From the NCBI GenBank assembly GCA_024674815.1, contig GCA_024674815.1_4104.1: DNA of 64,000 nucleotides. The stretch is one strand, 5' to 3'. Below, piece by piece: positions 1 to 64,000 of this stretch. The stretch's first letter is position 1. Each line of letters begins with the position of its first letter. Source of the DNA: a phage. The notes under the pieces were generated by a model. That model did not search any database and was not told the DNA's origin. It was given only the letters and a program-made list of their open reading frames with translations. The position numbers were made by a program, and so were the translations under genes.

Positions 1-9413: not shown

Positions 9414-9506
9414 TTTTTTTCTTTCAATCAAACATAGTCTACCAGAATGTACCATGCGATGGTGATTAGAACAAAGAATCATACACTTCTTCATTGTTTA
9501 ATCCAT

Positions 9507-9788
9507 TTATTCAACAATCCCCAACTTCACAATCTCATACCCGTCCAGATAGCCGTAGGAACACTCAGGTGTTTCATAAGATGAACCATCATAGATGCCC
9601 TGGCATTGGCTTTTGGAATTCTCAAGCAATCGTTGCAGTACTGATACGTCATCAAGAACGTAATACAAGTTAGCATATAGGTCCGTTACAATACAGTACT
9701 CCAACATGTCAAATGTATCAATCGAAATTTCAACCTTAGCAAATCGTTTCTTTTCTTTATTATACAGTGCGTACATATTAATCTCCAT
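9507..9788 (-). CDS. hypothetical protein
   Basis: ORF; start trimmed to internal Met to limit overlap. Confidence 0.45.
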   Translation of the reverse strand: MEINMYALYNKEKKRFAKVEISIDTFDMLEYCIVTDLYANLYYVLDDVSVLQRLLENSKSQCQGIYDGSSYETPECSYGYLDGYEIVKLGIVE

Positions 9789-10149
9789 AATCAAGTTTAA
9801 CCAACTTACCACACAGATACCCAAAGTTTTCTGGCTTCGCATCTGAATAGAAGAAGTCAGTACTTAACTCTGAATTCAATGCTAAAGCACACAACTCCAC
9901 CCAAAATAAACCCCTATGTTGTACTGGATTACAACGTTTCTGTACAGTTACTAGTCCAGTACATGATGACCACAAAGTAGGACAGATACCACTACCACTA
10001 CGCTTGGAGTACTGCATCCACGAACGTTCATTGAGGTTAGCTATCATTCCTGTCAAGAATAACTTCCAGCTTTTGAAGGTTGGAATCTTGATAGCATAAT
10101 CCCCAATAAGGATAACAGTTCGTGTTGCACCTTTCAAATCTATATTCAT
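9778..10149 (-). CDS. hypothetical protein
   Basis: ORF; start trimmed to internal Met. Confidence 0.45.
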   Translation of the reverse strand: MNIDLKGATRTVILIGDYAIKIPTFKSWKLFLTGMIANLNERSWMQYSKRSGSGICPTLWSSCTGLVTVQKRCNPVQHRGLFWVELCALALNSELSTDFFYSDAKPENFGYLCGKLVKLDYGD

Positions 10150-10157
10150 ATTTTTAA

Positions 10158-10409
10158 TTAGAAGAACACAAACCAAGTCCAGAATAAATTCCACACTACA
10201 AATAAAGACATAGTGGTTTTATGTACAATATCAGCAGTACTGGTCCATCCTCCACCGTGTCCTATTCCATTTATGAATAGAACTAAGAACAAGATACCAT
10301 TTACTACAATAGTACATAGTAAGTACACAAACACATTCCATGCAAGTTCAGGAGATACTAACGTAAATGGTAAAACAATTAGTAGTATTAGAACTAATAA
10401 AATTTTCAT
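10158..10409 (-). CDS. small membrane protein
   Basis: 83 aa, two hydrophobic segments. Confidence 0.5.
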   Translation of the reverse strand: MKILLVLILLIVLPFTLVSPELAWNVFVYLLCTIVVNGILFLVLFINGIGHGGGWTSTADIVHKTTMSLFVVWNLFWTWFVFF

Positions 10410-10625
10410 TTATCGCCTCACTTAATTAACGTGACAATTAGTACGAATCAGATTCCCAGTACTCGATTGCTTCTTTCAGCAATTCTTTAGCACGTTGTTT
10501 TGCAATGCGAGCGGGTAACAGATATGTGTACATTAACTGACGCTTCACTTCATTCAGTGAAAGCTGTTCATGGTACAGTGCATCCATCAGTCGATTACGA
10601 GTACGTAGTTTCATATAAGTTATCC

Positions 10626-11180
10626 TTATTTCAAAGAATCATAGTAAGCAGTGTCAAAGATTGGAGTCATAATAACATAGTCAATACGGTCAATGTAAGT
10701 TGAACTCCACATTTCTGGTTTGTCATAAAATTGACGCTCGCGTTCATTCATACGAGTCAGTACTTCTTCCAATTTACTACGTGAAGCCATCAATGTATTA
10801 CGCGATCCATAAGTGAAGTACTCAGTCCATTGATATTCATATTCAGTACTGATAGATTGAATAGTACCATCTTTGAAATGAGCTAATGCATAACCTTTCT
10901 CTACAAAGTTATCAGGTGGAAGAACACCATCTGGATTAGTTTTCAATGCTTTTTCTAACTTTTCTTTAATTTCAGTTAACGTGCATACTGAACGAATGTT
11001 CTTCAGGTTTGATACTTGAAAATCACTGTACTTTCCAAAGAAAAATACACGCCAATCTTTAGGTTCATTATCAGATACGGTAACATCAGGATGATGGGCG
11101 AGTAAACGAAGAAGGCCAGCTTTGTGACCGTTAATGTAGATTTCATGGATGTGGTTAGCAGTTTTCTTAAAAGTAATCAT
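10626..11180 (-). CDS. hypothetical protein
   Basis: 184-aa ORF directly downstream of consensus promoter. Confidence 0.65.
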   Translation of the reverse strand: MITFKKTANHIHEIYINGHKAGLLRLLAHHPDVTVSDNEPKDWRVFFFGKYSDFQVSNLKNIRSVCTLTEIKEKLEKALKTNPDGVLPPDNFVEKGYALAHFKDGTIQSISTEYEYQWTEYFTYGSRNTLMASRSKLEEVLTRMNERERQFYDKPEMWSSTYIDRIDYVIMTPIFDTAYYDSLK

Positions 11181-11227
11181 GGTAGTTCCTCGATTGTAGG
11201 GATGAGAAGTTCATCCCCTTGATAAGC

Positions 11228-11255
11228 ATTATACAGTACTGAATGTGTTTGTCAA
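11228..11255 (-). promoter_or_regulatory. near-consensus sigma70 promoter
   Basis: Minus strand TTGACA-16-TATAAT with CAGTACTG just upstream of -10. Confidence 0.6.
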
Positions 11256-11256
11256 C

Positions 11257-11652
11257 TCAAAATAAATTCATTTCATGTGCGTATTGTGGTTCAAGATAAG
11301 ATAAGTTTTTGAAACTGTCTTTCAATTCCGCATCATCTACGTACACAGTACCAGGTACATTCCCCATAGTGAAGCCAACCCAAACAGTCATGTTTCCAGT
11401 TCCTAAGCGGGGCATTGATAGCGTCCCGTCAGGTGAAACATCAAACGCTACACTAAAGTCATCCGTTACAACTTCCGACCCATTTTCCAGAATAATACAA
11501 CCACGTTCTTTAAGCTTCTGAATGTGGATAGCAGCCTCTACAGCACGTTTAAAGTTATAATAAGACTCTTTATCCTCGAACATTGATTGTTTAACCAGAC
11601 GCTTGTTTAGCTCGGTTACTTTGTGCATTTGACGCATTACTTCAACTCCCAC
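11257..11652 (-). CDS. hypothetical protein
   Basis: 131-aa ORF. Confidence 0.6.
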   Translation of the reverse strand: MGVEVMRQMHKVTELNKRLVKQSMFEDKESYYNFKRAVEAAIHIQKLKERGCIILENGSEVVTDDFSVAFDVSPDGTLSMPRLGTGNMTVWVGFTMGNVPGTVYVDDAELKDSFKNLSYLEPQYAHEMNLF

Positions 11653-11891
11653 AGTTGTAGAATTTCATAAGAGCCTGGTGGTGCTGGATTGATAATCTCA
11701 GGGTATTCAGTACTGTTAGGATTACCACCAGCATTGAACTCAGCAAGTAATAATTCGAGTTCATTCCTATCATGTACAACAAACACGCAATATCCAGTTC
11801 CTTCTTCAAGAACTGTAGTTGACCCCGCACAATCCCATACGGTATCAATACATAATAATTCTTTAGTGTTTTTATTACGCAACGCAAACAT
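11637..11891 (-). CDS. hypothetical protein
   Basis: 84-aa ORF abutting neighbours. Confidence 0.5.
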   Translation of the reverse strand: MFALRNKNTKELLCIDTVWDCAGSTTVLEEGTGYCVFVVHDRNELELLLAEFNAGGNPNSTEYPEIINPAPPGSYEILQLWELK

Positions 11892-11900
11892 ATATGTCTC

Positions 11901-12269
11901 CTATCGATTCGGCATATTCTTTCGTAGTCGCAAGAGAAATTCAACCACTGACCATGTTGTAATGAAGGCTATATAAGTTGCAAGGAATCCAGTAAGAATA
12001 AATGCAACCAGCGTACTACCATTTGGGGAATCAGTTTTAATGCCGATGACACCATCGGCTACAGTGAAACATGTAGCCATTAATGTGTAACCTACGTACA
12101 ACACAAAGAAAAACTCATTCTCCATTGAAGGATAGAAACGGTTAAACACTTTATAAAATTTAAAGTACAGTAGGATTATACCAACAAAGGCATAGAATGT
12201 AAACAGTGTTGTTATAATATATGAGATTAGGTTCAAATTATACATATCAACGCTCCGGTAGATTATCAC
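11901..12269 (-). CDS. small multi-TM membrane protein (family M)
   Basis: Hydrophobic; C-terminal LRLRKNMPNR. Confidence 0.6.
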   Translation of the reverse strand: MIIYRSVDMYNLNLISYIITTLFTFYAFVGIILLYFKFYKVFNRFYPSMENEFFFVLYVGYTLMATCFTVADGVIGIKTDSPNGSTLVAFILTGFLATYIAFITTWSVVEFLLRLRKNMPNR

Positions 12270-12594
12270 GTAATGTTTTAATTCGATGATACATTTTCAT
12301 ACCAATATTACCAAAGATACCATATCCAAGTACTAAAATGTATGCAATAAGCATAGTAATAATTACTATAGTGCCAAAACTATAATGTACACTACTGATA
12401 CCCATTGTAGTTTCAACGATTATTTGAGAAACTGAAAGAATCAAAAGTACAACTACAATTGGATGATTTGGGTACATTCGGTTGAACAACGTTTTGTACT
12501 TAAAGAAGCACAGTACTCCACCGAATAAGAAGTACACAATGTAAATGCAAGCAACAGCATAGGCAAACATGTTAGTGTAATAAATCATTACCAA
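12247..12594 (-). CDS. small multi-TM membrane protein (family M)
   Basis: Hydrophobic; C-terminal LRDNLPER. Confidence 0.6.
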   Translation of the reverse strand: MVMIYYTNMFAYAVACIYIVYFLFGGVLCFFKYKTLFNRMYPNHPIVVVLLILSVSQIIVETTMGISSVHYSFGTIVIITMLIAYILVLGYGIFGNIGMKMYHRIKTLRDNLPER

Positions 12595-12597
12595 TCC

Positions 12598-12936
12598 TTA
12601 CTTTTCAGGGATATTAGAACGCCATATATCAATGCGATGAACTAGTCCAAAGAACAACCATACTGGAACGGCAGCTATCATAACAACAAATGAAAACCCA
12701 GTCAACACCGATACCAGATTTAATTCATCAGTACTATACCCACATATCAGTACTTCTAATATTCCCCACGTACATGCACAAAACATCAAGAATGAAATTG
12801 GGGCATCATAGTAGATACGTTCATATAAAGTAGTATATCGGAAGAATGCAATAATATAGCAAAACATATAATACACCCAAACCAAAGATACTACATAAAA
12901 TGATACTTTGTTTATTAATTCAAAATATTGTTCCAT
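12598..12936 (-). CDS. small multi-TM membrane protein (family M)
   Basis: Hydrophobic; C-terminal WRSNIPEK. Confidence 0.6.
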   Translation of the reverse strand: MEQYFELINKVSFYVVSLVWVYYMFCYIIAFFRYTTLYERIYYDAPISFLMFCACTWGILEVLICGYSTDELNLVSVLTGFSFVVMIAAVPVWLFFGLVHRIDIWRSNIPEK

Positions 12937-12938
12937 TT

Positions 12939-13220
12939 TTACCCCAATATATATTCAGAGAGTAATGTATTAGCTTCATCTTTGTTCTTAAGGTAATACA
13001 TGTAATATAGATTCGGTTCACCATCTTTAGTACTCAAATCAAAGTACTTTAAACTATGTACTTTCATAGTAAAAACAAATAATGACTTAAAACCAATCTC
13101 ACCGTACTTAATAAACAGTTCATCCAAATGAATGTAACTTTTTGATTTGGATAATTCTTTAACGTCTGCATCAATTTCAGATAAAAGATGCTTACCTATT
13201 AAGTTTTCAAATGAACGCAT
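12939..13220 (-). CDS. hypothetical protein
   Basis: 93-aa ORF. Confidence 0.5.
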   Translation of the reverse strand: MRSFENLIGKHLLSEIDADVKELSKSKSYIHLDELFIKYGEIGFKSLFVFTMKVHSLKYFDLSTKDGEPNLYYMYYLKNKDEANTLLSEYILG

Positions 13221-13281
13221 GATTTTATCCTTTACCGCAATTTTTATGGTTTATTAAGAATACACCAGAACATCAGTTCTG

Positions 13282-13923
13282 TCAATAAAAAACTGGATCT
13301 TCTTCAGTAATTGGTATTTCTCTACGCACATCACACGAAAGAGGATCAGTAATGAATACATTCCCATCTTTATCCATCATTACATTACTTGAATGAATGT
13401 CTGGTACAAAACGCCCGTGAAACTCTTTCATGATGTTAGCAGCGACCGTCGCAATAGCAATCTCTTCAGAATTACCACGCATATCATTCACTGAAGTAGC
13501 GTACTGACCAGCATGTGCATAAGAATATAAATCTCCAATTTTAGTACTAACAAAGTCATCATAATTATTTTTTTGTTTAATTATAGGATAGTACTTGTCC
13601 ATCTCATACCATCCAAAGTTTCCTTGTTCGTTGGCACTGTAGATCACTGGAAGAAACTTGGTTCCTGCGTTTTCAATGCAGTACTTTGCATAAGCACGAA
13701 AACCATCCCAGCGTGAAGTGGTTACTTTAAATGCACGTCCAGGATAGTTTTTATGTTCAACTACTACAGAGTACATCCCCATTCCAAGAAAAGTAAGTCC
13801 AGCAGCTTTAACTTGTGGAAAGATTACGCGTTCAGCATAAGGAATATCAAACTCCATCGCACAACGAGTTTTTGATGGACGCAAAATGTCAATTAAAGTT
13901 TTGAATATGTCTTGCTTAGTCAT
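13282..13923 (-). CDS. protein-kinase-like fold protein
   Basis: LGMGMYSVV (Gly-loop-like), AFKV, DIHSSNVMMDKDGNVFITDP (catalytic-loop-like); start set at Met preceded by GAGGA. Confidence 0.5.
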   Translation of the reverse strand: MTKQDIFKTLIDILRPSKTRCAMEFDIPYAERVIFPQVKAAGLTFLGMGMYSVVVEHKNYPGRAFKVTTSRWDGFRAYAKYCIENAGTKFLPVIYSANEQGNFGWYEMDKYYPIIKQKNNYDDFVSTKIGDLYSYAHAGQYATSVNDMRGNSEEIAIATVAANIMKEFHGRFVPDIHSSNVMMDKDGNVFITDPLSCDVRREIPITEEDPVFY

Positions 13924-13951
13924 TACTTTATCCTCTGTAGTTAATACCAAC

Positions 13952-13984
13952 ATCATAACAAAAAAGGCTGACCGAAGTCAACCC
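13952..13984 (-). promoter_or_regulatory. PeSL-like cassette (hairpin + weaker -10 TATGAT)
   Basis: ggctgaccgaagtcaaccc hairpin; TTGACT-17-TATGAT. Confidence 0.5.
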
Positions 13985-13992
13985 TTTTATTA

Positions 13993-14412
13993 TCATTTAC
14001 AGTTTTCTATAACTATTGCACGTTTTAGTATTTTACTTTCATAAACATACTTAAGATGACCTTCTTCACGAATACGATTGAACACATATCCTAGTTTATC
14101 TTTTAGTACTGAAGCGGTATCAATGTCAAGATTAACTTCAACCCCTCCTGTTAATTTAACTTTATATGTAAATCTAAAAGCATCACCAGATTCAACCAAT
14201 GGGACTACTTGTTCATACGTATTCAACATAACTCGTTCATCATTAACTAAATTATATATTACTATATCACAAGTTTTTACCCCAATTTCCTCTAATGTAG
14301 GAGCATTATCTACTATAACATCTTTTACTGTATTTGCAACCTGTTTAGCATCTGCTGCATATACATTAAAACTAAAAAGTACTAAAATAATACTTAAAAA
14401 AATCTTTTTCAT
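13993..14412 (-). CDS. secreted protein (signal peptide)
   Basis: N-terminus MKKIFLSIILVLFSFNVYA. Confidence 0.65.
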   Translation of the reverse strand: MKKIFLSIILVLFSFNVYAADAKQVANTVKDVIVDNAPTLEEIGVKTCDIVIYNLVNDERVMLNTYEQVVPLVESGDAFRFTYKVKLTGGVEVNLDIDTASVLKDKLGYVFNRIREEGHLKYVYESKILKRAIVIENCK

Positions 14413-14421
14413 TATATATCC

Positions 14422-14745
14422 TTATTTTATTTTACACGTCATATCGGGTTGTGCTTGTTTATTATTTTTAAACGGATTAGGTTTTTTATCTTTCTTTTTA
14501 TCTTTTAAAGGTTTTTTGTCTTCTTTTTTATCTTTATCTTTGTCTTTTTTATTTTTATCAGGTTCAGAGGGAGTATTACATTGTGCTGGGGGTTGATTAG
14601 TTGGAGTACAGCTATTGTCTGATGGGAGTATTACTTCTTTACAATTGTAAAATAGTAAACTTTTATTTGTGGTTAAATTATGAAAACGATAGTTACGTTC
14701 ATTATTATAATAAATTGTTTTAGTACTTTCAATGCCATTGCACAT
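14422..14745 (-). CDS. Lys/Asp-rich low-complexity protein
   Basis: KDKDKDKKEDKK tract; Cys-containing N-terminal part. Confidence 0.45.
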   Translation of the reverse strand: MCNGIESTKTIYYNNERNYRFHNLTTNKSLLFYNCKEVILPSDNSCTPTNQPPAQCNTPSEPDKNKKDKDKDKKEDKKPLKDKKKDKKPNPFKNNKQAQPDMTCKIK

Positions 14746-14755
14746 TGCTACTGAA

Positions 14756-15007
14756 TCACCGGAACTCTTTTTCTATTCCCATTACATCAGTCTTACGCTC
14801 AGATAGTATACCTGAAGTATATGAATCTTTGTTGTCAAACGCATTAAATCCAATAGTTCTGTCGGTGTCGTGTATTATTCCTTTTGTGTATGAGGTAGTA
14901 TAGAACTCCCCATTTCTGAAATCCTGCCTTGCTACGGAGCAATGATAATCTGCACCATAAGCAGTACTGGAAAATAATACAATTCCAAATATAATATATT
15001 TTTTCAT
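14756..15007 (-). CDS. small secreted protein
   Basis: Start set at MKKYIIFGIVLFSSTAYG with AGAGGGA SD. Confidence 0.55.
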   Translation of the reverse strand: MKKYIIFGIVLFSSTAYGADYHCSVARQDFRNGEFYTTSYTKGIIHDTDRTIGFNAFDNKDSYTSGILSERKTDVMGIEKEFR

Positions 15008-15050
15008 TGTAATCCCTCTTCTTAATTCCTCTTTTGTATTTACAAAAAAA

Positions 15051-15068
15051 GGCTGACCGAAGTCAACC
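15051..15068 (-). terminator. PeSL-type terminator hairpin
   Basis: ggctgaccgaagtcaacc, A-run before and T-run after in plus orientation. Confidence 0.6.
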
Positions 15069-15078
15069 TTTTGTTTTA

Positions 15079-16332
15079 TCATTTACCGTATTTGCTCATG
15101 ATGTCCTTTTCCCAAGGAGTTACATTTCCATTTTCGTAATCACGGAAAGAGTCATCAAGTGTAGTCAATGCATAATCATATGCCTCACCGGATTCAACAT
15201 CAATATCAACAGCACCATTCACTACATCAGTCCACGCTTTTTGTAGTTTACGAGCGTTGTTACCAACTTTATCTTTAATCCAACTAAGATTTCGGTTTAT
15301 ACTCTTCTTATCAGCACCAGCTTTTTCACCAACATCTGCAACCCATTGCATTAATTTCTGTAGTTCGTTATGGGATTTTTCAGTCATTTGGCGGTCTTGT
15401 GACAGTTCAGCTTCCATGTCATCAATTTCTTCGTCTGAATGAACATCGTTCTGTTCTACTGCACCTTCTTCATCATCACGCATCAGATAACCATCTCGTG
15501 TAACCTTCTCACCATGATCAGCTTCATACTTTTTCATAGTATTGAATGCAGCATCCATTGCAGTTACAAAACGACTCTTTTCACCTTGTACATAAGATTT
15601 AAGTGCATCGTTAACTGCATCAGATACTAATTTAATCTTATCGTCTTTACCTTCCAGACGGTTTTCTAACTTAGCTAGTACATTCTTAACTTTTTGAGCA
15701 TTAGCACGGTCTTCTTTACCAATACTATCAAATGTTTTAAGTACGCTTTCAAGACTTACTTCCTCTTGTGCAGGCACATCACCTTGTTGCGTACCTTCAA
15801 GTGCACGCATTATAGTACTGAATACTTCAGTTGGTTCAGTACTGGTATTTCCACTCATTGCATCAAGCACAGCTTGTGCTTTGACTTTTAATTCTTCTTT
15901 AGGTACAGATTGCAATTCTTTCACAATACCTTGGATAAGTTGTGGTTTATTAGCAAAAATCTTACCTAACTTATCCGACAGTTCTTTGACAGGGTTAACC
16001 GCCTTTGGTGCTTCTTGTTTTGGTTCTTCTTTAGCAGGAGCAGATTTTTCTTTTTCTTCACGTTCCATATCAGCTAGGCGTTGTTTTTGTGTAGCATTAA
16101 GAAGTCCCAATGAATTAACATAACGTAGCTTTTCTAGCTCAGTCATGTTCTCAGTACTCTTAACTTCACCTGCTTCTGCGTTTGCTTTACCAGCTAGACC
16201 AGTTCCTTGGTTACGTGATCCACGTGAACCTTGACCTGCTTGATAACTATTTGGACGGCGGTTGCGTTCACTCCATTTATCAGAGTGACCAGCCATGTTA
16301 CCACCATTTTTATCAGTAAAATTACTTGGCAT
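15079..16332 (-). CDS. large charged hypothetical protein (paralog of 16602..16985)
   Basis: Shares LRYVNSLGLL and KEL-x-VPKEELKVKA segments with 16602..16985; start set at Met after GGAGAG. Confidence 0.6.
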   Translation of the reverse strand: MPSNFTDKNGGNMAGHSDKWSERNRRPNSYQAGQGSRGSRNQGTGLAGKANAEAGEVKSTENMTELEKLRYVNSLGLLNATQKQRLADMEREEKEKSAPAKEEPKQEAPKAVNPVKELSDKLGKIFANKPQLIQGIVKELQSVPKEELKVKAQAVLDAMSGNTSTEPTEVFSTIMRALEGTQQGDVPAQEEVSLESVLKTFDSIGKEDRANAQKVKNVLAKLENRLEGKDDKIKLVSDAVNDALKSYVQGEKSRFVTAMDAAFNTMKKYEADHGEKVTRDGYLMRDDEEGAVEQNDVHSDEEIDDMEAELSQDRQMTEKSHNELQKLMQWVADVGEKAGADKKSINRNLSWIKDKVGNNARKLQKAWTDVVNGAVDIDVESGEAYDYALTTLDDSFRDYENGNVTPWEKDIMSKYGK

Positions 16333-16392
16333 TTGATTTCTCTCCATAGATTTCATTTTTTCTCTATGTCTATATTTATAGTATAAAGAAAA

Positions 16393-16410
16393 GGCTGACC
16401 GAAGTCAACC
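16393..16410 (-). terminator. PeSL-type terminator hairpin
   Basis: ggctgaccgaagtcaacc plus flanking U-run on minus strand. Confidence 0.55.
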
Positions 16411-16418
16411 TTATTTTG

Positions 16419-16532
16419 TTACTTAGATTGTTCTTGTGCAGGTGGATTTACTTTTTGATCCACTACATAGAATACACCACCAACCAGTACTGCGGCGATG
16501 AGTGCAGCAACTACAAATTTCAAACCTTGCAT
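16419..16532 (-). CDS. 37-aa single-TM mini-protein (below ORF-track cutoff)
   Basis: MQGLKFVVAALIAAVLVGGVFYVVDQ...; GAGGT SD; flanked by two PeSL hairpins. Confidence 0.4.
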   Translation of the reverse strand: MQGLKFVVAALIAAVLVGGVFYVVDQKVNPPAQEQSK

Positions 16533-16561
16533 ATATGATACCTCAGTTATATTGAGAATTT

Positions 16562-16595
16562 ATGATACAACAAAGGGCTGACCTTAGTCAACCCC
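16562..16595 (-). promoter_or_regulatory. PeSL-like cassette, variant loop
   Basis: gggctgaccttagtcaacccc hairpin; TTGACT-18-TATCAT. Confidence 0.5.
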
Positions 16596-16601
16596 TTTTT
16601 A

Positions 16602-16985
16602 TTACTTCTTGAACTTATGTTTTTCACTTTCGATTGCATTCACGATTTCATCATGAATTTTACGAAGATTGTGAGTTTTCTTTAGAGATTCATGTAATGC
16701 ACGGAATGCAGAGTGTACAGTTGCTTTAAAGTGCTCTTTAGGAGTTACTTTAAGTTTCTCGATAATATCACGTACATAGATTGGGTGATCCTCAAACACA
16801 CGATTAAGCTCATGACCTAGTGATTCTAGGCTAAATGCTTTTTCACGGGATGGACGATCATGTGCAAGACTTTGGTCTGGTTTTAGAAGACCTAGTGAAT
16901 CTAGATACTTGTGCTTATGTGCATTGTCTAGACCAGAAATATCAACATCATGTGATGGATCTTTCTTATTCCATTTATCAACCAT
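16602..16985 (-). CDS. hypothetical protein (paralog of 15079..16332)
   Basis: HKYLDSLGLLKPDQ and KLKVTPKEHFKATV motifs shared. Confidence 0.6.
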   Translation of the reverse strand: MVDKWNKKDPSHDVDISGLDNAHKHKYLDSLGLLKPDQSLAHDRPSREKAFSLESLGHELNRVFEDHPIYVRDIIEKLKVTPKEHFKATVHSAFRALHESLKKTHNLRKIHDEIVNAIESEKHKFKK

Positions 16986-17100
16986 TTTTATAACTCCTAT
17001 AAGAGATAAATTTTACTATAATATTTATAGTTCCGTTGTCATTTATATCGAATGACATAAAACATTATATCATAATAAGAATGGTTGTCCCAAAGTTAAA

Positions 17101-17574
17101 TTAGTACTGATCAAGTTCAGATGTAAAAATGAATGCATCCATGTCTTCCAACGTAAGTTTTAAGTCTGGTACATACTTAAGAATAACGCACTCTGGCTTC
17201 TTAATAGCAGCTTGATAAGCAGCAATGGCAAGGGATTCCAACTGCTGTGCTGTATAATTTTTACGTTCTGCATTAAAAACTTTGTTTTTGATATCACCAC
17301 CTGGGAGTTTTTCAAACTCACGCATAACTGCGGTAAGAACATCGTCAGCAGTGTTACTATATACCCATTGGGGTAATTGCATTACATTATAAATCACACC
17401 ACTATCATCCATCAAAGAGATCCATTTGTACCCATCACTAGCACTGAACAAACGCCCTTTTAGTACTGTGTTATTAGTTAAATTTACAAATGCAAAAATA
17501 TCTTGTTCGTTAAGTTCAATACTATTAACATTTACCCAACTCATTACGATTCCCCATTCATAAATCACGAACAA
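17101..17574 (-). CDS. hypothetical protein
   Basis: 157-aa ORF. Confidence 0.6.
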   Translation of the reverse strand: MFVIYEWGIVMSWVNVNSIELNEQDIFAFVNLTNNTVLKGRLFSASDGYKWISLMDDSGVIYNVMQLPQWVYSNTADDVLTAVMREFEKLPGGDIKNKVFNAERKNYTAQQLESLAIAAYQAAIKKPECVILKYVPDLKLTLEDMDAFIFTSELDQY

Positions 17575-18154
17575 TATTCATTAAACACAATTTAGGTTTT
17601 ATAGCATTCAACACCCATATGCATTCTTTGTAAGTAGCTATTATATCATCTAAATGCTCAGTTACAATGCTTTCTTGAAAATATTCTTCATCATTGAGCT
17701 TTGCTAATTTAGTAACATCACACGTAGGCACTATAGGTCTGGATTTTACACCCATTCCATTATTGATATTAGTGAAATGTACAAAATGGTACTTCACAAC
17801 ACCTTTATCTAGATTTATTATACATGACAAATTTTCCAACTCAGTTAGTTTTTTATTACAAGTAACATTAATGAAACCAGCATTATAGGCTCTATAATCA
17901 TCTACTGATATCTCAAAATCATTACGTTCAAATATAAGTGAAATGAGTTGGTCCAGTGGTTTGACATTCATATATTTTAATGAATTTACGTATGATACTT
18001 CAATCTTAGATGAAATTATCTTTTTACTAAGTGCAGTTAATTCTTTGTTAGATTTAACTGTTAAAACAATAGGTTTAAACCTAGAACTTTTGTTCTTTTT
18101 TGATACTTTAAAACGACCTTTACGATTCATAATTTCCTCAATTAATAATTTCAC
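17558..18154 (-). CDS. hypothetical protein with EEYFQES motif (possible distant EE-FQ-S family member)
   Basis: C-terminal NDEEYFQESIVTEHLDD. Confidence 0.55.
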   Translation of the reverse strand: MKLLIEEIMNRKGRFKVSKKNKSSRFKPIVLTVKSNKELTALSKKIISSKIEVSYVNSLKYMNVKPLDQLISLIFERNDFEISVDDYRAYNAGFINVTCNKKLTELENLSCIINLDKGVVKYHFVHFTNINNGMGVKSRPIVPTCDVTKLAKLNDEEYFQESIVTEHLDDIIATYKECIWVLNAIKPKLCLMNIVRDL

Positions 18155-18359
18155 ATTTAACGTGTGGTTTATATAGCATAATTAACCCATTTTTAAGTAC
18201 AATGATTGTTGCTCTGTTAGTAATCGAAACGTTTTTAATTATACTTTTTTTATATGTTTCAACATATTTCTCTTCATAATTTATACATTTAACATATTCT
18301 TTTTGTTTAGCACTTACAACAGTACTGAATAATATCAGTACAAGTACTATATATTTCAT
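18138..18359 (-). CDS. small secreted protein
   Basis: MKYIVLVLILFSTVVSA signal peptide. Confidence 0.55.
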   Translation of the reverse strand: MKYIVLVLILFSTVVSAKQKEYVKCINYEEKYVETYKKSIIKNVSITNRATIIVLKNGLIMLYKPHVKCEIIN

Positions 18360-18381
18360 TACTATACCTTATAAACAAAAA

Positions 18382-18401
18382 GGAATTCATTTAAGAATTC
18401 C
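18382..18401 (-). terminator. terminator hairpin (bidirectional-looking)
   Basis: ggaattcatttaagaattcc flanked by A-run and T-run. Confidence 0.55.
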
Positions 18402-18411
18402 TTTTTTACAA

Positions 18412-18705
18412 TCATTTATCTAACATACCATTGTGCAAACGTTCATATACTTCAGTTCGACGCAAATTCACAATATCTTCTGCGTATTTTAATGTAAATG
18501 CCCATGCTTTTGGATGTACGTTAAGCTTCATACGAATTCGATTTTTCATCAACTCTCCACTTAAACGAATAAATTCGTGTACACCACGACTACCGTATTC
18601 AGTAATTAAATCATTAATGTACATATCACGAAGAGTTTCATCTGCACATTCTTTAACCATTTCTACGTCAGCGACGATGCTTTCATTAACTGAAGTACTG
18701 ATCAT
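18412..18705 (-). CDS. hypothetical protein
   Basis: 97-aa ORF. Confidence 0.55.
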   Translation of the reverse strand: MISTSVNESIVADVEMVKECADETLRDMYINDLITEYGSRGVHEFIRLSGELMKNRIRMKLNVHPKAWAFTLKYAEDIVNLRRTEVYERLHNGMLDK

Positions 18706-18717
18706 TTTTAATTTACC

Positions 18718-18984
18718 TTATTTAAATTCGACTGTAATTTTATCACCTTCAACTACGAACTTACAGTTGTAGCGACGTGCCATATCCATGTACATATGCT
18801 CAGAGTACCAAGGAACATCAATAATCGGATGCTCTGCATATTGTAGAACTTCACGGTCGCCCACTGTAGTAATGATGAAAGGAATGTTCATCTCTCGTAA
18901 AAACAGTTCAGCACCAGGAGAACGATTAATAAATTCAGTATCATTACGTAAAGTAAATCCATTATATTGTAATTTAAGCTTCAT
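18718..18984 (-). CDS. hypothetical protein
   Basis: 88-aa ORF. Confidence 0.55.
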   Translation of the reverse strand: MKLKLQYNGFTLRNDTEFINRSPGAELFLREMNIPFIITTVGDREVLQYAEHPIIDVPWYSEHMYMDMARRYNCKFVVEGDKITVEFK

Positions 18985-18998
18985 ATGTTATCCTCTAT

Positions 18999-19343
18999 TC
19001 AATACCATTCTTTAAAACCATTAAGTTCGGCTACGTGAGTGATTATAACACATATAACATTCAGGTCAAGTATAATTTGATCATAATTTAATTTTATACG
19101 ATCATCATTATATGCTCTAAAAACTACATCGTAATCAAAGAAATTTGCGTTTTCATCATTCATTGAAACGATTCGGTATCTACGTCTTCCATCTGTATTG
19201 AATATAGTTAAACACTGTTGAAACTTTCTCATTAACTGTTTAGATAGGATATTATAATATTCAATATCTTTTTGTGAATTACGTGGGTCATCAGGAAAAT
19301 AGAATGAAACAAATTTCTTTAATTCTATTTGAGTTTTATCCAT
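18999..19343 (-). CDS. hypothetical protein
   Basis: 114-aa ORF. Confidence 0.55.
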   Translation of the reverse strand: MDKTQIELKKFVSFYFPDDPRNSQKDIEYYNILSKQLMRKFQQCLTIFNTDGRRRYRIVSMNDENANFFDYDVVFRAYNDDRIKLNYDQIILDLNVICVIITHVAELNGFKEWY

Positions 19344-19776
19344 ATATTACCTCATGTGTTTCTCTTTTACTTTGTCGGAACTCATCCTTTGCTTCCTTAA
19401 CTGACATGATACGAACTAATTTAGCACTACCGCAATAGTACTGAACCTGATTACGACCAATGTCTACATGGTGGTCTGGAACTTCATATACAGATATAGC
19501 AAACCCAGCACGATGCAATTTACCCAAGTCCATAGTGAAGAATCTGAACAAATCTTTCAAACTTTGACAGCCAAATACCCATCCACTTTTGATTGAATAG
19601 ATCCCATCCTCAGTTGGTTCAGGTTGGAATTGAGAAGGTGTAGTCATAAGCAAACGGTCAAATCCATTTTTAGTACTGTATCTAGTTGAATACCGTGCAA
19701 ACGGACCTACAGTTCGTGCAGGATCTAAGTTAGGTTCAATGTAACTAAATTTAAGTTCAAAACGATATACATACAT
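19336..19776 (-). CDS. hypothetical protein
   Basis: 146-aa ORF directly downstream of PeSL promoter. Confidence 0.6.
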   Translation of the reverse strand: MYVYRFELKFSYIEPNLDPARTVGPFARYSTRYSTKNGFDRLLMTTPSQFQPEPTEDGIYSIKSGWVFGCQSLKDLFRFFTMDLGKLHRAGFAISVYEVPDHHVDIGRNQVQYYCGSAKLVRIMSVKEAKDEFRQSKRETHEVIYG

Positions 19777-19804
19777 AATTAAAATCCTCTAATTTATTAA
19801 GAGA

Positions 19805-19836
19805 ATTATAACAAAAAAGGCTGACCGAAGTCAACC
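19805..19836 (-). promoter_or_regulatory. PeSL-like cassette (terminator hairpin + promoter)
   Basis: ggctgaccgaagtcaacc hairpin; TTGACT-18-TATAAT. Confidence 0.6.
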
Positions 19837-20022
19837 TTTGTTTTGAAGTTCTTGAACTAATTGTCGTACTTCGTTAATATTTTTACACTGCTTTACAGTG
19901 AAGTAATCATACTTACGACCATAGGTTCTTGGGTCATCACCTTCCATATACTGCTGCACATCAAAGATTTGTAAGTAGGGATGCTGCATAACACGAATAT
20001 TATCACTTTGATAAATCAACAT
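19831..20022 (-). CDS. hypothetical small protein
   Basis: ORF with stop inside PeSL hairpin; start trimmed to internal Met. Confidence 0.4.
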   Translation of the reverse strand: MLIYQSDNIRVMQHPYLQIFDVQQYMEGDDPRTYGRKYDYFTVKQCKNINEVRQLVQELQNKG

Positions 20023-20026
20023 AATA

Positions 20027-20377
20027 TCAATCCTTATATTTACACAAGCCACCAAAACTAGTTTCTTTAGCACCACGACGCATCATAACTAATTTAGCAT
20101 ATTGTGTGCCATTACTATCTTCATATACATCTACTTCAATAAACGCTAAGAAGTTAGGGTCTGTGTCGTTAGAAAACTCAGTGAAGCTAATGTCGCCTAC
20201 TGTATGCTCTTTAACAAACGTATATGATTGTCCATCAATATATACAATATCTCGATCGTCACTATCACCTTGATAGATATGTTTAATATTACCATCTGTA
20301 CAAACTAAACCTTCCAATGGTTCAGCATATGACAATCCACACATTAACATACATACAAAAAATAAAATAATTTTCAT
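20027..20377 (-). CDS. secreted protein
   Basis: MKIILFFVCMLMCGLSYA signal peptide. Confidence 0.6.
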   Translation of the reverse strand: MKIILFFVCMLMCGLSYAEPLEGLVCTDGNIKHIYQGDSDDRDIVYIDGQSYTFVKEHTVGDISFTEFSNDTDPNFLAFIEVDVYEDSNGTQYAKLVMMRRGAKETSFGGLCKYKD

Positions 20378-20379
20378 GA

Positions 20380-20757
20380 TTATTTTCCTCCAACGTTAAG
20401 TGATTTCTTGTACTGATATTCTTTATAAGTACTATACCATATATCACCAACGTAAATCAAGTACCACGTAGCAGGATAAAGAGCCAATCCAGTACTGATG
20501 TATACGAACTTTTGGTCAAGGACATCAAATACATACAGAAGGAAAGTTACTCCCATAATGCAAGAACAAATTAACCACAAGTTATAAGCAATCGAATCGC
20601 AAGCAAAAATAGAATCAAGCTTAGAAATTAGGACATATTTGTTTGTTAAAATGAAATGAATTACTGCAACTAAACAATATCCTGCCATAAAAATAGAAAT
20701 TAAAAAAGACAGAATAATTGGAATATTCAACAACAAAAGTAAAATAGTGTTTACCAT
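20380..20757 (-). CDS. multi-TM membrane protein
   Basis: Hydrophobic throughout. Confidence 0.6.
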   Translation of the reverse strand: MVNTILLLLLNIPIILSFLISIFMAGYCLVAVIHFILTNKYVLISKLDSIFACDSIAYNLWLICSCIMGVTFLLYVFDVLDQKFVYISTGLALYPATWYLIYVGDIWYSTYKEYQYKKSLNVGGK

Positions 20758-20768
20758 TTTTTTAAGTC

Positions 20769-21128
20769 CTATATTTCACAGTGTAAGTTCAATTTATCTA
20801 TATCTAGGTCACGGCGTACCGATGAGTCCAAGTAAATTACTATATAGATATCACCATTACCAGTTCTTGGGTCTACAATTAATATTACGTTTGCTAATGT
20901 ACCAGAATCATCTCTATAAGTCGAGATTTTTTTATTACCGATAATACTTTCTACTTTAAAACGATAAATCACACCATCAACAACTATATTTTTACCATTT
21001 CTAGGGTCGTTAGTCAATACATGCCACGTTCCCTTAGTACTACGACAATATGTTTCTGCTGCTGCACCATAACTAAAACATGAAAATAATGCACACACAA
21101 GTGCTATTAATTTTATATAACTCTTCAT
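20769..21128 (-). CDS. secreted protein
   Basis: MKSYIKLIALVCALFSCFSYGAAA signal peptide. Confidence 0.6.
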   Translation of the reverse strand: MKSYIKLIALVCALFSCFSYGAAAETYCRSTKGTWHVLTNDPRNGKNIVVDGVIYRFKVESIIGNKKISTYRDDSGTLANVILIVDPRTGNGDIYIVIYLDSSVRRDLDIDKLNLHCEI

Positions 21129-21206
21129 AACAAACCTCTAACGAGAAATACTTCTGTACTATATATATGTACAGAAGTATTTAATACTATAGAGATATTT
21201 TCACTG

Positions 21207-21533
21207 TTACATCTTATTCGTGAACTTGAATTTGATAATATCAATCCAAATTTTAACATTTCCTGCAAATAGTGCTTTGATTAGCCACATAATTGCAACA
21301 AAGTTCTCAACTAAATCCAAAGTTTTAACTACTGCACCGAGTGGGAAGATAAAACTCAAAATCCATACAATTACTGAAACCACAACGACTGTATAGAAAA
21401 TACGCACAATCGGTGAATCAAGCATAAACAACTCAGAGAACTCTTTTTTATCATTATCATCAGTAATAAAGCATTCGTAAACCAGAAGCCAAATCAGAAT
21501 TAAAGACGGAATTGAAATTAGTACTGATAGCAT
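21207..21533 (-). CDS. membrane protein
   Basis: Two or three hydrophobic helices. Confidence 0.6.
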   Translation of the reverse strand: MLSVLISIPSLILIWLLVYECFITDDNDKKEFSELFMLDSPIVRIFYTVVVVSVIVWILSFIFPLGAVVKTLDLVENFVAIMWLIKALFAGNVKIWIDIIKFKFTNKM

Positions 21534-21580
21534 ATTTTTTTACCTCAAGTTTAAGTGTTAAGTTTCAGACTACAGGAACC

Positions 21581-21608
21581 ATTATACAGTACTACGAACG
21601 TTTGTCAA
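21581..21608 (-). promoter_or_regulatory. near-consensus sigma70 promoter
   Basis: TTGACA-16-TATAAT on minus strand, upstream of 21207..21533. Confidence 0.6.
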
Positions 21609-21834
21609 CATTTGTTTCTTCAATAAGCATAAGATAACTTAACACGAAGAGTAATACCGAAATAATATCAATAACTGTAAAGCTCACTGGAATGATAATA
21701 GACACCAGTACTAATGCCACGTTTAGCAAGAATACAGTAGTGAGATCTACCATCGTTCGCCTAGTGGCTAATGCCACTAGTGTAGGATAGAACATAAACA
21801 ATAGTGCAACAACAAAACTTAGTACTAGATACAT
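21592..21834 (-). CDS. small membrane protein
   Basis: 80 aa, hydrophobic. Confidence 0.5.
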   Translation of the reverse strand: MYLVLSFVVALLFMFYPTLVALATRRTMVDLTTVFLLNVALVLVSIIIPVSFTVIDIISVLLFVLSYLMLIEETNVDKRS

Positions 21835-22505
21835 TTCTTTTTCACCTTAATAAAATTATAACACAAAACCACATCAACATCTGGCTCATCATACAAGTAC
21901 TCAAAACGTTCTTTACTTCGTTTAGTACCGATATACTCACCATTCTTATGCCAACGCCATCCACCATCCTTTGGTTGTTCAGACTTCAGTACTGGGTGAT
22001 AGCACAGGACAATTTCTTCTGGACCTTCAATTAGGTTCTTGTACTTATTCATAATCTGTTCAAGCGTATCTGCTACACCATAAGATGGATGCATAAGATA
22101 AGACTCAGGACGTGGACGTCCACTTGGTAGAATATCATCAGTACTATTAAAGATAGCACGGAAGTCTTCAGATGTGTATAGACTTCCATCTTCATGGATC
22201 ATTGGGTATTCATCCACGACATCGTAATCAGTGAAGTGTTCAATTGCATGTGCAGGTCGATAACCTGCAAGGATACCTGCATGTTTAGTCTGGACAATAG
22301 TCATAACAGATGTATTGTTGTTTACATTTGGATCATGAATTTCAGCCCAAAACGGATGATTTGGATCAAAAGTTGCATTTACCAATGTACACTCACCAAT
22401 GTAGTCAAACATAGTTTCCTTGAAGTTTAAAGAAACTCCACGTAATGCCCAGTCAGGTGAAGTGATGAAATTAAGATTAACTAACATAAGTATCCTCAGA
22501 TGCAA
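21825..22505 (-). CDS. hypothetical protein
   Basis: 226-aa ORF. Confidence 0.65.
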   Translation of the reverse strand: MHLRILMLVNLNFITSPDWALRGVSLNFKETMFDYIGECTLVNATFDPNHPFWAEIHDPNVNNNTSVMTIVQTKHAGILAGYRPAHAIEHFTDYDVVDEYPMIHEDGSLYTSEDFRAIFNSTDDILPSGRPRPESYLMHPSYGVADTLEQIMNKYKNLIEGPEEIVLCYHPVLKSEQPKDGGWRWHKNGEYIGTKRSKERFEYLYDEPDVDVVLCYNFIKVKKKCI

Positions 22506-22519
22506 TTTTTTTGATGTGG

Positions 22520-22735
22520 TTATTGTATCAAAGATGTATCGATTTGTACAACATTTATTGTAACTATTTCGTACATATAGTCAGGTGCATTGAACTCAGC
22601 ATACCACTCAATGATCTCACAAGCAGCATCAACTTGGTTGTTCGCATTAACACGTCTTGCATAGGTACTAGACATTTTATATCTACCATTTACATACACG
22701 TTATATACACCATGACACCACCACATCTTAGTCAT
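22520..22735 (-). CDS. hypothetical protein
   Basis: 71-aa ORF, co-oriented with neighbours. Confidence 0.45.
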   Translation of the reverse strand: MTKMWWCHGVYNVYVNGRYKMSSTYARRVNANNQVDAACEIIEWYAEFNAPDYMYEIVTINVVQIDTSLIQ

Positions 22736-22946
22736 TTATACTAGGCCATACTTTATATTGTAAGTTCTGGTATTGAAATTTACCAATTTCATTTTTCTTA
22801 CGGAATGATTCATCTACTTGAATTTCCGCATCGTACTGACCATCAGCCTGTACAACGTACTTAAATTCTTCTACGTGTGAAAAACGTTGACCTTCACCTT
22901 CTGGTTTATAGACTTGTACTAAACCTTCAACTAGATATAAATTCAT
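22728..22946 (-). CDS. hypothetical protein
   Basis: 72-aa ORF. Confidence 0.5.
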   Translation of the reverse strand: MNLYLVEGLVQVYKPEGEGQRFSHVEEFKYVVQADGQYDAEIQVDESFRKKNEIGKFQYQNLQYKVWPSIND

Positions 22947-22949
22947 TTA

Positions 22950-23171
22950 TCATTCCTCATCACTTTCAGTTAGCATAATGCTATGTACAGTTTCCACATA
23001 GCGGTGTGTTTTAGGTGTGTTATACTTTGTAATTTCATCAAACAATTTAAACAGTGCATCTACTTCACTAAGAGCACGAATGAATACATCCATCTTGGTG
23101 ACTACTCTGGAAAACCCGCGTATGTTATTAAATTCAGAGACGTGTTCATACACAACATAGTATCTATTCAT
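22950..23171 (-). CDS. hypothetical protein
   Basis: 73-aa ORF. Confidence 0.5.
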   Translation of the reverse strand: MNRYYVVYEHVSEFNNIRGFSRVVTKMDVFIRALSEVDALFKLFDEITKYNTPKTHRYVETVHSIMLTESDEE

Positions 23172-23686
23172 ATATTAAAAAGTTCCATGAATTCATTGAA
23201 TAAAGAAGTTCTAATGCACATAACAAATTCAAAATCAACATCTATGGTGTCAAGTAGTTTGAACAACTTTGGTACTAATGGATCATTCACCTCAAAGTTA
23301 TGAATCAAACTTTGTTGAAACACATTTTCTTCAGTACTATAATCAATAACAAAATATTCAGCAATACCAGGTGGTGTATAAACATCATATAAAATATGGC
23401 GGTGATGATTTGTTTTAGAACTAGGGGAATATATAAGTTCTATTTCATAAGATTTATCAGCACTGCGTGCGTAACAAACAATATCAGTACTCGTTATTTC
23501 TGAACCATCACTTCTCTCTGAAAAACAAACATCAGCATAGCGTTTTCCAGAGAGATTCAAAAGGTCATGAGTTGTTTTACCATAACAGAAATCAGTTTCA
23601 ATGCGTATCACATCTTGATATTCAATTGGTCTTGTATCGCGGCGTTCACGATTAAACACTAATTTCAACAACTCATTAATATCCAT
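23168..23686 (-). CDS. hypothetical protein
   Basis: 172-aa ORF. Confidence 0.65.
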   Translation of the reverse strand: MDINELLKLVFNRERRDTRPIEYQDVIRIETDFCYGKTTHDLLNLSGKRYADVCFSERSDGSEITSTDIVCYARSADKSYEIELIYSPSSKTNHHRHILYDVYTPPGIAEYFVIDYSTEENVFQQSLIHNFEVNDPLVPKLFKLLDTIDVDFEFVMCIRTSLFNEFMELFNI

Positions 23687-23943
23687 TATTTCGCCTCGAT
23701 AACCTTAAGGTTAACAAAATCACCTTTTACTTTCATGCATTTGAATTCAGTGCGAGTTTCATCCCCACTATCGCGAGGCCAATGAGTGGCAGAGTAGCAC
23801 TGGTCTGGTGTTTTATATACACCTTCACCAATAGTACGAGTGATTTCACCATTGGTGAGAACTACTGCGAGATATAAAGTAAACATGATATTCGCCTTAG
23901 AATAATTTATTAATAATAATAGCACCCAACGCAAGAACTGCAA
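23686..23943 (-). CDS. small secreted/membrane-anchored protein
   Basis: N-terminal hydrophobic segment. Confidence 0.5.
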   Translation of the reverse strand: MQFLRWVLLLLINYSKANIMFTLYLAVVLTNGEITRTIGEGVYKTPDQCYSATHWPRDSGDETRTEFKCMKVKGDFVNLKVIEAK

Positions 23944-24039
23944 TAATTACAGATACCCACATTACTGCATTCACTGTACCAGTAAGTTCTTTATCAAACT
24001 CCCTGCACTTCTTGCGGTAATCTTCCCACTCTTTGTTAT

Positions 24040-24255
24040 TCACACTGCCACTCCTAATAGGTCGGTAGCTTTCTTGAGTACTACGTCAATGGTTTCCAGT
24101 ACTGCACCTTTGTGTTCAATTGATACAATATTATTATAAGTATCAAGGTCCAAGTACTCCATATATTCAGTTTTGAATACACGAACATCAGTACTAGTGA
24201 TTTTAATATCACAACCTTTATCCCAAATAACCTGCATCATTTCATTGGTAGTCAT
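24040..24255 (-). CDS. hypothetical protein
   Basis: 71-aa ORF. Confidence 0.5.
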   Translation of the reverse strand: MTTNEMMQVIWDKGCDIKITSTDVRVFKTEYMEYLDLDTYNNIVSIEHKGAVLETIDVVLKKATDLLGVAV

Positions 24256-24530
24256 TATTCAACCTTATCATAAACAAGTTTGTGTGTGCTTAGTACTTTG
24301 TTGTGATGTCCAGGGCATTCATATACATACAATCGCTCCTGTCGTTTTTCCCAACCACCACAGATACGACCTGATTGTGTACATACCTCATACTCGTTAA
24401 TAAAAGACTTACCTGTGAATGTACAATCCTGACGAACTAAGTCTTTTGCACTAAACCTGCCGTCATCATTACATGCTGTAAGAAACATTGTACAGAATAC
24501 AAAGACAACTGTCAATAGTTTTTTAATCAT
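24255..24530 (-). CDS. putative lipoprotein
   Basis: Signal peptide with lipobox LTAC. Confidence 0.6.
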   Translation of the reverse strand: MIKKLLTVVFVFCTMFLTACNDDGRFSAKDLVRQDCTFTGKSFINEYEVCTQSGRICGGWEKRQERLYVYECPGHHNKVLSTHKLVYDKVE

Positions 24531-24895
24531 TGAACATCACCCCAACGGAAGCCATTCATATAATTCAAATTCACCTCAACGAGTTCATGTGTTTTTGTAC
24601 ACCAAATTGATAGAGTTTTTGTAACATCACCAGGTGAACTTTCATACTTCACACAATACCCTTCAATGCGAAGAGTTTTGTTAGTCCAATGTTGCCACTC
24701 AATCCAAATTTCATTAGGATAATAAACCATATCTTCCTTGAACCTATGGTATTGATCCATCGGTAAGTGACCTTCAACTTCAATTACTTCAGCACTTCGA
24801 ACAAGTTTGTCAAGCTTGTACTTTATCTCAGCAAGATATTCTTCATCATTCAGACGAGTTAATAAATCTGCTGCACGTGTTGTATCAAGGCTCAT
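24527..24895 (-). CDS. hypothetical protein
   Basis: 122-aa ORF. Confidence 0.6.
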   Translation of the reverse strand: MSLDTTRAADLLTRLNDEEYLAEIKYKLDKLVRSAEVIEVEGHLPMDQYHRFKEDMVYYPNEIWIEWQHWTNKTLRIEGYCVKYESSPGDVTKTLSIWCTKTHELVEVNLNYMNGFRWGDVQ

Positions 24896-24897
24896 TG

Positions 24898-25143
24898 TTA
24901 TTCTCCATGAATTACGGAAGTGTTGATTCGTGTTTTACCGCTAGTGTATCCAGTACTTGTATTTGCATTAGGACAGTACACAGTGTATAAAGTCGCACCA
25001 GCACCATCTTGTTGCATACGATAAATCTTACACCCTGCTTCTTTTAATTCAGCAGGTAGAACAAAATCACTTGTACGTTCTTTGGTAGAAGCATCACATG
25101 CAGTGAGTAGAAATGCGACGAGTACTGCTACAATGTATTTCAT
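24898..25143 (-). CDS. putative lipoprotein
   Basis: MKYIVAVLVAFLLTAC lipobox. Confidence 0.6.
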   Translation of the reverse strand: MKYIVAVLVAFLLTACDASTKERTSDFVLPAELKEAGCKIYRMQQDGAGATLYTVYCPNANTSTGYTSGKTRINTSVIHGE

Positions 25144-25451
25144 TAACGAACCTCCACTTCTTGAGAAAGAGCATGAGTCAGTGCATTTGAATTCGAACCA
25201 TTCATTTCACGCTGACATACAAACATAATGGCATCTTGTACTGAACCTGCGATTTCATACTCACGACCTTCTGGATCAGTTACCAGATGTTCAACGATAC
25301 AACCACCTCTCAGTACAGAAGCACCAGTACTTACACTAATTTTGTAACCTAAGAAATCAAACTGCATACATGCGTCAGTAGGTTTCATCCAATGACCGCT
25401 GTTTTGATTCAAATCGATGATTACAAAACCTTGAGTGTTAGTTTGAAACAT
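25143..25451 (-). CDS. hypothetical protein
   Basis: 102-aa ORF. Confidence 0.55.
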   Translation of the reverse strand: MFQTNTQGFVIIDLNQNSGHWMKPTDACMQFDFLGYKISVSTGASVLRGGCIVEHLVTDPEGREYEIAGSVQDAIMFVCQREMNGSNSNALTHALSQEVEVR

Positions 25452-25570
25452 AGTTAATTCCTCATTTAATTTAAAAGGGCGGGAACGCAGTGACGAGTAC
25501 GATTATGCTGTCTTTCCTTTCACTGCATTCCCTTTTATATAAAACATAATACTGCTATTATTCAGTACTG

Positions 25571-25864
25571 TCAATCGATATAAGTACCTTTTTTAACATC
25601 ACAGACTTCTTCCATCCAATGTGGATTTTCGTTTTTATCAGTGAAGATTTGTTCTGCTTCTTCTTTTGTTTCAGCTAGGACAATACGATCCCCTTCATCC
25701 AAATCACGGATACGATACACTTTCAGTTCTTGTTTCTTCTCAAGAATATTACACAGTTCACGTGCTTTTTCTTCATCGCACTTCCCTTCATTAGCATAAA
25801 ACCAAATTGCTTTTTTAATAAGGTCACGTTCTTCTTTAGAAAAAGACATAATATTTCCTATCAT
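25571..25864 (-). CDS. hypothetical protein
   Basis: 97-aa ORF downstream of consensus promoter. Confidence 0.6.
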   Translation of the reverse strand: MIGNIMSFSKEERDLIKKAIWFYANEGKCDEEKARELCNILEKKQELKVYRIRDLDEGDRIVLAETKEEAEQIFTDKNENPHWMEEVCDVKKGTYID

Positions 25865-25894
25865 TTGTTAAAGTGGATTTCGTTTGATATAAAC

Positions 25895-25922
25895 ATTATA
25901 CAGTACTGATATCTTATGTCAA
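25895..25922 (-). promoter_or_regulatory. near-consensus sigma70 promoter
   Basis: TTGACA-16-TATAAT on minus strand. Confidence 0.6.
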
Positions 25923-26018
25923 GTATTAATCACCAAAAATCATCAGATACCCAAACCAACCCACACAGACGACTAAGCTAACAATACCAAAGACAATCTC
26001 TAAAGTCATGTTGTATCC

Positions 26019-26237
26019 TTAATCAACGATTTTATATTCACGATGACCATAGAATCCAGCCTCAAGGATGCGATTACCATCAGCATCTTCCAAATCCCAC
26101 CCACGGGATGTTTCGGCAATAATAGTCATGATGTGACCTCTTGGGAAAATTCCACTCATGGTGGATACATCTTCAAGTAATTGAACTTTCTTACCAACAT
26201 TGGAATTCGGTTTAAACATTTTATGGCCCTTATTCAT
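26019..26237 (-). CDS. hypothetical protein
   Basis: 72-aa ORF. Confidence 0.5.
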   Translation of the reverse strand: MNKGHKMFKPNSNVGKKVQLLEDVSTMSGIFPRGHIMTIIAETSRGWDLEDADGNRILEAGFYGHREYKIVD

Positions 26238-26412
26238 TGATCACATCAAGTACTTTATCCAGCTTTTTACCAATGCTTTCCTTTGGTTTCTCACCATTCT
26301 GGAATACATTAGTACTGCAATACTCAGGACGCGTATTAGGAAACTTCTCGTTCATCCAGGAGTGACCGTAAACACCCAGCATGATGCCAACGATAAGAAT
26401 GATAATTTGCAT
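26230..26412 (-). CDS. small membrane protein
   Basis: N-terminal TM helix. Confidence 0.45.
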   Translation of the reverse strand: MQIIILIVGIMLGVYGHSWMNEKFPNTRPEYCSTNVFQNGEKPKESIGKKLDKVLDVINE

Positions 26413-26427
26413 GATAATTTCCTCTGA

Positions 26428-27216
26428 TTAAATGTTAGTAGTATAGTACTTGATTTCGTTTTGAATTGCAAGTTCTATTTGTTTATTGAAAAGAATTCCA
26501 AACTCTTTGATTGATTCACAATCGAATTCAATAGAAAAAGTATACTCTGGTACACGTACATTGTCAATACCCAAATACTCTTTTATGTAAATTTTAATGA
26601 GTTCACATAGTGCAGTACTAAGACATTGAATTTCAAAATGTTTTGCACCTTTGTCAAAATACTTGAATGCATCAATATCACCCACAATAAAACTATTCTT
26701 TAATGTAGTGAATAGGTTCTCAGGAAACACGGTAATAGGTGACATTGATTTAAGAATGTATGTATCTTTGGCATTCTTAATGTACTCAATGAAGCAGTAG
26801 TTAACGTCAGGCTCGATTGAACGATCCGCGTTATGATACCAGTGTTTAAACTCACTGTATTCAGCAAACTTATGCTGGCGTAATGCGTTACAATCTTCAC
26901 ACAGTGCAGTCATGTTCTCTTTATCATTACCGCCCTGAAGACAGTCCAGTACATTATGGTCTAACGTCATGCGTACAAGGCGTTTCCCTTTAAGTACATA
27001 AGGTCTGAATTTATAACGATCTTTAGTACTGTGCTTGTGTAAAGTGAATACTACATTAGATTCACCGCAACAATCACATTTAAAGCCATCACGTGACATT
27101 ACATGAATGAGTTTTCGAGTATTTGGACCAAACTCTGATTTGGTAATGTTACCTACAATTTCTGATGGTTGGTAATATTTTGAATTCCGTCGAATCAGTT
27201 CATCTATAGTGCTCAT
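26428..27216 (-). CDS. HNH endonuclease (homing-endonuclease-like)
   Basis: DHNVLDCLQGGNDKENMTALCEDCN HNH motif; CDCCGE zinc-finger-like N-terminal part. Confidence 0.75.
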   Translation of the reverse strand: MSTIDELIRRNSKYYQPSEIVGNITKSEFGPNTRKLIHVMSRDGFKCDCCGESNVVFTLHKHSTKDRYKFRPYVLKGKRLVRMTLDHNVLDCLQGGNDKENMTALCEDCNALRQHKFAEYSEFKHWYHNADRSIEPDVNYCFIEYIKNAKDTYILKSMSPITVFPENLFTTLKNSFIVGDIDAFKYFDKGAKHFEIQCLSTALCELIKIYIKEYLGIDNVRVPEYTFSIEFDCESIKEFGILFNKQIELAIQNEIKYYTTNI

Positions 27217-27217
27217 T

Positions 27218-27448
27218 TTACATTAATCCTTCTATGCTACAACCAATAAGTACTTTTTTCACTTCAATAACTCGTACCAAATAGAATCCATTTGAAAAGT
27301 TAAAACTATACATTTGTACTAAGGCATCTGCTTCAGATTTCGCACGGATACATGATAGATAAATTTCACGTATATCACCATCCAACGATACTTGTTTCTC
27401 TGCATTGATGACAATAGAACGAATCTCAAAACGAACGCCATAACTCAT
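27218..27448 (-). CDS. hypothetical protein
   Basis: 76-aa ORF. Confidence 0.5.
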   Translation of the reverse strand: MSYGVRFEIRSIVINAEKQVSLDGDIREIYLSCIRAKSEADALVQMYSFNFSNGFYLVRVIEVKKVLIGCSIEGLM

Positions 27449-27654
27449 TGAGTTTGTCCTACAATAAGCTTTGTGTTAGTATTACTATTGTAACACCACA
27501 TTTGTTCTTTACTAACTGTAATCCAAATATCTTTGTTTACTTGTTCGTATGTACTATCACGTACTGCTATGCATTGATTCATGGAATTCATTGGGGTTAT
27601 TTGTACACCGGAATTAACAGAGAAAGCGACTACTAAAAAGATTACTGAATTCAT
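27445..27654 (-). CDS. small secreted protein
   Basis: N-terminal hydrophobic signal-like segment. Confidence 0.5.
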   Translation of the reverse strand: MNSVIFLVVAFSVNSGVQITPMNSMNQCIAVRDSTYEQVNKDIWITVSKEQMWCYNSNTNTKLIVGQTQ

Positions 27655-28270
27655 TTGATATTCCTTAATGGTTAATCATCCATCTCTTCGAGATGTCTGT
27701 TCGCTTCTAATACTACGTATTCTACGCGAATGATTAATAACTGTCAAGGACTTTTAATATTGACGGGATTTGAGGAAGGGATTTTTCTTCCCCCCACAAG
27801 GAGGGAAATTTGACGCTGATGGTATCAGAGCTATTGCATTGAAGATTACTCATAAAGAGTGCGAAAGCGGGTCATCCTGTTTCTCTCTACTTCAGTTTCA
27901 TATGACGGTCTACACTTTTAAACATAGTGTATCTTCATTAAGTATCTATGCAATCAAATACTTAATGTGAGTACTCAAATTTTGGACGCAACTTTCCTGT
28001 ACAAAATTCGATAACTCTCCCTTAGATAATTCGTAAGGTGTTATCCTTATATGTCTATCAAGGAACCACCAGCTATCCTAACGTGGTTCTTTATACAGCC
28101 GCATTGCCGTGAGGGGTTCAAACTATGCCCACATCTAACGGGTTTCTTTTGCTGTTCGCACTGTCGGACTGCTCAACTGCCCTCTACGTTTTCGAGTGGA
28201 TCAGGTACATGAATATCATGCCAACAGAATTGTACAAGATAATTATATCACAAACTTTTACTTCATCCCA
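27655..28270. other. ~600-bp ORF-free, relatively GC-rich region (candidate structured ncRNA or regulatory region)
   Basis: No ORF of 60 aa or more except a weak 66-aa plus ORF; composition differs from flanks. Confidence 0.4.
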
Positions 28271-28278
28271 TAAAAAAA

Positions 28279-28296
28279 GGTTGGCATAAGCCAACC
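28279..28296 (-). terminator. Rho-independent terminator after sigma-factor gene
   Basis: ggttggcataagccaacc hairpin followed by U-run on minus strand. Confidence 0.65.
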
Positions 28297-28304
28297 CTTG
28301 TTCT

Positions 28305-29270
28305 TTAGAAATCTTCGTATTCGTACCCTTTTGCAAGTACTAACTTCTTAAGCTTTTGCATAGCTTCACTGTACTTTCGATGTATTGATGAACGGGATTT
28401 AACATATTTTCCATTATCATCAACAAAACCATTATCAGCAATCTCACGAAGCGTTTCAGGTTCATATTCACCTAGACCATGAACACGCTGGATAATCTCA
28501 CGTTCTTTAGTACTCAATTCGTTGGTCAGTTCATTGATAGCATAACGCAAAGGTGCACGGATACTATCAACATTGAGGTTAAAATCAGAAGCAGGTGAAT
28601 GAATAATGTCACCTAATGTACCATCTGTAACACCGTCTAATGGTGCATCCAGCGAAGTGTATTCGCTTTGAAATAACAAACAATTATTAACATGCTGAAT
28701 CTCAATCCCAGTACCCTCTGAGATTATTTCAGGAGTTGGGCGAACACCATGTTTACGCATATATTCCTGACAGAATCTTTTTACTTTGATCTTATGAACA
28801 CTCATATAACGTGGGAAGTGTACCATATAGTTAGCGTCAGAACTTTCGTTATAGACTGTCATGTAAATACTAGAAGAAGCATAGGTAATGAACTTAACAT
28901 TCTTATTAAGATCAAAGGTTTTTAGTGCTCTCATGAACCCCTCAACACCATATGAAATCTTATCTTCAAATGGGATATAACAAGTACATTTACTTGCTAC
29001 ATCAATAATCAGTCCATAATTGTAACGAACTAACAGTTCAGTGTTTTTCTTTACATTGATACCAGCTTGAATATCACGAATTAGATCTTCATTGGAAACA
29101 TTTGGTGGTCGCTTAAGTGTAATATTATATTTGAAACTGCTTTGTACTTTACCTTCATTATCATCTTTATCTTCAACGAAATCTAAGGCTTCTAGTGTGT
29201 TGACTTCTTCATTAGCAAAACATTCATCCAGAACTTCTTCGGCAATTGTATTTAAATCAAGCTTTTTCAC
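28305..29270 (-). CDS. sigma-70-family RNA polymerase sigma factor
   Basis: Region-2-like YGVEGFMRALKTFD...KFITYA; region-4-like C-terminus; 321 aa. Confidence 0.6.
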   Translation of the reverse strand: MKKLDLNTIAEEVLDECFANEEVNTLEALDFVEDKDDNEGKVQSSFKYNITLKRPPNVSNEDLIRDIQAGINVKKNTELLVRYNYGLIIDVASKCTCYIPFEDKISYGVEGFMRALKTFDLNKNVKFITYASSSIYMTVYNESSDANYMVHFPRYMSVHKIKVKRFCQEYMRKHGVRPTPEIISEGTGIEIQHVNNCLLFQSEYTSLDAPLDGVTDGTLGDIIHSPASDFNLNVDSIRAPLRYAINELTNELSTKEREIIQRVHGLGEYEPETLREIADNGFVDDNGKYVKSRSSIHRKYSEAMQKLKKLVLAKGYEYEDF

Positions 29271-29291
29271 TTACATCTCCTAATGACGAAA

Positions 29292-29789
29292 TCAAAATCG
29301 ATATACATTAATATTATCATCTGTGAAGCAATCATGGTTGTGCACATCCATGAAAGTACTAAACACTTTATCATATAAAGTTGTATGTTCTTCATGAATA
29401 GCAGCATCTAGCATGTATTCTCCACCACTTCCCATAAAGAAAGTGTAGTCTTCATGTAGGTATTCAAGTTTTTTAATAAACTTTCCTTTAGTTAAAATCA
29501 TATGAATAACATAATCTTTAGAAAGAAGCACACAATGGCAACTTAACTTTCTGTCAGGTATAACTGGTACTTTATTAATTAACCAATCCAGTACTTTATC
29601 AATTTCACTTACTACCCCACTAGCACTGAATAAACGGTCATGTACATATAAAGTTTTTTGATTAACAACTCCATATTGATATTTTGGTCTTAGTGGGAAA
29701 AAACCAAATAAGTTTCGTGGTATAGTTGACGTAACTCTAGAATCGGTAATCAATAAATTTAATCGTTTATCAATATAAACAGTTGTCAT
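29292..29789 (-). CDS. hypothetical protein
   Basis: 165-aa ORF. Confidence 0.6.
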   Translation of the reverse strand: MTTVYIDKRLNLLITDSRVTSTIPRNLFGFFPLRPKYQYGVVNQKTLYVHDRLFSASGVVSEIDKVLDWLINKVPVIPDRKLSCHCVLLSKDYVIHMILTKGKFIKKLEYLHEDYTFFMGSGGEYMLDAAIHEEHTTLYDKVFSTFMDVHNHDCFTDDNINVYRF

Positions 29790-29790
29790 A

Positions 29791-30210
29791 TTAAACCTTA
29801 TCTAAGAATTTATCGTATATATAAAATTCTTTATCGGTGAATACATTAATTCTAGTATCGAATCTTTGCATCGTGTTCATATACAATGAACTTTTTAAAT
29901 AAAAATACAAAGCAACAAATTCTGATATATGCATATTCTTTTTATTGTTACATAAATTCTTTAGCATTTTGATGCTATCAAATTCTTCTTTATCAAATCT
30001 GTACTGGTAAAAATTATATCTATTGAACTGGCACTCATAGATACGAAGTGCCATTATATCAATACATGCTTGCGATTTACAGTACTTATTCAATACGTCA
30101 TAATCACCCGTACATAATGCTACAAAGATTTTATGTGCAAGTGTAGCTTTTCCTTCAATCGTATGATAACCAAAGAACTTAATGATTAAGTACTGAAGAA
30201 ATCTAAACAT
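29791..30210 (-). CDS. hypothetical protein
   Basis: 139-aa ORF. Confidence 0.6.
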   Translation of the reverse strand: MFRFLQYLIIKFFGYHTIEGKATLAHKIFVALCTGDYDVLNKYCKSQACIDIMALRIYECQFNRYNFYQYRFDKEEFDSIKMLKNLCNNKKNMHISEFVALYFYLKSSLYMNTMQRFDTRINVFTDKEFYIYDKFLDKV

Positions 30211-30215
30211 TTTAT

Positions 30216-30476
30216 TTAGAATTTCTCCGAAATTACAAGTGTATCATCATAATCATCAGCAATATCATGAAGAACTTTTAAGTTACTTTCACCAGAAACG
30301 CTTTTTACTTCGTTCAAAAGATAGTTTAGATCAACTTTAGTTACTTTTTCTGAATCAAACACACAGAAAGTTAATTCAGCGTTTGGACAGATCTTCTTCA
30401 GATTATCAGCAACCACTTGTTTGAAGTTGAAAGATGGGGAAGCAACTAGGTTAACTGCAACGAGAATAGATTTCAT
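30216..30476 (-). CDS. hypothetical protein
   Basis: 86-aa ORF. Confidence 0.5.
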   Translation of the reverse strand: MKSILVAVNLVASPSFNFKQVVADNLKKICPNAELTFCVFDSEKVTKVDLNYLLNEVKSVSGESNLKVLHDIADDYDDTLVISEKF

Positions 30477-30550
30477 AATGTTTTCCTTTCTAGCTGATAA
30501 TTAAATTAGGAGCACATTGTACTCCATATTATTTGTTATGTCAAATACTT

Positions 30551-30802
30551 TTAGATACCAAGTGCAGTAGATAACTCTTTACGTTTGTTATATGAATCAG
30601 ATTCAATCTTACTTTTCTTGTTGAAAAGGGATTCGATATCCTTATAGATTGCTTCGATAGATTTAGTTACTACCCATTCTGATTCTTGAAGCATACCTTG
30701 GAGTCGTGCGTACTCAACTTTGATAGTACTGCGAAGTTCTTCACAAACTTCTTCATTCTTAATTAGTGCAGCACTAAGTTCTTTGACCGTATCGATGTTC
30801 AT
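30551..30802 (-). CDS. hypothetical protein
   Basis: 83-aa ORF. Confidence 0.5.
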   Translation of the reverse strand: MNIDTVKELSAALIKNEEVCEELRSTIKVEYARLQGMLQESEWVVTKSIEAIYKDIESLFNKKSKIESDSYNKRKELSTALGI

Positions 30803-30861
30803 AAGTTCCTTACTCTAATTTGTTTTTAACAAAATAATTATATATAACATACTAAATTATG

Positions 30862-31287
30862 TCAAGTATTTTTAGTACCTTCTTCTGCCATTTTTGTGAT
30901 ATACCAATTAAGTACTGATTTGTGTACCATAAAAAATGTGAATGCAAATATAGCAATAGCTGCTGATGTAACACTATTAGATAATGACCCAAGTTGGATG
31001 TTAGTACCTAAAATAACAATAAATGGATACAACACAATCAATCTACTGTAAGGTTCGTCTCCAGTATCACGGAGAAATCCAAGCCTTTCATGATCCGTAT
31101 CCATAGTGACAATTGGACAGAACATAAGTGCAGACATAAGAGCAATACCAATTTGTGCTACATTGGAAATTGTAAACCACAAAGGATTTAAACCATATGA
31201 AATATTATTTTCTGTACAGTAGTAACCAAACGAATTGAATGCACAAACTAAAAATACAAAAATACAAATCTTATTATAGCCTCTCAT
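30862..31287 (-). CDS. multi-TM membrane protein
   Basis: Hydrophobic helices. Confidence 0.6.
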   Translation of the reverse strand: MRGYNKICIFVFLVCAFNSFGYYCTENNISYGLNPLWFTISNVAQIGIALMSALMFCPIVTMDTDHERLGFLRDTGDEPYSRLIVLYPFIVILGTNIQLGSLSNSVTSAAIAIFAFTFFMVHKSVLNWYITKMAEEGTKNT

Positions 31288-31706
31288 TTGTTTAGTTCCG
31301 TTAATTTTCGTTTAACTTCTAGATCATGAAACTCATCGGCATATGAGTTTTGAACAGTTCTGATGTATTCCAACATAACAAACATAGTTCCACATACCCA
31401 TAGATATGTATAGTAATCAAATACAAATGCATATAACATGCACGGTAATAAAATGAAAGTGTAAACAAAACTATATCGTGTAGTTCCAAATACTTTCAGA
31501 TATAACAAACGTCGATAATCACGGGCAAATGTATTGATGCACACTGAAAATGTAATTAATGTATACCATGAAATACCCTGAATTAAACCTGAAACATTTA
31601 CAAGTTTATGTTCATCGGAAAACCCCAGTGCATTTAGCACTGGAGCCATAACCCAACCAATAATACTAATAAGAAAAAGATATTTTGCATTACTTAGTGT
31701 GAACAT
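31284..31706 (-). CDS. multi-TM membrane protein
   Basis: Hydrophobic helices. Confidence 0.6.
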   Translation of the reverse strand: MFTLSNAKYLFLISIIGWVMAPVLNALGFSDEHKLVNVSGLIQGISWYTLITFSVCINTFARDYRRLLYLKVFGTTRYSFVYTFILLPCMLYAFVFDYYTYLWVCGTMFVMLEYIRTVQNSYADEFHDLEVKRKLTELNK

Positions 31707-31707
31707 A

Positions 31708-32166
31708 TTACTTTAGTCCCCATGCTTTTTTGATTGCATCAACAGAGTTTTGGTCCACTACTTCCTTTTTTTCTGATGTAGTTTGAAGTTTATTAATTAC
31801 ATATTCCTTTGCATCTTTTTCTATCATAAATTTACCATCAACCAACACACCAAAAACTTTAGAATTTCGGGCTGGATATGGATTAATTTCATCAAGAGTA
31901 CGGACTTTCTTATCAACTATAATGGCTTTGATGTAACCAGTTTCAAGTACTGTTGTAATCACAGTCATTTCAATTGCAACTGGTGAATCTTCCCAATACG
32001 CAATCCATTTAGTAAAGCTACGATCAGGTGAATCTTTTGTGCATTTTAATTTAATTGCACTATTAAAAATGTATTGTTTAAAATTGTCATCGACAACTTC
32101 ACTAATACTAAAATAACCTTCACGCTCTTCAACATTACGTTTGAAATTTGTAGCTAATACATCCAT
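31708..32166 (-). CDS. hypothetical protein
   Basis: 152-aa ORF. Confidence 0.6.
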   Translation of the reverse strand: MDVLATNFKRNVEEREGYFSISEVVDDNFKQYIFNSAIKLKCTKDSPDRSFTKWIAYWEDSPVAIEMTVITTVLETGYIKAIIVDKKVRTLDEINPYPARNSKVFGVLVDGKFMIEKDAKEYVINKLQTTSEKKEVVDQNSVDAIKKAWGLK

Positions 32167-32207
32167 TTTCCATCCCCCTTGGGTTACTTGGTGTGTTAAT
32201 TATAATA

Positions 32208-32684
32208 CTAAGAATCTTTGTTGTCAAACTTTTCCCTCAAATATTTTTCTATTAATTTAATTTGTGTTGGTGGTAAGATAAAGTAATCGTACATAGATTT
32301 ACTACCATGTATCGAACAACCTACACTAATACTATAATCATATGGATATAAGTATATTGGGTCTTGTATATCAGGTATGAAAACTATTCTTGATATATTA
32401 CCATTTCCTATTCTTACTTGGACGTTATCATTATTATTAAGATAATTTCTTATACAGTACTCAATTATACCATTTACTTTAGAATCATAACCATAATTTT
32501 TATATTCAGGAAAAATGAAATAGCGTTCATGGTATAGATATGAGCATAGTAACGCTGGGAAAAAATTCCAAAATCCTTCATGTTTTGCAATTGTTTGTGC
32601 ATATTTAAAATGATTAGCATTACTAAAAATATTATACAGCACAAAATACACAAATGGACTTACCAACAACACTATTGTTAACAT
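32208..32684 (-). CDS. hypothetical protein with N-terminal TM anchor
   Basis: 158-aa ORF. Confidence 0.6.
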   Translation of the reverse strand: MLTIVLLVSPFVYFVLYNIFSNANHFKYAQTIAKHEGFWNFFPALLCSYLYHERYFIFPEYKNYGYDSKVNGIIEYCIRNYLNNNDNVQVRIGNGNISRIVFIPDIQDPIYLYPYDYSISVGCSIHGSKSMYDYFILPPTQIKLIEKYLREKFDNKDS

Positions 32685-33145
32685 CAGAAGCCTCTGTATT
32701 TTTCATATACTTCAACGCATTCCATGATTTTGTCATCGTCCATCATATCATAGCCTTGTAGAAATTCTTCTTTATCAACCTTCCCTGCCATCATATCTGT
32801 GTCAGAAATTCTGGAGTCATAGAAGGAATACATATCTTTATAGTACTGGTTTTTGTGCTGCTCAATCTTTACTTTAGCATATCCAGCACAAAATGAAGGA
32901 GATTTAACAACTTCCCATTTATGCTTCTTGATGGGTTTATCATTAGCATGTTTTTCCCTGTATGTCTGACGATAACGTTCACGCATTTCAGGCATGTATT
33001 CGTCAGCAGTACGTTTAGGGGGAGTTTTACCAGTCCCAATAGTTTTAATAGTTTGACGTTGTTCTTCTGCGTGTACTGGGGAAATAAAACATGATGTGCC
33101 AAACAGTACTGCTACGATAACCATAAAATTCTTAAACATAATCAA
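32684..33145 (-). CDS. secreted protein
   Basis: Signal peptide ending SPVHA. Confidence 0.6.
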   Translation of the reverse strand: MIMFKNFMVIVAVLFGTSCFISPVHAEEQRQTIKTIGTGKTPPKRTADEYMPEMRERYRQTYREKHANDKPIKKHKWEVVKSPSFCAGYAKVKIEQHKNQYYKDMYSFYDSRISDTDMMAGKVDKEEFLQGYDMMDDDKIMECVEVYEKYRGF

Positions 33146-33369
33146 ACCTCTTTTACAATAATATCGATTGATACTGGAATTGCAATTTCACTATTACATG
33201 AATACACATCAGCACAGTACTCAATATCTAGAACTTTATAATATTTCTCAAACCCACAAATGGTAAGATTCAACGTTGACCCAACTACTGGGAGTACAGG
33301 AAATGATAAGAACGCAATTTTAGAATGAAATTCTTCATTGATATCTTGATATACAGTTGCAGTAATCAC
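33142..33369 (-). CDS. hypothetical protein
   Basis: 75-aa ORF. Confidence 0.5.
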   Translation of the reverse strand: MITATVYQDINEEFHSKIAFLSFPVLPVVGSTLNLTICGFEKYYKVLDIEYCADVYSCNSEIAIPVSIDIIVKEV

Positions 33370-33950
33370 AATGGTAACTCCTGTAGTGGTTTCATAATAC
33401 CGAGTACTGGGTGATTTTCAATCATTGGTCGCCCTGGTACACCAGTGAGGACAACTGGGATAGAACTAATATCTTTTACATAGTTGAATCCCTCAAACGT
33501 GAACTCTTGTTTTTTCTCATTATACAATACCCATAGTATTACGTCAGCTTTTTTCTGGATATTTTTTAACTGTCGAGTACTAACACATGGTCCAAAGTCA
33601 GTCCATGATTTATACTTGATACCTTTTACTTCAATACGAAGGTTGTTTACCTTAATATCACATTCACCGTCACGTGCTTCATTTTGGAATGCTGGATCGA
33701 TATTAAGTTTAATACCAGTATTGTTTTCAATTTCATTAAAAAGTACTAAAGATGCGTGCTCACACACCATACCAACAAAATGACTATGTGCATGATTAAA
33801 ACCATATGGCGATTTACTTGCTGGAGCCAAAAGTTTATATCTTTCTGATTTTTCAATCGCTTTTGCCATAAAGGAATCAGCTTCATCTTTATATAACTTA
33901 ACAGTCATTTTTCCATTTTTCAGTACTAATCTATTATCAATAACATTCAT
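33366..33950 (-). CDS. hypothetical protein, possible PD-(D/E)xK-like nuclease fold
   Basis: D...EVK spacing in ECDIKVNNLRIEVKG; weak. Confidence 0.55.
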   Translation of the reverse strand: MNVIDNRLVLKNGKMTVKLYKDEADSFMAKAIEKSERYKLLAPASKSPYGFNHAHSHFVGMVCEHASLVLFNEIENNTGIKLNIDPAFQNEARDGECDIKVNNLRIEVKGIKYKSWTDFGPCVSTRQLKNIQKKADVILWVLYNEKKQEFTFEGFNYVKDISSIPVVLTGVPGRPMIENHPVLGIMKPLQELPL

Positions 33951-34066
33951 AAAAACACCTCATTATTCATTCACTACATGATAACACCAAATCATACACC
34001 AGTCAAGCTCATTTTTTGGATATGCATAATAAATACGTTATAATAATTATACCAATGGAGGGATAA

Positions 34067-35221
34067 ATGTCAAGGTCAATTGCTGCGGCTGGACGCTATA
34101 AGTTTGGTGAATGTGGTTATGTTGTTGATGGTGCAATCCTCAACGATGGAACTAGACTAAAAAATATTAGAATCTATCGCCAAAGAAGCCATAGATTATA
34201 TGATTTAGTTGATCCAAGAACTAATATAATATATCGTAAAGTACAAATAACAACTAAAGATAATAAAGGTTATCTATTAAATTACAATAAAACTAATGAC
34301 CAACTATTAAGTGAAATTAATAAAAATTGTTTCTTTGTTCGTGGATATTCTGAAGAGCCACAAGAAACTGATACTGGATTTGTATATAAATTTATGCTAC
34401 ATAAAACAATTTTAGGTAGTTCACAAACCTTGTATCATATGTATACACCTGAATGTGGTATTATAGATCGTGATATAGATAATATTCTCATTTCACCAGT
34501 ATTTGTTGGTAATGACTCAATTAGTGGTAAATTATTCAACACTGGTTCAGAAATTGATACTAACGGTATGGTAATAACAATCGTATTACCAGACGGGACA
34601 GAATACTTTACTACCCAATTTGTTAATGATGCATTTACAATTCCAGTTGATGTTATCACACAATCAGGGAAAGGTACTGCTACGCTCACTTCTCCATATT
34701 ATAACACTAAAGTGGTGGAATTTGATGTTCTTGAAAGTGGTGAGGATATTGATTTTGTTACATCAGTTCTTCTATCCCAATTTGAACCTGTTTCGGAAGG
34801 TGTATTTTCTGCGGTTGTTCCATTTGATGTTCATGATCGTGGACAGTACTTAGCACTTCAAGCATACAGTGGTGACTTATATCAAGTTGGTGTAGATCTT
34901 TCTGTAGACGCAGAAGGTAATATTACTGTGTATCAAACTGATAATTTACCTGTTTCTTTGAGTATAATCGGAAAAACACTGCATACTACTCCTTTCCATA
35001 AAGAATATACTTTAAGTGAGTGGGTTCTCGGTGAAGACTCTATGTACTCTATCTCAGTTCCAGTAACTGAACATGGTAAAGCACTACCACAAGTTCAATT
35101 ATATTCTTCAGACAATCATGTAGTTCATAGTGAAATACAAGTGGATGAAGATGATAATGTAATTCTTAAAGTAGTAGAACCGCTTGACTGCTCAGTCGTA
35201 ATAGTTGGTTACAACGCATAA
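34067..35221 (+). CDS. hypothetical protein (lone plus-strand gene)
   Basis: 384-aa ORF with GGAGGG SD; followed by hairpin terminator. Confidence 0.7.
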   Translation: MSRSIAAAGRYKFGECGYVVDGAILNDGTRLKNIRIYRQRSHRLYDLVDPRTNIIYRKVQITTKDNKGYLLNYNKTNDQLLSEINKNCFFVRGYSEEPQETDTGFVYKFMLHKTILGSSQTLYHMYTPECGIIDRDIDNILISPVFVGNDSISGKLFNTGSEIDTNGMVITIVLPDGTEYFTTQFVNDAFTIPVDVITQSGKGTATLTSPYYNTKVVEFDVLESGEDIDFVTSVLLSQFEPVSEGVFSAVVPFDVHDRGQYLALQAYSGDLYQVGVDLSVDAEGNITVYQTDNLPVSLSIIGKTLHTTPFHKEYTLSEWVLGEDSMYSISVPVTEHGKALPQVQLYSSDNHVVHSEIQVDEDDNVILKVVEPLDCSVVIVGYNA

Positions 35222-35229
35222 TAAAAAAA

Positions 35230-35248
35230 GCCACTACATTGTAGTGGC
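35230..35248. terminator. bidirectional terminator hairpin between convergent genes
   Basis: gccactacattgtagtggc flanked by A-run and T-run. Confidence 0.65.
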
Positions 35249-35263
35249 TTTAATTTTATCTAA

Positions 35264-36076
35264 TTATTTGAAATTGTCACGTAGAACTTCTTCAAGTGTT
35301 TTATCTGGATTGCTAATGGCTACATTATAAATCAATTCTTTAAATGCAGTTAGTGCCTGCTCAGTTGCTTCTGGACCAAAGTTCTCACTAATGCTTTTAA
35401 ACATACTTTGTGCACGTTCTGATTTGATACAACTAGTTACAAACTTGTCAATTTCATTACGAAGCTGCTTAGTTGTCATGTCACCAATGAGCATCTCACT
35501 AATTTCTTTTGGTTCATCTGCACTTGTTCGGACATTCGTAAAACCAAACACATCATCACCTGAGCCAAAGCTACGTTTTTCTTTTTTAGTTTCTTTTACT
35601 GGTTCTTCTTCAACTTCTTGTTCGTATTCTTTAGTAAAGAGATGAGATAGTACATCATCAAGATTTTTAACCATACCGTCAATACGAGATTCAGCATTCT
35701 TGGATACATGTTTGAATGCTTGCTCTAGTGCTTTTTCTTGAATCTGGTCACGAACATTATTAACTACATTACGAAGTTTTTCATTACAGTTGTCTAAAAT
35801 TTCTAATACTTCACCAGTTTTGATTTTTTCCAAAAGTACATCTAAATCAGATTTTACATGTTGTTTTTGACTTACTTCACCATTAAGAATTGAATTCAAT
35901 TCTTTAGCACCTTCAACTGCTTCTTCATGTGTTTTAAATTCAACTGGTACGTCAACACCATCCAGTACAATATTAAGCACTTTACCATCAACGTAGGCGT
36001 AGGAGTAAGATGCTTTTTTGAAAGAAATAGTTTTGAAGAAAATGTTGCTCATATTGATATACTCCTTAATGCCCAC
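35264..36076 (-). CDS. acidic hypothetical protein
   Basis: 270-aa ORF. Confidence 0.65.
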   Translation of the reverse strand: MGIKEYINMSNIFFKTISFKKASYSYAYVDGKVLNIVLDGVDVPVEFKTHEEAVEGAKELNSILNGEVSQKQHVKSDLDVLLEKIKTGEVLEILDNCNEKLRNVVNNVRDQIQEKALEQAFKHVSKNAESRIDGMVKNLDDVLSHLFTKEYEQEVEEEPVKETKKEKRSFGSGDDVFGFTNVRTSADEPKEISEMLIGDMTTKQLRNEIDKFVTSCIKSERAQSMFKSISENFGPEATEQALTAFKELIYNVAISNPDKTLEEVLRDNFK

Positions 36077-36407
36077 TAGCTGGGAAGGTTTTAAACATAT
36101 AGTGACATTGTACTAAATCATCGAACTTCAAGCCGAAGTCTTTAGTACCCATCAGTGTGTGGTAAAAATAATGCGAAATTGTATTAGTTTCAGCGTCTTT
36201 AATATAGATACCAAATTCGGTACAGCAAAACTGAACAACTTCATTATAACTTTCTAACTTGGAAATTACAAGTACTTGATCATAAGAATTTTTATCAAAT
36301 CCAATGATGTACATTTCCTCTGTTTCTGGGTGTACAATCATCCCACCGCGAGAAATAATTTTCTCGAAGTTACTGCTCAAGTACTGAATTGTTGAACTTA
36401 AGTTCAT
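36066..36407 (-). CDS. hypothetical protein
   Basis: 113-aa ORF. Confidence 0.55.
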   Translation of the reverse strand: MNLSSTIQYLSSNFEKIISRGGMIVHPETEEMYIIGFDKNSYDQVLVISKLESYNEVVQFCCTEFGIYIKDAETNTISHYFYHTLMGTKDFGLKFDDLVQCHYMFKTFPASGH

Positions 36408-36620
36408 TTACAACTCCTTACGTATTACTCGTCCGGTAAGATGTTCATCTGTACAGAACTTCATTATAAATGCTTTTAGATGGAAGTCTTCTAAAATTCT
36501 ATATGCTTGCTTTTTCATAACGACTTCCTTCTTCTTCACATCAACAATTATATCATGTTTCTCGTGAAGTTCCTGGATCATTTGATATGAATTCAAACTT
36601 AGTACGCTCATAACCACCAA
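36408..36620 (-). CDS. hypothetical protein (start uncertain)
   Basis: ORF overlapping upstream gene. Confidence 0.4.
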   Translation of the reverse strand: MVVMSVLSLNSYQMIQELHEKHDIIVDVKKKEVVMKKQAYRILEDFHLKAFIMKFCTDEHLTGRVIRKEL

Positions 36621-36927
36621 TGTCCTCCATCTCCCACAAAATTTGAACTGCCACTTCTAATTCGTGGTGAATTTGAAAATAACCATTACTTGCAGTATAG
36701 ATGTAGCCATTTTTAGTAATTGCATAACCCCACTTTTTACTTTGAGAATGCATCTCACGTTTCAACCCATAAGGTGATGGTGGCTTCTTGACTGGTTCTG
36801 GTTCTCGGTTTTCGTTGTAAATCTCTTGTTCGATTCGCAACGCTTTATGATATGAGTATACATGAATCAGACGACAAAGTACAATAGTAATGCAACAAAT
36901 AATTGTAAATGTTATCAAGCTCATCAA
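36553..36927 (-). CDS. hypothetical protein with N-terminal TM
   Basis: 124-aa ORF. Confidence 0.5.
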   Translation of the reverse strand: MMSLITFTIICCITIVLCRLIHVYSYHKALRIEQEIYNENREPEPVKKPPSPYGLKREMHSQSKKWGYAITKNGYIYTASNGYFQIHHELEVAVQILWEMEDIGGYERTKFEFISNDPGTSRET

Positions 36928-37343
36928 TTTGCCCTCTGCCTAGATACATATTCATTAATTGCATCTTCCAAATCATACCCTGACATTTTTACATTATCAA
37001 TTGAAACATGATATTTTTTCAGCACTTTTTGTCCAGCAGTGTTCTCCCATATAGACCCATCAGGCTCAATATGAACTTTATGGTTCAGGATGAAATCGAA
37101 CATTTCTTCTTTTGATAAGTTTGCTTTACGGGTTTCAATGTGATTAGTATTAAGTAATTCACGAGTATGTTTAATGCCATATTCGGTGTGCACACCAACA
37201 CTACGATGCAAAACTTTTAACTGCTCGGTAGCAGTCTCTTCATCATAAACATGAATAGTTTCAGTACTATATAAAATATCCTGAATATTACCAGTACTTA
37301 CTTCTGTCCAAGTGTCTTTGAAATGAATTTTGATTGTTTTCAT
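36924..37343 (-). CDS. hypothetical protein
   Basis: 139-aa ORF. Confidence 0.6.
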   Translation of the reverse strand: MKTIKIHFKDTWTEVSTGNIQDILYSTETIHVYDEETATEQLKVLHRSVGVHTEYGIKHTRELLNTNHIETRKANLSKEEMFDFILNHKVHIEPDGSIWENTAGQKVLKKYHVSIDNVKMSGYDLEDAINEYVSRQRAN

Positions 37344-37354
37344 GGAAGCTCGTA

Positions 37355-37801
37355 TTAGTTATATGCTGTGAATAGGTCAATGTTTTTATCATCTACACTG
37401 ATTAATTTACCAGTTGAACTAACAAACACAATATTACCACCAGGGGTGATTTGAACACGCTGGTTTACTGAATATTGATCACTAAGGTTATAATTAGCCC
37501 ATTCAACTACATAACGCTGTTCAACACCGTTAGTATCATATAGATAAACGTGTGTAACGTCACGCATTTTTAAACGGTCTAACAGTGTAGAGTTGTCCAT
37601 GAAATCCGATGGTGTATTGCTGCGTAATGCAATACCGAACTCACCGATAACAGTACTAATTGTCAGACCGTTTGAAAAACGGCTACAAAGAGTCTTCTCA
37701 TCAGCAATATGCATCCATAAAACATTCTTTACATCAATATCAACAAATTCACAGTTTTCAAAAACCAAACCTACTTTGGAAACTTTACCATTAAATTGCA
37801 T
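37355..37801 (-). CDS. hypothetical protein
   Basis: 148-aa ORF. Confidence 0.6.
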   Translation of the reverse strand: MQFNGKVSKVGLVFENCEFVDIDVKNVLWMHIADEKTLCSRFSNGLTISTVIGEFGIALRSNTPSDFMDNSTLLDRLKMRDVTHVYLYDTNGVEQRYVVEWANYNLSDQYSVNQRVQITPGGNIVFVSSTGKLISVDDKNIDLFTAYN

Positions 37802-38246
37802 TAGTAACTCCTATTTTTTTATATTTTAAAATTAAATCACTCACTGCTTTCATTAGCTTATATGGAATAGCTAACTCTTGAACAGTACTTTCCATAAAAT
37901 GTTCTTCTTCTGTATCATAAAATGTTGAACTACAGTGTTCACAATCATCTATACTATCATAAAAAGAAGACGTAAGTTTATCAACAATGACAGTGATTTG
38001 TTTGTCAGTTTTGGTACATCCTACCTGAACGGTTAATCCAATATCATCAGCCTCTACACGAATTATAAACGAATTATTAGTATAGTTCAGCCAACAATCT
38101 TCACCAAAGTATACAACACTGTGTTTCTTCTGAAATGAAGTTGCGGTGTTAAGAACACCAATAACAACATCAACTGTTTTTTCATTTAAAATATTAGACA
38201 TTTTTATTCCTGCTTCGTATGTTTCGTGAAATCTCAAATATTCCAT
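37791..38246 (-). CDS. EE-FQ-S motif family paralog
   Basis: C-terminal TEEEHFMESTVQE. Confidence 0.6.
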   Translation of the reverse strand: MEYLRFHETYEAGIKMSNILNEKTVDVVIGVLNTATSFQKKHSVVYFGEDCWLNYTNNSFIIRVEADDIGLTVQVGCTKTDKQITVIVDKLTSSFYDSIDDCEHCSSTFYDTEEEHFMESTVQELAIPYKLMKAVSDLILKYKKIGVTNAI

Positions 38247-38622
38247 TCAACTGCTCAACAGTTAAACCCTGTAAATCGTAAACTGTTGATAGTTGAAAGA
38301 ACATCTCTGAATCTATAGTATCATGTTCAATTGGAAGACTCAAGAGGTCTTTATTAATAAAATAATCATATGTTCGAATTGTCAAAGAATCACCAAAGAT
38401 ATCAATGTAAAATTTCGGAACATTATGTAACGAAACATCTATTAATATGTTTTCAGCATATCTACAAGAAATTTTAGAATTATTTTTATAAGATTGGTAT
38501 GAAAAATTATAAGGTTCATCGACCAATGTGTATGATGAGGTATCACCTTCGGAAAATATTACACCACATTCAATAAGATGTGTTAACGACTTAGGTGGAA
38601 TTTTTAACATTTCACTTCCCAT
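38194..38622 (-). CDS. EE-FQ-S motif family paralog
   Basis: C-terminal SEMFFQLSTVYDLQGLT. Confidence 0.6.
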   Translation of the reverse strand: MGSEMLKIPPKSLTHLIECGVIFSEGDTSSYTLVDEPYNFSYQSYKNNSKISCRYAENILIDVSLHNVPKFYIDIFGDSLTIRTYDYFINKDLLSLPIEHDTIDSEMFFQLSTVYDLQGLTVEQLNGIFEISRNIRSRNKNV

Positions 38623-39040
38623 CCTTACTCATATTACTACGGATCACCCCACTAAGAAAACATATTTTCCTTAATGTATCATAACTGATATTTGTAAGAT
38701 CATGTACAAAATTCAACTGCAAGTACATTTCTTCAGTTAATTGATTAAATGTATCATCAACATGAATGTTAGTATGTTCCGTTATATCTATTTCTATATT
38801 ATTTTCCCAAATATCAATGCTAACAGCATAGTCTGATGTATGTCTGGATTGAACTGAAATAAAAATATTATTACTGTTGTATAATGTCTCGGTGTATCCA
38901 TTCAAAAATGATCCAACGACAACATCAAAAAAGCCATCTCTAATTGGGTTTTTTGTTTCAAACGTATCACTACAAACTTGACAGTATACAATGTCAACAT
39001 ACTTATCAATTAAAGTAAACAAATAACTCATTGCATTCAC
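38612..39040 (-). CDS. EE-FQ-S motif family paralog (divergent)
   Basis: C-terminal TEEMYLQLNFVHDL. Confidence 0.55.
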   Translation of the reverse strand: MNAMSYLFTLIDKYVDIVYCQVCSDTFETKNPIRDGFFDVVVGSFLNGYTETLYNSNNIFISVQSRHTSDYAVSIDIWENNIEIDITEHTNIHVDDTFNQLTEEMYLQLNFVHDLTNISYDTLRKICFLSGVIRSNMSKDGK

Positions 39041-39055
39041 CTATATAAGAAAAAA

Positions 39056-39076
39056 GGCCGATTCATCGAATCAGCC
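39056..39076 (-). terminator. Rho-independent terminator
   Basis: ggccgattcatcgaatcagcc hairpin with U-run on minus strand. Confidence 0.55.
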
Positions 39077-39265
39077 TTAAGTATAACACAGTAGAAGTTA
39101 AAAAGTCAACTTCTAAATTACAGCATCCAAGAGGAATAAAAAGATACTGTTAGAGGGTAACGAATATAATGAATTTGAGGGTAATATCATTATACGTAAA
39201 AAAGTGATAGCTTCTATACATAAGGAGGAATCAGTACTGACTAGAAGCTATCGGGTTAAACGATT

Positions 39266-39550
39266 TCAGTACTGAGTGTTTAGTTTAGGATGAGTATTTC
39301 CATCTTCGATTTGTTTTAGAATCGAGTCACGAATTTCTACTGCCCCTTGATAACTATATTTATCTTTTGGGATCACCCATGTATATTCACCATCAGTGGT
39401 TTTAAAATCAATACATGGATTATCCCTGTATTCAGATGCAATGATTGAAATAACATGTAATGAATTCAATGAATGATTTGTATAAGGATAATTGTTATTA
39501 TCTCTGAACGTGAATGTTTTAAGTTCATCAGGTGCAACAATGAATTCCAT
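39266..39550 (-). CDS. hypothetical protein
   Basis: 94-aa ORF. Confidence 0.5.
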   Translation of the reverse strand: MEFIVAPDELKTFTFRDNNNYPYTNHSLNSLHVISIIASEYRDNPCIDFKTTDGEYTWVIPKDKYSYQGAVEIRDSILKQIEDGNTHPKLNTQY

Positions 39551-39741
39551 TATTCATCCTCGTACTTCTTGAATGGTGGAACATCTACCTTGAAGTCTTT
39601 GCACATCTTAGTTGTACGAACTTCAGTATTGTTGTGATAATTTTTCTTAAATTCATAAGAAACATAATTACGAATACCAGGTGTATGAATAATAGCAAGA
39701 ACCAATGTACGACCAAACAAGCATAATAAATTCCAGAACAT
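39550..39741 (-). CDS. small membrane protein
   Basis: N-terminal TM. Confidence 0.45.
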   Translation of the reverse strand: MFWNLLCLFGRTLVLAIIHTPGIRNYVSYEFKKNYHNNTEVRTTKMCKDFKVDVPPFKKYEDE

Positions 39742-39750
39742 ATGAATCTC

Positions 39751-40116
39751 CTAATTGTGGGTTTTAACTAAACGTGAGACAGCTAGTATAGCATTAACCT
39801 CATCCAATGTCAACCCACCAATGTCATTAATCATTGAGTACTGAAATAGTGATTCTTCAGTGTAATGGTAATCATGAGAAGCAATAAAGATTGCTGGTTT
39901 AGAGGCATCCAAAATTATCTTTGTCATTGTACTATATATATCAAATTGATATAATAGATTTTCACCTGTATATGCTACGTAGATATTATTTGAATAGGAT
40001 GGATGTACCATTGTAAAACCATCATAACATAATATTTTTATGTTCGGATCGTCAAAATTGCCTGTATAAAGGTTATTACAAACATCTTGCATTATACGTA
40101 CTATTAGACTAGTCAT
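39751..40116 (-). CDS. EE-FQ-S motif family paralog
   Basis: C-terminal TEESLFQYSMINDIGGLTLDE. Confidence 0.65.
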   Translation of the reverse strand: MTSLIVRIMQDVCNNLYTGNFDDPNIKILCYDGFTMVHPSYSNNIYVAYTGENLLYQFDIYSTMTKIILDASKPAIFIASHDYHYTEESLFQYSMINDIGGLTLDEVNAILAVSRLVKTHN

Positions 40117-40534
40117 TTAATGGATTTAGAACCTCTTCTGGAATCAACTTTTGAACTTTAAGTATAGCTTTAATGTCCTCAAATGTTAATCCTAATATGT
40201 CGTTAAGGAGGCAGTACTGGAAGAATTTTTCTTCAGTATCAATATCGTTAACATTCAATTCAATTGATTCATCATCATAATCATAATCTTCATTATCACA
40301 TTCATAACTTCTGAATATAACTTTTTCAAAATACACATCAAATGAATAAAAATGATTATTGAATTCATAACCAAGAAAAATATTAAAACATTTACTCAAA
40401 TCTGTGGTTTGATTCAAATCTGGATCATAGCAAAATACTCTAACTTCACCAATATCTTCTAATTGTACATCATGCAGTGACCATGCGTTGTTTTTTAATA
40501 CATAGTTCACCATTTTAACAATGTTGTATGTCAT
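40109..40534 (-). CDS. EE-FQ-S motif family paralog
   Basis: C-terminal EEKFFQYCLLNDILGLTFED. Confidence 0.65.
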   Translation of the reverse strand: MTYNIVKMVNYVLKNNAWSLHDVQLEDIGEVRVFCYDPDLNQTTDLSKCFNIFLGYEFNNHFYSFDVYFEKVIFRSYECDNEDYDYDDESIELNVNDIDTEEKFFQYCLLNDILGLTFEDIKAILKVQKLIPEEVLNPLND

Positions 40535-40540
40535 AGTGTA

Positions 40541-40630
<90 letters not shown>

Positions 40631-40642
40631 AGAAGTAAGATA

Positions 40643-40743
<101 letters not shown>

Positions 40744-40795
40744 GCCAAGAGTCGGCATAGGTGCAGCACTACAAAGTTCTTCAAGCTGCTTGGTA

Positions 40796-40827
<32 letters not shown>

Positions 40828-40828
40828 T

Positions 40829-40885
<57 letters not shown>

Positions 40886-40887
40886 TA

Positions 40888-41014
<127 letters not shown>

Positions 41015-41033
41015 GCATACTCGAAGTACCTCT

Positions 41034-41071
<38 letters not shown>

Positions 41072-41096
41072 AACTGAATACTTACATCCTACGTCC

Positions 41097-41438
<342 letters not shown>

Positions 41439-41447
41439 TAATACCCG

Positions 41448-41849
41448 CTAGTAGTTTAAGTCTGCGGCGTTGAATACACCAAGTGAAGTCTTACCACGTA
41501 GTTTAGGTGAAAGGACATACTTTGTCAATTTCTTTTTACCGTACCAGTGATTGAATTCGTCTTCAGTAACATGTGGGTTCTGGAAATCGTATTCACGTTT
41601 CTTATGAAGTTTTTTAGCTTGTTCTGCAATCTTAGTTCGTTGATCTTCTGGAATGTCGAATGTATTGTTACGTTTGCACCATTCGTGCACTAATGCTTCC
41701 AGAAGGAACTGTTCAGTTTCTTTGACTAGAGTGATTTTAGTCAAGCCTTTTTCGATGTTCATATAATCATCGACATATCCATTCCAAATAACAATCTCTG
41801 GATTGCCGTCAATCTCTTGAAGCATTTTGATCAAGTCATTCTTTTTCAT
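41448..41849 (-). CDS. hypothetical protein
   Basis: 133-aa ORF. Confidence 0.6.
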   Translation of the reverse strand: MKKNDLIKMLQEIDGNPEIVIWNGYVDDYMNIEKGLTKITLVKETEQFLLEALVHEWCKRNNTFDIPEDQRTKIAEQAKKLHKKREYDFQNPHVTEDEFNHWYGKKKLTKYVLSPKLRGKTSLGVFNAADLNY

Positions 41850-41857
41850 TTAAATTC

Positions 41858-42115
<258 letters not shown>

Positions 42116-42124
42116 ATTTGTTTC

Positions 42125-42310
42125 CTATGAAATGAATGTAGCGTTAATTCCCATTATAAATGAAAATATACCAAACAATATCAACCCGATTGGTACAAAG
42201 ATCATAGATCTATTTCCATGTTTCGATAAAAATCGTTCAACTGTAATTAAACGTATTGATATCGGAACCATTATAATAATATACAATATTGAAAGAATTA
42301 AAAGTTGCAT
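42125..42310 (-). CDS. small membrane protein
   Basis: 61 aa, two hydrophobic segments. Confidence 0.45.
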   Translation of the reverse strand: MQLLILSILYIIIMVPISIRLITVERFLSKHGNRSMIFVPIGLILFGIFSFIMGINATFIS

Positions 42311-42323
42311 TTTAATTTCCTAT

Positions 42324-42749
<426 letters not shown>

Positions 42750-42765
42750 ATATCAATACTTAATA

Positions 42766-43143
<378 letters not shown>

Positions 43144-43149
43144 ATCACC

Positions 43150-43500
43150 AACTTTAATTAAAAAAATGGATGGTGACGCTTTTAAACGCCGCTGTTAATT
43201 CAGCTTTATAACCACCCGTTTTAACTTGCCTTTCGGCTACCTTGACGTGGGGCGTACAGGCTACTAAAAGCAACTACTGTAAACATATTTCCACGCCTTA
43301 CCCTTTTAAATAAAAGTCCATCCGGTTTTACAGTTTGGTGAAGGATAGTCACCTCTAGTTTAAACCTGCTAGTCAAGTAATAATTGCCTATCGTCCAATT
43401 ATCAAACCCGTCTAGGTTAACATTCACCACTTCCTAGAGTACCAGAGATCTTGTTCTGGATTGCATCGACGTAACTTACACCATATACGTCTGATTGTGG
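43150..43500 (-). ncRNA. candidate small stable RNA region in tRNA cluster
   Basis: ORF-poor; directly downstream of near-consensus promoter at 43506-43534; exact ends unknown. Confidence 0.25.
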
Positions 43501-43505
43501 AATTC

Positions 43506-43543
<38 letters not shown>

Positions 43544-43600
43544 ACAAATCTGGACGTTCATCTTTAAACATATTAATATCCTCAGTACTGAATTATTTAG

Positions 43601-44184
<584 letters not shown>

Positions 44185-44188
<4 letters not shown>

Positions 44189-44345
44189 ATTCGTACCAGT
44201 AGTTCAATTAAGTACATTTCATATGCTGGATCGTTGATAAGTTTATCATACATATGTGGCTCTGAAATGAATTCCCAATGATACTTTAGCCATTTACCGA
44301 TACCCGAATATCTAAAATTAATGTCATTCATCCATTCTTCATGTG

Positions 44346-44349
<4 letters not shown>
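44185..44349 (-). CDS. MTHEEW mini-protein paralog (~54 aa; approximate coordinates)
   Basis: Starts MTHEEWMNDINFRYSGIG; near-duplicate of next copy. Confidence 0.45.
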
Positions 44350-44510
<161 letters not shown>

Positions 44511-44515
44511 GGTTT

Positions 44516-44617
<102 letters not shown>

Positions 44618-44621
44618 ATTT

Positions 44622-44737
<116 letters not shown>

Positions 44738-44754
44738 ATGTGATGTCCCATTAT

Positions 44755-45027
44755 TTATGATTCAGTTTGAGGATTAAATTTGATAAATTCATCTTTATGT
44801 TCATCTTCAAACGCAATATCTTCTACGTATTCAGGCCAAATCGTAGTGTCTCCTTGATAAAAGCGATAATTATCAAATACTGCACTACGCGTTCTTCCCT
44901 GTTCCCAGCCAATCGTACAGTCATGATATACATCCCCACTACTTGTACGAATACTAATGGTGTCTTGAGTTTCATAAAGAACTTCAATGCGTGTGTTACG
45001 ATTTACGTTGAATTTTTCAAAATGCAT
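44755..45027 (-). CDS. hypothetical protein
   Basis: 90-aa ORF. Confidence 0.55.
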   Translation of the reverse strand: MHFEKFNVNRNTRIEVLYETQDTISIRTSSGDVYHDCTIGWEQGRTRSAVFDNYRFYQGDTTIWPEYVEDIAFEDEHKDEFIKFNPQTES

Positions 45028-45080
45028 AATATTATCCTCATCTAGAACCAGTGATAATCATTATATAATGAATTAATGAT

Positions 45081-45299
45081 TTATGCAAGTGTTTTAGATA
45101 CACCGACACCAATAATTCCAGTGATATCGATATGGATATTGGCAAGTTGATTACTATCATATGGGTTTGTTTCTGTAATAACCAATGTTGTATCATTGAC
45201 TAAAACCACAGTACCTTTTACACGATAACCATGTAGTAGTACTTGAACCTCATCTTCAGGTTTTAATGATTGAATAACTTCTAATAAAGTTGTTTCCAT
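45081..45299 (-). CDS. hypothetical protein (start trimmed)
   Basis: ORF; internal Met chosen to avoid overlap. Confidence 0.4.
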   Translation of the reverse strand: METTLLEVIQSLKPEDEVQVLLHGYRVKGTVVLVNDTTLVITETNPYDSNQLANIHIDITGIIGVGVSKTLA

Positions 45300-45315
45300 T
45301 TTTTGTATTCCTTGT

Positions 45316-45498
45316 TTAGTTTTGATTATTTGACTTTCTAAATGCCAGTTCGCATATAAACCAGGGTTTTCTGGTATCCAAAACATATGACCTGAAAAGA
45401 TTTTCATCTCTTAATATATCATAATGTACCTGACGAATGCCATTCCCAAAGCAGTCATGTTCTTTATGCTGTTTGGACATCCATTCTTCGTGTGTCAT
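45316..45498 (-). CDS. MTHEEW mini-protein paralog
   Basis: MTHEEWMSKQHKEHDCFGNGIRQVHYDIL. Confidence 0.55.
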   Translation of the reverse strand: MTHEEWMSKQHKEHDCFGNGIRQVHYDILRDENLFRSYVLDTRKPWFICELAFRKSNNQN

Positions 45499-45499
45499 T

Positions 45500-45835
<336 letters not shown>

Positions 45836-45840
45836 TCTTA

Positions 45841-46017
45841 CTATTTTTTATCTCTAATAGCAAGCTCGTAGATGAACCAGTGGTTGGAATCTTCGTTCAA
45901 AACCAATGATTCGAACGTTTTTTTATCGTTCAAAACATCATAATGGCCTTGGCGTATACCAAATCCAAAATGATCATGTTTATATTTTAGTGACTCTATC
46001 CATTCTTCATGTGTCAT
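45841..46017 (-). CDS. MTHEEW mini-protein paralog
   Basis: MTHEEWIESLKYKHDHFGFGIRQGHYDVL; ~90-bp DNA repeat with 45478-45565. Confidence 0.55.
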   Translation of the reverse strand: MTHEEWIESLKYKHDHFGFGIRQGHYDVLNDKKTFESLVLNEDSNHWFIYELAIRDKK

Positions 46018-46095
46018 TTTATGTATCCAGTTCAATTAAGTGTTTCATTTATTCTTCTGTAAAGAAAGCATTGCAATGGACAATGGAAAAGGTTA

Positions 46096-46275
46096 TTATA
46101 TTTTTTTGTCTCTAACCGCAAGCTCATAGATGAACCAACGATTTCCATTCTCATCTAGTACATATGATTCGAACTTATATTTGTCTCGTAAAATATCGAA
46201 ATGACCATCAATAAATCCATTTCCAAACTGGTCATAACGTTTTTTCATCATTGCCATCCATTCTTCATGTGTCAT
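46096..46275 (-). CDS. MTHEEW mini-protein paralog (59 aa; approximate coordinates)
   Basis: MTHEEWMAMMKKRYDQFGNGFIDGHFDIL; ATGA overlap with upstream gene. Confidence 0.45.
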   Translation of the reverse strand: MTHEEWMAMMKKRYDQFGNGFIDGHFDILRDKYKFESYVLDENGNRWFIYELAVRDKKI

Positions 46276-46457
46276 CTCTTAATATCCATAACGGCTATAC
46301 TAAAATATGTACCAAAATCATCACAATTGATAATGTTGTTATAGTACTCAATTGGATTACGCAATGATATATACAATTCAAGCTTAAAATAGTATATATC
46401 TGCTGCATTTATATTATAGTGTAGATTAAACCACTCATCAAATGTCTTAGGCTGCAT
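46272..46457 (-). CDS. hypothetical protein
   Basis: 61-aa ORF. Confidence 0.45.
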   Translation of the reverse strand: MQPKTFDEWFNLHYNINAADIYYFKLELYISLRNPIEYYNNIINCDDFGTYFSIAVMDIKR

Positions 46458-46851
46458 TATATTTATCTTTATAAAAATCCATGATTTTAGTCAACAGTAC
46501 TGCAATCGTATAATCTAAATCAGGATAAAGTAAATTGTACTGAAATTCTTCCTCAACACTATAGTTAGTGGTACAGTACTGGTAATCTTTATAACCAATG
46601 GAAAAATGGTTAGGATACAATGTACAACGAAAACGATATGCTTCATCTGTCATATAATCATTGTATTCAACACAGAAGTATAGTGATTTGGCATTTAATT
46701 CAATAAGCTCAACGAAACCATCAGGCAATGAATGGTTATAAATTACTGAATCTTCATTAAACCATTCATAGTATTTTTCCAAAAAATCACTAATGGATAC
46801 ATCCAGACTTTGTATAGGTGGAGTTATGATAATTTGAACTTCTTTATTCAT
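46447..46851 (-). CDS. EE-FQ-S motif family paralog (divergent)
   Basis: C-terminal VEEEFQYNLLYPDLD. Confidence 0.6.
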   Translation of the reverse strand: MNKEVQIIITPPIQSLDVSISDFLEKYYEWFNEDSVIYNHSLPDGFVELIELNAKSLYFCVEYNDYMTDEAYRFRCTLYPNHFSIGYKDYQYCTTNYSVEEEFQYNLLYPDLDYTIAVLLTKIMDFYKDKYNAA

Positions 46852-47396
46852 TTCGATCCCTTACTATATTTTACGTATGGGCTATCATACAGATCATAAC
46901 TTTTTTGTGCACGTTCTTTTCGGCGTTCATACATGATTCTATCATACTCTTTAGCTTTCTGATTTGCTTCATTATACAATTTTAAAATTAGCAAAAATGC
47001 ATCAAGATCGGGATAGTTTGCTGGATTGATAGTACTCAGCATAAATCGTTCTTCTTCAGTTCTAGCTAAGTCAAATTCATACTTAATAGTTTTATACCCA
47101 CTCCATTTATATATATGCGTTACTTTATTAGTAAGTACATTATATTCAACGAAGTCAGTACTACCATCAAGTACGCGAGTGATCTTAATAGATGTACCAA
47201 TGACAATCTGTACAGAACTCATTTCTGAAGTTTTAAAGTAATAAATGTTATTACGGCGAAGATTAACTTCTCGATCTCCAATGCGAACATGCTTAATAAC
47301 TTCCATTAATGGTTCTGGTACACCACGAATTGGCATGTTAATGCTCCTTTTTAATTCTATACATTTTAACAGCACTGGTTTCCCAAAAGTCACCAT
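46848..47396 (-). CDS. EE-FQ-S motif family paralog
   Basis: C-terminal TEEERFMLSTINP. Confidence 0.6.
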   Translation of the reverse strand: MVTFGKPVLLKCIELKRSINMPIRGVPEPLMEVIKHVRIGDREVNLRRNNIYYFKTSEMSSVQIVIGTSIKITRVLDGSTDFVEYNVLTNKVTHIYKWSGYKTIKYEFDLARTEEERFMLSTINPANYPDLDAFLLILKLYNEANQKAKEYDRIMYERRKERAQKSYDLYDSPYVKYSKGSK

Positions 47397-47556
47397 CTAA
47401 GTTGCTGAATTTATATATAGTTTCGAGATTTTCACCATCAAACGAAAACAACACAACATCTTCTTGTACAGTGCCGTTATGTAACATGATATCATAAACT
47501 TCATTTCTTACAAATAATTCTTTGGCCTTAGAAATATCAAAATCAATAAATTTCAT
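47338..47556 (-). CDS. hypothetical protein (start trimmed)
   Basis: ORF; internal Met MKFIDFD. Confidence 0.4.
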   Translation of the reverse strand: MKFIDFDISKAKELFVRNEVYDIMLHNGTVQEDVVLFSFDGENLETIYKFSNLDGDFWETSAVKMYRIKKEH

Positions 47557-47604
47557 ATATCCTCCTATTATCATTATTTGTATTATATCAGAGTTTCATT
47601 GCAT

Positions 47605-47997
47605 CTACCAGCATGTTTTCATAACTTCTGTGATGTGATTCATTTTATCTTTAAGTACGTAAGGGATGCAAATTTCACCTGGGCTTAACGTTGTGTTCTT
47701 TTGAAACTCATCTTCTTCGGAATCAGCCAGGTAAAATGGGTGTGTCACAAAGGTATCATCAACTGGACGATTATGTGGTTTCATTAATGCATCATGATTG
47801 ACAAAATAATAAGCATCAATATCAGGACGGAAATACAAACAATCAACCTTAATGCACGGGTGTAACCATAAGGACAAAGAATATGTTATTTGGTTACCAA
47901 TTTGTCTTGGGCCTGATGCAATTGTATTGATGTTATTTTTATCTTGTACCATTTCATAAATGAAATCTATCATTTCGTGTAGTTCTGATTCAGTCAT
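47605..47997 (-). CDS. EE-FQ-S motif family paralog (divergent)
   Basis: C-terminal SEEDEFQKNTTLSPGE. Confidence 0.6.
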   Translation of the reverse strand: MTESELHEMIDFIYEMVQDKNNINTIASGPRQIGNQITYSLSLWLHPCIKVDCLYFRPDIDAYYFVNHDALMKPHNRPVDDTFVTHPFYLADSEEDEFQKNTTLSPGEICIPYVLKDKMNHITEVMKTCW

Positions 47998-48223
47998 TTT
48001 ATTTCCTTAAAAAAATACCCAGTCAAGTACTGGGTATTTACAAAGTAACGTTTAATCAGATTTCTTTTCGTAATCTGTAAAAACAGTCAGGATTGTTGCA
48101 CATAGTGAATCAACTACTGATGCACGTGTGTTATCAAGGTCTTTAGCTAGTGCTTGAATCTCTTGAAGTTTTACTACTAAGTCGATTTTTTGATTACTCA
48201 TTACTTCTCCTATTGGATGTTTT

Positions 48224-48514
48224 TTAGATATTAATTTTTATACCACTAAGGTCTAGAACTTTTTTATTAGATACTGTTTCTGATTCTAATTTAGTTTCTT
48301 TTACCTCAGTGTTAATATTTACGTCATCTTTGAGAATATCAGGGATAATACCATGTTGAATATCATCGTACATAGAAACAACGGTTTCGGCACAAGATAA
48401 CATTTCACGAACTTTGTACTGATAACCCTGTGGTAACTCATTGATGATTTCCATAATATCTAGTAATTTAGTTTGGACATCAATAAGAATTTTTCTTGAT
48501 TTTTCTGGTTCCAT
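48224..48514 (-). CDS. hypothetical protein
   Basis: 96-aa ORF. Confidence 0.55.
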   Translation of the reverse strand: MEPEKSRKILIDVQTKLLDIMEIINELPQGYQYKVREMLSCAETVVSMYDDIQHGIIPDILKDDVNINTEVKETKLESETVSNKKVLDLSGIKINI

Positions 48515-49020
48515 TACTCCAACTCCACAACATTACTTTTTTTGGATTTAATCACTGATGGTGGCTCATTAACGCTTGTTTGACCACGAAGTGATTTTTC
48601 CAACGCAATGATGCGTTTTAAAGTTTTTATTGATGGTCGCTTCTTCGTCAACTCAGCTTTTGCTTCTGAATAATATTTTCTTACATATCCATATGCATAA
48701 TATTTTGAACCAATGAAAATTTCAGCAACTACTGGATTTGAGTATTGTGTATCAATTCCATCTAGATCCGTGTCTACCGAGTAGAATGAAATATTTGTAT
48801 CACATGCTGAAATTTTAGCCACCAAAAGATTTGCATCGAACTTATCTAAAATTAGAGAAATTGTTTTTTCGGCATCAGCACTATATGGCATAGCAGACAT
48901 TAAAAGTTGGAATGTCTTAAAGTACTTACTTCCACTAATCATGGTATTGAAAATCAATCCAATGGTGATTAATGCAAGTGTACCAATACACACAAACAAA
49001 AACCAATATTCAACACTCAT
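48514..49020 (-). CDS. membrane-anchored protein
   Basis: N-terminal TM WFLFVCIGTLALITIGLIF. Confidence 0.6.
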   Translation of the reverse strand: MSVEYWFLFVCIGTLALITIGLIFNTMISGSKYFKTFQLLMSAMPYSADAEKTISLILDKFDANLLVAKISACDTNISFYSVDTDLDGIDTQYSNPVVAEIFIGSKYYAYGYVRKYYSEAKAELTKKRPSIKTLKRIIALEKSLRGQTSVNEPPSVIKSKKSNVVELE

Positions 49021-49085
49021 TTATAAATCCTCTTACTTTATATGATTAAAATGCCCCATCAAAAATGATGAGGCGGTAAGATAAA

Positions 49086-49295
49086 TTACTTACGATTTGC
49101 TTTACGCAGTTCAGATAGTTCTTCTTGAAGACTTTTCTTCCATGCAATCAAGTGAGCAAAACGGATTGGCCTTGCACCAGTACCGTGGAATACTGCTAGA
49201 GCTTCTTCTGCTTGATGAATCTGGAATTGAATGTAGTTCACAGTGCGGTCGAAGTCGGTGATATCTAGTACTTGTGCGTTAGTTTCTTTAGCCAT
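49086..49295 (-). CDS. hypothetical protein
   Basis: 69-aa ORF. Confidence 0.5.
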   Translation of the reverse strand: MAKETNAQVLDITDFDRTVNYIQFQIHQAEEALAVFHGTGARPIRFAHLIAWKKSLQEELSELRKANRK

Positions 49296-49410
49296 TTTAA
49301 TACCCTTTTATTTCTTTTTTATGAAAAACCCTCATCATTGAGGAATGGTTTGCATTTTAATATCTGCCGATAACAAACATTATATCACAATATCTGTTCT
49401 TGTCCAATTT

Positions 49411-49707
49411 TTAATTATTAGAAAGAACAATTTTTGAAACTGGTAAATCTGTATCATTTACACGTTGTTCATTATATCCATTCTGTACAAGAATGTCAAT
49501 AACTTTAGACTTATCAATTGTAAATGATTCTAACATATCATATCGGTAATAACCAATAGTCTGACTGAACTCATATTTTCCTGGCTGTTGACGACAACAC
49601 GTATTTGTTTCAGCCATAATCTTATTGATTAGGTAATATGTTTCAGTACTATCAATATTTGGAATATAGATCTTATCATCAAAATGAATTACTTCATGTT
49701 TATTCAT
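49411..49707 (-). CDS. hypothetical protein (start trimmed)
   Basis: ORF; internal Met MNKHEV. Confidence 0.45.
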   Translation of the reverse strand: MNKHEVIHFDDKIYIPNIDSTETYYLINKIMAETNTCCRQQPGKYEFSQTIGYYRYDMLESFTIDKSKVIDILVQNGYNEQRVNDTDLPVSKIVLSNN

Positions 49708-49969
49708 AGAGTGATTCAATCTCCGCTTTAAGAATGGAAATGATCTCTTTCTGAAGGCCAGTAATTTCACTGTTCAAAGATGATAGTCGCTTCGATAATG
49801 CCATGAATTGCTTTGCATCTTCTTTAGAACGGTCATTTCGTACTTTATCAGAACTCCAGTTAGCATATGATTGCTCATCTTTCCTGTTAAGGATATCCCA
49901 GTCTAAACGTACTAGTTTACGTTCTTTCTTCAGTTCGCTTAAGCGAGATTTCATTTCGTCTTTAGTCAT
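49700..49969 (-). CDS. hypothetical coiled-coil protein
   Basis: 89-aa charged, helical-looking ORF. Confidence 0.5.
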   Translation of the reverse strand: MTKDEMKSRLSELKKERKLVRLDWDILNRKDEQSYANWSSDKVRNDRSKEDAKQFMALSKRLSSLNSEITGLQKEIISILKAEIESLYE

Positions 49970-50259
49970 TAGATTGTTCCTTTCATGAAGTCTGGAATAA
50001 CGATTACGATAGGAGGATTATACTCTACATAACCATTTTTTGTCAATAGACTTTTAATATCTGAAATCACATTATCATGCTGTTCAATATCTTTATCACA
50101 AAAGATTTCCAATTCTTTCTGAAACGGTTTTTTAACCGAGATGTTTTGAGTCAGTGTTTGGATTCTCTGTAACATATCAATTGGATCTGGACTGAACTCA
50201 TTACCAACATAAAGAGTACCAGATGCATCTTTTTCTAGCAAGACTTCTAAAATTTTCAT
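49969..50259 (-). CDS. hypothetical protein
   Basis: 96-aa ORF. Confidence 0.55.
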   Translation of the reverse strand: MKILEVLLEKDASGTLYVGNEFSPDPIDMLQRIQTLTQNISVKKPFQKELEIFCDKDIEQHDNVISDIKSLLTKNGYVEYNPPIVIVIPDFMKGTI

Positions 50260-51092
50260 TTCGTATCCTTCAATTTACTAAAGTTTTCTCGTGTAAATCC
50301 AGGAACTGGAAAATATACATCACAGTCAACATCAGGATTCATAATTACCATGTCATTACATATTATATCACGAATTTTACTGCCGTCCACGATTTTTTGC
50401 ATTAAATCATTCCATTTTTTACGAGAAATAACGAATGTACTAATTATACATAAATCATGTCCACGTTTTGAAATATATCCTAGTACTTCATTATCGTAAA
50501 CAACACGTATGGTAACTTTTCCAATTGTAACCCCTCTTACTGGATTAATACTAGTATCTTCAAAAATTAATTCTAATTTAAGTTTACCATTCGAAATAAG
50601 TGATGAAGTATATTTAGAAACCATTTTATCAATTTCTTGAGTCAAATCATCTCTACCTAGATATTCAAATACAGAATAAGTTAATTCGTCTGCACCTAAC
50701 TGTTGGATAGTTGGAAGCTGTGCAACCATATCTAAAGATACAGGTTCGATATATATTCTTTCAATATCAGAAGATTGTACAAATAGACAACCATCAGGTG
50801 TCGTATCTCTAACAATTTCGGCATAATATGTATAAAGATAAAAAACATTAGACTCGGATGAGTCAGTTTCTACCCAAATCTCAGATTGTTTCATTTCATC
50901 TTTATGAAGAATTCGTTGAGTAAATCCTATGTAAAAACCAAGATATAAATCATCATCAGTTTCAAACGGATTAAACATCAAATACGGATATTTGTCAAGG
51001 TACTCATTGAACTTACGCTGTACATCTCTATCACAATCCATGATATACTTTCGGAATTCAGAAATGATTATTTTTTCTAATGACATAATCAA
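50256..51092 (-). CDS. hypothetical protein
   Basis: 278-aa ORF. Confidence 0.7.
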   Translation of the reverse strand: MIMSLEKIIISEFRKYIMDCDRDVQRKFNEYLDKYPYLMFNPFETDDDLYLGFYIGFTQRILHKDEMKQSEIWVETDSSESNVFYLYTYYAEIVRDTTPDGCLFVQSSDIERIYIEPVSLDMVAQLPTIQQLGADELTYSVFEYLGRDDLTQEIDKMVSKYTSSLISNGKLKLELIFEDTSINPVRGVTIGKVTIRVVYDNEVLGYISKRGHDLCIISTFVISRKKWNDLMQKIVDGSKIRDIICNDMVIMNPDVDCDVYFPVPGFTRENFSKLKDTK

Positions 51093-51286
51093 TCCTCAAG
51101 ATGCATGTAGTACATAAACATCGCCAACCATATAAAAAACCCGAAACAACGAAGTAAAATATCAATTGTTGGATCTGTCCCACCATTAACTTGGTAAACG
51201 ATTACTGGGATTAAAGCAATAGTAATAGACACAGCACATAAGATGAATGCAACAAACACCTCAAACATAAACTTAATCGTTTCCAT
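51089..51286 (-). CDS. small membrane protein
   Basis: 65 aa, two TM segments. Confidence 0.5.
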   Translation of the reverse strand: METIKFMFEVFVAFILCAVSITIALIPVIVYQVNGGTDPTIDILLRCFGFFIWLAMFMYYMHLED

Positions 51287-51845
51287 TATTATCCTTCAAT
51301 GTGTAGTGTAGTACATCTAAAAAGTTATACATTGATTCATTACGCACAACCTTGATTGTTAAATTACGACAACCCAACATACGTTTGAGGCGACGCTTCA
51401 CCGCAGTTAAATCATGTGTACTATTCGTATACAGACCATTAACCTGACCTGGAACAGTTGGCACATGAAGAATGTAATCATAATTCATTAGTAAGCGTTG
51501 ATTATATTTCTTTAATGCTTGCTTGTATTCTGAAATATTTTCAAAGAATGTACAATAACGGTCGTAACGATTCATTTTATTCAAAATTGAAATACGAAAA
51601 GCGTTACCACTATTCCAATCATCTTCAGTTGGGTTTGGGTTGATATGTGCCATGTTAGCTGTACTGTACCCACCACTTGTGAAAACTTCAGAATATCCAT
51701 TCTCAAAAACATACAATGTTGCTTTGTGGCCTCTGAATTCTTTACGGTACTTTGACAGTACTTGGATGTGATTACGCTTGGACTTGTACATTTCGTAACC
51801 TTCATAATCTGAACTGAATTCACAAATTTTATCAACACCAGCCAT
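51273..51845 (-). CDS. hypothetical protein
   Basis: 190-aa ORF. Confidence 0.65.
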   Translation of the reverse strand: MAGVDKICEFSSDYEGYEMYKSKRNHIQVLSKYRKEFRGHKATLYVFENGYSEVFTSGGYSTANMAHINPNPTEDDWNSGNAFRISILNKMNRYDRYCTFFENISEYKQALKKYNQRLLMNYDYILHVPTVPGQVNGLYTNSTHDLTAVKRRLKRMLGCRNLTIKVVRNESMYNFLDVLHYTLKDNNGND

Positions 51846-52045
51846 TTCGTATATCCTCGTTTAATTAATATAGGAGTATTATACATACTCCATTTTCATG
51901 TGTCAAGCTTTATAATACGGAAGACTTTTTACTAAAGATTCAGACGTATTATTTTTTACCCATGTGCTACCGTTGTCATTAGATACGTATCCAGTACCAT
52001 TAATAAATTTACGCATAATACCAGTAAAAATATTAGTATACACCA

Positions 52046-52243
52046 TTACTCAGTATCCTTTGGTTTAGAATGTAAACCATACTTTTCATCATAACGATCA
52101 TAGGTAGTACCATTAGTACTAGCTTTGATGCTTTCAGTACGATTGATTGGTTCAATCTTAACACCACGATAACCAATCTCTTCTTTAAATTGTTCCCATG
52201 ATTCACGTAAACTCATTTTAGCCCCTTTTGTTATTTCATACAC
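52046..52243 (-). CDS. hypothetical protein
   Basis: 65-aa ORF. Confidence 0.45.
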   Translation of the reverse strand: MYEITKGAKMSLRESWEQFKEEIGYRGVKIEPINRTESIKASTNGTTYDRYDEKYGLHSKPKDTE

Positions 52244-52376
52244 TCACGTAGGTCAATCTTTTCTACTGACCCACCGAGCACTAGATAGTGAAAATTAGAA
52301 TCTTTGTTTGCCATATTCAAAAGATCTGCTTTCTGTTGAAGCGTAAAGCGTGAAGTACTGTTACGTACTGGCATAG

Positions 52377-52820
52377 TTACTCCTTAAAGTAGATATCACG
52401 AATTTGTTTAATCATCTCTAACTCTTGAAGTCCTATCATACCAAAGTTTTCTTGCACTGTCAACTGTTGGAAGTACATTTCCTCTAAATTATTATAAGGA
52501 ATATCCACTAATGATAAAGGAACACTTTCACCACGGTATAGCAGATCTTCAACGAAAAGTTTTAAAATCATGATAGAAAATGAATCTTTTTGGATATGAA
52601 ATTTGTAAAATGTTTGGTTAGTACTGAACATTGTATTTGATGGATTGAAACCCATTTCAACAAATACTGTATCTTTATCATTATGTTTGAAATATGTACA
52701 TCTTGAATTCGCAAGAACTTTAGATTTTGGGAAATAAAAATCACCCATCAACTTCTGTCGTTTCCAATCCTCGTATACAACTGGATGCTTAACCTTCTTC
52801 AATTGGTGCAGTACTGTCAT
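52377..52820 (-). CDS. EE-FQ-S motif family paralog
   Basis: C-terminal LEEMYFQQLTVQEN. Confidence 0.65.
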   Translation of the reverse strand: MTVLHQLKKVKHPVVYEDWKRQKLMGDFYFPKSKVLANSRCTYFKHNDKDTVFVEMGFNPSNTMFSTNQTFYKFHIQKDSFSIMILKLFVEDLLYRGESVPLSLVDIPYNNLEEMYFQQLTVQENFGMIGLQELEMIKQIRDIYFKE

Positions 52821-53200
52821 AGTTTTTTCCAGTCCAATGAATCGAAATCGATTTGCTCAGGATTATCAACAGCGACAACTCGTGCATTATGAAGAGTTTC
52901 AAAGTAGCCGTTCCACGGTGTTCGTACTGGAATTTTTTTATCTCCAATTTTTACAAAGAAAGAGAATTCACATGACATTGGATCAAACCATTCTTTATGT
53001 TTGGCTTCATCGATTATTGTCGCACGTTCGTTACTATATGCATCATCGAGTTTCTTAAAGAATACCCAATGCTCTTTCAAAGACTGTAATGCTACAACTG
53101 CCTCATCCTTTGATTCCCATTGAACATCCAATGTATTGGTAACTGAATCTTCAGTTTCAGTGTCCCCTGTAGTGTAATGTACTTCAATGCTGTATTTCAT
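52817..53200 (-). CDS. hypothetical protein
   Basis: 127-aa ORF. Confidence 0.6.
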   Translation of the reverse strand: MKYSIEVHYTTGDTETEDSVTNTLDVQWESKDEAVVALQSLKEHWVFFKKLDDAYSNERATIIDEAKHKEWFDPMSCEFSFFVKIGDKKIPVRTPWNGYFETLHNARVVAVDNPEQIDFDSLDWKKL

Positions 53201-53655
53201 TAATCATCACCTTTTAGTAATTTACAAATTTCAATCATATGATAATAACATGTATTCCAAAATTGTCCATTAGTACTTCCAACATCATGCACTGTACTTT
53301 GCTGGAACACATATTCATCGTTGAACATCATTTTAATATCATCAATGTAAAATTCTGGTTTTGAATCATTATTGTATTCAATACTCGTTTCACCATCTGG
53401 ATCAAGTGAAATTGATGATATGTCGTGAATTCCTCTCGGATTTGTTGGATAAATTCTCAACGTAAGAGGATAGAAGTCTGGATCGGTTTCATAAGTATAT
53501 TCGATTATGTAATAACCATCACCAGTAATTGATTGATATTTAAATGTAGTTTCAATTGAATTTGAGATGTTAAATCCCAGTTTCTTTATCTCATGTAGAT
53601 GTGATAATATTTTATGTAAAGATCCTAAAACATGAATCAAATTATCAATTTTCAT
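53200..53655 (-). CDS. EE-FQ-S motif family paralog
   Basis: C-terminal NDEYVFQQSTVHDVG. Confidence 0.65.
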   Translation of the reverse strand: MKIDNLIHVLGSLHKILSHLHEIKKLGFNISNSIETTFKYQSITGDGYYIIEYTYETDPDFYPLTLRIYPTNPRGIHDISSISLDPDGETSIEYNNDSKPEFYIDDIKMMFNDEYVFQQSTVHDVGSTNGQFWNTCYYHMIEICKLLKGDD

Positions 53656-54194
53656 TTACGATCCTTTGAAAAGTTCAGTTTAAAAGTTTTACCAAATTCC
53701 ATTGTAGCTTTACCCAGATTGTTAATATTTTCTTTCAACATTTCTTGCATCTTCCTAATACTTTCAATCCAGGCTTCTTCTTCGATACGAAGAATTGGTC
53801 GCAATCGTTCCTGAATATCGTTAAAACGTGTATTGAGTTCAACCAATGATTCATATGTGAAATCTTTCATATCGATAATAGTACTTCTTTGAAAGAATTC
53901 TTCTTCAGACAAATTACTTAAAATGATTTTATCACGACCAATAGATAATGTCAATTCATCATCTTTATTTTTTTTAATTACAATACTAATAGGTGTTTTT
54001 AATGTAATGCAAATATCATGATTATTAAATGTTTCAGTTTGGTTTGACATTCTGAATTGAAGTTTCCCAGATAAAGCATGTACTGGTGATGGTTGCTTTT
54101 TACCCGTAATAACATCTTCCCATGAATCGAGAATATTATTAATAATTTTAACATAAGGAATTGGCATATATGCACCTGTGAAAAATCCACGCAA
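53652..54194 (-). CDS. EE-FQ-S motif family paralog with C-terminal extension
   Basis: SEEEFFQRSTIIDMKD followed by ~60 extra residues. Confidence 0.65.
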   Translation of the reverse strand: MRGFFTGAYMPIPYVKIINNILDSWEDVITGKKQPSPVHALSGKLQFRMSNQTETFNNHDICITLKTPISIVIKKNKDDELTLSIGRDKIILSNLSEEEFFQRSTIIDMKDFTYESLVELNTRFNDIQERLRPILRIEEEAWIESIRKMQEMLKENINNLGKATMEFGKTFKLNFSKDRK

Positions 54195-54209
54195 TGCGTG
54201 GATTTGTAA

Positions 54210-54740
54210 TTATTCAAGTATAGTAATTTCAATTAAACGAATTTCGATAAACTCGTTTTCAGTTTCCCATGACGTGCCAAATTTCTTTTCAAGTTCAGAT
54301 TTCACATCACTTTTAAATTTTCCCATAGTATTAGGAATAATTTGTTTGGTTAATTTGTCGTAACCACAATAAAACATAGGTTTCTCCCTTCGAGATATTA
54401 GCTGAACAAAATCTTTTGGATATGCAGGTATGTTATGCATCACTTCATGAATACACTCAGTACTTGAATCTTGTACTTTGTACATTACATTAAGTTTACC
54501 TCTGAAATTTGCGGTCATATCAACAATAGTTCCTTTACCCGATTTAAGTAAAGTTCCATTCTTTGAATGAGAGCAATAAAATACCTCATCACCAATATTA
54601 GGATAATACAAATTAAATTCTAATTCAGATTTTACAGCCAGCCGTTTGAAACTTTCTGTACGTTTTATATAAGTTTGGTATTTGTTTATGTTCAAAAGAA
54701 TATCTCTCTTAGTAAATGTGATATAACTGGCATAGTCCAT
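54210..54740 (-). CDS. hypothetical protein (start overlaps methyltransferase 3' end)
   Basis: 176-aa ORF, 49-bp overlap with 54692..55552. Confidence 0.55.
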   Translation of the reverse strand: MDYASYITFTKRDILLNINKYQTYIKRTESFKRLAVKSELEFNLYYPNIGDEVFYCSHSKNGTLLKSGKGTIVDMTANFRGKLNVMYKVQDSSTECIHEVMHNIPAYPKDFVQLISRREKPMFYCGYDKLTKQIIPNTMGKFKSDVKSELEKKFGTSWETENEFIEIRLIEITILE

Positions 54741-55552
54741 CCATTCCCAAGCATTTTGTATGCTTGTGTCTTACTAGACACTTTAAAGAAATCTTCAGGA
54801 ACACCCTGTAATTTACAACATTCTACTACACTTAAGTGTCTATAGTCAATATTTCTTTTGCCATTCTCTAATAGATATTGACGACTGATCACTGGGTCAC
54901 GAAACACCAATTGTCGTCTGGATTTATTAAAGTACTGGTTACAATCACCACCTTTAAAATAGTTAGCATCTATACAGTACGAAGCGGTTCTGTCAGTGTA
55001 CCAACCATCTTCAATAATATCTTGAAGTTTAGGTGCATTGGATAATGCAGGTGGTATAAAAAGCTTATCAGTACTGTACCAGTAATATCTCTGCCTGAAG
55101 TGAGGCGTATAATGCTGGGAGTTTATCAGTACTGGCGTGATTCCTAAAATACTATTAATGTATTCTTTGAAATCTTCCTTCATTTTAACATTTTCAAACA
55201 GAAATTTCAAGTTAGGATTGAGACTTTTGATATGATCAAAAATTTCAACCATTACTAAAAATAACTGCCCACGTATATCATTTAAACCACCCTGTTTACC
55301 TGCAACTGACCAGGCTTGACATGGGAAACCACCCATTAATAAATCTATTTTATCCCACTCAATATCCCATTCTCTCCACTTAGTTACATCACCCAATTGG
55401 ATAATATCAGGAAAGTTAGCTTGAGATTCAGCTATTGCGTACTTGTCAATTTCGGATGAATAATATTTTTCAACTGGGATACCAGCATCTTGCAATGCCA
55501 TATATCCCACACTCATTCCATTAAAAAGAGAAAGTACTCGGATAGGTTTCAT
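54692..55552 (-). CDS. DNA (cytosine-5)-methyltransferase
   Basis: Motif I LFNGMSVG; catalytic GFPCQAWS; ENV; C-terminal GNGWT. Confidence 0.9.
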   Translation of the reverse strand: MKPIRVLSLFNGMSVGYMALQDAGIPVEKYYSSEIDKYAIAESQANFPDIIQLGDVTKWREWDIEWDKIDLLMGGFPCQAWSVAGKQGGLNDIRGQLFLVMVEIFDHIKSLNPNLKFLFENVKMKEDFKEYINSILGITPVLINSQHYTPHFRQRYYWYSTDKLFIPPALSNAPKLQDIIEDGWYTDRTASYCIDANYFKGGDCNQYFNKSRRQLVFRDPVISRQYLLENGKRNIDYRHLSVVECCKLQGVPEDFFKVSSKTQAYKMLGNGWTMPVISHLLREIFF

Positions 55553-55604
55553 ATAAAATCCTTTTTATATTGTTAAGGTACTATAATATATTATAGCATC
55601 TTAT

Positions 55605-55895
55605 TTAGAAATCTTCCAAACTTTTTTCATCACACCATCGTGATGTACAGATGATTGCAGATGCCAGAATTGAAGCACTTGCACGTCCTCCACCGAGTAA
55701 GTACTGGCTAATTACGCCAATCATATTGAACACTTTATCATACTCGGTTAGTTGTTCAAAACCTTTCTTCCAATGCTCATATTCTTCTTCTGTGACATTA
55801 AACTCACCATCAAGTTCCTTTAAAATCTTTTTAAGCACATCACTATGTTCACTCATCATCATCTCCATATCGTTCGTCATAAAAATCATCATCAC
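55605..55895 (-). CDS. hypothetical protein
   Basis: 96-aa ORF. Confidence 0.55.
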   Translation of the reverse strand: MMMIFMTNDMEMMMSEHSDVLKKILKELDGEFNVTEEEYEHWKKGFEQLTEYDKVFNMIGVISQYLLGGGRASASILASAIICTSRWCDEKSLEDF

Positions 55896-55934
55896 GATCT
55901 AATGGTTCTTTTGGCTTTTCAGACATATATTTCC

Positions 55935-56195
55935 TCACATGGTAAAGGTATTATCACCATCCATATCTTCATCAGTTGCTTCAGCTAATGTCTTGATTGT
56001 AAGTAATCCACGCTTCACGTACAACATGAAGACCTTTTCATAATTACCAAACATAATCTCAGGTGACATGTAATTCTCTGTTACAATGACGATTGGACGG
56101 CCCTGTGAAAGCATACGAAACATAGTACGATATTTGTCAAATGTGCGAAATTCATCCATGTTCATCATGTGGCGTTTACGAACTACTTTAGTCAT
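55935..56195 (-). CDS. hypothetical protein
   Basis: 86-aa ORF. Confidence 0.55.
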   Translation of the reverse strand: MTKVVRKRHMMNMDEFRTFDKYRTMFRMLSQGRPIVIVTENYMSPEIMFGNYEKVFMLYVKRGLLTIKTLAEATDEDMDGDNTFTM

Positions 56196-56209
56196 CTTAT
56201 TACCTTTAG

Positions 56210-56650
56210 TTAATTGAACTCTACTTCTGGATAATGATTATAGAACATCTCACGAACTGCGTCAAGATGTTCTTGAAATTGTTTTATATCTTCTAATGAT
56301 GGTGCATCAATAACAGTACTAAGTTGAAACAACGATTCTTCTGTGTTATATAGTGACATATCAAATGAATTATTGTTGTCATCAGTTATGATATTATCAC
56401 AAATTTCGTAAGTGTCAATACAAACATCATCAAGTGTTGTATTATCATATACAGTGTATACGAATACAAAAATAAAAGAAGAATGTTCTTTACCATAACG
56501 CGGTGGGTCATATGTCACATAGCATTTGTGGTCAAATGTATCGAGTTCCATAGACACCACCCCAGCTTCACGATATTCATTAGTTTCACTGGTAAGATCC
56601 GGTATTGATGTTATCGAAAGTAAGTGGAGAAATTTACTTGGATTTAGCAT
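56210..56650 (-). CDS. EE-FQ-S motif family paralog
   Basis: C-terminal TEESLFQLSTVIDAPSLEDI. Confidence 0.65.
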   Translation of the reverse strand: MLNPSKFLHLLSITSIPDLTSETNEYREAGVVSMELDTFDHKCYVTYDPPRYGKEHSSFIFVFVYTVYDNTTLDDVCIDTYEICDNIITDDNNNSFDMSLYNTEESLFQLSTVIDAPSLEDIKQFQEHLDAVREMFYNHYPEVEFN

Positions 56651-57105
56651 TTCACCACCATTGGATTTTGCGACTGTATATTAAAAAGGGATAATACAAA
56701 AGTACTCAATTTTTCGAAACAATCTACTAATACATTTAACTCATCATAACTAACACCAATTTCACGAATAAGCGATTGTTGAAAGAATCCTTCTTCGGTT
56801 AACGTTAAACTACTAACCTCAGTTATGTTATAATAACTTTGGGATGTTGTGGTTGATATTAGTTGTATTGCAATCGTATCTGATGTTGTGTTGTACAGAT
56901 ATAAATATTTTGTTTTTCTTTCCAATGGATCTATACATGAAAGATCGATCATGTCATAGGTTTTTCCAATAAAAATATTACAATCATCTGACAATTCACA
57001 ACAAATGCGTATATGTTCTTTCGGGTCATGAACACGTTGTGTGTCAAATTCACATGACATTGCAATTTCAAAATGATTTTTTATTTCGTCAACATTCATC
57101 CGCAC
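56644..57105 (-). CDS. EE-FQ-S motif family paralog
   Basis: C-terminal TEEGFFQQSLIREIGVSYDE. Confidence 0.65.
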   Translation of the reverse strand: MRMNVDEIKNHFEIAMSCEFDTQRVHDPKEHIRICCELSDDCNIFIGKTYDMIDLSCIDPLERKTKYLYLYNTTSDTIAIQLISTTTSQSYYNITEVSSLTLTEEGFFQQSLIREIGVSYDELNVLVDCFEKLSTFVLSLFNIQSQNPMVVKC

Positions 57106-57473
57106 CCACCATTAATTCTTATATTTGTATAGTTTAATGCTTTTTTAATAATACCAATTTCTGTAATTCCTATTACATTTTTCTCAATCAATGACAATTG
57201 GAATAGTTCCTCTTCGGAAATATCAATACTGTGGATTCTTGTACAATAATCGTTGAAGTCATATACATATCGTATTGTATAGTCGTTTATAGAAACTGAT
57301 ACAATTGCAATCCCATCATGGATGTAAGTTAGTTCATTTGAGTATCTATTAAAAATTAACCTATCTGGTGAACCTATTGGTAGTTGAAATGTATTTCTAG
57401 TATCTTGAACAATAACAAAATCATCATCTATATTTCTACTCAGAACACCCAAAATATCATATATAGTAGACAT
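57096..57473 (-). CDS. EE-FQ-S motif family paralog
   Basis: C-terminal SEEELFQLSLIEKNVIGIT. Confidence 0.65.
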   Translation of the reverse strand: MSTIYDILGVLSRNIDDDFVIVQDTRNTFQLPIGSPDRLIFNRYSNELTYIHDGIAIVSVSINDYTIRYVYDFNDYCTRIHSIDISEEELFQLSLIEKNVIGITEIGIIKKALNYTNIRINGGCG

Positions 57474-57474
57474 G

Positions 57475-57879
57475 TTATTCTTTACCTTCAGCAGTTCTGA
57501 TAATTTTCATAACTTCTCTGGATAGTGCGTATATTTTTTTATAGTACTCAAATGTAACTGAACCAAAATCATTAATAGTACTAGCCATGAAGAACGATTC
57601 TTCTGTATATAGTTCATTTGACAAAGCAACCAGTTCTTGGTGAAATTTTGCGTCCTTCCAATAACGAAATTCAAAAACAAATTGTCCGTCATGACCGACT
57701 CTACAACATTCAGAACGATCACTGTCTACACAGCTAAACACAATATCCCTTTCAGAGTCGTACCAGATATTTCCAATATTTGTTTCAATAACAGCATAAT
57801 CAATTTTTTTAGAATTTGGAATTAAACCTTTTTTCACCAGCACTAAACTGGTATTATCAATATCTAGTAAACTTACCAT
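57475..57879 (-). CDS. EE-FQ-S motif family paralog
   Basis: C-terminal TEESFFMASTINDFGSVT. Confidence 0.65.
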   Translation of the reverse strand: MVSLLDIDNTSLVLVKKGLIPNSKKIDYAVIETNIGNIWYDSERDIVFSCVDSDRSECCRVGHDGQFVFEFRYWKDAKFHQELVALSNELYTEESFFMASTINDFGSVTFEYYKKIYALSREVMKIIRTAEGKE

Positions 57880-57880
57880 A

Positions 57881-58291
57881 TCAATTCCCCATTACTAAAG
57901 TGTTTTTAATCTCCAACAATTCACTATACATATTCTTCAATTGTAATATATCTTCAAAAGTAATACCACCAAGATCATCAACTAATGAACGTTGGAATAA
58001 AGATTCACTTGTTTGTAATGTATCTAAATCGGTGATTTTTAATAAAGAACTTGGATTAAGTGTTTCGACTAGTAGTATGTTTTTGTATGGTACATATGTG
58101 ATCTTGATGTTCTTTTTATAATTAATCTTATAAAATCGCATAATTGACGATTCATCACTTAGTTGGATAATTGGGTCGTCTTGTTCATTAGACCACCATA
58201 CAGTACTAGTCATATGATTGACGTGGTGGTTCAATTCTGATATGTCCAAATCTAAAAAATATTTTAGTTCATTGTGTAAATCTAAACTCAT
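57881..58291 (-). CDS. EE-FQ-S motif family paralog
   Basis: C-terminal TSESLFQRSLVDDLGGITFED. Confidence 0.65.
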   Translation of the reverse strand: MSLDLHNELKYFLDLDISELNHHVNHMTSTVWWSNEQDDPIIQLSDESSIMRFYKINYKKNIKITYVPYKNILLVETLNPSSLLKITDLDTLQTSESLFQRSLVDDLGGITFEDILQLKNMYSELLEIKNTLVMGN

Positions 58292-58346
58292 AAATTTATC
58301 CTCAATGCAGCATCATCATGTATTGTAGGATAAACCCACAATAATG

Positions 58347-58742
58347 TCAAGATGTGAAATAATTATACCAGTAATATAGTTCTTTTAATTCTTCAGTACT
58401 GAACAATACTTCTTCTATTGTAGATTGTTGAAAGTGATATTCATCATTTAGATACATAGAAATATTACTATATACTTTCCTATTGTATTGACATAAAAAA
58501 GAAGTTTTTTGATTAATGTATTCAGTAAATGTTAATTTATCTAACTCAATATCGAATGATAATTTAATAATATGACTATTATCATTTACATACATTAGTT
58601 TCTTTGAAAAATGATCAATTGTAATATATTCTTTATGAGAGAACTGAAATATATTATTAAATTTATTACCATTTGTGCTTCTAAATTTTTCAAGGTAATA
58701 AGAAAGTGGTTTAATTATTGAAGTTCCAATATTGTTCTTCAT
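58347..58742 (-). CDS. EE-FQ-S motif family paralog
   Basis: C-terminal NDEYHFQQSTIEEV. Confidence 0.65.
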   Translation of the reverse strand: MKNNIGTSIIKPLSYYLEKFRSTNGNKFNNIFQFSHKEYITIDHFSKKLMYVNDNSHIIKLSFDIELDKLTFTEYINQKTSFLCQYNRKVYSNISMYLNDEYHFQQSTIEEVLFSTEELKELYYWYNYFTS

Positions 58743-58769
58743 ATATCCTCAATTTTAGATAAGAAAAAT

Positions 58770-58786
58770 GCCCCGAAGATCGGGGC
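58770..58786 (-). terminator. Rho-independent terminator
   Basis: gccccgaagatcggggc hairpin with U-run on minus strand. Confidence 0.6.
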
Positions 58787-58902
58787 AGTACTAAAATGAT
58801 TTTGTACCAAAAGGGGAATAAGAACAAAATGAAAATATAATAACGCATCATTATTATGTAAGGGAGGAAAGTAACATGATATGTTAACCATTTCTGGTAT
58901 AT

Positions 58903-59454
58903 TTATTTATCATTTAATTCTTTAAGTTGGGTTTGTATATCTTTAGTTATATTTCGAATTTTCTTAAAGCAATAAACACTATCGTCCAATTCGATTTTAA
59001 GTTCATGTGTAAATGCATACAGAAGTTCAGCAAATACTAAATCTTGACGCATCCAGTTTCCATCTTTATATAAAGTCATTACACAATATGGGCATTCACT
59101 ATTAGAAGTTTGCTTTCCAATAAAAACACTTTGAATTGATTCATGCTTAAAGCCAATAAAACTTTCATTTATTTTTTTAATTTCAGTACTGATATCGAAT
59201 TTAGCACTGGTGTTGATTGCAAAAATTTTATTCCCACTTTCATCAGTATTGATATTGAGTTCAATATCACTACCTAGTTTACGTACTGCTAGAGTATAAA
59301 GAAGTAATTCATACATGTCGTAACTTGTTACATTACCATTTGGTGCAATTACATCAACACTAACACCGTGCATTTTTACTTCTGTATTAAATCCATCTTT
59401 ATCAGAAAGAAAATCAGTGATTTGCTTTGTAAGGATTTTAATTTGGTCTATCAT
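58903..59454 (-). CDS. hypothetical protein
   Basis: 183-aa ORF. Confidence 0.65.
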   Translation of the reverse strand: MIDQIKILTKQITDFLSDKDGFNTEVKMHGVSVDVIAPNGNVTSYDMYELLLYTLAVRKLGSDIELNINTDESGNKIFAINTSAKFDISTEIKKINESFIGFKHESIQSVFIGKQTSNSECPYCVMTLYKDGNWMRQDLVFAELLYAFTHELKIELDDSVYCFKKIRNITKDIQTQLKELNDK

Positions 59455-59478
59455 ATTTCATTTCCTTATGTGATAAAA

Positions 59479-59495
59479 GCCTCCATAATGGAGGC
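59479..59495 (-). terminator. Rho-independent terminator
   Basis: gcctccataatggaggc hairpin with U-run on minus strand. Confidence 0.6.
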
Positions 59496-59507
59496 TTTTG
59501 TATTTAC

Positions 59508-59936
59508 TTAGAGAGATTCTTCGTATTCAGCAACAATCTCAACCATTTCATTAATGAACTTGATGTGAGAATGTGTCACTGTACGGAAGTCGTAAACAAG
59601 TGACTGTTGGAAAAATACATCTTCATCAAGAGAACCATCAAAGTTCAAATCAATGTTTTCATCGTCATTGCTTGGTGCAACTTTAATATTCAGAAGATTT
59701 TCATCAACTGCAAGTTTTACAACACAACCCAGTGCAATGGCAAGAACATATGCTGGTTTCTTAGCTTTTTCATTACGGAATGGTGCACGTAGAGCACAAA
59801 AAGTACTGCTAATCTCATCATTTGGTTCTTTGTATTTAACATTGACCATTAGTTCTTCGATTTTGACGCTCTCAATAACACGACCAGTTTCTGGAGCGAA
59901 GAAAGAATGTTCACGGATAGTTTGTTCGATATTCAT
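59508..59936 (-). CDS. EE-FQ-S motif family paralog
   Basis: C-terminal DEDVFFQQSLVYDFRTVT. Confidence 0.65.
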   Translation of the reverse strand: MNIEQTIREHSFFAPETGRVIESVKIEELMVNVKYKEPNDEISSTFCALRAPFRNEKAKKPAYVLAIALGCVVKLAVDENLLNIKVAPSNDDENIDLNFDGSLDEDVFFQQSLVYDFRTVTHSHIKFINEMVEIVAEYEESL

Positions 59937-59939
59937 ATA

Positions 59940-60134
59940 TTATTCCTTATTTAGATTGCTAAAAATACGAAGATTGCGGTTTGCTTTAAACTGTTTCAAA
60001 TCACCAAATCTATCATCAACGATGAAAGTTGCTGATTTCTTTGACTGACATATTGTACAAATCAACATACCTTGTATTGTATACTCAGTTGAGCAATTTG
60101 TACAGTACTTTTTTTCATAAAGTTCAGTACTCAT
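59940..60134 (-). CDS. small zinc-ribbon protein
   Basis: CTNCS...CTIC four-Cys arrangement. Confidence 0.5.
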   Translation of the reverse strand: MSTELYEKKYCTNCSTEYTIQGMLICTICQSKKSATFIVDDRFGDLKQFKANRNLRIFSNLNKE

Positions 60135-60466
60135 AAAACCTTCACATCAGTACGTTTTTCTCTTTGTTCTTTTTTAACCTCATCAGTTCTAGTATCTTCT
60201 AATTGTAACACAACTTCTTTTAGAATGTCAACATCAATTGTTGCTTCTACATATTGATAGTCGTTTACACCAAAAACATACTTTACTGCAACCCATACAC
60301 GGTTATACCATTTTAAAAAAGGATTTAAACGCATACTTATCAGACATTGACCAAGTTTATCATCTCCATATTCCTCTGTCAAGTCAAATTGTGCAATGTG
60401 AACGCAATGCTCCATTTTATCGCCACAAGAACAACGTAAAATATACTCTTTACTATCTTCACTCAT
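60131..60466 (-). CDS. hypothetical protein
   Basis: 111-aa ORF. Confidence 0.55.
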   Translation of the reverse strand: MSEDSKEYILRCSCGDKMEHCVHIAQFDLTEEYGDDKLGQCLISMRLNPFLKWYNRVWVAVKYVFGVNDYQYVEATIDVDILKEVVLQLEDTRTDEVKKEQREKRTDVKVL

Positions 60467-60885
60467 ACTGGATAAGCCTTTAAAAATTGTTTAAGAACTC
60501 CAAACTTAGATGAATCGTAATCGTATTGATAGTTAAGCTCTCGCTTATCATTCATACGATACACCATATGAAAATTTGGATAACCAATTCTAACAGGTTT
60601 TTTAGGATTAGCAAGTAAAATCGCCCATTCTTTTACTGGAAATACGTTTTCAGTCAGCATTTTGATATTTGTTTCAAAATACTTCATGGCTTGCTTTCCG
60701 TGTTTGTAATCTTCTTCACTAATCTCTTGACAATCAATTCTATGTGTTTCGGTATCTAACACCCATTGTTGATCTTCGGTATATAAATCAATTACATCAT
60801 CAATAGTATAACTATCAGGTAAATCATAAAATACCCAATGAGATAAACCAGAACTTACACCAATTCGAATTTTAAAGAACTTCAT
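60463..60885 (-). CDS. hypothetical protein
   Basis: 140-aa ORF. Confidence 0.6.
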   Translation of the reverse strand: MKFFKIRIGVSSGLSHWVFYDLPDSYTIDDVIDLYTEDQQWVLDTETHRIDCQEISEEDYKHGKQAMKYFETNIKMLTENVFPVKEWAILLANPKKPVRIGYPNFHMVYRMNDKRELNYQYDYDSSKFGVLKQFLKAYPV

Positions 60886-61043
60886 TCTTTATCACCTTTT
60901 ACATAATTATAACACACGACACAGTGAATTACAAGAAGAATTATTTCCACAATGTTAAGAGACAATACATGACTCTGCGGTGTGAAAAGTGCCAATAACA
61001 ACATTATAGCAGGTATTGTGAATATTTTCCAAGTTTTTTTCAT
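60882..61043 (-). CDS. small membrane protein (start moved to MKKTWKIF)
   Basis: AAAGGA SD before internal Met; hydrophobic; resolves overlap with 61045..61275. Confidence 0.45.
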   Translation of the reverse strand: MKKTWKIFTIPAIMLLLALFTPQSHVLSLNIVEIILLVIHCVVCYNYVKGDKE

Positions 61044-61044
61044 T

Positions 61045-61275
61045 TTATTCCTTTGTATATGCATATGGTAAAAATAAAACCTCTGCATTAGGAATGCATT
61101 GTGCCAATCCTTCAACAATAGATTTGTTTTTATTACATTGCCAAACTTTAGTAATTTTATGTCTAAATACTTTTTTATCAACGACAATCCAGTACATGTC
61201 CATTTTAACAGTACTGTTATCAGATGGTGTTAGTAAAGTATCGATGTCATATGTATCAAAGATTTTGTCGTTCAT
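61045..61275 (-). CDS. hypothetical protein
   Basis: 76-aa ORF. Confidence 0.45.
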   Translation of the reverse strand: MNDKIFDTYDIDTLLTPSDNSTVKMDMYWIVVDKKVFRHKITKVWQCNKNKSIVEGLAQCIPNAEVLFLPYAYTKE

Positions 61276-61534
61276 ATAATCTCCTAATAAAATATTCTCG
61301 ATTCTCTCTTATATACCCAGATACACAGTTAGTTGTGGCTTGGTTAGTGAATGAAATCTCACTATTGGACACGCCATTTGCATCACACAAAGGACATATT
61401 CCCATGTACTTGGGGGTCGGGTAGGTGTCCAATTTGTATTTTTCATTACACACCATGTACTGCTGTGGCAATACATCTAATATTATTTCATATTCTTCAT
61501 CAAACACCTTGAAGCATACCCAACATTTACCCAT
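61256..61534 (-). CDS. Cys-rich zinc-finger-like protein
   Basis: CWVC...C...CPLC. Confidence 0.5.
   Translation of the reverse strand: MGKCWVCFKVFDEEYEIILDVLPQQYMVCNEKYKLDTYPTPKYMGICPLCDANGVSNSEISFTNQATTNCVSGYIRENREYFIRRLYERQNL

Positions 61535-64000: not shown

Follow-up and report, generated by a model that had tools for sequence, protein, structure and literature searches.

A T7 gp0.7-family kinase-fold protein without the shutoff domain in a phage region closely related to Escherichia phage 121Q

We analysed a 64,000-nt stretch of phage DNA (GenBank assembly GCA_024674815.1, contig GCA_024674815.1_4104.1), hereafter called the window. Its minus strand carries an open reading frame (ORF) at positions 13282-13923, which consists of 213 codons and a stop codon and encodes a protein beginning with MTKQDIF. 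An initial annotation had placed a protein-kinase-like gene at these positions. Its sequence, its orthologs and its homology to T7 gp0.7 (T7K) showed that the ORF is a real coding sequence for a 213-aa T7K-like minimal protein kinase, and the strand, minus, can now be added. Escherichia phage 121Q matches the region with 99.4% identity, and about 20 further Asteriusvirus jumbo phages (310-373 kb), such as PBECO4, G17 and Sharanji, match it with 98.7-99.3%. The ORF list also contains a 224-aa version of the protein that starts from an upstream ATG (13954..13956, minus strand), and this form is given in the 121Q and Sharanji records. However, 19 of the 27 kinase homologues found are exactly 213 aa long, and all 24 aligned homologues start level with MTKQ; the distant ones reach 237 aa through an internal insertion. 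A Shine-Dalgarno-like AGAGGA (13931..13936, minus strand) is located 7 nt 5' of the ATG at 13923. In addition, the upstream ATG sits within the -10 hexamer of the promoter-like site described below, so that the extra 11 codons of the 224-aa form begin inside a putative -10 box. Because of the lengths and starts of the homologues, the spacing of AGAGGA and the position of the upstream ATG, the 213-aa start is favoured over the annotated 224-aa start, and the upstream ATG is probably not the true start.

The gene upstream of the kinase gene is followed by an intrinsic-terminator-like hairpin on the minus strand at 13960..13988 (AAAAGGGTTGAC-TTCG-GTCAGCC followed by TTTTTT), which had an RNA folding energy of -15.7 kcal/mol; the equivalent site in G17 is annotated as a terminator. 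By consensus, a sigma70-type promoter-like site is present on the same strand at 13952..13981, with TTGACT at 13981-13976, an 18-nt spacer and a TG-extended TATGAT at 13957-13952. The TTGACT -35 hexamer lies inside the 5' arm of the hairpin. This arrangement recurs as a cassette, in which the hairpin (A)AAGGGTTGAC-TTCG-GTCAGCC(C) is followed by a T-run and its 5' arm supplies the TTGACT -35 hexamer. The order of the cassette is TTGACT, 17-18 nt, a TATAAT-like -10 box, a ribosome-binding site (RBS) and an ATG, and a terminator and a sigma70-type promoter thus form one element. A search for its 17-mer core gave eight minus-strand copies within 6.7-19.8 kb (6695-6711, 8113-8129, 9395-9411, 13966-13982, 15051-15067, 16393-16409, 16576-16592 and 19819-19835), compared with 0.01 expected by chance. 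Seven of the eight copies, all but the one at 15051, where no such box is evident, are followed by a TATAAT-like box; an RBS and an ATG come after every copy. More copies were found in L005 (1504, 3927 and 4767) and L007 (1699, 2446, 4328 and 5623). The core is near-identical in the phages Munch and Hallingskeid despite kinase identities of 62% and 46%, respectively. The G17 record annotates the cassette sites as terminators only. In Hallingskeid, the kinase ATG follows the cassette at a distance of 55 nt. In Munch, the cassette is found about 1 kb ahead of the kinase gene, which lacks its own promoter. A weaker hairpin/promoter-like site (13257..13285, minus strand; -7.8 kcal/mol) is located at the 3' end of the kinase gene. 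It consists of a TTGACA that overlaps the kinase stop codon, the hairpin CAGAAC-TGAT-GTTCTG and TATTCT, and it precedes the next gene (ATG at 13220).

From 2.7 to 64 kb, the window contains almost wholly small leftward ORFs, and the same is true around the Munch, EJP2 and Hallingskeid orthologs. A generic promoter scan was not enriched, with 19 sites against 22.8 expected from shuffled sequences, and the argument for early expression is therefore based on the repeated, conserved cassette rather than on the scan. The cassette is consistent with transcription by the host sigma70 polymerase, and such transcription would place expression of the kinase early in infection, as judged from gene context and promoter consensus. 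Depletion of Ser, Thr and Tyr in early proteins is a reported signature of T7-like phages. In the window, the combined fraction of these residues is mostly 0.10-0.25 among the ORFs and 0.17 in the kinase; in this 33% GC genome, the values do not amount to a valid test of timing and were given no weight.

Several other features of the window were recorded. Directly downstream of the kinase operon, three tandem paralogous genes (11901-12936, minus strand) encode hydrophobic, membrane-like proteins of ~112-115 aa belonging to PHROG 19285, and four further hydrophobic paralogs of ~112-115 aa are arranged in tandem at 4482-5816 (minus strand; 4.5-5.8 kb). The gene at 15079-16356 (minus strand) encodes a 425-aa acidic low-complexity protein (121Q gp201) that matches PHROG 20398, 'virion structural protein'. 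It sits among small putative early ORFs with a cassette ahead of it, and its product could be an injected internal protein. A tRNA cluster was detected by ARAGORN at 40551-45813 (minus strand; Thr-TGT, Asn-GTT, Met-CAT, Ser-GCT, Ser-TGA and Gly-TCC). Rfam did not list the Gly gene but gave an extra tRNA at 44539-44617, which was borderline (29.3 bits; gathering score, 29). Beside this cluster, four paralogous ORFs of 54-59 aa starting with MTHEEWM are found at 44024-44510 and 46096-46275 (minus strand), three of them in direct tandem. The only sizeable plus-strand genes of the window are located at 298-2692. Two of them share the N-terminus MLPFGR, and all are rich in Ser, Thr and Tyr (0.23-0.32, compared with mostly 0.10-0.25 in the leftward ORFs). 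A fibre or structural function is possible for these genes, which border the small-ORF block.

Orthologs of the kinase include 121Q gp205, G17_00108 (QBO61604.1), Sharanji gp144 (WNN14432.1), Munch CPT_Munch_521, Hallingskeid CDS0116 and the PBECO4 protein. Full-length relatives were found in 30 jumbo-phage records of the phage collection. Kinase identity was 91-99% within Asteriusvirus, with 98.6-99.1% in 121Q, PBECO4, G17 and Sharanji and 91-95% in UE-S1 and ph0011. It was 60-62% in Munch (62%), 7t3, SE_PL, PHA46 and fENko-Kae01, 56% in EJP2 and 46% in the Erwinia phage Hallingskeid. The remaining ~685 of the 715 matching records had less than 60% identity, and those listed among the matches were all T7-like podophages of ~37-45 kb with 26-33% identity. 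A profile search against 1.84 billion cluster representatives returned 1475 clusters at E<=1e-3, 196 of them at E<=1e-10. Three metagenomic proteins, P0036 (1021 aa), P0037 (1343 aa) and P0062 (813 aa), have 5-9 separate stretches matching the jumbo-phage kinase profile, which points to large proteins that carry T7K-like modules repeatedly or in a multi-domain arrangement.

The relationship to T7 gp0.7 was examined by family and pairwise searches. The kinase matched PHROG 15752, which is labelled with the T7 gp0.7 description (E = 5.4e-91), and PHROG 2828, the family containing T7 gp0.7 (E = 1.7e-16). In the reciprocal search, T7 gp0.7 matched both families. BLASTP aligned the two proteins over 164 aa with 27% identity (E = 1e-8), and hhalign, using a profile of 25 homologues, aligned residues 34-210 with T7K 61-230 (probability 98.5%, E = 3.7e-15). 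Every sequence feature tested for the T7K kinase-domain family (residues 1-242) was found in the window protein. The local copy of Pfam-A gave no match for the kinase at E<=10, including Pkinase and related HMMs. T7 gp0.7 itself has nothing significant in Pfam-A, with one sub-threshold match (E = 0.66), so this silence is no argument against a kinase. The precomputed family PF27024.1 was present on all 27 kinase homologues. PADLOC returned nothing. In NCBIfam, the sole match, SurA, was far under the cut-off and meaningless. PDB sequence and profile searches gave insignificant matches only (E of about 0.3-1), among which a spectrin match was spurious, and evidence for the fold was therefore taken from a predicted structure.

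The kinase motifs that had been proposed from the DNA sequence were all present. The glycine-rich loop LGMGMYSVV occupies residues 46-54 (13762..13788, minus strand), and its glycines G47 and G49 are invariant among 25 homologues. The AFKV strand is found at residues 64-67 (13723..13734, minus strand) within a predicted strand at 63-68, and K66 is invariant. The catalytic-loop stretch DIHSSNVMMDKDGNVFITDP was located at residues 175-194 (13342-13401); together with the next residue (13339..13401, minus strand), it contains the catalytic loop D175-I-H177-S-S-N180 and the Mg-binding motif T192-D193-P194-L195. In the 25-homologue alignment, D175, H177, N180 and T192-D193-P194 are invariant down to 39% identity, as are the two glycines and K66. 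An acidic C-terminal tail at residues 200-210, R-R-E-I-P-I-T-E-E-D-P (13294..13326, minus strand), is also conserved in the alignment. The T7K equivalents, identified by both BLASTP and hhalign, were G74 and G76 for G47 and G49, K93 for K66, and D195, H197 and N200 for D175, H177 and N180. D193-P194-L195 corresponds to T7K D213-P214-V215 at the DFG position, and S196 corresponds to T7K S216. L195 and S196 are not invariant in the clade, whereas the other T7K-equivalent active-site residues are. A weak sequence alignment also places D175 and D193 with the HRD and DFG aspartates of PAK4. In PKA, D166, N171 and D184 are separated by 5 and 13 residues, and the spacings in the window kinase are the same (D to N, 5; N to D, 13). 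The alphaC glutamate has no clear equivalent that can be named in the kinase, and the invariant D73 is only a candidate counterpart.

Two positions of the active site were compared with published statements on the family. The Val of the DPV motif was described as less conserved among jumbophage homologues (PMC13645617); in agreement with this, the third residue of the motif is Leu here, or Phe in one relative, and not Val as in T7K. The S216-equivalent serine was stated to be conserved in all variants (PMC13645617). In our alignment, most other homologues of the jumbo clade have Gly or Ala at this position (S196; 13336-13338). Judged from these sequences, the serine is present in the window protein and is not conserved in the jumbo clade, which differs from the published statement. 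The glycine aligned with G49 has been mutated in T7K, where G76F is a catalytically dead mutant (PMC13645617).

The AlphaFold2 model of the kinase had a pLDDT of 93.5 and a pTM of 0.89. Foldseek gave 213 PDB matches at E<=1e-3, and the best 50 were protein kinases and APH(3')-IIIa (rank 15); the model thus matched essentially protein kinases only. As expected for a minimal kinase, the match scores and TM values were modest (TM 0.35-0.45 of the query). In the model, K66 is placed within beta3, D175 after beta6, N180 before beta7 and D193 after beta8, which are the canonical places. The predicted structure contains an N-lobe beta-sheet with an alphaC helix, a catalytic loop between beta6 and beta7 and a Mg-binding Asp after beta8, as in the eukaryotic-type protein kinase fold. 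The catalytic Lys and Asp on which the kinase assignment depended are therefore in place: K66, D175 and D193 are invariant, align with T7K K93, D195 and D213, and occupy canonical positions in the model. Of the two outcomes that the initial annotation named as speaking against it, lack of a kinase-fold match and lack of the catalytic Asp/Lys, neither occurred. From its N-terminus, the protein comprises a three-helix extension (residues 3-40), the N-lobe, two helices, the catalytic and Mg-binding loops and 20 further residues. The 213-aa kinase has no activation segment (APE), no alphaF-alphaI helices and no canonical C-lobe. The shutoff/DNA-binding domain of T7K (243-359) has no counterpart, as the protein ends 20 residues past DPL, and hhalign coverage stops at T7K 230, before that domain. 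Because the shutoff domain is absent, the window protein is a member of the T7K kinase-domain family and not a full gp0.7, in line with the description of jumbophage homologues that 'lost the SO domain' (PMC13645617). Altogether, the protein almost certainly belongs to the T7K family, has a kinase fold and retains an intact active site.

A second kinase-like ORF of 123 aa is located at 9778-10149 on the minus strand. It corresponds to 121Q gp215, 'hypothetical', and is unannotated as a kinase. Its invariant residues are G7, K21, E41, D103-x-K-P-E-N108 and D120-Y-G, and the ORF ends right after the DFG-like motif. Relatives were found in 120 phage records; among the 40 listed, all but two were hypothetical or unannotated. 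A paralogous relationship to the T7K-like kinase was rejected, because BLASTP gave nothing and hhalign gave a probability of 0.5%. This protein is potentially more novel than the T7K-like kinase. An 89-aa ORF (9507-9776, minus strand; MYALYNKEKK...) begins 1 nt past the stop codon of the 123-aa gene, with a GGAG within the end of that gene. The arrangement looks like translational coupling, and the 89-aa product is thus a possible partner or regulator of the 123-aa protein.

The identification of the larger kinase is already public in GenBank/RefSeq and in the literature, and our analysis is a confirmation rather than a discovery. Many ortholog records read 'protein kinase', and the G17 record cites CDD PHA00451, the T7 protein-kinase model. 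The RefSeq product of 121Q and PBECO4 is 'protein kinase; inhibitor of host transcription; positively regulates RNaseIII; negatively on RNaseE'. This name is an over-transfer from full-length T7 gp0.7, since the description belongs partly to the shutoff domain, which is absent here. The Sharanji protein WNN14432.1 was described as a homologue of the T7 kinase with a possible part in compromising host immunity, and an anti-defence role was proposed for it (PMC11895373; Virol J 2025). The 'G17' match reported in PMC13645617 is inferred to be G17_00108, because only one place in G17 matches. The papers about phAPEC6 and fEgEco12 contained nothing on the kinase gene, promoters or timing, and a literature search for phage 'minimal kinases' returned bacterial effector reviews only.

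Work on homologous kinases provides the background for a functional proposal. T7K phosphorylates most host and phage proteins, with hyperphosphorylation of host proteins, and disarms or weakens Retron-Eco9, DarTG1 and other systems, and its purified kinase domain alone (1-242) is active (PMC13645617). The T7K shutoff domain is itself a nucleic-acid binder and guides the kinase towards proteins that bind nucleic acid, and the DP motif was proposed to lock an active DFG-in-like state (PMC13645617). JSS1_004 of Salmonella phage JSS1 phosphorylates DndFGH and needs both its kinase and its shutoff domain in vivo (PMC12345140). The general statement in the initial annotation on phage kinases of this kind, namely that they serve host takeover or anti-defence, therefore holds for the homologous T7K and JSS1_004 (PMC13645617, PMC12345140). 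We propose that the window gene would encode an active minimal Ser/Thr, and probably also Tyr, protein kinase of the T7K family. The host sigma70 RNA polymerase would transcribe it soon after DNA entry, from the promoter embedded in the terminator hairpin, and the kinase would phosphorylate host, and possibly phage, proteins, which would promote takeover of the cell and weaken anti-phage defences, as for T7K and JSS1_004. We regard this explanation as a whole as likely. For its parts, catalytic activity on proteins is expected with good confidence, and a role in host takeover or anti-defence is favoured with some reserve. The window kinase retains the DP motif without the shutoff domain. Whether the anti-defence mechanism of T7K can simply be transferred to it is uncertain, because the shutoff domain is absent and JSS1_004 needs both domains in vivo.

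The same considerations bear on a phage-internal function, in which an active kinase would phosphorylate phage proteins or a few host factors, such as RNA polymerase, RNases and translation factors, and would thereby time development instead of serving as a broad weapon against defences. Regulation of RNA polymerase, RNase III and RNase E is the classical model of T7 gp0.7, which annotations still carry, and the missing shutoff/DNA-binding domain speaks against carrying the anti-defence mechanism of T7K over unchanged. The N-terminal helices and the acidic C-terminal tail, both conserved, could also bind specific partners. However, hyperpromiscuous phosphorylation was observed in every T7K homologue tested (T7, Bas64-68), and the retained DP motif, as a proposed lock of the active state, also speaks against a dedicated internal regulator; we consider this function unlikely. 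Even less probable is a reading in which the kinase-fold enzyme modifies a small molecule, a lipid or LPS sugar, an antibiotic or RNA rather than protein, as do aminoglycoside phosphotransferases, Kdo/choline kinases or Ark1 RNA kinases. APH(3')-IIIa, at rank 15 of the Foldseek matches, the missing peptide-binding elements of the C-lobe and the His in the D-x-H-x-x-N loop, where Ser/Thr kinases have Lys, are in its favour, but nearly all of the best fold matches are protein kinases, and T7K, which is experimentally a protein kinase (PMC13645617), has the same loop and truncated architecture. A pseudokinase or ATP-binding scaffold, in which catalysis and the shutoff domain were lost together, would fit a divergent clade with 27% identity to T7K and no identifiable alphaC Glu, but it is very improbable, because the G-loop glycines, beta3 Lys, catalytic Asp, Asn and Mg-binding Asp are all invariant down to 39% identity, and pseudokinases typically do not keep all phosphotransfer residues.

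Within the preferred reading of an active T7K-family protein kinase, loss of the shutoff domain could have had either of two consequences. We tentatively suggest that the enzyme is more than a weakened T7K and has been retargeted, using the clade-specific and strongly conserved N-terminal three-helix bundle and acidic tail (RREIPxTEEDP) for substrates or regulation, or that it is hyperpromiscuous without a targeting domain. It may also act jointly with the unrelated kinase-like protein of 123 aa, whose gene is located 3 kb downstream within one shared transcription block. Either outcome would separate 'promiscuous catalysis' from 'DNA-guided targeting' in the T7K family. To our knowledge, no phage enzymes other than T7K-family kinases have been shown to disarm many bacterial defence systems simultaneously through mass phosphorylation. 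A natural T7K without the shutoff domain in a 350-kb therapy-candidate phage thus offers a ready-made test of the kinase domain alone, a question that the 2025-2026 literature has already raised for this same gene. The present analysis adds the 213-aa start, the over-transfer of the RefSeq name and the conserved sigma70 promoter cassette embedded in a terminator.

Finally, we compared the window kinase with known systems. The published orthologs have the same length and the same context of small co-oriented ORFs, with essentially no difference from the window apart from the 224-aa version annotated for 121Q and Sharanji, compared with 213 aa here. OspG, NleH and HopBF1 and the atypical kinases RIO and Bud32 have no detectable sequence relationship to the window kinase, and their biology is unlike it, as the former act in eukaryotic cells and the latter are ribosome or tRNA factors. 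JSS1_004 is also a member of the T7K family, and its kinase domain phosphorylates DndFGH on Ser/Thr/Tyr (PMC12345140); unlike the window protein, it carries a shutoff domain. The closest characterized system is T7K itself (UniProt P00513, PHROG 2828, CDD PHA00451), which has a homologous kinase domain. The window protein is 27% identical to T7K, has 213 aa compared with 359 aa, has DPL in place of DPV and does not have the C-terminal shutoff/DNA-binding domain (243-359). It is also carried by a myovirus of ~350 kb, whereas T7K is carried by a 40-kb podovirus of the Autographiviridae. On the other hand, the two proteins share the G-loop, the beta3 Lys, the D-x-H-x-x-N loop, the I-T-D-P replacing DFG and the following Ser (S196 = S216), as well as a truncated architecture that ends about 20-30 residues past the DFG position. 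Both genes are also associated with host-type promoters, in the window predicted from consensus, that head a block of small genes.

What the first reader, a model, noticed from the sequence alone, without database searches (positions are those of the whole stretch)
13993..33145. Numerous small secreted proteins and lipoproteins scattered through the region
At least eight ORFs carry clear N-terminal signal peptides (13993-14412, 14756-15007, 18138-18359, 20027-20377, 20769-21128, 32684-33145), two of them with lipoboxes (24255-24530 LTAC, 24898-25143 LTAC). Phage-encoded periplasmic proteins and lipoproteins commonly mediate superinfection exclusion, receptor masking or lysis control. Their abundance here is notable.
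Basis: seen in the sequence. Interest (0 to 1): 0.4.

Follow-up and report, generated by a model that had tools for sequence, protein, structure and literature searches.

The report
Secreted-protein gene cluster in jumbo phage
A 19-kb early-gene stretch of a Rak2-like jumbo coliphage holds about half of the phage's predicted exported proteins (six secreted, two lipoproteins, all of unknown function), which probably act on the host cell envelope; this has not been shown.

Summary
The window is an Asteriusvirus jumbo phage (99.6% identical to vB_EcoM_E9.1/PBECO4/121Q). All eight listed N-termini have the signal-peptide architecture, and two pass the PROSITE lipobox rule. Orthologues keep that architecture although the peptide sequences diverge. 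Mature parts nearly always carry an even number of cysteines.

The clustering is real. There are 8 of 48 ORFs here against 0 of 108 elsewhere in the window. Genome-wide, 8 of 15 calls fall in 5% of the genome.

The region lies behind consensus sigma-70 promoters, so it is probably early. The known spanins lie elsewhere.

Function is unresolved:
- 20027-20377 and 20769-21128 are paralogues in a five-gene membrane/periplasm module conserved to RaK2.
- A "Cor" annotation in a relative comes from the signal peptide alone.

Superinfection exclusion is plausible but untested.

In passing: a roughly 520-nt covarying structured RNA at about 27740-28260, with about four copies per Rak2-like genome and no Rfam match.

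The parts
13993..14412 (-). Sec-type secreted protein, 139 aa. Signal peptide MKKIFLSIILVLFSFNVYA. Mature part has 2 Cys, one N-proximal and one penultimate.
   Evidence: Orthologues only in vB_Ec-M-J and Turkey5 (40-41% identity), with diverged but intact signal peptides and both Cys invariant. No Pfam, PHROG or PDB match. Single-sequence AF2 model unusable (pLDDT 48.6).
14756..15007 (-). Sec-type secreted protein, 83 aa (MKKYIIFGIVLFSSTAYG|AD). The ORF runs on to 15082, but the internal ATG is the likely start.
   Evidence: GAGGG upstream of the start. phrog_28901 matches residues 26-108 of the long form. The vB_Ec-M-J orthologue begins at this Met.
18138..18359 (-). Sec-type secreted protein, 73 aa. 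Mature part is 56 aa with 2 invariant Cys.
   Evidence: Signal peptide kept in A4, vB_Ec-M-J and Turkey5. phrog_31284, function unknown.
20027..20377 (-). Secreted 116-aa protein. Predicted eight-stranded beta-barrel with Cys26 in strand 1 and Cys112 in strand 8. Paralogue of 20769-21128.
20380..20757 (-). Small multi-pass membrane protein, 125 aa, lying between the two barrel genes.
   Evidence: RaK2 orthologue L006:28905-29261. phrog_31707, function unknown.
20769..21128 (-). Secreted 119-aa paralogue of 20027-20377, with the same two invariant Cys.
   Evidence: Orthologues to RaK2 have unrelated signal-peptide sequences but the same architecture.
21207..21533 (-). 3-TM membrane protein, 108 aa. 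First gene after the consensus promoter.
   Evidence: RaK2 orthologue L006:28170-28493.
21592..21834 (-). 2-TM membrane protein, 80 aa. Upstream member of the conserved five-gene module.
   Evidence: RaK2 orthologue L006:27579-27884.
21581..21608 (-). Perfect TTGACA-16-TATAAT promoter-like site ahead of 21533.
19816..19839 (-). Intrinsic-terminator-like hairpin downstream of 20027-20377.
24255..24530 (-). Lipoprotein, 91 aa. Lipobox FLTA|C with +2 Asn. Four further Cys in the mature part.
   Evidence: PS51257 match. Lipobox kept in UE-S1, A4, vB_Ec-M-J and Turkey5; Turkey5 has LTG|C with +2 Asp. phrog_31263, function unknown.
24898..25143 (-). Lipoprotein, 81 aa. Lipobox LLTA|C with a conserved +2 Asp, the inner-membrane retention signal in E. 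coli. Two further Cys.
   Evidence: The mature part still matches phrog_902 (5.7e-7) but not Cor. Homologues occur in 572 phage records, including Felixounavirus, Vibrio phages and CR9-like phages.
27445..27654 (-). Ambiguous 69-aa protein with an N-terminal hydrophobic segment. It has no positive n-region and could be a signal anchor.
   Evidence: Conserved to RaK2.
32684..33145 (-). Sec-type secreted protein, 151 aa from the ATG at 33139. Cleavage at SPVHA|EE. Basic N-terminal half; 2 Cys in the C-terminal half.
   Evidence: Signal peptide and V(H/Y)A site kept in four relatives. phrog_36332, function unknown. No PDB match.

Best explanation
The region is part of the early, host-RNA-polymerase-transcribed accessory arm of a Rak2-like (Asteriusvirus) jumbo phage. 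It concentrates genes whose products leave the cytoplasm: six small proteins with cleavable Sec signal peptides, two lipoproteins, and about ten small membrane proteins.

Shown:
- signal-peptide and lipobox architecture, and its evolutionary conservation;
- a cysteine pattern typical of disulfide-bonded periplasmic proteins;
- significant clustering;
- consensus sigma-70 promoters;
- absence of the known spanins from the region.

Inferred: soon after infection these proteins are exported and alter the host envelope. The most likely purpose is to shield the infected cell from further attack, whether superinfecting phages or peptidoglycan hydrolases.

The best-defined unit is a module conserved from Asteriusvirus to RaK2, covering 21834 to 20027. 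It encodes a 2-TM protein, a 3-TM protein, a secreted barrel, a multi-TM protein and a second secreted barrel. The last four genes lie behind a perfect promoter, and a terminator follows the module.

The two barrels are orphan paralogues. Each has eight strands with a conserved cysteine in strand 1 and in strand 8, which is the architecture of MliC/PliC/ACP lysozyme inhibitors. They may therefore bind and block a periplasmic enzyme such as a phage tail lysozyme, as T4 Spackle does with a different fold.

The +2 Asp lipoprotein 24898-25143 would sit on the outer face of the inner membrane. The other lipoprotein probably goes to the outer membrane.
For: Identity and context:
- 99.6% identity to E9.1 and JP4, and 97-99% to PBECO4 and 121Q.

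Export:
- Heuristic calls with controls.
- Conservation of signal-peptide architecture across orthologues with 30-98% identity.
- Further family members found in 1.84 billion representative proteins also have a signal peptide and two Cys.
- Even cysteine counts.

Clustering:
- p=5e-5 in the window and p=6e-6 genome-wide.
- The same region in UE-S1, A4, vB_Ec-M-J and Turkey5 holds 4-8 such genes, with none in their flanks.

Early timing:
- 10 perfect TTGACA-N16-18-TATAAT sites on the coding strand against 0.13 expected. There are 26 relaxed sites against 3.6 expected, and none on the other strand.
- The CBB paper assigns the homologous RpoD-promoter-rich arm to early genes.

Module and fold:
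- RaK2 synteny.
- Promoter and terminator.
- AF2 pLDDT 81, about 90 in the core.
- MliC/PliC/ACP share a strand 1-strand 8 disulfide, and ACP inhibits lysozyme without the family motifs (PMC5507604).
- Spackle is an early periplasmic disulfide-bonded lysozyme inhibitor that causes exclusion (PMC7677548).

Faster turnover:
- Median identity to relatives is lower than for neighbouring genes, and presence is patchier.
Against: - No experiment and no homology links any of the eight proteins to a known exclusion, masking or lysis protein.
- The Pfam MliC model, the SxSGAxY and YxxxTKG motifs, and profile searches all fail.
- The strand 4-strand 5 connection in the model is a tight two-residue turn, not an inserting loop.
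- Signal peptides were judged with a home-made heuristic, not SignalP.
- Promoter matches are consensus matches only.
- The eight proteins are mostly unrelated to each other, so they need not share one function.
Confidence: 0.45

Rival explanations
1. The cluster is a heterogeneous collection of unrelated accessory early genes that happen to target the envelope. Functions could include nutrient or ion handling, outer-membrane or LPS remodelling, blocking host defences or competitor weapons such as colicins and T6SS effectors, or lipid or ligand binding by the barrels. There would be no common exclusion function.
For: - The eight proteins fall into at least seven unrelated families.
- Gene content of the region turns over between close relatives.
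- Lipocalin-like, avidin-like and T6SS-immunity barrels score almost as well as PliC.
Against: The clustering is strong and conserved in position. This suggests at least a shared regulatory or compartment logic. It is not evidence against diverse biochemical roles.
Confidence: 0.35
2. The proteins control lysis, acting as antiholin-like periplasmic sensors, extra spanins, or endolysin inhibitors that set lysis timing.
For: - Small lipoproteins and signal-anchored proteins are typical lysis-cassette products.
- A lysozyme-inhibitor-like fold could restrain the phage's own endolysin.
Against: - The recognised spanin pair lies elsewhere and is absent from the window.
- Homologues of 24898-25143 are not the spanins in CR9, FSL SP-010 or Felix O1.
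- No holin, endolysin or i-spanin neighbour was found.
- Consensus sigma-70 promoters argue for early, not late, expression.
Confidence: 0.1
3. Many of the N-termini are uncleaved membrane anchors or prediction artefacts, so there is no secreted-protein cluster.
For: - Only a heuristic predictor was used.
- 27445-27654 and the 37-aa ORF at 16419-16532 are indeed better read as anchors.
- PS51257 also matches non-conserved Cys in 20769 and 32684.
Against: - h-regions are 12-18 residues long and are followed by conserved small -3/-1 residues.
- The architecture is conserved while the sequence is not.
- There is an even-cysteine bias.
- The same detector fires on only 3% of the genome's genes.
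Confidence: 0.07

Closest known systems
T4 Spackle (gp61.3), a periplasmic inhibitor of the gp5 tail lysozyme that causes superinfection exclusion
   Same: It is a small early-gene product with a cleavable signal peptide and one disulfide, and it acts in the periplasm of the infected cell (PMC7677548). The proteins here share all these inferred properties.
   Different: Spackle is an alpha-helical bundle, whereas the modelled protein here is an all-beta barrel. There is no sequence similarity to any PDB chain. No target is known.
MliC/PliC/ACP/PhiA periplasmic lysozyme or peptidoglycan-hydrolase inhibitors (Pfam PF09864 and relatives)
   Different: - No Pfam, profile or PDB sequence match.
- The SxSGAxY and YxxxTKG motifs are absent.
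- Foldseek does not rank them.
- These are bacterial proteins, not phage proteins.
Cor (phi80/N15/T1) and Llp (T5) outer-membrane lipoproteins that block FhuA
   Same: They are small phage lipoproteins of about 60-80 residues made by the infecting phage. The orthologue of 24898-25143 in vB_Ec-M-J is annotated as Cor.
   Different: The Cor profile hit is weak (E 0.0079), covers the signal peptide, and vanishes for the mature sequence. The conserved +2 Asp predicts inner-membrane rather than outer-membrane location.
Rz1-type o-spanins
   Same: They are small phage lipoproteins with periplasmic Cys.
   Different: - The phage's spanin pair is a different locus.
- There is no adjacent i-spanin.
- Expression is probably early.
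- The sequences are not Pro-rich.

Membership tests
Sec (SPase I) signal peptides | Positively charged n-region, 7-15+ residue hydrophobic h-region, and small residues at -3/-1 of a c-region within about 15-35 residues | tested here: met
   Met for six ORFs. Controls behaved correctly.
Sec (SPase I) signal peptides | Feature conserved in orthologues independently of sequence | tested here: met
Sec (SPase I) signal peptides | Positive call by a trained predictor (SignalP) or experimental cleavage | not testable with these tools
   No such tool was available.
Bacterial lipoproteins (PROSITE PS51257) | Lipobox pattern with Cys at positions 15-35, and Lys or Arg in the first seven residues | tested here: met
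   24255-24530 has Cys20 and 24898-25143 has Cys16. Conserved in orthologues.
MliC/PliC lysozyme inhibitors | Eight-stranded antiparallel beta-barrel | tested here: met
MliC/PliC lysozyme inhibitors | Disulfide between strand 1 and strand 8 | tested here: inconclusive
   Invariant Cys26 lies in strand 24-28 and invariant Cys112 in strand 108-114.
MliC/PliC lysozyme inhibitors | Conserved motifs SxSGAxY (loop 4) and YxxxTKG (strand 6) | tested here: not met
   Absent from alignment A2. Motif definitions are from PMC5507604.
MliC/PliC lysozyme inhibitors | Sequence or profile match (Pfam PF09864, PDB chains) | tested here: not met
   Foldseek also fails to rank PliC.
MliC/PliC lysozyme inhibitors | Inhibition of a lysozyme | not testable with these tools
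   Needs biochemistry.
Cor superinfection-exclusion lipoprotein (phrog_1119) | Profile match over the mature domain | tested here: not met
   The full-length protein hits at E 0.0079 over residues 1-48. The mature sequence gives no hit at E<=0.1.
o-spanin (Rz1-like) | Lipoprotein gene embedded in, overlapping or adjacent to an i-spanin gene in the lysis region | tested here: not met
   The neighbours are not i-spanins. The true pair lies elsewhere.
T4 Spackle / Imm | Sequence similarity to Spackle (PDB) or to Imm-annotated genes of relatives | tested here: not met
   No PDB hits. The Imm-annotated genes of vB_Ec-M-J have no counterpart in the window.

The most novel reading that the evidence does not exclude
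The conserved module 21834-20027 would be a new kind of superinfection-exclusion or envelope-immunity system. It comprises three small membrane proteins and two secreted, disulfide-closed eight-stranded barrels, expressed from a consensus early promoter. In this reading the barrels are phage-borne analogues of bacterial PliC/ACP-type inhibitors. They would neutralise the tail-associated or secreted peptidoglycan hydrolases of incoming phages or competitors, which is the Spackle job done with an unrelated fold.
Probability: 0.15. Interest if true: 0.6.

Novelty: new member of a known kind. Interest (0 to 1): 0.4.

Why it matters
Jumbo phages of the Rak2 group are used in therapy work, and more than 80% of their genes have no known function. 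This analysis shows that about half of the phage's predicted exported proteins sit in one early-expressed 19-kb stretch. That gives a short, testable list of eight genes and one five-gene module for phenotypes that affect phage cocktails: superinfection exclusion, receptor masking and resistance to lysis from without.

If the barrel pair does inhibit muramidases, it would show convergent evolution with Spackle using a bacterial inhibitor fold.

The work also corrects two annotation errors that propagate in databases. One is a "Cor" label that rests only on a lipoprotein signal peptide. The other is an N-terminally extended gene model that hides a signal peptide.

Tried and rejected
- Pfam, NCBIfam, PADLOC and PHROG scans of all candidates and of the neighbouring membrane proteins gave only unknown-function PHROGs or sub-threshold noise.
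- PDB sequence searches with single proteins and with profiles found nothing meaningful.
- The Cor and TrbK leads for 24898-25143 were rejected as driven by the signal peptide.
- The o-spanin idea for the two lipoproteins was rejected.
- Profile-profile tests found no link between 13993 or 18138 and the barrel family.
- The word-indexed homologue search returned only close relatives for 20027 and 24898. The exhaustive profile search found 15 hits and no bacterial MliC link.
- The single-sequence AF2 model of 13993-14412 failed (pLDDT 48.6).
- The afdb50 library was unavailable.
- The BFVD search showed only the family itself plus weak small barrels.
- The Imm-annotated genes of vB_Ec-M-J gave no PHROG hit and have no homologue in the window.
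- The phAPEC6 virion paper mentions none of these features.
Full report
**What the window is.** The 19.3 kb around the finding is 99.6% identical to Escherichia phages vB_EcoM_E9.1 and JP4. It is 97-99% identical to SP27, phAPEC6, PBECO4 and 121Q, which are Asteriusvirus "Rak2-like" jumbo myoviruses of about 350 kb. From about position 2000 onward all genes lie on the - strand. In the closest annotated record, nearly every gene in the region is "hypothetical". The exceptions are a protein kinase, two virion structural proteins, an HNH endonuclease and an RpoD-like sigma factor.

**Checking the observation.** No trained signal-peptide predictor was available, so I wrote a heuristic. It requires net non-negative n-region charge, an uncharged stretch with a strongly hydrophobic 8-residue core, and a -3/-1 small-residue site or a lipobox. 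In the screening version it also requires no further TM segment, at least one positive charge and a short h-region.

- It called nine of nine well-known E. coli signal peptides as signal peptides and rejected three of three cytoplasmic proteins. Pal was typed Sec rather than lipoprotein, and some cleavage sites were misplaced.
- The two lipoproteins also satisfy PROSITE PS51257.
- Each start codon is preceded by a Shine-Dalgarno-like motif.
- 14756 should start at the internal ATG at 15007. The 108-aa model used in E9.1 hides the signal peptide.

**Evidence independent of the predictor.**

- *Orthologues.* I fetched the syntenic region of six relatives whose sigma factors are 84% to 35% identical to the window's. 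Where orthologues exist, the signal-peptide sequences differ freely but keep the charge, hydrophobic core and AxA pattern. For 20769-21128 the peptides are MKSYIKLIALVCALFSCFSYGAAA, MKYVIIIITFLIGLISSSANA, MGKLTIIIAMIMALNVMPVEA and MHILLSLVLSTILLSFLPASVSA. The lipoboxes are conserved, as is the +2 Asp of 24898-25143.
- *Cysteines.* Seven of eight mature parts have an even, non-zero number of free cysteines. Usually there is one near the mature N-terminus and one within six residues of the C-terminus. Among small soluble proteins of the window the figure is 22 of 78 (p=0.002). This is the expected signature of disulfide-bonded periplasmic proteins (established knowledge).

**Is the abundance more than chance?** Yes.

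- With identical criteria, 8 of 48 ORFs in 13993-33145 are called, against 0 of 108 elsewhere in the window (p=5e-5).
- I assembled 350 kb of the 97.7%-identical, unannotated genome EC22.5-2 and called 505 genes with a codon-usage score.
- There were 15 signal-peptide or lipoprotein calls in all. Eight lie in the homologous 18.4 kb, and one of the other seven is the o-spanin (p=6e-6).
- In UE-S1, A4, vB_Ec-M-J and Turkey5 the same stretch holds four to eight such genes, and their 15-20 kb flanks hold none.
- Gene content differs between relatives. 13993, 14756 and 18138 are missing from some, and vB_Ec-M-J has extra ones.
- The exported proteins are on average more diverged than their neighbours.

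**Expression context.**

- The coding strand of the window carries ten perfect TTGACA-N16-18-TATAAT sites against 0.13 expected.
- It also carries 26 TTGACA-N16-18-TAnnnT sites against 3.6 expected. There are none on the other strand.
- Four perfect sites lie in the region: 32227, 30865, 25922 and 21608.
- For the related phage CBB, RpoD-like promoters concentrated in the arm that contains the sigma factor gene were interpreted as marking early, host-takeover genes (PMC5259590).
- Early transcription by host polymerase is therefore inferred, not shown.

**What the proteins are.** No candidate matches a Pfam, NCBIfam or PADLOC family. PHROG matches are to unknown-function families.

- *The lipoproteins are not spanins.* Kongari et al. 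place the 121Q/PBECO4 spanin pair at 121Q 245337-246017. The pair is absent from the window and sits at 141220-141896 in EC22.5-2.
- *The 24898-25143 family.* It belongs to a widespread small-lipoprotein family (phrog_902) found in 572 phage records, including Felixounavirus, Vibrio phages and CR9-like phages. In CR9 and FSL SP-010 the family member lies far from those phages' spanins.
- *The Cor label.* The weak Cor hit, and the Cor annotation of its orthologue in vB_Ec-M-J, disappear when the signal peptide is removed. phrog_902 remains. That label is an artefact.

**The barrel pair and its module.**

- 20027-20377 and 20769-21128 are paralogues with invariant Cys26, Asp38 and Cys112.
- With three small membrane proteins they form a five-gene module whose order is kept in RaK2.
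- A perfect promoter at 21608-21581 precedes the last four genes of the module, and a terminator-like hairpin follows at 19839-19816.
- The family is an orphan. There are 20 clusters in 5.8 billion proteins and 15 hits in 1.84 billion representatives. The small members are Rak2-like in origin and have a signal peptide and two Cys.
- AlphaFold2 with the family alignment gives a confident model: pLDDT 81, about 90 in the core, eight strands, Cys26 in strand 1 and Cys112 in strand 8.
- MliC, PliC and ACP share exactly this architecture, including a strand 1-strand 8 disulfide. ACP inhibits lysozyme without the family motifs (PMC5507604).

**Why the barrel lead is weak.**

- Foldseek finds nothing at E<=0.001, puts a lipocalin-like barrel first, and does not list PliC in the top 50.
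- The SxSGAxY and YxxxTKG motifs are absent, and no sequence or profile method links the families.

I therefore describe the pair as small disulfide-closed periplasmic barrels of the MliC/PliC/ACP architectural type. I do not file them as family members.

**Mechanism.** It is most likely that these genes are expressed early, exported through Sec/Lol, and act in the periplasm and membranes of the infected cell. Export is well supported (about 0.9). Early timing is inferred (about 0.7). A protective role, meaning superinfection exclusion or blocking of peptidoglycan hydrolases on the Spackle precedent (PMC7677548), is a hypothesis (about 0.35). For the barrel module specifically I put it at about 0.15-0.2. 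The main rival is a mixed bag of unrelated envelope functions. Lysis control is unlikely, and prediction artefact is very unlikely.

**Noticed in passing: a conserved structured RNA.** The 650-nt ORF-free gap between the sigma factor gene and 27445-27654 is nearly invariant over about 430 nt among phages whose sigma proteins are only 57-84% identical.

- *Distribution.* Homologues of about 520 nt occur about four times per genome in Rak2-like phages, with 221 places in 61 records. They are also found in CBB, GAP32, Serratia BF, Yersinia fHe-Yen9-04, Salmonella 7t3 and RaK2. In CBB, Serratia BF and fHe-Yen9-04 they lie in ORF-free gaps of about 650 nt; in GAP32, 7t3 and RaK2 short annotated ORFs overlap them.
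- *Specificity.* A conserved 22-nt motif hits only contigs of jumbo size, or fragments of them, in IMG/VR.
- *Promoter.* Each copy starts with an invariant TGnTATAAT-like element.
- *Structure.* RNAalifold predicts 70 pairs, 37 of them with compensatory changes.
- *Controls.* For 66 pairs, 95% of cells are paired, against 36-47% when partners are slid. The covariation score is 0.51 against at most 0.135, and 0 of 500 shuffles reach the observed values.
- *Known families.* Rfam has no match at gathering or at E<=10. I found no description in the paper library.
- *Possible relatives.* The related phage PA5oct has four abundant ncRNAs of unknown nature. Any relationship to this element is untested.

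This looks like an undescribed large structured RNA family and deserves its own follow-up.

**Verdict.**

- Observation: confirmed.
- Interpretation: plausible but unproven.
- Novelty of the finding: modest. These are known hypothetical genes, and the new points are that they form a significant early "exported-protein island" and include one orphan barrel module.

Noticed in passing
window about 27740-28260 (- strand), inside the 27655-28304 gap between the sigma factor gene and 27445-27654: A roughly 520-nt noncoding element.
- It is almost invariant among Asteriusvirus phages and about 70% identical in CBB, GAP32, Serratia BF and Yersinia phages.
- There are about 4 diverged copies per Rak2-like genome. 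In CBB, Serratia BF and fHe-Yen9-04 they lie in ORF-free gaps of about 650 nt; in GAP32, 7t3 and RaK2 short annotated ORFs overlap them.
- Each copy starts with a conserved TGnTATAAT.
- Covariation is strong: 37 of 66-70 pairs show compensatory changes, 95% of cells are paired against 36-47% in slid controls, and 0 of 500 shuffles reach the observed values.
- There is no Rfam match and no description in the paper library.
It is a candidate new large structured RNA family of jumbo phages.
   Followed up: partly
window, - strand: 51906, 50046, 49499, 40944, 34073, 32227, 30865, 25922, 21608, 11255 (first base of the -35 hexamer): Ten perfect TTGACA-N16-18-TATAAT sites, all on the coding strand, against 0.13 expected. 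A further 16 relaxed matches were found, with none on the + strand. The whole window looks like a host-sigma-70-driven early arm.
   Followed up: partly
window 3377-5816 and 11642-12936 (- strand): Tandem arrays of genes for small (about 105-125 aa) three-TM membrane proteins. 11901-12936 are detectable paralogues, and GAP32 has similar annotated arrays.
   Followed up: no
L004 (vB_Ec-M-J) 24143-24394; window 24898-25143: The database annotation "Cor superinfection exclusion protein" for this orthologue rests on a signal-peptide-only profile match. It disappears for the mature sequence.
   Followed up: yes
window 14756-15082; L001 1333-1659: The E9.1 gene model starts 25 codons too early, at an ATG overlapping the upstream stop. 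This masks the signal peptide. The PHROG profile and the vB_Ec-M-J orthologue start at the internal Met.
   Followed up: yes
L004 31221-31457, 33246-33509, 33506-33802; L005 29434-29670: Relatives carry extra genes in the same region. These are two 2-TM proteins annotated "immunity to superinfection" and another signal-peptide protein with terminal Cys. None has a counterpart in the window or a PHROG hit at E<=0.01.
   Followed up: partly
window 14422-14745 (- strand): A 107-aa ORF with a Cys-containing N-terminal half and an extremely Lys/Asp-rich tail (KNKKDKDKDKKEDKKPLKDKKKDKKP). It lies between two signal-peptide genes.
   Followed up: no
window 40551-45813 (- strand): A cluster of six tRNA genes (Thr, Asn, Met, Ser x2, Gly). 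There is also a borderline seventh tRNA-like Rfam hit at 44539-44617 (29.3 bits against a 29-bit threshold) that ARAGORN does not call. The tRNAs are interleaved with a family of about 55-aa paralogous ORFs at 44024-44510, 45841-46035 and 46096-46275.
   Followed up: no
window 15079-16356 and 16602-16985 (- strand): The two genes annotated as virion structural proteins are paralogous to each other. They sit in the middle of the otherwise early-looking exported-protein region.
   Followed up: no

Follow-up and report, generated by a model that had tools for sequence, protein, structure and literature searches.

Promoter-early stem-loops (PeSLs) are regulatory elements described in T4-like phages, including those of the nt-1/KVP40 type (PMC2839356; PMC4122927). 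In the published design a terminator stem-loop lies just upstream of a sigma-70 promoter, which is followed by the Shine-Dalgarno sequence and start codon of the downstream gene. The locus encoding the T4 internal proteins has been cited as a PeSL-like case: these proteins (IPI, IPII, IPIII and Alt) are small, charged and carried in the virion. Their genes belong to a hyperplastic region separate from the morphogenesis cluster, and conserved regulatory sequences on their flanks are the means by which they are shuffled between related phages. A second point of comparison is the inner body of phiKZ, whose proteins are paralogous, hydrophilic and helical. The literature that we found on PeSL-type cassettes covers T4-like phages only, with no earlier description for the Rak2-like lineage.

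The locus considered here lies in a 64,000-nucleotide stretch of phage DNA (the window) from an Asteriusvirus (Rak2-like) jumbo phage of E. coli, with 100% identity to JP4 and 99.7% to phAPEC6. This phage has only distant T4-like core genes in common with T4-type phages; its group possesses homologues of gp20, gp21 and gp23. Three ORFs were confirmed, all on the minus strand (15079-16332, 16419-16532 and 16602-16985), corresponding to the GenBank CDSs gp035c, gp036c and gp037c of phAPEC6 and gp201, gp200 and gp199 of 121Q. Together with their flanking sequences they form a small hyperplastic region of the Asteriusvirus genome, the features of which are as follows.

16602..16985, minus strand: short paralogue, 127 aa; phAPEC6 gp037c / 121Q gp199; virion protein.
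15079..16332, minus strand: long paralogue, 417 aa; phAPEC6 gp035c / 121Q gp201; virion protein.
16419..16532, minus strand: mini-gene for a 37-aa predicted single-pass membrane peptide; phAPEC6 gp036c / 121Q gp200.
15787..16332, minus strand: part of the long gene (aa 1-182) encoding the module in common with the short paralogue (hhalign, phrog_16530).
16562..16600, minus strand: PeSL-type element 1; predicted terminator hairpin of the short gene, overlapping a sigma-70-like promoter of the mini-gene.
16373..16412, minus strand: PeSL-type element 2; predicted terminator hairpin of the mini-gene, with -35 and -10 boxes and overlapping a late promoter.
15051..15068, minus strand: predicted terminator hairpin of the long gene; UUCG loop and 7-U tail; same repeat family as elements 1 and 2.
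17064..17093, minus strand: putative sigma-70-like promoter upstream of the short gene, from a consensus scan.
17022..17029, minus strand: putative T4-type late promoter box TATAAATA of the short gene, 36 nt upstream of the ATG.

An earlier note, made from the sequence alone, had described this locus as a paralogous pair of charged proteins flanking a hairpin-bounded membrane mini-gene. That observation as a whole is borne out, and the explanation that we favour, at a probability of about 0.8, combines duplicated virion genes, PeSL-type hairpins, an insulated early mini-gene and an exchangeable slot.

Sequence comparison identifies the 417-aa and 127-aa proteins as true, diverged paralogues of one lineage-specific virion protein. 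BLASTP aligns residues 67-183 of the long protein with residues 23-123 of the short (24% identity over 119 residues, E = 4e-8), including both of the motif pairs that the earlier note had quoted as shared. That note had proposed pairwise alignment and a profile search as its test, with a lack of significant similarity counting against the pair; both returned significant similarity. The two proteins are charged, as claimed (~33-35% of residues in each), and from this, together with an identity of merely 24% over 119 residues, it could be argued that their likeness is a compositional artefact of charged, helical, low-complexity sequences with no homology behind it. We consider this reading refuted and its probability negligible. 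Composition-preserving shuffles give z = 7.8-8.7, the observed Smith-Waterman score of 79 (35.6 +/- 5.6 in shuffles) being reached in 0 of 2000, and hhalign profile-profile comparison places residues 1-122 of the short protein on residues 1-182 of the long with 99.6% probability (E = 1.5e-24). Both proteins, moreover, match one PHROG at about 1e-38 or better, namely phrog_16530 (3.6e-56 for the short protein; 5.1e-38 for the long, over residues 1-180); phrog_20398 is matched by the long protein at 1.6e-179 and by the short at 1.3e-3. With HMM matches ranging from 1e-38 to 1e-179, the window proteins are direct members of the phrog_16530 / phrog_20398 family, which includes CBB_38, GAP32_032, BF gp027, RaK2 ORF275 and 121Q gp199/gp201, and within which the long and short proteins are bridged by the intermediate form P0013 and by single-copy orthologues.

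The single-copy state is seen in relatives of the CBB, BF and GAP32 type, where one gene encodes a protein of ~155-172 aa; it is by duplication of this gene, with later divergence, that the 127-aa and 417-aa genes arose. Their common module has a disordered, Arg/Gly-rich N-terminus, followed by an EKLxYxxSLGLL helix and then by a linker leading into a 4-helix bundle. From the short copy a 29-aa Arg/Gly-rich segment has disappeared, and in AF2 models this copy consists of a helix at residues 21-30 and a 4-helix bundle at 53-126. The long copy, modelled as all-helical with a disordered N-terminus, carries additional C-terminal helical modules whose number varies between strains: among near-identical phages, whole ~90-aa modules have been gained or lost, giving lengths from 413 to 606 aa. 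Its start was placed at 16332, a position preceded at 9 nt by a GGAG site and at which M1-P2 is invariant in homologues. An upstream ATG at 16356 (giving 425 aa) was rejected as the start, Met-Pro being the invariant N-terminus and the extension not being conserved in UB.

An exhaustive profile search of 1.84 billion representative proteins recovered only 34 clusters, all belonging to one family, and it is on this basis that we describe the family as restricted to its lineage. No distant relative of known function was found in that library, nor was either protein matched in PDB profile searches, Pfam or NCBIfam, and Foldseek comparison of the two AF2 models with the PDB gave nothing below E = 0.8. 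The label 'SMC / chromosome segregation protein' attached to phAPEC6 gp035c was rejected, there being no Pfam or NCBIfam match above noise and the model consisting of helical bundles without a nucleotide-binding fold. We found no earlier statement in the literature consulted of the relationship between the short and long proteins, whether duplication, loss of the RG-rich segment or gain of C-terminal modules.

That both are virion proteins comes from published proteomics. ESI-MS/MS of phAPEC6 virions detected gp037c (5 peptides, 48% coverage) and gp035c (8 peptides, 28.8% coverage) (PMC7247149), the proteins detected being 99.8-100% identical to those of the window, and the orthologue CBB_38 is likewise present in virions by MS (PMC5259590). 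We infer that the common module is what brings both proteins into the particle.

As to where in the particle they reside, our guess is that the two paralogues are most likely packaged head-internal proteins. Like the T4 internal proteins, the window pair are small, charged and virion-carried, with genes that lie outside the morphogenesis cluster in a hyperplastic region, but there is no similarity of sequence or fold and the likeness is one of analogy, not membership. The same is true of phiKZ: 121Q and phAPEC6 possess a phiKZ-like inner body, but phAPEC6 has no homologues of the phiKZ inner-body proteins and the window pair show no homology to them. Searches of Pfam, NCBIfam, the PDB and Foldseek found no homology to either group, and neither a conserved L/I-x-E prohead-protease site nor a capsid-targeting sequence is recognisable in the alignments. 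The RaK2, 121Q and Sharanji papers are silent on where these proteins reside, on promoters and on transcripts, and no more recent cryo-EM work on an Asteriusvirus came to light.

It is unlikely, though it deserves serious consideration, that the proteins are instead external, forming a capsid cement or decoration layer or the hair-like fibres of capsid and tail. In phAPEC6 an elongated capsid-surface protein, the capsid fibres and the tail hairs have no MS assignment, and the short protein, itself of small size, has good MS coverage. The decoration genes of T4 likewise sit outside the head gene cluster. On the other hand, the gain and loss of ~90-aa modules in the long protein is ill-suited to a component of a lattice, the models of helical bundles and disordered linkers are neither fibre-like nor beta-rich and both genes lie in an accessory hyperplastic region. 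None of these points against an external position is decisive. The head-internal reading can also be taken further, to parts of the Asteriusvirus inner body or an ejected set of internal proteins, in which the N-terminal module would act in targeting, the C-terminal modules would be exchangeable cargo delivered to the host and PeSL-type elements would shuffle the locus as at the T4 internal-protein locus; taken as a whole this more detailed scheme is speculative and rather improbable.

Turning to the sequences between the genes, the hairpins at 16576-16593 and 16393-16410 were confirmed. On the minus strand the hairpin reads GGTTGAC-UUCG-GUCAGCC followed by a U-run, and the motif occurs eight times in the window (0.01 expected), always in one orientation and between 6.7 and 19.8 kb; Asteriusvirus genomes carry it at 8-10 places each. 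Directly past each stop codon come a stem of 9-11 bp with a 4-nt loop and the U-run. In silico, the three hairpins of the locus have fold energies of -12.4 to -18.3 kcal/mol (z -4.6 to -5.5), folding being stronger on the minus (coding) strand owing to a G-U pair. That of element 1 (core 16576-16593, loop UAAG) folds most stably, with -18.3 kcal/mol for the minus strand versus -9.7 for the plus; that of element 2 (core 16393-16410) has a UUCG loop and a fold energy of -12.4 kcal/mol, and the long-gene hairpin at 15051-15068 one of -14.8 kcal/mol. The hairpins on minus-strand RNA are best described as predicted intrinsic terminators. The G17 record annotates the element 1 hairpin as a terminator, the long-gene hairpin is so annotated in both G17 and UE-S1 and the element 2 junction is conserved in UE-S1, fEgEco12, JNE01 and Turkey5. 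A sub-threshold match to Rfam MicX spanning hairpin to hairpin (23 bits, the gathering score being 75) was set aside as an artefact.

The hairpins also contain promoter-like sequence. A -35 box, TTGACT, occupies stem and loop; 17-18 nt further downstream comes a -10 box, and beyond it lie a Shine-Dalgarno sequence and a start codon. In element 1 the -35 box (16586-16591) is separated by an 18-nt spacer from a -10 box of sequence TATCAT (16562-16567), and in element 2 (-35 box at 16403-16408) a 17-nt spacer leads to a -10-like TATACT (16380-16385); four further copies have a perfect TTGACT-18-TATAAT. Each gene, we propose, would thus end in a copy of one repeated hairpin that acts as a terminator in RNA and supplies a -35 box in DNA.

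The name PeSL, which the earlier note had applied to these hairpins, fits them well as composites of terminator and sigma-70 promoter. Like PeSLs, they combine a terminator-capable stem-loop after the upstream gene (in silico), a sigma-70-like promoter joined to it (by motif) and, at the 3' end, the Shine-Dalgarno sequence and start codon of the downstream gene; they share the stem pattern A-run/G3 ... C3/T-run; and they occur as many near-identical, conserved copies clustered among the small accessory genes of hyperplastic regions. Close relatives differ by insertions, deletions and replacements with breakpoints in the elements, the neighbouring cassette included. The similarity extends to the sequence itself, the 18-nt core GGTTGACTTCGGTCAGCC being identical to copies in KVP40-group (Schizotequatrovirus) Vibrio phages, the group from which PeSLs of the nt-1/KVP40 type are known. 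The two differ in that the -35 box lies inside the window stem-loop instead of beyond it, in that a T4-type late promoter is built into one copy (element 2), which serves a virion gene, and in that the window phage is an Asteriusvirus and not T4-like.

Might the hairpins nevertheless be plain intrinsic terminators, their TTGAC incidental, and the mini-gene promoterless and read late from the late promoter of the short gene? The off-consensus TATCAT before the mini-gene would suit such a reading, as would the interruption of the U-tract past hairpin 16576 (CCCUUUGUUGU); ARNOLD-based annotations label the hairpins as terminators only, and a generic sigma-70 scan of this AT-rich region finds 38 promoter-like sites, no richer than the 37.4 in shuffles. 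The composite TTGACT-N18-TATAAT-like pattern, however, is strongly enriched (9 versus 1.6 expected), six of the nine lying in hairpin copies at constant spacing. In addition, a TATAAT with no mismatch stands at the same spacing in the sister allele of the mini-gene, the published PeSLs are of the same design and hairpin 16576 is the most stable of the three. We therefore think it quite unlikely that the hairpins only terminate. Were they to do so, the mini-gene might encode a membrane peptide associated with lysis or assembly. In the composite reading that we prefer, the promoter half of the upstream hairpin would drive the mini-gene and the mini-gene's own hairpin would stop transcription; having its own promoter and its own terminator, it would therefore be transcriptionally insulated between two late genes. 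Late read-through may contribute to its expression, because TATCAT is imperfect and the element 1 U-tract is interrupted.

For the virion genes themselves, late promoters of sequence ATAAATA have been described in Rak2-like phages (PMC5259590), and a gp55-like sigma factor has been reported for phAPEC6 and CBB, alongside the late ATAAATA motif published for the phage group. The box TATAAATA is depleted in the window (3 in 64 kb, versus 12.6 expected), and both minus-strand copies lie upstream of the two virion genes, that of the long gene at 16373-16380, where element 2 overlaps it. Each is positioned as in T4-type late promoters, with the box ~25-45 nt upstream of the start of a virion gene, and the box is conserved upstream of the orthologues of both genes, including those of RaK2 and RCIP0023. 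The third copy, at 56900 on the plus strand, falls within a minus-strand ORF, is not followed by any plus-strand gene and was treated as a chance occurrence. The short gene is also preceded by a predicted sigma-70-like promoter, TTGGGA-18-TATAAT with a TG before the -10 box (10 of 12 consensus matches), whose -10 box is conserved in fEgEco12 and JNE01. Both virion proteins would accordingly be made from T4-type late promoters and probably also from weaker sigma-70-type promoters; as with the terminators, activity and expression timing at the locus are predicted from motifs.

The 37-aa ORF between the two hairpins is hydrophobic, as the earlier note had stated, with one predicted transmembrane helix at residues 6-24. 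The same note's remark that an ORF length cutoff had missed it holds for that reader's own cutoff and not for the field, since all related records annotate the gene. A PHROG of its own exists for it (phrog_35037, E = 2e-29), and a GAGG Shine-Dalgarno sequence lies 9 nt before the ATG at 16532, a layout common to all eight hairpin copies. When both alleles were used as tblastn queries, the window type was found in 20 records and a second type in nine. The two are of equal length and have the same transmembrane helix and Shine-Dalgarno sequence, with 59% amino acid identity and 38% of nucleotides differing; most of the changes are either synonymous or conservative (pS 0.69, pN 0.29, dN/dS ~0.2). 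By this comparison of alleles, the mini-gene is real and evidently under purifying selection.

Its extreme shortness, and the absence of its product from the 62 virion proteins found by MS, might be taken to mean that the ORF arose by chance within an intergenic spacer; the 100% identity of most copies is in itself uninformative. Chance is very improbable given a second allele so diverged in nucleotides with so low a dN/dS, and a PHROG, promoter-like element and terminator of its own. In fEgEco12, furthermore, the mini-gene leads a three-gene operon of membrane or secreted proteins. We take it to be a genuine gene for a membrane peptide, probably a non-essential and early one.

The earlier note had also called the mini-gene a cassette, and comparison of close relatives agrees: their slot is either empty or occupied by other small genes, with breakpoints inside the hairpins. 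UE-S1 has an empty slot with a single hairpin, and it also lacks the adjoining second hairpin-bounded cassette of three genes. In the window the hairpin-to-hairpin unit measures 183 bp. In fEgEco12, JNE01, Turkey5 and EC.P1 the cargo differs from that of the window; across the relatives other than UE-S1, the slot is filled by genes of 37+87+98 aa, 101+28 aa or 25+28 aa, or by a gene of 257 aa, or has gained an HNH gene. These patterns suggest that recombination between near-identical hairpins makes the slot exchangeable. Such recombination would not be the sole source of variation, because UB has no second hairpin, and endonuclease-type genes are present in EC.P1, in PHA46 and in UB itself; homing endonuclease genes, it appears, may now and then land in the slot too.

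The novelty here is modest: this is a known kind of regulatory cassette in a lineage for which we found no description of it, and ordinary, annotated phage biology that does not overturn current understanding. What it adds is an extension of PeSL-type cassettes, their core sequence identical, to the jumbo phages of the Rak2-like group, and a domain logic for a virion protein family in which a common N-terminal module is joined to variable cargo, making these proteins reasonable candidates for the internal head contents of 121Q and phAPEC6. The locus also offers a clean and compact example of how a jumbo phage may nest an early accessory gene amid late virion genes, here one on either side and all three on the same strand, in which a single 40-bp element would terminate transcription, initiate it and act as a recombination handle.

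The region 14900-17100 is identical (100%) in nucleotide comparison to Escherichia phage JP4, 99.5-99.9% identical to E9.1, phAPEC6 and SP27, and 90-96% identical to 121Q, PBECO4, G17 and slurp01, all of which are Asteriusvirus, Rak2-like jumbo myoviruses of ~350 kb. Every gene in the region lies on the minus strand, and the features are as follows:

17022-17029 (-), TATAAATA box, 36 nt upstream of the short-gene ATG
16602-16985 (-), short gene, 127 aa
16576 (-), hairpin at the end of the short gene
16419-16532 (-), 37-aa mini-gene, in the slot between the short and long genes
16393 (-), hairpin at the end of the mini-gene
16373-16380 (-), TATAAATA box, 40 nt upstream of the long-gene ATG
15079-16332 (-), long gene, 417 aa
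13966-15068 (-), neighbouring cassette: genes 14756-15007, 14422-14745 and 13993-14412 (together 13993-15007), between hairpins 15051-15068 and 13966-13983

The three ORFs of the slot and its flanks lie where the earlier note had put them and are the same as annotated CDSs in relatives (phAPEC6 gp035c/036c/037c; 121Q gp201/200/199; G17_00112-114), the computed masses of the long and short proteins (46.39 and 14.83 kDa) being those tabulated for phAPEC6. The long protein starts at 16332, a start preceded at 9 nt by a GGAG site and coding for a Met-Pro that is invariant in 23 homologues; an alternative ATG upstream, at 16356, was rejected because phage UB does not conserve it. Downstream, the start of phAPEC6 gp034c, like that of the longest ORF at this place in the window (14756-15082; phAPEC6 locus L003, 3857-4183), reaches over the terminator hairpin, and G17 and 121Q annotate a shorter equivalent with start MKKYIIFG (15007) that better fits the Shine-Dalgarno site. 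Directly downstream of the cassette array lies a gene for a T7 gp0.7-like protein kinase (13282-13923), so annotated in 121Q, G17 and phAPEC6.

That the flanking proteins are paralogues, as claimed from two pairs of shared motifs, is borne out by both pairwise alignment and profile search. BLASTP aligns long residues 67-183 with short residues 23-123 (24% identity, E = 4e-8), with both motif pairs inside the alignment, and none of 2000 composition-preserving shuffles reaches the real score (z = 7.8-8.7). Both proteins match phrog_16530 (long 5e-38, short 4e-56), and profile-profile comparison of the two families pairs short 1-122 with long 1-182 at 99.6% probability (E = 1.5e-24).

The history of the pair can be read from relatives with a single gene. 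CBB, GAP32, Serratia phage BF, Yersinia fHe-Yen9-04 and Erwinia phages carry one gene of ~155-172 aa, 35-40% identical to residues 1-180 of the long protein and ~32% to the short; metagenomic P0013 (171 aa) has an Arg/Gly-rich N-terminus of the long type and a C-terminus of the short type; and RaK2 and K64-1 have the long form alone (~565 aa). From these forms, the short copy is the ancestral module without a 29-residue segment (RRxNSxxAGQGSRGSRNQGTGxAGKAN), and the long copy is that module with C-terminal helical domains added. The number of these domains varies even among near-identical phages (413-425, 495-517, up to 606 aa), whole in-frame modules being gained or lost: the long protein has 417 aa in the window and phAPEC6, 495-517 aa in 121Q, G17 and UB, with a ~90-aa insert after 'DEEGAVEQ', and 606 aa in JNE01. 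In Serratia phage BF (locus L004, 3342-4082), a single tblastn match to the long protein runs through the annotated gp027 stop into gp028, perhaps because the gene is split, because of a sequencing error, or through read-through. The family is lineage-restricted, given that only 34 clusters came out of an exhaustive HMM search covering 1.84 billion representative proteins.

Both paralogues are virion proteins. Purified phAPEC6 particles yielded 62 proteins, among them gp035c (8 peptides, 28.8% coverage) and gp037c (5 peptides, 48% coverage) (PMC7247149), and the single-copy orthologue CBB_38 was likewise detected in the virion (9 peptides, 56.6% coverage) (PMC5259590). AlphaFold gives all-helical models for both: in the short protein, a helix at 21-30 and a four-helix bundle at 53-126 (pLDDT 69); in the long protein, three helical blocks after a disordered N-terminal stretch, residues 1-56 (pLDDT 72, pTM 0.31). 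Neither gave a significant match to PDB (by Foldseek or sequence profiles), Pfam or NCBIfam. The label 'chromosome segregation protein' in the phAPEC6 record is unsupported. As to their place in the particle, heads of 121Q and phAPEC6 enclose a phiKZ-like inner body, and both phages have unassigned capsid-surface and fibre proteins. We tentatively favour packaged, probably head-internal proteins, because of their charged helical and disordered composition, their site in an accessory region and their tolerance of whole-module indels; an external position is a live rival. A bolder and less likely reading would count them among the internal head contents of these phages, as parts of the inner body or of an ejected protein set.

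The hairpin motif GGCTGACCNNAGTCAACC occurs eight times in the 64-kb window, in a single orientation, against 0.01 expected. The minus (coding) strand reads GGUUGAC-UUCG-GUCAGCC, flanked by an A-run on the 5' side and a U-run on the 3' side. Because of a G-U pair in the stem, RNA from this strand is predicted to fold far more stably (-18.3, -12.4 and -14.8 kcal/mol) than RNA from the plus strand (-9.7 and -8.7). Every copy lies directly 3' of a stop codon, and the G17 and UE-S1 records annotate the hairpins as terminators. Alignment of the copies points to a further, promoter role: TTGACT in the stem and loop is followed exactly 18 nt on by a -10 hexamer (TATGAT at 13966, TATCAT at 16576), then by a Shine-Dalgarno site and start codon. 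Four copies (6695-6712, 8113-8130, 9395-9412 and 19819-19836) have a perfect TTGACT-18-TATAAT, each followed by Shine-Dalgarno and ATG; a variant lies at 28279-28296, and the composite copies line up as a regular series of terminator/promoter units within an early-gene region. With up to one mismatch, TTGACT-N18-TATAAT occurs nine times against 1.6 expected, six of the nine being hairpin copies.

Such a composite layout defines PeSLs, the promoter-early stem-loops of T4-like phages (PMC2839356, PMC4122927), and the hairpin fits the published nt-1/KVP40 stem (A3-4G3-loop-C3T3-4). A 40-nt query from the element is multi-copy in Asteriusvirus (8-10 places per genome), in other Rak2-like phages and in KVP40-group Vibrio phages. 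Together with the A/T runs and an equally spaced -10 box, the 18-nt core GGTTGACTTCGGTCAGCC recurs unchanged after rIIB in phi-pp2 (locus L016, 401-438) and after DNA ligase in Vibrio phage D525 (locus L017, 401-439). Design, core identity and stem together make the PeSL label apt, although this phage, unlike classic PeSL carriers, is not T4-type; the shared core may reflect either convergence or horizontal spread. The observation is confirmed and its interpretation essentially right. The genes, virion proteins and terminators had been annotated before and PeSLs are a known class; in the literature consulted we found neither an explicit short/long duplication history, nor any account of these hairpins as composite elements in Rak2-like jumbo phages, nor their identity to KVP40-type elements.

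The mini-gene product, MQGLKFVVAALIAAVLVGGVFYVVDQKVNPPAQEQSK, has one transmembrane helix (residues 6-24) and a polar tail, and matches its own PHROG (E = 2e-29). The gene is real, as the earlier note proposed, but has not been overlooked, since related records annotate it. By tblastn, the window allele occurs in 20 phage records and a second 37-aa allele in nine; the two are 62% identical in nucleotides and 59% in amino acids (pS 0.69, pN 0.29), and the resulting dN/dS of ~0.2 places the ORF under purifying selection. It is dispensable, being absent from UE-S1 and ph0011; our guess for its function is an accessory one, host-membrane or superinfection-related. This slot is hyperplastic, its contents differing between close relatives as follows:

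Contents of the slot between the short and long genes
UE-S1: empty, single hairpin
Window, 121Q, G17: 37-aa gene
fEgEco12: 37-aa gene, 87-aa multi-pass membrane protein, 98-aa secreted protein
EC.P1: the fEgEco12 set and an HNH/NUMOD4 endonuclease
JNE01: 101-aa secreted protein, 28-aa transmembrane peptide
Turkey5: 25-aa and 28-aa transmembrane peptides
UB: 257-aa zinc-finger ORF

Among close relatives the flanks are conserved as far as the hairpins, where conservation ends and cargo differs, which bears out the cassette character ascribed to the mini-gene. UE-S1 also lacks all three genes of the neighbouring cassette (two of which open with a hydrophobic, signal-peptide-like N-terminus), so that a single hairpin separates its long gene from the kinase gene, and the junction in its slot resembles the product of a crossover in the GGTTGAC arm. 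Variation in slot and cassette matches modular shuffling by PeSLs; a second route of change is also at work, as shown by the endonuclease genes that some slots hold. Endonuclease-type genes lie just downstream of the short gene in EC.P1 (HNH/NUMOD4; L015, 1662-2189), Salmonella phage PHA46 (HNH; L006, 3948-4907) and UB (the zinc-finger ORF, treble-clef; L009, 3267-4040).

The promoters suggest that slot and flanks differ in timing. Hairpin 16576 supplies TTGACT-18-TATCAT as the predicted mini-gene promoter, and the other slot allele has a perfect TATAAT ahead of the gene. Hairpin 16393 carries TTGACT-17-TATACT, overlapping by one base the TATAAATA box at 16373-16380, and a conserved TTGGGA-18-TATAAT with TG extension stands ahead of the box at 17022-17029. 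TATAAATA is the T4 late-promoter box, and for Rak2-like phages a gp55-like sigma factor has been published, as has an ATAAATA late motif ahead of structural genes (PMC5259590). The octamer is depleted in the whole window (3 against 12.6 +/- 3.3 expected), which fits a selective cost of stray late promoters. Its two minus-strand copies sit ahead of just those two genes that code for the virion proteins; the third (56900-56907, plus strand) lies inside a minus-strand ORF and was set aside. The box is kept upstream of orthologues in fEgEco12, JNE01, UB, RCIP0023 and RaK2. Upstream of CBB_38 (locus L010, ~2390-2500) and BF gp027 (locus L004, ~3230-3340) there is no ATAAATA late box; TTGACA-18-TATAAT lies there inside a different inverted repeat (aatcccctaa...ttaggggatt). 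In CBB and BF the virion protein may be made from a host-type promoter. For the window, an early mini-gene and late virion genes is the most economical reading: expression of the mini-gene would be confined to the early phase, that of the virion genes would be late, possibly both early and late, and the hairpins would hold these temporal classes apart.

Follow-up and report, generated by a model that had tools for sequence, protein, structure and literature searches.

A predicted gene for a large pseudoknotted non-coding RNA, present in four to five copies per genome, in Rak2-like jumbo phages

Introduction

In ColE1, an rG stretch in the upstream part of the transcript pairs with a dC stretch further downstream in the template, seeding a persistent hybrid (review). 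At the T4 origins oriF(uvsY) and oriG(34), the transcript made from a phage promoter stays hybridised to the DNA and serves as the leading-strand primer (review). GOLLD, ROOL and OLE are RNAs of >400 nt with many helices and pseudoknots that are associated with phages or prophages, and have no assigned function (PMC12286853). In phage PA5oct, RNA-seq defined four ORF-free regions of 236–619 nt, ncRNA001 to ncRNA004, two of which are highly expressed throughout infection (PMC7318152).

The locus described here resembles each of these systems in part. Like ColE1/pMB1 RNA II, a transcript of ~500 nt that starts at a sigma-70-type promoter and must fold, it includes a promoter and a covarying RNA of 478 nt, and it thus fits the description of a promoter-driven ~500-nt pre-primer with conserved structure. 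Like the T4 origins, it is found in T4-related myoviruses and several times per genome, and PA5oct, a distant Rak2-like relative, similarly has four ORF-free RNA regions per genome. Phage genes for tRNAs and other stable RNAs share its promoter class and also stand alone between protein genes, but the element is six times larger than a tRNA and is neither a tRNA nor a tmRNA.

The DNA analysed is a stretch of 64,000 nt (the window) from an Asteriusvirus, a Rak2-like jumbo myovirus with E. coli as host. Rak2-like phages are candidates for therapy or biocontrol against E. coli, Salmonella, Klebsiella and Erwinia. We know of no replication origin and no RNA gene other than tRNA genes that has been defined in this group, and the locus is a testable candidate for both.

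Location of the element

The locus lies in a gap of 650 nt (27655–28304) between a minus-strand CDS ending at 27654 and the CDS of a sigma factor ending at 28305, and the genes around the gap are on the minus strand of the window (Table 1). A segment of 1.1 kb spanning the gap matched phage vB_EcoM_E9.1 at 100% identity and phage 121Q at 99%. In the annotations of 121Q and UE-S1 the gap downstream of the sigma factor is empty, though UE-S1 labels part of it, as one of two sites of the element so labelled, 'repeat_region' without further comment.

An initial annotation had singled out this region as free of ORFs, richer in G+C than its flanks and directly downstream of the terminator of the sigma-factor gene, and all three observations held. 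G+C content was 0.405–0.45 across 27700–28299 (40–45%) versus 0.32–0.37 in the flanks (~33%). All ORFs on either strand of the gap were short (≤66 aa) and had no PHROG match, while both small flanking genes do match PHROG. An intrinsic terminator was located at the end of the sigma-factor gene, and thus the RNA gene predicted below is separated from the sigma-factor transcript. A near-consensus sigma-70-like promoter (11 of 12 consensus matches) precedes the genes on the other side of the gap; it lies outside the RNA family, and its sequence is not conserved in other copies.

Table 1. Features of the window, copies of the element in phage 121Q, and bacterial sequences that carry it
Feature	Position	Strand	Description
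Window
Sigma-factor gene	28305–29270	minus	321-aa ORF; annotated as RNA polymerase sigma factor in 121Q and UE-S1
Intrinsic terminator of sigma-factor gene	28272–28299	minus	10-bp stem and T-run detected at 28299–28276; also annotated in UE-S1
RNA-gene promoter	28242–28270	minus	TGGGAT, 17-nt spacer, extended -10 TGATATAAT
Conserved structured RNA	27758–28235	minus	~478 nt; by nhmmer, alignment, covariation and G-U versus A-C counts
Helix A	28227–28221 with 28167–28161	minus	compensatory pairs for helices A and B: 7 of 8 (helix 1) and 2 of 3 (helix 2)
Small variable hairpin	28220–28208	minus	within A/B region 28161–28227
Hairpin B	28172–28170 with 28160–28158	minus	loop is 3′ strand of helix A, giving pseudoknot 1
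5′ domain	28034–28155	minus	covarying helices 3–5 and invariant single strands
Helix C	28155–28151 with 28099–28095	minus	
Pseudoknot pair D	28104–28102 with 28053–28051	minus	
Hairpin E	28089–28083 with 28069–28063	minus	
Hairpin F	28049–28045 with 28038–28034	minus	
Invariant UAAGGGAG, then helix G	27969–28024	minus	
Helix G	28017–28014 with 27972–27969	minus	covarying helix 6
Hairpin module inside helix G	28011–28002 with 27984–27975	minus	loop UACAGGAAAGUUGCGUCC
3′ core	27833–27967	minus	helices 7–12; 97–100% paired, 23 of 29 pairs compensatory
3′-core helix	27967–27961 with 27942–27936	minus	
Hairpin H	27959–27955 with 27948–27944	minus	whole loop is 5′ strand of helix I
Long-range helix I	27954–27949 with 27838–27833	minus	
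Further 3′-core hairpin	27931–27927 with 27915–27911	minus	
Helix J	27906–27902 with 27875–27871	minus	crosses K and L
Helix K	27894–27890 with 27844–27840	minus	
Helix L	27887–27883 with 27867–27863	minus	
Helix M	27860–27857 with 27851–27848	minus	
Repeat M1	27809–27821	minus	CAUCAGCGUCAAA; end of RNA body
3′ hairpin	27784–27808	minus	UUUCCCUCC-UUGU-GGGGGGAAGAAA; alignment columns 701–725
Repeat M2	27758–27772	minus	CAAAUCCCGUCAAUA; direct repeat of M1
Sigma-70-like promoter of next genes	27719–27747	minus	TTGACA-17-TAGAAT
Next gene	from 27654 downward	minus	
Promoter-pattern site 1	28270–28242		before the RNA element
Promoter-pattern site 2	44750–44722		10 nt before tRNA-Ser
Promoter-pattern site 3	17092–17064		
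Phage 121Q
Copy	90.2–90.9 kb		counterpart of the window copy
Copy	192.8–193.3 kb		
Copy	247.5–248.0 kb		
Copy	326.6–327.1 kb		among opposite-strand genes
Bacterial DNA
Serratia fonticola chromosome			large serine recombinase, two ParB/RepB genes, element, then duplicated rof and tilS
Silvania hatchlandensis			serine recombinase, element, CI-like repressor
Serratia sp. 2723			serine recombinase, then element
Enterobacteriaceae MAG			element, then CI-like repressor; no recombinase in the 8-kb sequence
Metagenome contig			tyrosine integrase, element, CI-like repressor
E. coli LR-29-1			~10.7-kb island adjoining ffs; NZ_AP027515, ~3,473,000–3,483,600

Copies in phage genomes

The region was found by blastn in 62 phage records, all Rak2-like, with four to five matching places in each. 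Their hosts were Escherichia, Salmonella, Erwinia, Yersinia, Serratia, Pectobacterium, Cronobacter, Xanthomonas and Klebsiella. Matches in distant genera were confined to the non-coding core (window 27758–28205), at ~70%, and did not include the flanking genes; the stretch is clearly not random sequence. The element was not found in any other phage of a 50,697-record collection.

A repeat search identified no second copy inside the window, and the other copies are located outside it. The complete genome of 121Q carries four, all in CDS-free gaps and all in one orientation. Four paralogues are present in Asteriusvirus genomes and five in the other Rak2-like genera, where the flanks of the copies map to five places in 121Q, at 56, 90, 193, 247 and 327 kb. 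As the same flanks recur across genera, the paralogues are old and largely syntenic; the 56-kb copy has been lost in 121Q, and a few lineages have copies at other sites. The window copy shares 62–70% identity with the paralogues in its own genome and 53–61% with the most distant members of the family. The multi-copy state, the synteny across genera and the minus-strand location all lay beyond the view of the initial annotation.

Copies in bacterial islands

The element was also carried by six bacterial DNA records, in each case at the edge of an integrated element (Table 1). The copy in the E. coli island is full length and is preceded by the coliphage-type promoter (TGGGAT...TGATATAAT), whereas the Serratia and Silvania island copies have a TGAAAC-type promoter. 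One weak protein match aside, the islands have nothing in common with 121Q but the RNA element. Searches of 72,556 plasmids with two different query copies did not find it.

In Pseudomonas, a 2025 paper reports the transduction of integrase-bearing islands by a jumbo phage; it does not describe the element. A dependency between jumbo phage and island therefore has a precedent, and, as the element is the only feature common to phage and islands, a dependency here (satellite, decoy or defence) is directly testable.

Promoter of the RNA gene

The homologous core defined by nhmmer extends from 28239 to 27757 (E=8e-109), and all copies are preceded by a nearly invariant TGnTATAAT that lies 17 nt after a -35 element, which is TGAAAC in most genera and TGRGAY in Asteriusvirus. 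These promoters belong to a 'divergent RpoD-like' class, with the -35 sequence TGAAACG, that has been described in phages CBB and GAP32 (CBB paper). The exact pattern TGGGAY-N14-TGATATAAT occurs at three sites in the window, with 0.00 expected, and one of these precedes a tRNA gene (Table 1). From the promoter upstream of the element, transcription would start at ~28235.

The presence of its own promoter, compensatory covariation, a strand asymmetry in base pairing and the absence of a conserved ORF together lead us to predict that the gap holds an independently transcribed minus-strand gene for a large pseudoknotted non-coding RNA. A stable non-coding RNA was among the candidates put forward in the initial annotation, and the same evidence strongly supports it.

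Covariation and coding strand

Pattern-based scans of IMG/VR, metagenomes and GTDB genomes and a subsequent nhmmer step yielded a set of 91 non-redundant full-length homologues. When column pairs in a MAFFT alignment of 56 sequences were ranked by APC-corrected mutual information, those at the top were almost all Watson-Crick, with three to five pair types each, and they stacked into helices. Twelve helices with 57 pairs were counted on a second 56-sequence alignment (A1), in which 97.8% of cells were paired, versus 75.9% after shuffling and 34–45% when partners were slid by 1–3 columns. Compensatory changes on both sides were found for 46 of the 57 pairs (625 cells), a number matched by none of 500 shuffles. 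As the helices were picked from the very sequences that were scored, the covariation score is partly circular, a caveat that does not touch the near-perfect pairing, the stacking or the slid controls. The 12 helices were found again in the 91-sequence set, which also added extra helices, and the RNA carries about 15 (12–17) covariation-supported helices. Single-sequence folding (z = -1.53) was uninformative, as expected of a pseudoknotted RNA.

G-U or U-G combinations filled 468 cells of the helices versus 40 for A-C or C-A, and several G-U pairs are almost invariant, indicating that the functional strand is the minus strand of the window. RNAalifold energies were similar for both strands, and the strand was assigned from these counts instead.

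RNA architecture

The helices fall into an A/B region, a 5′ domain, a region closed by helix G and a 3′ core (Table 1). Near-invariant single strands in the 5′ domain are GAAACCCG, CGGCAAUGCGGC, AUAAAG and GAUAGACAUAU, and further near-invariant unpaired stretches in the RNA are AGAUGAG, GACCGU and ACCCGC. Hairpin F was identified only in the 56-sequence MAFFT alignment, stands outside the count of 12 helices and was not found again in the 91-sequence set. The hairpin module with the loop UACAAUAUAGAUCCGUCC differs in position among copies, where it may be borne by one helix, by another or by both; the peripheral modules of large RNAs shift position in the same way.

Crossing helices were found in four places, namely between the loop of hairpin B and the 5′ strand of helix A, between D and C, between the loop of hairpin H and helix I, and between J and both K and L. 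These are likely to represent pseudoknots or mutually exclusive, alternative folds.

The 3′ end and the M1/M2 repeats

The RNA body ends in a short repeat, M1, which is CUAUCAUCGUCAG in most copies. A terminator-like hairpin and a U-run come after M1 in about half of the copies but are absent from the window copy, and a T-run of at least five within the 75 nt upstream of the G-run was present in 38 of 75 copies. Beyond M1 and the terminator-like hairpin, all copies retain a 3′ hairpin and a second repeat, M2 (family form CAAAUCUCGUCAG), after which conservation stops. The 3′ arm of this hairpin, GGGGGG(A)UGAA, is nearly invariant, and the 5′ arm varies yet pairs with it, often by U-G.

The two repeats agree within each copy. 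At alignment columns 460 and 528, which are equivalent positions of M1 and M2, 55 of the 91 sequences have U in both, 36 have C in both and none is discordant; at columns 469 and 536, G is found in both in 53, A in both in 28, and G with A in nine. Rare variants also appear in both repeats of one copy, namely GUGUCA, CUUCAAG (Rak2), UUGUCAG and CGACAA (Serratia island). The variant pairs differ between paralogues of one genome, and a single sequence-specific protein is therefore not the cause. No complement of M1/M2 above background was found inside the RNA, and no columns covary with the repeats in Watson-Crick fashion. That the two repeats match in each copy while the RNA offers them no internal partner calls for a relation between nucleic acids in cis. 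This within-copy identity is an unusual evolutionary signature that points to an RNA-DNA or other cis interaction.

Comparison with known RNAs and origins

A scan of the whole window against Rfam 15 at gathering thresholds returned only tRNAs. With E≤10, the region 27400–28500 gave only chance-level matches (≤19.7 bits, versus gathering scores of 37–88); the families covered included RNase P, tmRNA, 6S, group I and II introns, GOLLD, ROOL, OLE, HEARO and RNAI. Hence the Infernal/Rfam scan suggested in the initial annotation yielded no relevant family, and its proposal of a remnant of an intron or known ribozyme found no support. The binding-site array that it also listed is not supported as such. 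ARAGORN and Rfam detected no tRNA or tmRNA in 27400–28500. Likenesses seen by eye to the hammerhead core, C/D boxes, k-turns, T-loops and the RNase P CR regions failed either at variable positions or against Rfam.

No published description of the element was found, and it is absent from the papers on UE-S1 and CBB, PA5oct, jumbo satellites and transposon mutagenesis as well as from Fremin 2023. It is a new RNA family, with neither an Rfam family nor a published description. At >400 nt, with many covarying helices including pseudoknots and an occurrence in distant genomes, it belongs among the large structured non-coding RNAs, a descriptive class rather than a family related by homology. It differs from GOLLD, ROOL and OLE, which gave no match, in its association with jumbo phages of Enterobacterales, its four to five diverged copies per genome and its concerted M1/M2 repeats, which are found in the element only. 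A family HMM detected no similarity in the PA5oct region that includes ncRNA001 and ncRNA002.

The RNA-like strand of ColE1 contains G6 runs at 928 and 1175, and shared motifs (CGACC, GAACUGAGAUA, CGUCAG, G6 and AUGGAAAAACGCC) raised the possibility of homology to RNA II. However, the family HMM did not match ColE1 at E≤100 (nhmmer --max), and in an unbiased k-mer scan the ColE1 ori window ranked in the top 10–56% of windows and was not enriched for the 3′ motifs of the family. Homology was thus not detectable, and any likeness to ColE1 is one of mechanism only. M1 equals M2 in the element, and its invariant G6 run precedes an A-rich stretch; both would be compatible with an upstream RNA segment that pairs with the template and a G-run near the RNA-DNA switch, as in ColE1, though for the element we infer the pairing with DNA. 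An RNA I-like antisense control was not apparent, as no Rfam RNAI match was found on the opposite strand and no conserved antisense promoter or terminator in the alignments. The element also has a far more pseudoknotted fold than its ColE1 counterpart, is absent from plasmids and is multi-copy in a lytic phage.

The T4 origins have no sequence relation to the element, and consist of a promoter and an unstructured unwinding element of ~50 bp, whereas the element has 430 nt of structured RNA first. The 100 nt following M2 are 69% A+T, against ~66% for the genome and 60% for the RNA body, and an unwinding element like that of T4 is thus not evident downstream of M2.

Possible functions

We tentatively favour a cis-acting role, in which the RNA would be a pre-primer or the transcript of an R-loop origin. 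The initial annotation had listed an origin of replication as one candidate; the evidence is compatible with it, and it is the preferred mechanism that we infer, because it is the sole model found that would explain the identity of M1 and M2, the RNA features beyond the terminator, the G-run and A-rich stretch, the syntenic and equally oriented copies, and the capture by islands.

The logic of such a model would follow ColE1 RNA II and T4 oriF/oriG. Host RNA polymerase would initiate at the promoter of the element and the ~430-nt RNA body would fold, after which some polymerases would read past the leaky terminator that many copies have after M1. As the two repeats are identical, the nascent copy of M1 could then hybridise to the template strand of M2, and this pairing, together with the invariant G6 run and the A-rich stretch, would nucleate a persistent RNA-DNA hybrid that either provides the primer for the leading strand or, by displacing the opposite strand, lets a helicase load. 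A genome of 350 kb would be served by four to five elements, and islands would carry a copy so that an infecting jumbo phage replicates, and hence packages, them.

Further observations in favour of an origin are that a conserved RNA-type hairpin and motifs are found downstream of the terminator-like hairpin, that all copies in 121Q are co-oriented including the one among opposite-strand genes, and that in one island two ParB/RepB genes adjoin the element. However, cumulative GC skew in 121Q tracks gene direction and shows no origin signal, and absence from plasmids, lack of homology to known origins and lack of an AT-rich unwinding element also speak against an origin. An elaborate fold with invariant unpaired bases and crossing helices is typical of ribozymes, riboswitches and RNP RNAs rather than of primers, and the fold of the element is more ornate than that of any primer known to us. 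Conserved synteny, too, is expected from neutral gene order, and a tRNA gene uses this promoter class as well, which would suit a stable trans-acting RNA. If the origin model is true, the element would be of a known kind, an RNA-primed origin, with an unprecedented structured pre-primer. Doubt is greater for the complete proposal, in which a new class of pseudoknotted RNA would program the initiation of Rak2-like replication through re-pairing of M1 at M2 and would have been pirated by islands that represent the first Rak2-like satellites.

Ranked just below the origin RNA is a trans-acting stable RNA of a new class, which may act as a ribozyme, scaffold an RNP, titrate a host or phage factor as a decoy or sponge, or self-assemble as an 'ornate' RNA resembling GOLLD and ROOL. 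Several paralogous versions would then serve dosage or specificity, and the RNA would be cargo of small mobile islands. The fold, with its 12–17 covarying helices and at least four crossing pairs, the invariant loops and the tRNA-type promoter are better fitted by a trans-acting RNA than by an origin RNA. Many unpaired nucleotides are invariant from coliphages to Serratia islands at 53–70% overall identity, the element is an independent transcription unit, and a terminator follows the body in about half of the copies. The island copies, in an accessory region with integrase and repressor genes, are convergent with their neighbours, and other large phage-associated RNAs without assigned function exist (PMC12286853).

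However, a trans-acting role leaves unexplained why M1 equals M2 within copies while differing between copies of the same genome, with no partner inside the RNA, and why the hairpin and M2 are conserved past the terminator. Four to five dispersed, syntenic and co-oriented paralogues would be unusual for such an RNA, and it has no relative in Rfam. Earlier RNAs of this type proved to be ribozymes, RNP cores or self-assembling structures, and to our knowledge few RNAs as large and complex as this lack an assigned function. A trans-acting RNA would constitute a new large RNA class, and a new RNA-only machine or ribozyme would be equally novel.

It is improbable that M1 and M2 instead belong to another kind of cis element in DNA or RNA, such as a recombination hot spot, a slipped-strand structure, a site of programmed deletion or template switching, or a transcription-coupled site that organises the genome. 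The concerted identity of two direct repeats of 9–12 nt around a hairpin-forming sequence and the fixed genome positions and orientation would suit such an element, and Kreuzer and Alberts are said to have found in 1985 that T4 origins coincide with recombination hot spots. However, the G-U versus A-C asymmetry and the covariation over 430 nt upstream of the repeats indicate selection on a transcript and not on duplex DNA alone, and in phages no recombinase is consistently adjacent.

A role as a long 5′ leader, with riboswitch-like or antitermination control of the downstream genes, is highly improbable. A promoter, a structured domain, a terminator-like hairpin and genes follow one another in an attenuator-like order, and the genes that follow in the window share the strand of the element. 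However, these genes own the near-consensus promoter at 27747–27719, the downstream genes differ at every site, the 326.6-kb copy of 121Q faces a gene on the opposite strand, and island copies converge with CI-like or ParB genes. These convergent contexts largely refute a leader.

Some GenBank records place small 'hypothetical proteins' across the gap, but a degraded or frameshifted protein-coding gene, or a chance sequence, can practically be dismissed, given the lack of PHROG matches, the base-pair-compensatory substitutions, the stronger conservation of the element than of its flanking genes in distant genera, and the presence in all 91 homologues of at least two stops in each reading frame on both strands. 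Indels among the homologues were mostly out of frame (1815 not multiples of three versus 393 multiples), and a conserved protein in relatives, which the initial annotation had named as a finding that would overturn its reading, was not seen. A small ORF beginning at an AUG after the G-run was also considered, and was rejected as the AUG is absent in the window copy and indels are out of frame. At a minimum, annotations that place 'hypothetical proteins' across such gaps need to be corrected.

RNA copies in distant phages and in integrated elements

The model of the structured RNA was also matched by more distant jumbo-phage contigs from metagenomes (L137, L142, L147, L166, L168, L169, L177, L178 and L189), in which the match covers only the 3' half (positions 250-520) and is located at other genome sites. 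The RNA family therefore extends further than the 62 Rak2-like phage isolates would indicate.

A full copy of the RNA, together with its promoter, was found in small elements integrated in bacterial DNA (L115, L116, L117, L118, L186 and L191; two are listed in the table). The genes carried beside the RNA in these islands include those for serine or tyrosine integrases and CI-like S24 repressors and two ParB/RepB genes, and DUF4326, DUF488 and dual-OB genes are also present. The islands neighbour tilS/rof, ffs, thiM and cpdB, and the rof gene is in duplicate at the junction of L118. The RNA-bearing islands could represent satellites of Rak2-like phages; alternatively, they could act as decoys against these phages.

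Coordinates of features in the window and of islands carrying the RNA
Feature	Sequence	Coordinates	Strand	Remarks
262-aa ORF	window	26428-27216	-	two genes downstream of the RNA; HNH endonuclease in 121Q annotation (gp170)
Promoter pattern copy	window	17064-17092	-	upstream of 127-aa ORF, 16602-16985 (-)
Promoter pattern copy	window	44722-44750	-	precedes tRNA-Ser(tga) at 44711 by 10 nt
tRNA gene cluster	window	40551-45813	-	ARAGORN: Thr, Asn, Met, Ser x2, Gly
Island with RNA	L118, Serratia fonticola NZ_CP183218	61-5490
Island with RNA	L191, E. coli NZ_AP027515	15850-26650

Promoter pattern and 5' end of the transcript

The TGGGAY-N14-TGATATAAT pattern of the RNA promoter has two further exact copies in the window, and 25 loose matches were counted in the genome of the related phage 121Q, with 20 on the gene strand. 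The pattern looks like a distinct class of promoter in this phage. Additional TGAAAC-N17-TATACT promoters were seen in L115 (an island in an Enterobacteriaceae MAG; 5840-6450), at most 1 kb upstream of the RNA, with a -10 element, CTATACT, that is also similar to the sigma-S preference.

About half of the RNA copies carry, directly after the -10 box and within the first ~45 nt of the transcript, a stable hairpin with a U-run behind it (e.g. L012, L015, L018 and L038, the 121Q copy at 192.8 kb), which could be a protective 5' stem or an attenuator. The copy in the window does not have this hairpin and U-run.

Annotation of the gap and of other regions

Three to six 'hypothetical proteins' have been placed across the RNA gap in PP886230, PQ330092, OR699282, PQ390715 and other GenBank records and, given the evidence for an RNA, these are almost certainly spurious. 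Outside the window, 121Q has a further stretch of ~2 kb without an annotated CDS (135194-137161), which follows an array of paralogous genes of ~60 aa each.

In 121Q, a second HNH gene, gp513, is situated close to the 247-kb RNA copy, and the endonuclease VII gene (gp594) adjoins the 327-kb copy. The closeness of endonuclease genes to RNA copies may be coincidence.

In the tRNA cluster, the tRNA-Gly (45741-45813) was found by ARAGORN and missed by Rfam, and an extra weak tRNA (44539-44617) detected with Rfam at 29.3 bits is annotated as tRNA-Leu(taa) in 121Q.

Follow-up and report, generated by a model that had tools for sequence, protein, structure and literature searches.

A sigma-70-family factor gene and a directly downstream gene for a predicted large structured RNA in a RaK2-like jumbo phage

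The 64,000-nucleotide stretch of DNA analysed here (the window) comes from an Asteriusvirus, a "RaK2-like" jumbo coliphage of the 121Q/PBECO4 type. The locus under study comprises two separate genes, one for a sigma-70-family factor and, directly downstream of it, one for a structured RNA. The sigma factor is an ordinary, previously annotated gene of RaK2-like jumbo phages and offers nothing new on its own; the novelty is the RNA gene, which occupies the ORF-free gap beside it.

The sigma factor gene (28305..29270, minus strand) encodes 321 aa from a GTG start codon, with the ribosome-binding site AGGAG located 6 nt upstream (29277..29281, minus strand). The ORF, which contains the segment GVEGFMRALKTFD...KFITYA, had been described in the initial annotation as a phage-encoded sigma-70-family factor with region-2-like and region-4-like segments, and both descriptions were borne out by Pfam, NCBIfam, PHROG and PDB matches, by an orthologue alignment and by the labels in GenBank. 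In Pfam, Sigma70_r3 scored 37.8 bits (cutoff 25.3; residues 162-226), Sigma70_r4 scored 23.8 bits, just under its cutoff of 24.1 (residues 251-279), and Sigma70_r2 was borderline at 23.0 bits (cutoff 24.0; E 7e-5, residues 80-140). Regions 2 and 4 are thus matched near their cutoffs, together with region 3, and the three are colinear with those of RpoD. NCBIfam RpoD_Cterm covered residues 79-283 (E 6e-25), TIGR02937 scored above its cutoff (44.7 vs 42.9), and PHROG 351, 'RNA polymerase sigma factor', matched with an E value of 2e-60. All 58 PDB sequence matches were named sigma factors (RpoD, SigA, SigB, RpoS, HrdB and WhiG) and region 2 aligned with RpoD region 2 in PDB without gaps. Judged from its sequence, the protein is a genuine sigma-70-family member; it is not a primary (group 1) sigma factor or RpoD equivalog (88 bits vs a cutoff of 354).

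The protein is the orthologue of 121Q gp167 and CBB_513; its identity is 99-100% with annotated Asteriusvirus sigma factors and 35-44% with the RaK2, GAP32 and CBB proteins. GenBank already labels the orthologous gene as a sigma factor in 121Q, PBECO4, G17, CBB and RaK2, and the gene is the same as that of the RaK2-like 'group 2.2' sigma factors (121Q gp167, CBB_513 and RaK2 ORF244), with no structural difference. To our knowledge, the function of the RaK2-like factors is a matter of annotation only in the literature. The protein consists of regions 2, 3 and 4, an architecture noted for 'more complete' phage sigma factors by Iyer et al. 2021 (PMC7824862), and its gene has an early-region location, like that reported for the CBB sigma gene (PMC5259590).

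In contrast to E. coli sigma-70, the phage factor lacks region 1.1, its N-terminus being only a short acidic segment, and carries an 8-aa insertion ahead of the region 4.2 recognition helix, beyond which this helix aligns with RpoD. An alignment of E. coli sigma-70 with five phage orthologues further revealed that the sigma-70 Trp433/Trp434 dyad is replaced by SS, that other DNA-reading residues are swapped (Q437->M, T440->Y, H455->Y and E458->V), and that the same applies on the -35 side (E585->S, R588->H and Q589->R). Because all of these residues of E. coli sigma-70 are replaced, a promoter specificity unlike that of sigma-70 is plausible, and the phage factor would presumably bind the host core RNA polymerase and redirect it to promoters off the sigma-70 consensus. 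The factor had been taken to imply a phage-specific promoter class, but a target promoter class was not found.

The hexamer AGTACT, to which the sigma factor had been proposed to be related, is enriched about tenfold in the window (176 sites vs 17.9 expected). That proposal is not supported, since ORFs contain 148 of the 176 sites (the coding fraction predicts 155), with all three frames represented and symmetric flanks. The mostly intragenic sites in all frames ruled out AGTACT as a promoter element; its enrichment is clade-wide and absent from the distantly related jumbo phage PA5oct, and the hexamer is a signature of the clade's genomes rather than a promoter. On the minus strand we found 27 TGnTATAAT sites with a common A-rich tract upstream and an ordinary T(T/G)GAC -35 element. 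The pattern TGRRAC-N17-TGnTATAAT was rejected as a phage sigma promoter class for the window, because these -35 elements and A-rich tracts are of the sigma-70 type and the residues that read TATAAT and TG are missing in the phage sigma factor; the 27 sites are of host sigma-70 type. The early region as a whole is made up of short promoter-terminator units.

Beginning 6 nt past the stop codon of the sigma gene, a terminator scan identified a canonical intrinsic terminator (AAGGGTTGGC-TTAT-GCCAACCTTT followed by a T run; 28266..28299, minus strand), at which transcription of the gene would stop. Its hairpin (28299..28276), whose 10-bp stem includes 5 G-C pairs, precedes the T run, in agreement with its earlier description as a clean terminator; the records of phages G17 and UE-S1 likewise mark a terminator here. 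The 600 bp beyond it (27655-28270) had been singled out as an unusual ORF-free region. A conserved ORF is indeed missing there, but the region is not an unexplained noncoding gap: it is a separate gene, on one strand, for a predicted structured RNA of ~0.5-0.6 kb.

A pattern scan placed the predicted promoter of the RNA gene at 28242..28270 on the minus strand, with a -35-like TGGGAT (28270..28265), a 17-nt spacer and the extended -10 element TGATATAAT (28250..28242), which is one of the 27 TGnTATAAT sites; transcription is predicted to start near 28235. An equivalent promoter precedes every copy of the RNA whose flanks were inspected, as well as the copy in an E. coli island, and by its elements the predicted promoter is of host sigma-70 type and not one read by the phage sigma factor. 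The structured core of ~480 nt (27755..28235, minus strand; ~570 nt with the conserved 3' module described below) was delineated by nhmmer, a 46-copy alignment and a helix search, and contains 19 proposed helices, three of which are pseudoknot interactions. In the first of these, the leader segment CUGUUGG (28227..28221) pairs with the P2 hairpin loop; the second joins the loop of hairpin P7 to a strand located ~150 nt further downstream, and the third pairs GUCAU with AUGAC. Helices P7, P9 and P11-P13 form the 3' domain (27830..27968, minus strand), on which covariance model R1 is based; in cmsearch, this domain was the sole significant match of R1 in the window (111.8 bits, E 4e-22).

Further 3', a motif scan located the G6 side of hairpin P14, GGGGGGAAGAAA (27795..27784), with its pyrimidine-rich side immediately upstream, and the tail CAAAUCCCGUCAA (27772..27760), whose family consensus is CAAAUCYCGUCA (27760..27795 in all, minus strand). 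Each of the two motifs occurs once in the window at zero mismatch. The G side of P14 (helix 19) is near-constant and its C/U side variable, and hairpin and tail are conserved in sequence without covariation. The tail motifs were also considered as a general promoter, which was discarded, their zero-mismatch occurrences being confined to the RNA locus. In about half of the paralogues of the 46-copy alignment, and also in copy 4 of 121Q, an intrinsic terminator lies just upstream of the G6/tail segment. The conserved 3' hairpin module (27668..27754, minus strand) is near-invariant among Asteriusvirus orthologues and its fold includes CAUCUC-GAAG-AGAUG; homologous hairpins were read in other paralogues. 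A near-consensus sigma-70 promoter, TTGACA-17-TAGAAT (27747..27719; 11/12 in a promoter scan), overlaps the module, which extends up to the ribosome-binding site of the following ORF. This ORF (27445..27654, minus strand; 69 aa, no family match) starts right after the module, which may be part of the RNA, a promoter, or both.

Matches of the core in nhmmer reached E values of about 1e-118 to 1e-133, and compensatory changes were present in 61 of the 75 proposed base pairs across the 46 copies, the structure having been derived from the same alignment that was used for most pair counts. Paired cells amounted to 97.0%, compared with 37-45% when partners were slid by 1-3 columns, and the covariation score was 0.557 vs 0.06-0.10 in controls, with none of 500 shuffles scoring as well. 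In five held-out copies, which had not been used in deriving the structure, 95-99% of the pairs were kept. Because the compensatory substitutions exceed the controls, the gap qualifies as encoding a structured noncoding RNA, and because the numerous G-U pairs exclude the opposite strand, this RNA is strand-specific. Among phages with just 57-60% identity between their adjacent sigma proteins, the region is near-invariant over ~480 nt, and it contains near-invariant unpaired blocks as well as leader hairpins that are often GAAA-capped.

These results already contradict a repeated DNA element devoid of RNA function or a decayed or unrecognised protein gene, an explanation to which we give next to no credence. 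It would account for the label 'repeat_region' that one GenBank record (UE-S1) gives to part of the region, and for the small ORFs annotated over the RNA (121Q gp516, a 70-aa ORF in JNE01, RaK2 ORF245 and Yen9-04 g047/g048). However, the compensatory pairs support one strand only, the promoter is conserved at every copy with inspected flanks, internal repeats are missing, and the ORFs vary in strand and position. No conserved ORF was found across the 46 copies, in which the longest ORFs differ in strand and position and have a median length of 58 aa, and protein coding of the gap was rejected; the neighbouring ORFs had no Pfam match. A search for internal repeats or a mini-CRISPR array that could explain the UE-S1 label found none.

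Extending the suggestion of the initial annotation, we also considered that the gap might be the regulatory region of a phage sigma regulon, with phage-specific, AGTACT-containing promoters read by the adjacent sigma factor. The gap copy does adjoin the sigma gene in Asteriusvirus and RaK2, it includes one AGTACT site (at 27970), and the DNA-reading residues of the factor have diverged. This explanation is nonetheless highly improbable, given that AGTACT is not concentrated between genes, that the gap and its surroundings have promoters of the sigma-70 type, that the conservation follows RNA helices with compensatory changes, and that the other copies lie far from the sigma gene.

The RNA matches no catalogued family. 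Searches with the 4227 models of Rfam 15, which include group I/II introns, RNase P, tmRNA, 6S, GOLLD, ROOL, OLE, HEARO, raiA and riboswitches, returned only tRNAs in the window at gathering thresholds, nothing credible over 27300-28500 at E <= 10, and no match within 10 further copies at E <= 1. ARAGORN found six tRNAs and no tmRNA in the window, and the RNA was without mention in the literature searched. A resemblance to conserved region V of RNase P (ACAGG..ACCCGCUU) was examined and dismissed, as the segment is a local hairpin plus a pseudoknot and matches no RNase P model. GOLLD, ROOL, OLE, HEARO and raiA are large structured noncoding RNAs of phages and bacteria, and the RNA described here resembles them in its length of several hundred nucleotides, its covarying helices, its pseudoknots, its conserved unpaired blocks, its presence in phages and its lack of an obvious function. 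It differs from them in that their Rfam models fail to match it even when E values up to 10 are allowed, and in its 4-5 diverged copies, which all lie on the same strand and have their own promoters.

In each of the RaK2-like genomes examined, the RNA is present as 4-5 dispersed copies, all on the same strand even where the local genes run in the opposite direction. The phages concerned infect nine genera (Escherichia, Klebsiella, Salmonella, Erwinia, Yersinia, Serratia, Pectobacterium, Cronobacter and Xanthomonas). Among the matches listed, the RNA is confined to RaK2-like jumbo phages and to rare enterobacterial integrative islands, which hold one complete copy each, with the same promoter type and without the phage flanking genes; copy counts outside phage records are lower bounds, with true members sorted from chance pattern matches by nhmmer. 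Recognisable replication genes are missing from the islands, which encode an integrase, a CI-like repressor and a resolvase and also carry candidate defence genes. A tblastn search of 50,697 phage records with two proteins encoded next to the island copies (286 aa and 138 aa) gave no match, and a phage partner protein was thus not found among these.

In 121Q, copy 4 stands alone between the opposite-strand genes for endonuclease VII and a baseplate hub protein, with its promoter and intrinsic terminator ~455 nt apart, and phage Munch has the same arrangement. Because of this stand-alone copy and of the island copies that lack phage flanking genes, we consider the RNA to be independent of its neighbours. 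This bears on the possibility that the RNA is a cis-acting leader which controls downstream genes, either as a riboswitch or attenuator of very large size that works through the embedded terminator or as a put-like antitermination RNA. Most copies lead into same-strand ORFs with no terminator or only the embedded one, about half of the copies have an intrinsic terminator between the core and the conserved tail, and in the window the next ribosome-binding site directly follows the 3' module. Moreover, multiple diverged copies upstream of different operons are the usual pattern of riboswitches and T-boxes, which the copies resemble in this respect. Yet not every member is located 5' of a same-strand gene: the conserved paralogue of 121Q and Munch has none downstream, and what follows the island copies is either an ORF-free stretch of ~700 nt or a repressor gene on the opposite strand. 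In addition, the genes downstream of the different copies have no common function (small early ORFs, a methyltransferase plus a cytidylyltransferase, and others of no assigned function), and an early region of short promoter-terminator units has no obvious need for long-range antitermination. The put RNAs of HK022 are ~70 nt long with two stem-loops. They and other processive antitermination RNAs likewise sit below early promoters in more than one copy per genome, sometimes followed by terminators; the RNA described here differs in its ~480 nt and in having one conserved copy with nothing on its strand to antiterminate into. We therefore regard the leader model as improbable.

Our preferred, if tentative, explanation is that the locus comprises two genes, for the sigma factor and for a self-contained RNA that acts in trans as a folded molecule. 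Early in infection, the host sigma-70 polymerase would most likely transcribe the RNA from the extended -10 promoter of the RNA gene, and the transcript would fold into a compact, multi-pseudoknotted structure that, we infer, works in its own right rather than serving the neighbouring genes. Our best guess is that it serves as the RNA subunit in a ribonucleoprotein or is itself a ribozyme. The pseudoknots, invariant unpaired blocks and GAAA-capped leaders are typical of compact functional RNAs. On the other hand, about half of the copies, including that of the window, have no terminator after the core and would run into downstream ORFs in the manner of a leader. A purely trans-acting RNA also does not explain the G6 hairpin and tail, which are conserved without covariation, nor does a role in trans account for the even spacing and common orientation of the copies.

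The latter features are those addressed by the main rival, in which each copy marks a replication origin. The 5' fold would recruit replication proteins, and a 3' R-loop, nucleated by the G6 run after a hairpin and a U run, would prime leading-strand synthesis; small integrative elements with one copy could then be replicated by an infecting jumbo phage. Mitochondrial CSBII, ColE1 RNA II and T4 oriF/oriG serve as models. T4 has several origins per genome, of which oriF and oriG are R-loop origins. Like ColE1 RNA II and T4 oriF/oriG, the RNA locus combines a predicted promoter-driven noncoding transcript of ~0.5 kb with a G-rich segment near the point where a hybrid or primer would form. The promoter at each copy with inspected flanks, the G6 run and the placement of the dispersed copies on a single strand are circumstantial features that would fit an R-loop origin. 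In contrast, there is no sequence relation to these origins, and the fold of the RNA is far more elaborate and conserved.

In favour of origins, a 350-kb genome has 4-5 copies on one strand, irrespective of local gene direction, and the copies are spaced more evenly than by chance (P of the observed minimum gap 0.02, 0.004 and 0.05 in three genomes, which, being related, amount to approximately one evolutionary observation). The G6 run and tail are conserved in sequence without compensatory changes, as would befit a signal at the level of DNA or hybrid, and the islands carry the single copy without recognisable replication genes. The promoter is present at every copy with inspected flanks, and Mimasvirus and Eneladusvirus copies have a TGAAAC element there, which we read as the TGAAACG/TATA class of CBB. 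Promoters of this class were described in the CBB paper as mostly upstream of DNA-synthesis genes (PMC5259590).

Several points weigh against the origin model. We know of no origin that needs a pseudoknotted RNA of ~450 nt with invariant loops, and an RNA that folds compactly is not in a hybrid with DNA. Cumulative GC skew has no inflection at the locus, though none is necessarily expected. Overall, we regard replication origins as possible, though on the unlikely side. A related and unlikely explanation is an undescribed class of large multi-pseudoknotted RNA with a role at the level of the replicon, such as organising or priming co-oriented origins, with the islands having captured a copy of the RNA, as satellites that the infecting phage would propagate or as a decoy against it.

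The RNA is present in every RaK2-like genome examined, is conserved far beyond the neighbouring protein genes and is missing from Rfam. New large structured RNAs are rare, and past cases proved to be ribozymes, ribonucleoprotein scaffolds or self-assembling cages. Its presence in several copies on one strand, together with the capture by islands that carry candidate defence genes, points to a role that is central to the phage life cycle and to conflict between phage and host or phage and satellite. Several RaK2-like phages are under consideration for therapy, and their annotations currently place spurious small ORFs over the RNA gene.

Finally, PA5oct provides a parallel for ORF-free RNA regions on one strand of a jumbo phage genome. 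Its two abundant noncoding RNAs, ncRNA001 and ncRNA002, were the ones compared and had no similarity to the RNA by nhmmer with filters off or by covariance model R1 of the 3' domain. In this phage, RNA-seq defined four 'lncRNAs' from actively transcribed regions of 236-619 nt, all without ORFs and all on the plus strand, two of which reach ~5% of phage reads (PMC7318152).

The gap at 27655-28270, which the initial annotation had described as an unusual ORF-free stretch beside the sigma gene, turned out to hold a structured-RNA gene with a strand-specific, covarying fold. The surrounding 3 kb are 99.9% identical to Escherichia phage vB_EcoM_E9.1 and 98-99% identical to 121Q, phAPEC6, G17 and other members of Asteriusvirus, a group of RaK2-like jumbo phages of ~350 kb. 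All Asteriusvirus relatives examined have a counterpart of the gap (650-665 bp), and ~480 nt of it are near-invariant even where the sigma protein shares only 57-60% identity with that of the window, as in Turkey3 and JNE01. Sensitive blastn located the RNA element at 3-5 sites in each genome across 71 phage records, in phages of Escherichia, Klebsiella, Salmonella, Erwinia, Yersinia, Serratia, Pectobacterium, Cronobacter and Xanthomonas; each fetched copy sits in an annotated gap of ~650-720 bp. Pattern scans of IMG/VR followed by nhmmer yielded at least 51 different copies of full length, each on a contig of jumbo size or a piece of one. No conserved ORF was found among the RNA copies. The small "hypothetical protein" ORFs annotated over some of them (121Q gp516, L447:3800-3955; JNE01 WOL22957, L005:3808-4020; RaK2 ORF245, L006:3767-3973; Yen9-04 g047/g048, L009:2523-3004; coordinates of the fetched loci) are probably spurious; these ORFs and a UE-S1 "repeat_region" (L001:4088-4245) vary in strand and position between records.

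The fold is conserved, strand-specific and multi-pseudoknotted. An alignment of 46 copies with pairwise identity below 96% was searched for stacked, covarying column pairs, which gave 19 helices. They include three pseudoknot interactions, formed by the 5' leader CUGNNUG with the hairpin P2 loop, by the P7 hairpin loop with a strand ~150 nt downstream (7/7 pairs covary), and by GUCAU/AUGAC, which crosses helices P11 and P12. Standard pairing over the 75 proposed pairs is 97.0%, both partners have changed in 61 of them, and the covariation score is 0.557; these values are inflated because the structure was derived on the same alignment. None of 500 shuffles matched the observed values, and sliding the 3' partners by 1-3 columns left 37-45% pairing, 22-25 double-changed pairs and scores of 0.06-0.10. 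Since the structure had been chosen on its own alignment, we added a held-out test, in which five copies from bacterial and metagenomic contigs, unused in the derivation, kept 95-99% of the pairs. G-U pairs, which would be A-C mismatches if the opposite strand were read, are frequent and thus place the structure on the strand coding for the sigma factor. A covariance model of the 3' domain has exactly one match in the window (27830-27968, 111.8 bits).

At every copy with printed flanks, an extended -10 promoter (TGnTATAAT) lies 60-90 nt upstream of the core. Asteriusvirus and the phages of Salmonella and Klebsiella have TGGGAC/TGAGAC as the -35-like element, and Mimasvirus and Eneladusvirus have TGAAAC/TGGAAC; in our reading, this second form belongs to the "divergent RpoD-like" TGAAACG/TATA promoter class reported for CBB and GAP32 (PMC5259590). 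In the window, a terminator scan located the clean intrinsic terminator previously proposed for the sigma gene at 28299..28276 (minus strand). The RNA promoter (TGGGAT-17-TATAAT with TG; 28270..28242, minus strand, by pattern scan) begins 25 nt past this terminator, and from its position the RNA start is predicted near 28235, just ahead of the strand (28227..28221) that the leader contributes to the first pseudoknot. A hairpin whose G6 run is near-constant, followed by a conserved tail of consensus CAAAUCYCGUCA, closes the core at ~27755 (minus strand). A conserved 3' hairpin module continues on the same strand to ~27668, and a near-consensus sigma-70 promoter (TTGACA-17-TAGAAT) overlaps with it. 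A canonical intrinsic terminator is inserted between core and G6 hairpin in about half of the paralogues. The paralogue found at ~25-35 kb in Mimasvirus/Eneladusvirus and at 193 kb in 121Q (L133, L011, L136, L053, L009, L026, L144, L007) carries a terminator-like hairpin and U run between the promoter -10 and the RNA leader; because RNA synthesis would need read-through of this hairpin, it could be an attenuator. The window copy has the opposite order, terminator first and promoter second. Further along, several records label a 262-aa minus-strand ORF (26428-27216) as "HNH endonuclease"; Cys/His motifs are visible in it, and Pfam gave no match at E <= 0.01. Phages A4 and JNE01 lack this ORF at the corresponding place, and it may therefore be a mobile insertion.

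In 121Q, the copies lie at ~90.3, 192.8, 247.5 and 326.7 kb, and Yen9-04 and GAP32 have five each. Paralogues inside one genome are 61-78% identical, whereas positional orthologues in Mimasvirus/Eneladusvirus (CBB, GAP32, BF, Yen9-04) reach 78-94%; the RNA family is therefore older than the split of these four phages. All copies share one strand in every genome-length contig, and the minimum inter-copy gap exceeds random expectation in three genomes, themselves mutually related (P 0.02, 0.004 and 0.05). This even, co-oriented spread is better explained if the RNA is an origin or primer RNA, as is a G6 run and tail that are conserved yet do not covary. This main rival, which we consider rather unlikely, nevertheless has to our knowledge no precedent for so elaborate a fold. 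Our tentative preference, held at somewhat less than even confidence, is a trans-acting ribonucleoprotein RNA or a ribozyme, which would be transcribed by the host sigma-70 polymerase early in infection and would act as a folded molecule.

Three of the four 121Q copies are followed by same-strand ORFs, in one case a methyltransferase and cytidyltransferase pair in synteny with Yen9-04 and XbC2. Genes on the opposite strand, for endonuclease VII and a baseplate hub, flank the fourth copy, which has its own promoter and an intrinsic terminator ~455 nt onward; phage Munch has the same stand-alone arrangement. The RNA is therefore a gene of its own and not simply a leader of its neighbours. A cis-acting leader, which conflicts with both the stand-alone and the island copies, is improbable.

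The RNA is independent of neighbouring genes not only in this paralogue but also in bacterial islands. Among 5,426 complete E. coli genomes, two (LR-29-1 and EEC_W5) contain a full-length copy (nhmmer E 7e-123). This copy has 80.6% identity with the stand-alone paralogue in Serratia phage BF and shares the promoter (TGGGAT...TGTGATATAAT) and internal terminator of the phage copies. It belongs to a ~10 kb integrative island between ffs and ybaA on the chromosome (L449:6954-7547 in LR-29-1), together with an IS3-split integrase, a resolvase, and DuOB, DUF488 and SLOG-DUF4326 genes; DuOB and DUF488 match the PADLOC candidate defence system PDC-M45. Similar small elements, from metagenomes and from one contig of a Buttiauxella MAG, combine an integrase or large serine recombinase, the RNA, a resolvase and conserved ORFs of 257-327 and 118-138 aa. 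Complete copies in such enterobacterial elements are found at four further loci (L242, L293, L396, L430), of which L242 and L396 also encode a CI-like S24 repressor on the opposite strand. Neither of the two conserved island ORFs has a homologue among 50,697 phage records. One further copy lies beside thiM and thiD on a bacterial contig of 51% G+C. The islands could be jumbo-phage satellites or defence decoys. Capture by small elements that lack replication genes is, again, better explained by an origin or primer RNA than by the trans-acting RNA or ribozyme that we favour.

Neither the window copy nor ten others matched an Rfam 15 family, even at permissive thresholds, and the RNA is not mentioned in the literature searched, which was mostly non-subscription, so that an earlier description is possible. 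The nearest published analogy is a set of four unexplained RNA-seq "lncRNAs" in the related jumbo phage PA5oct (PMC7318152); the two abundant ones, which were those tested, have no detectable homology to the RNA. GOLLD and ROOL lie beside tRNAs in some phages, whereas the window RNA does not: it is 12-17 kb away from a cluster of six minus-strand tRNA genes (Thr, Asn, Met, Ser-GCT, Ser-TGA, Gly; 40551-45813).

The neighbouring gene (28305..29270, minus strand) does encode a 321-aa sigma-70-family factor, as first proposed. It has a GTG start with an AGGAG ribosome-binding site 6 nt upstream, and Pfam Sigma70 regions 2, 3 and 4 match in the correct order, region 3 above its curated cutoff and regions 2 and 4 ~1 bit or less short of theirs. 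It also matches NCBIfam RpoD_Cterm (E 6e-25), the NCBIfam sigma-70 superfamily model (above cutoff) and PHROG 351 "RNA polymerase sigma factor" (E 2e-60), and 58/58 PDB sequence matches are named sigma factors (RpoD, SigA, SigB, RpoS, HrdB, WhiG). Region 2 is thus present, and the protein is not an unrelated helix-turn-helix protein. As an annotation the factor is already known, in 121Q (gp167), PBECO4, G17, phAPEC6, CBB (CBB_513), RaK2 and others; it receives only passing mention, and no experiments, in the CBB paper (PMC5259590), a comparative jumbo-phage survey and the papers on phAPEC6 and UE-S1. In phage A4, the annotation "sigma-70 family RNA polymerase sigma factor" is repeated for a 92-aa ORF ~2 kb downstream of the sigma gene (A4_187, L003:5449-5727). 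This second label looks doubtful, because the window's small ORFs at the corresponding place have no Pfam match.

We aligned the factor to E. coli sigma-70, whose residue numbering is used here, and to five phage orthologues. In region 2.3/2.4, Tyr430 is retained, Trp433/Trp434 are replaced by Ser/Ser (Thr or Ala in relatives), and Gln437, Thr440 and Arg441 by Met, Tyr and Asn. Region 3.0, the extended -10 reader, has Tyr for His455 and Val for Glu458. Region 4.2 follows an 8-residue insertion and retains Arg584, with Ser, Ser, His and Arg for Glu585, Arg586, Arg588 and Gln589. Because DNA-reading residues are replaced in regions 2.3/2.4, 3.0 and 4.2, promoter specificity likely differs from that of sigma-70. 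The phage-specific promoter class suggested initially is plausible to this extent, but no promoters of the phage sigma were identified in the window. An exact TGnTATAAT scan gave 27 sites on the minus (gene) strand (e.g. 61011, 55598, 44730, 42755, 17072) versus 5 on the plus strand, and ~10 on both strands together in shuffles. The minus-strand sites have A-rich upstream tracts and T(T/G)GAC -35 elements and would therefore be host sigma-70-type early promoters; the window as a whole resembles an early region in which the host sigma-70 polymerase transcribes many short units. Fused terminator-promoter cassettes of the form GGGTTGACTTCGGTCAGCCC-TTTT-TGCTATAAT recur on the minus strand (19805-19845, 9381-9420, 8099-8140, 6681-6720), with a TTGACT -35 inside the terminator hairpin and a T run continuing directly into the extended -10. 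The sigma gene's terminator is a variant of this cassette.

The palindrome AGTACT, which had been noted as enriched and linked to sigma promoters, is indeed the most over-represented hexamer in the window, even against a Markov-4 expectation (176 sites in 64 kb, for example at 27970, 28336 and 28509, versus 17.9, or about 18-22, expected). The promoter link did not survive: 148 of the 176 sites are within ORFs, in all three frames, with symmetric flanks, C before and G after (CAGTACTG-like), and we rejected AGTACT as a promoter element. The motif is likewise frequent at loci L155, L186, L178, L204, L167 and L133, and its density is equal in CBB, Yen9-04, GAP32, BF, RaK2 and metagenomic relatives, but not in PA5oct. 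Being intragenic, in all frames and clade-wide, AGTACT is therefore a genome-wide signature of the clade; our guess is a target for DNA binding, modification or nicking.
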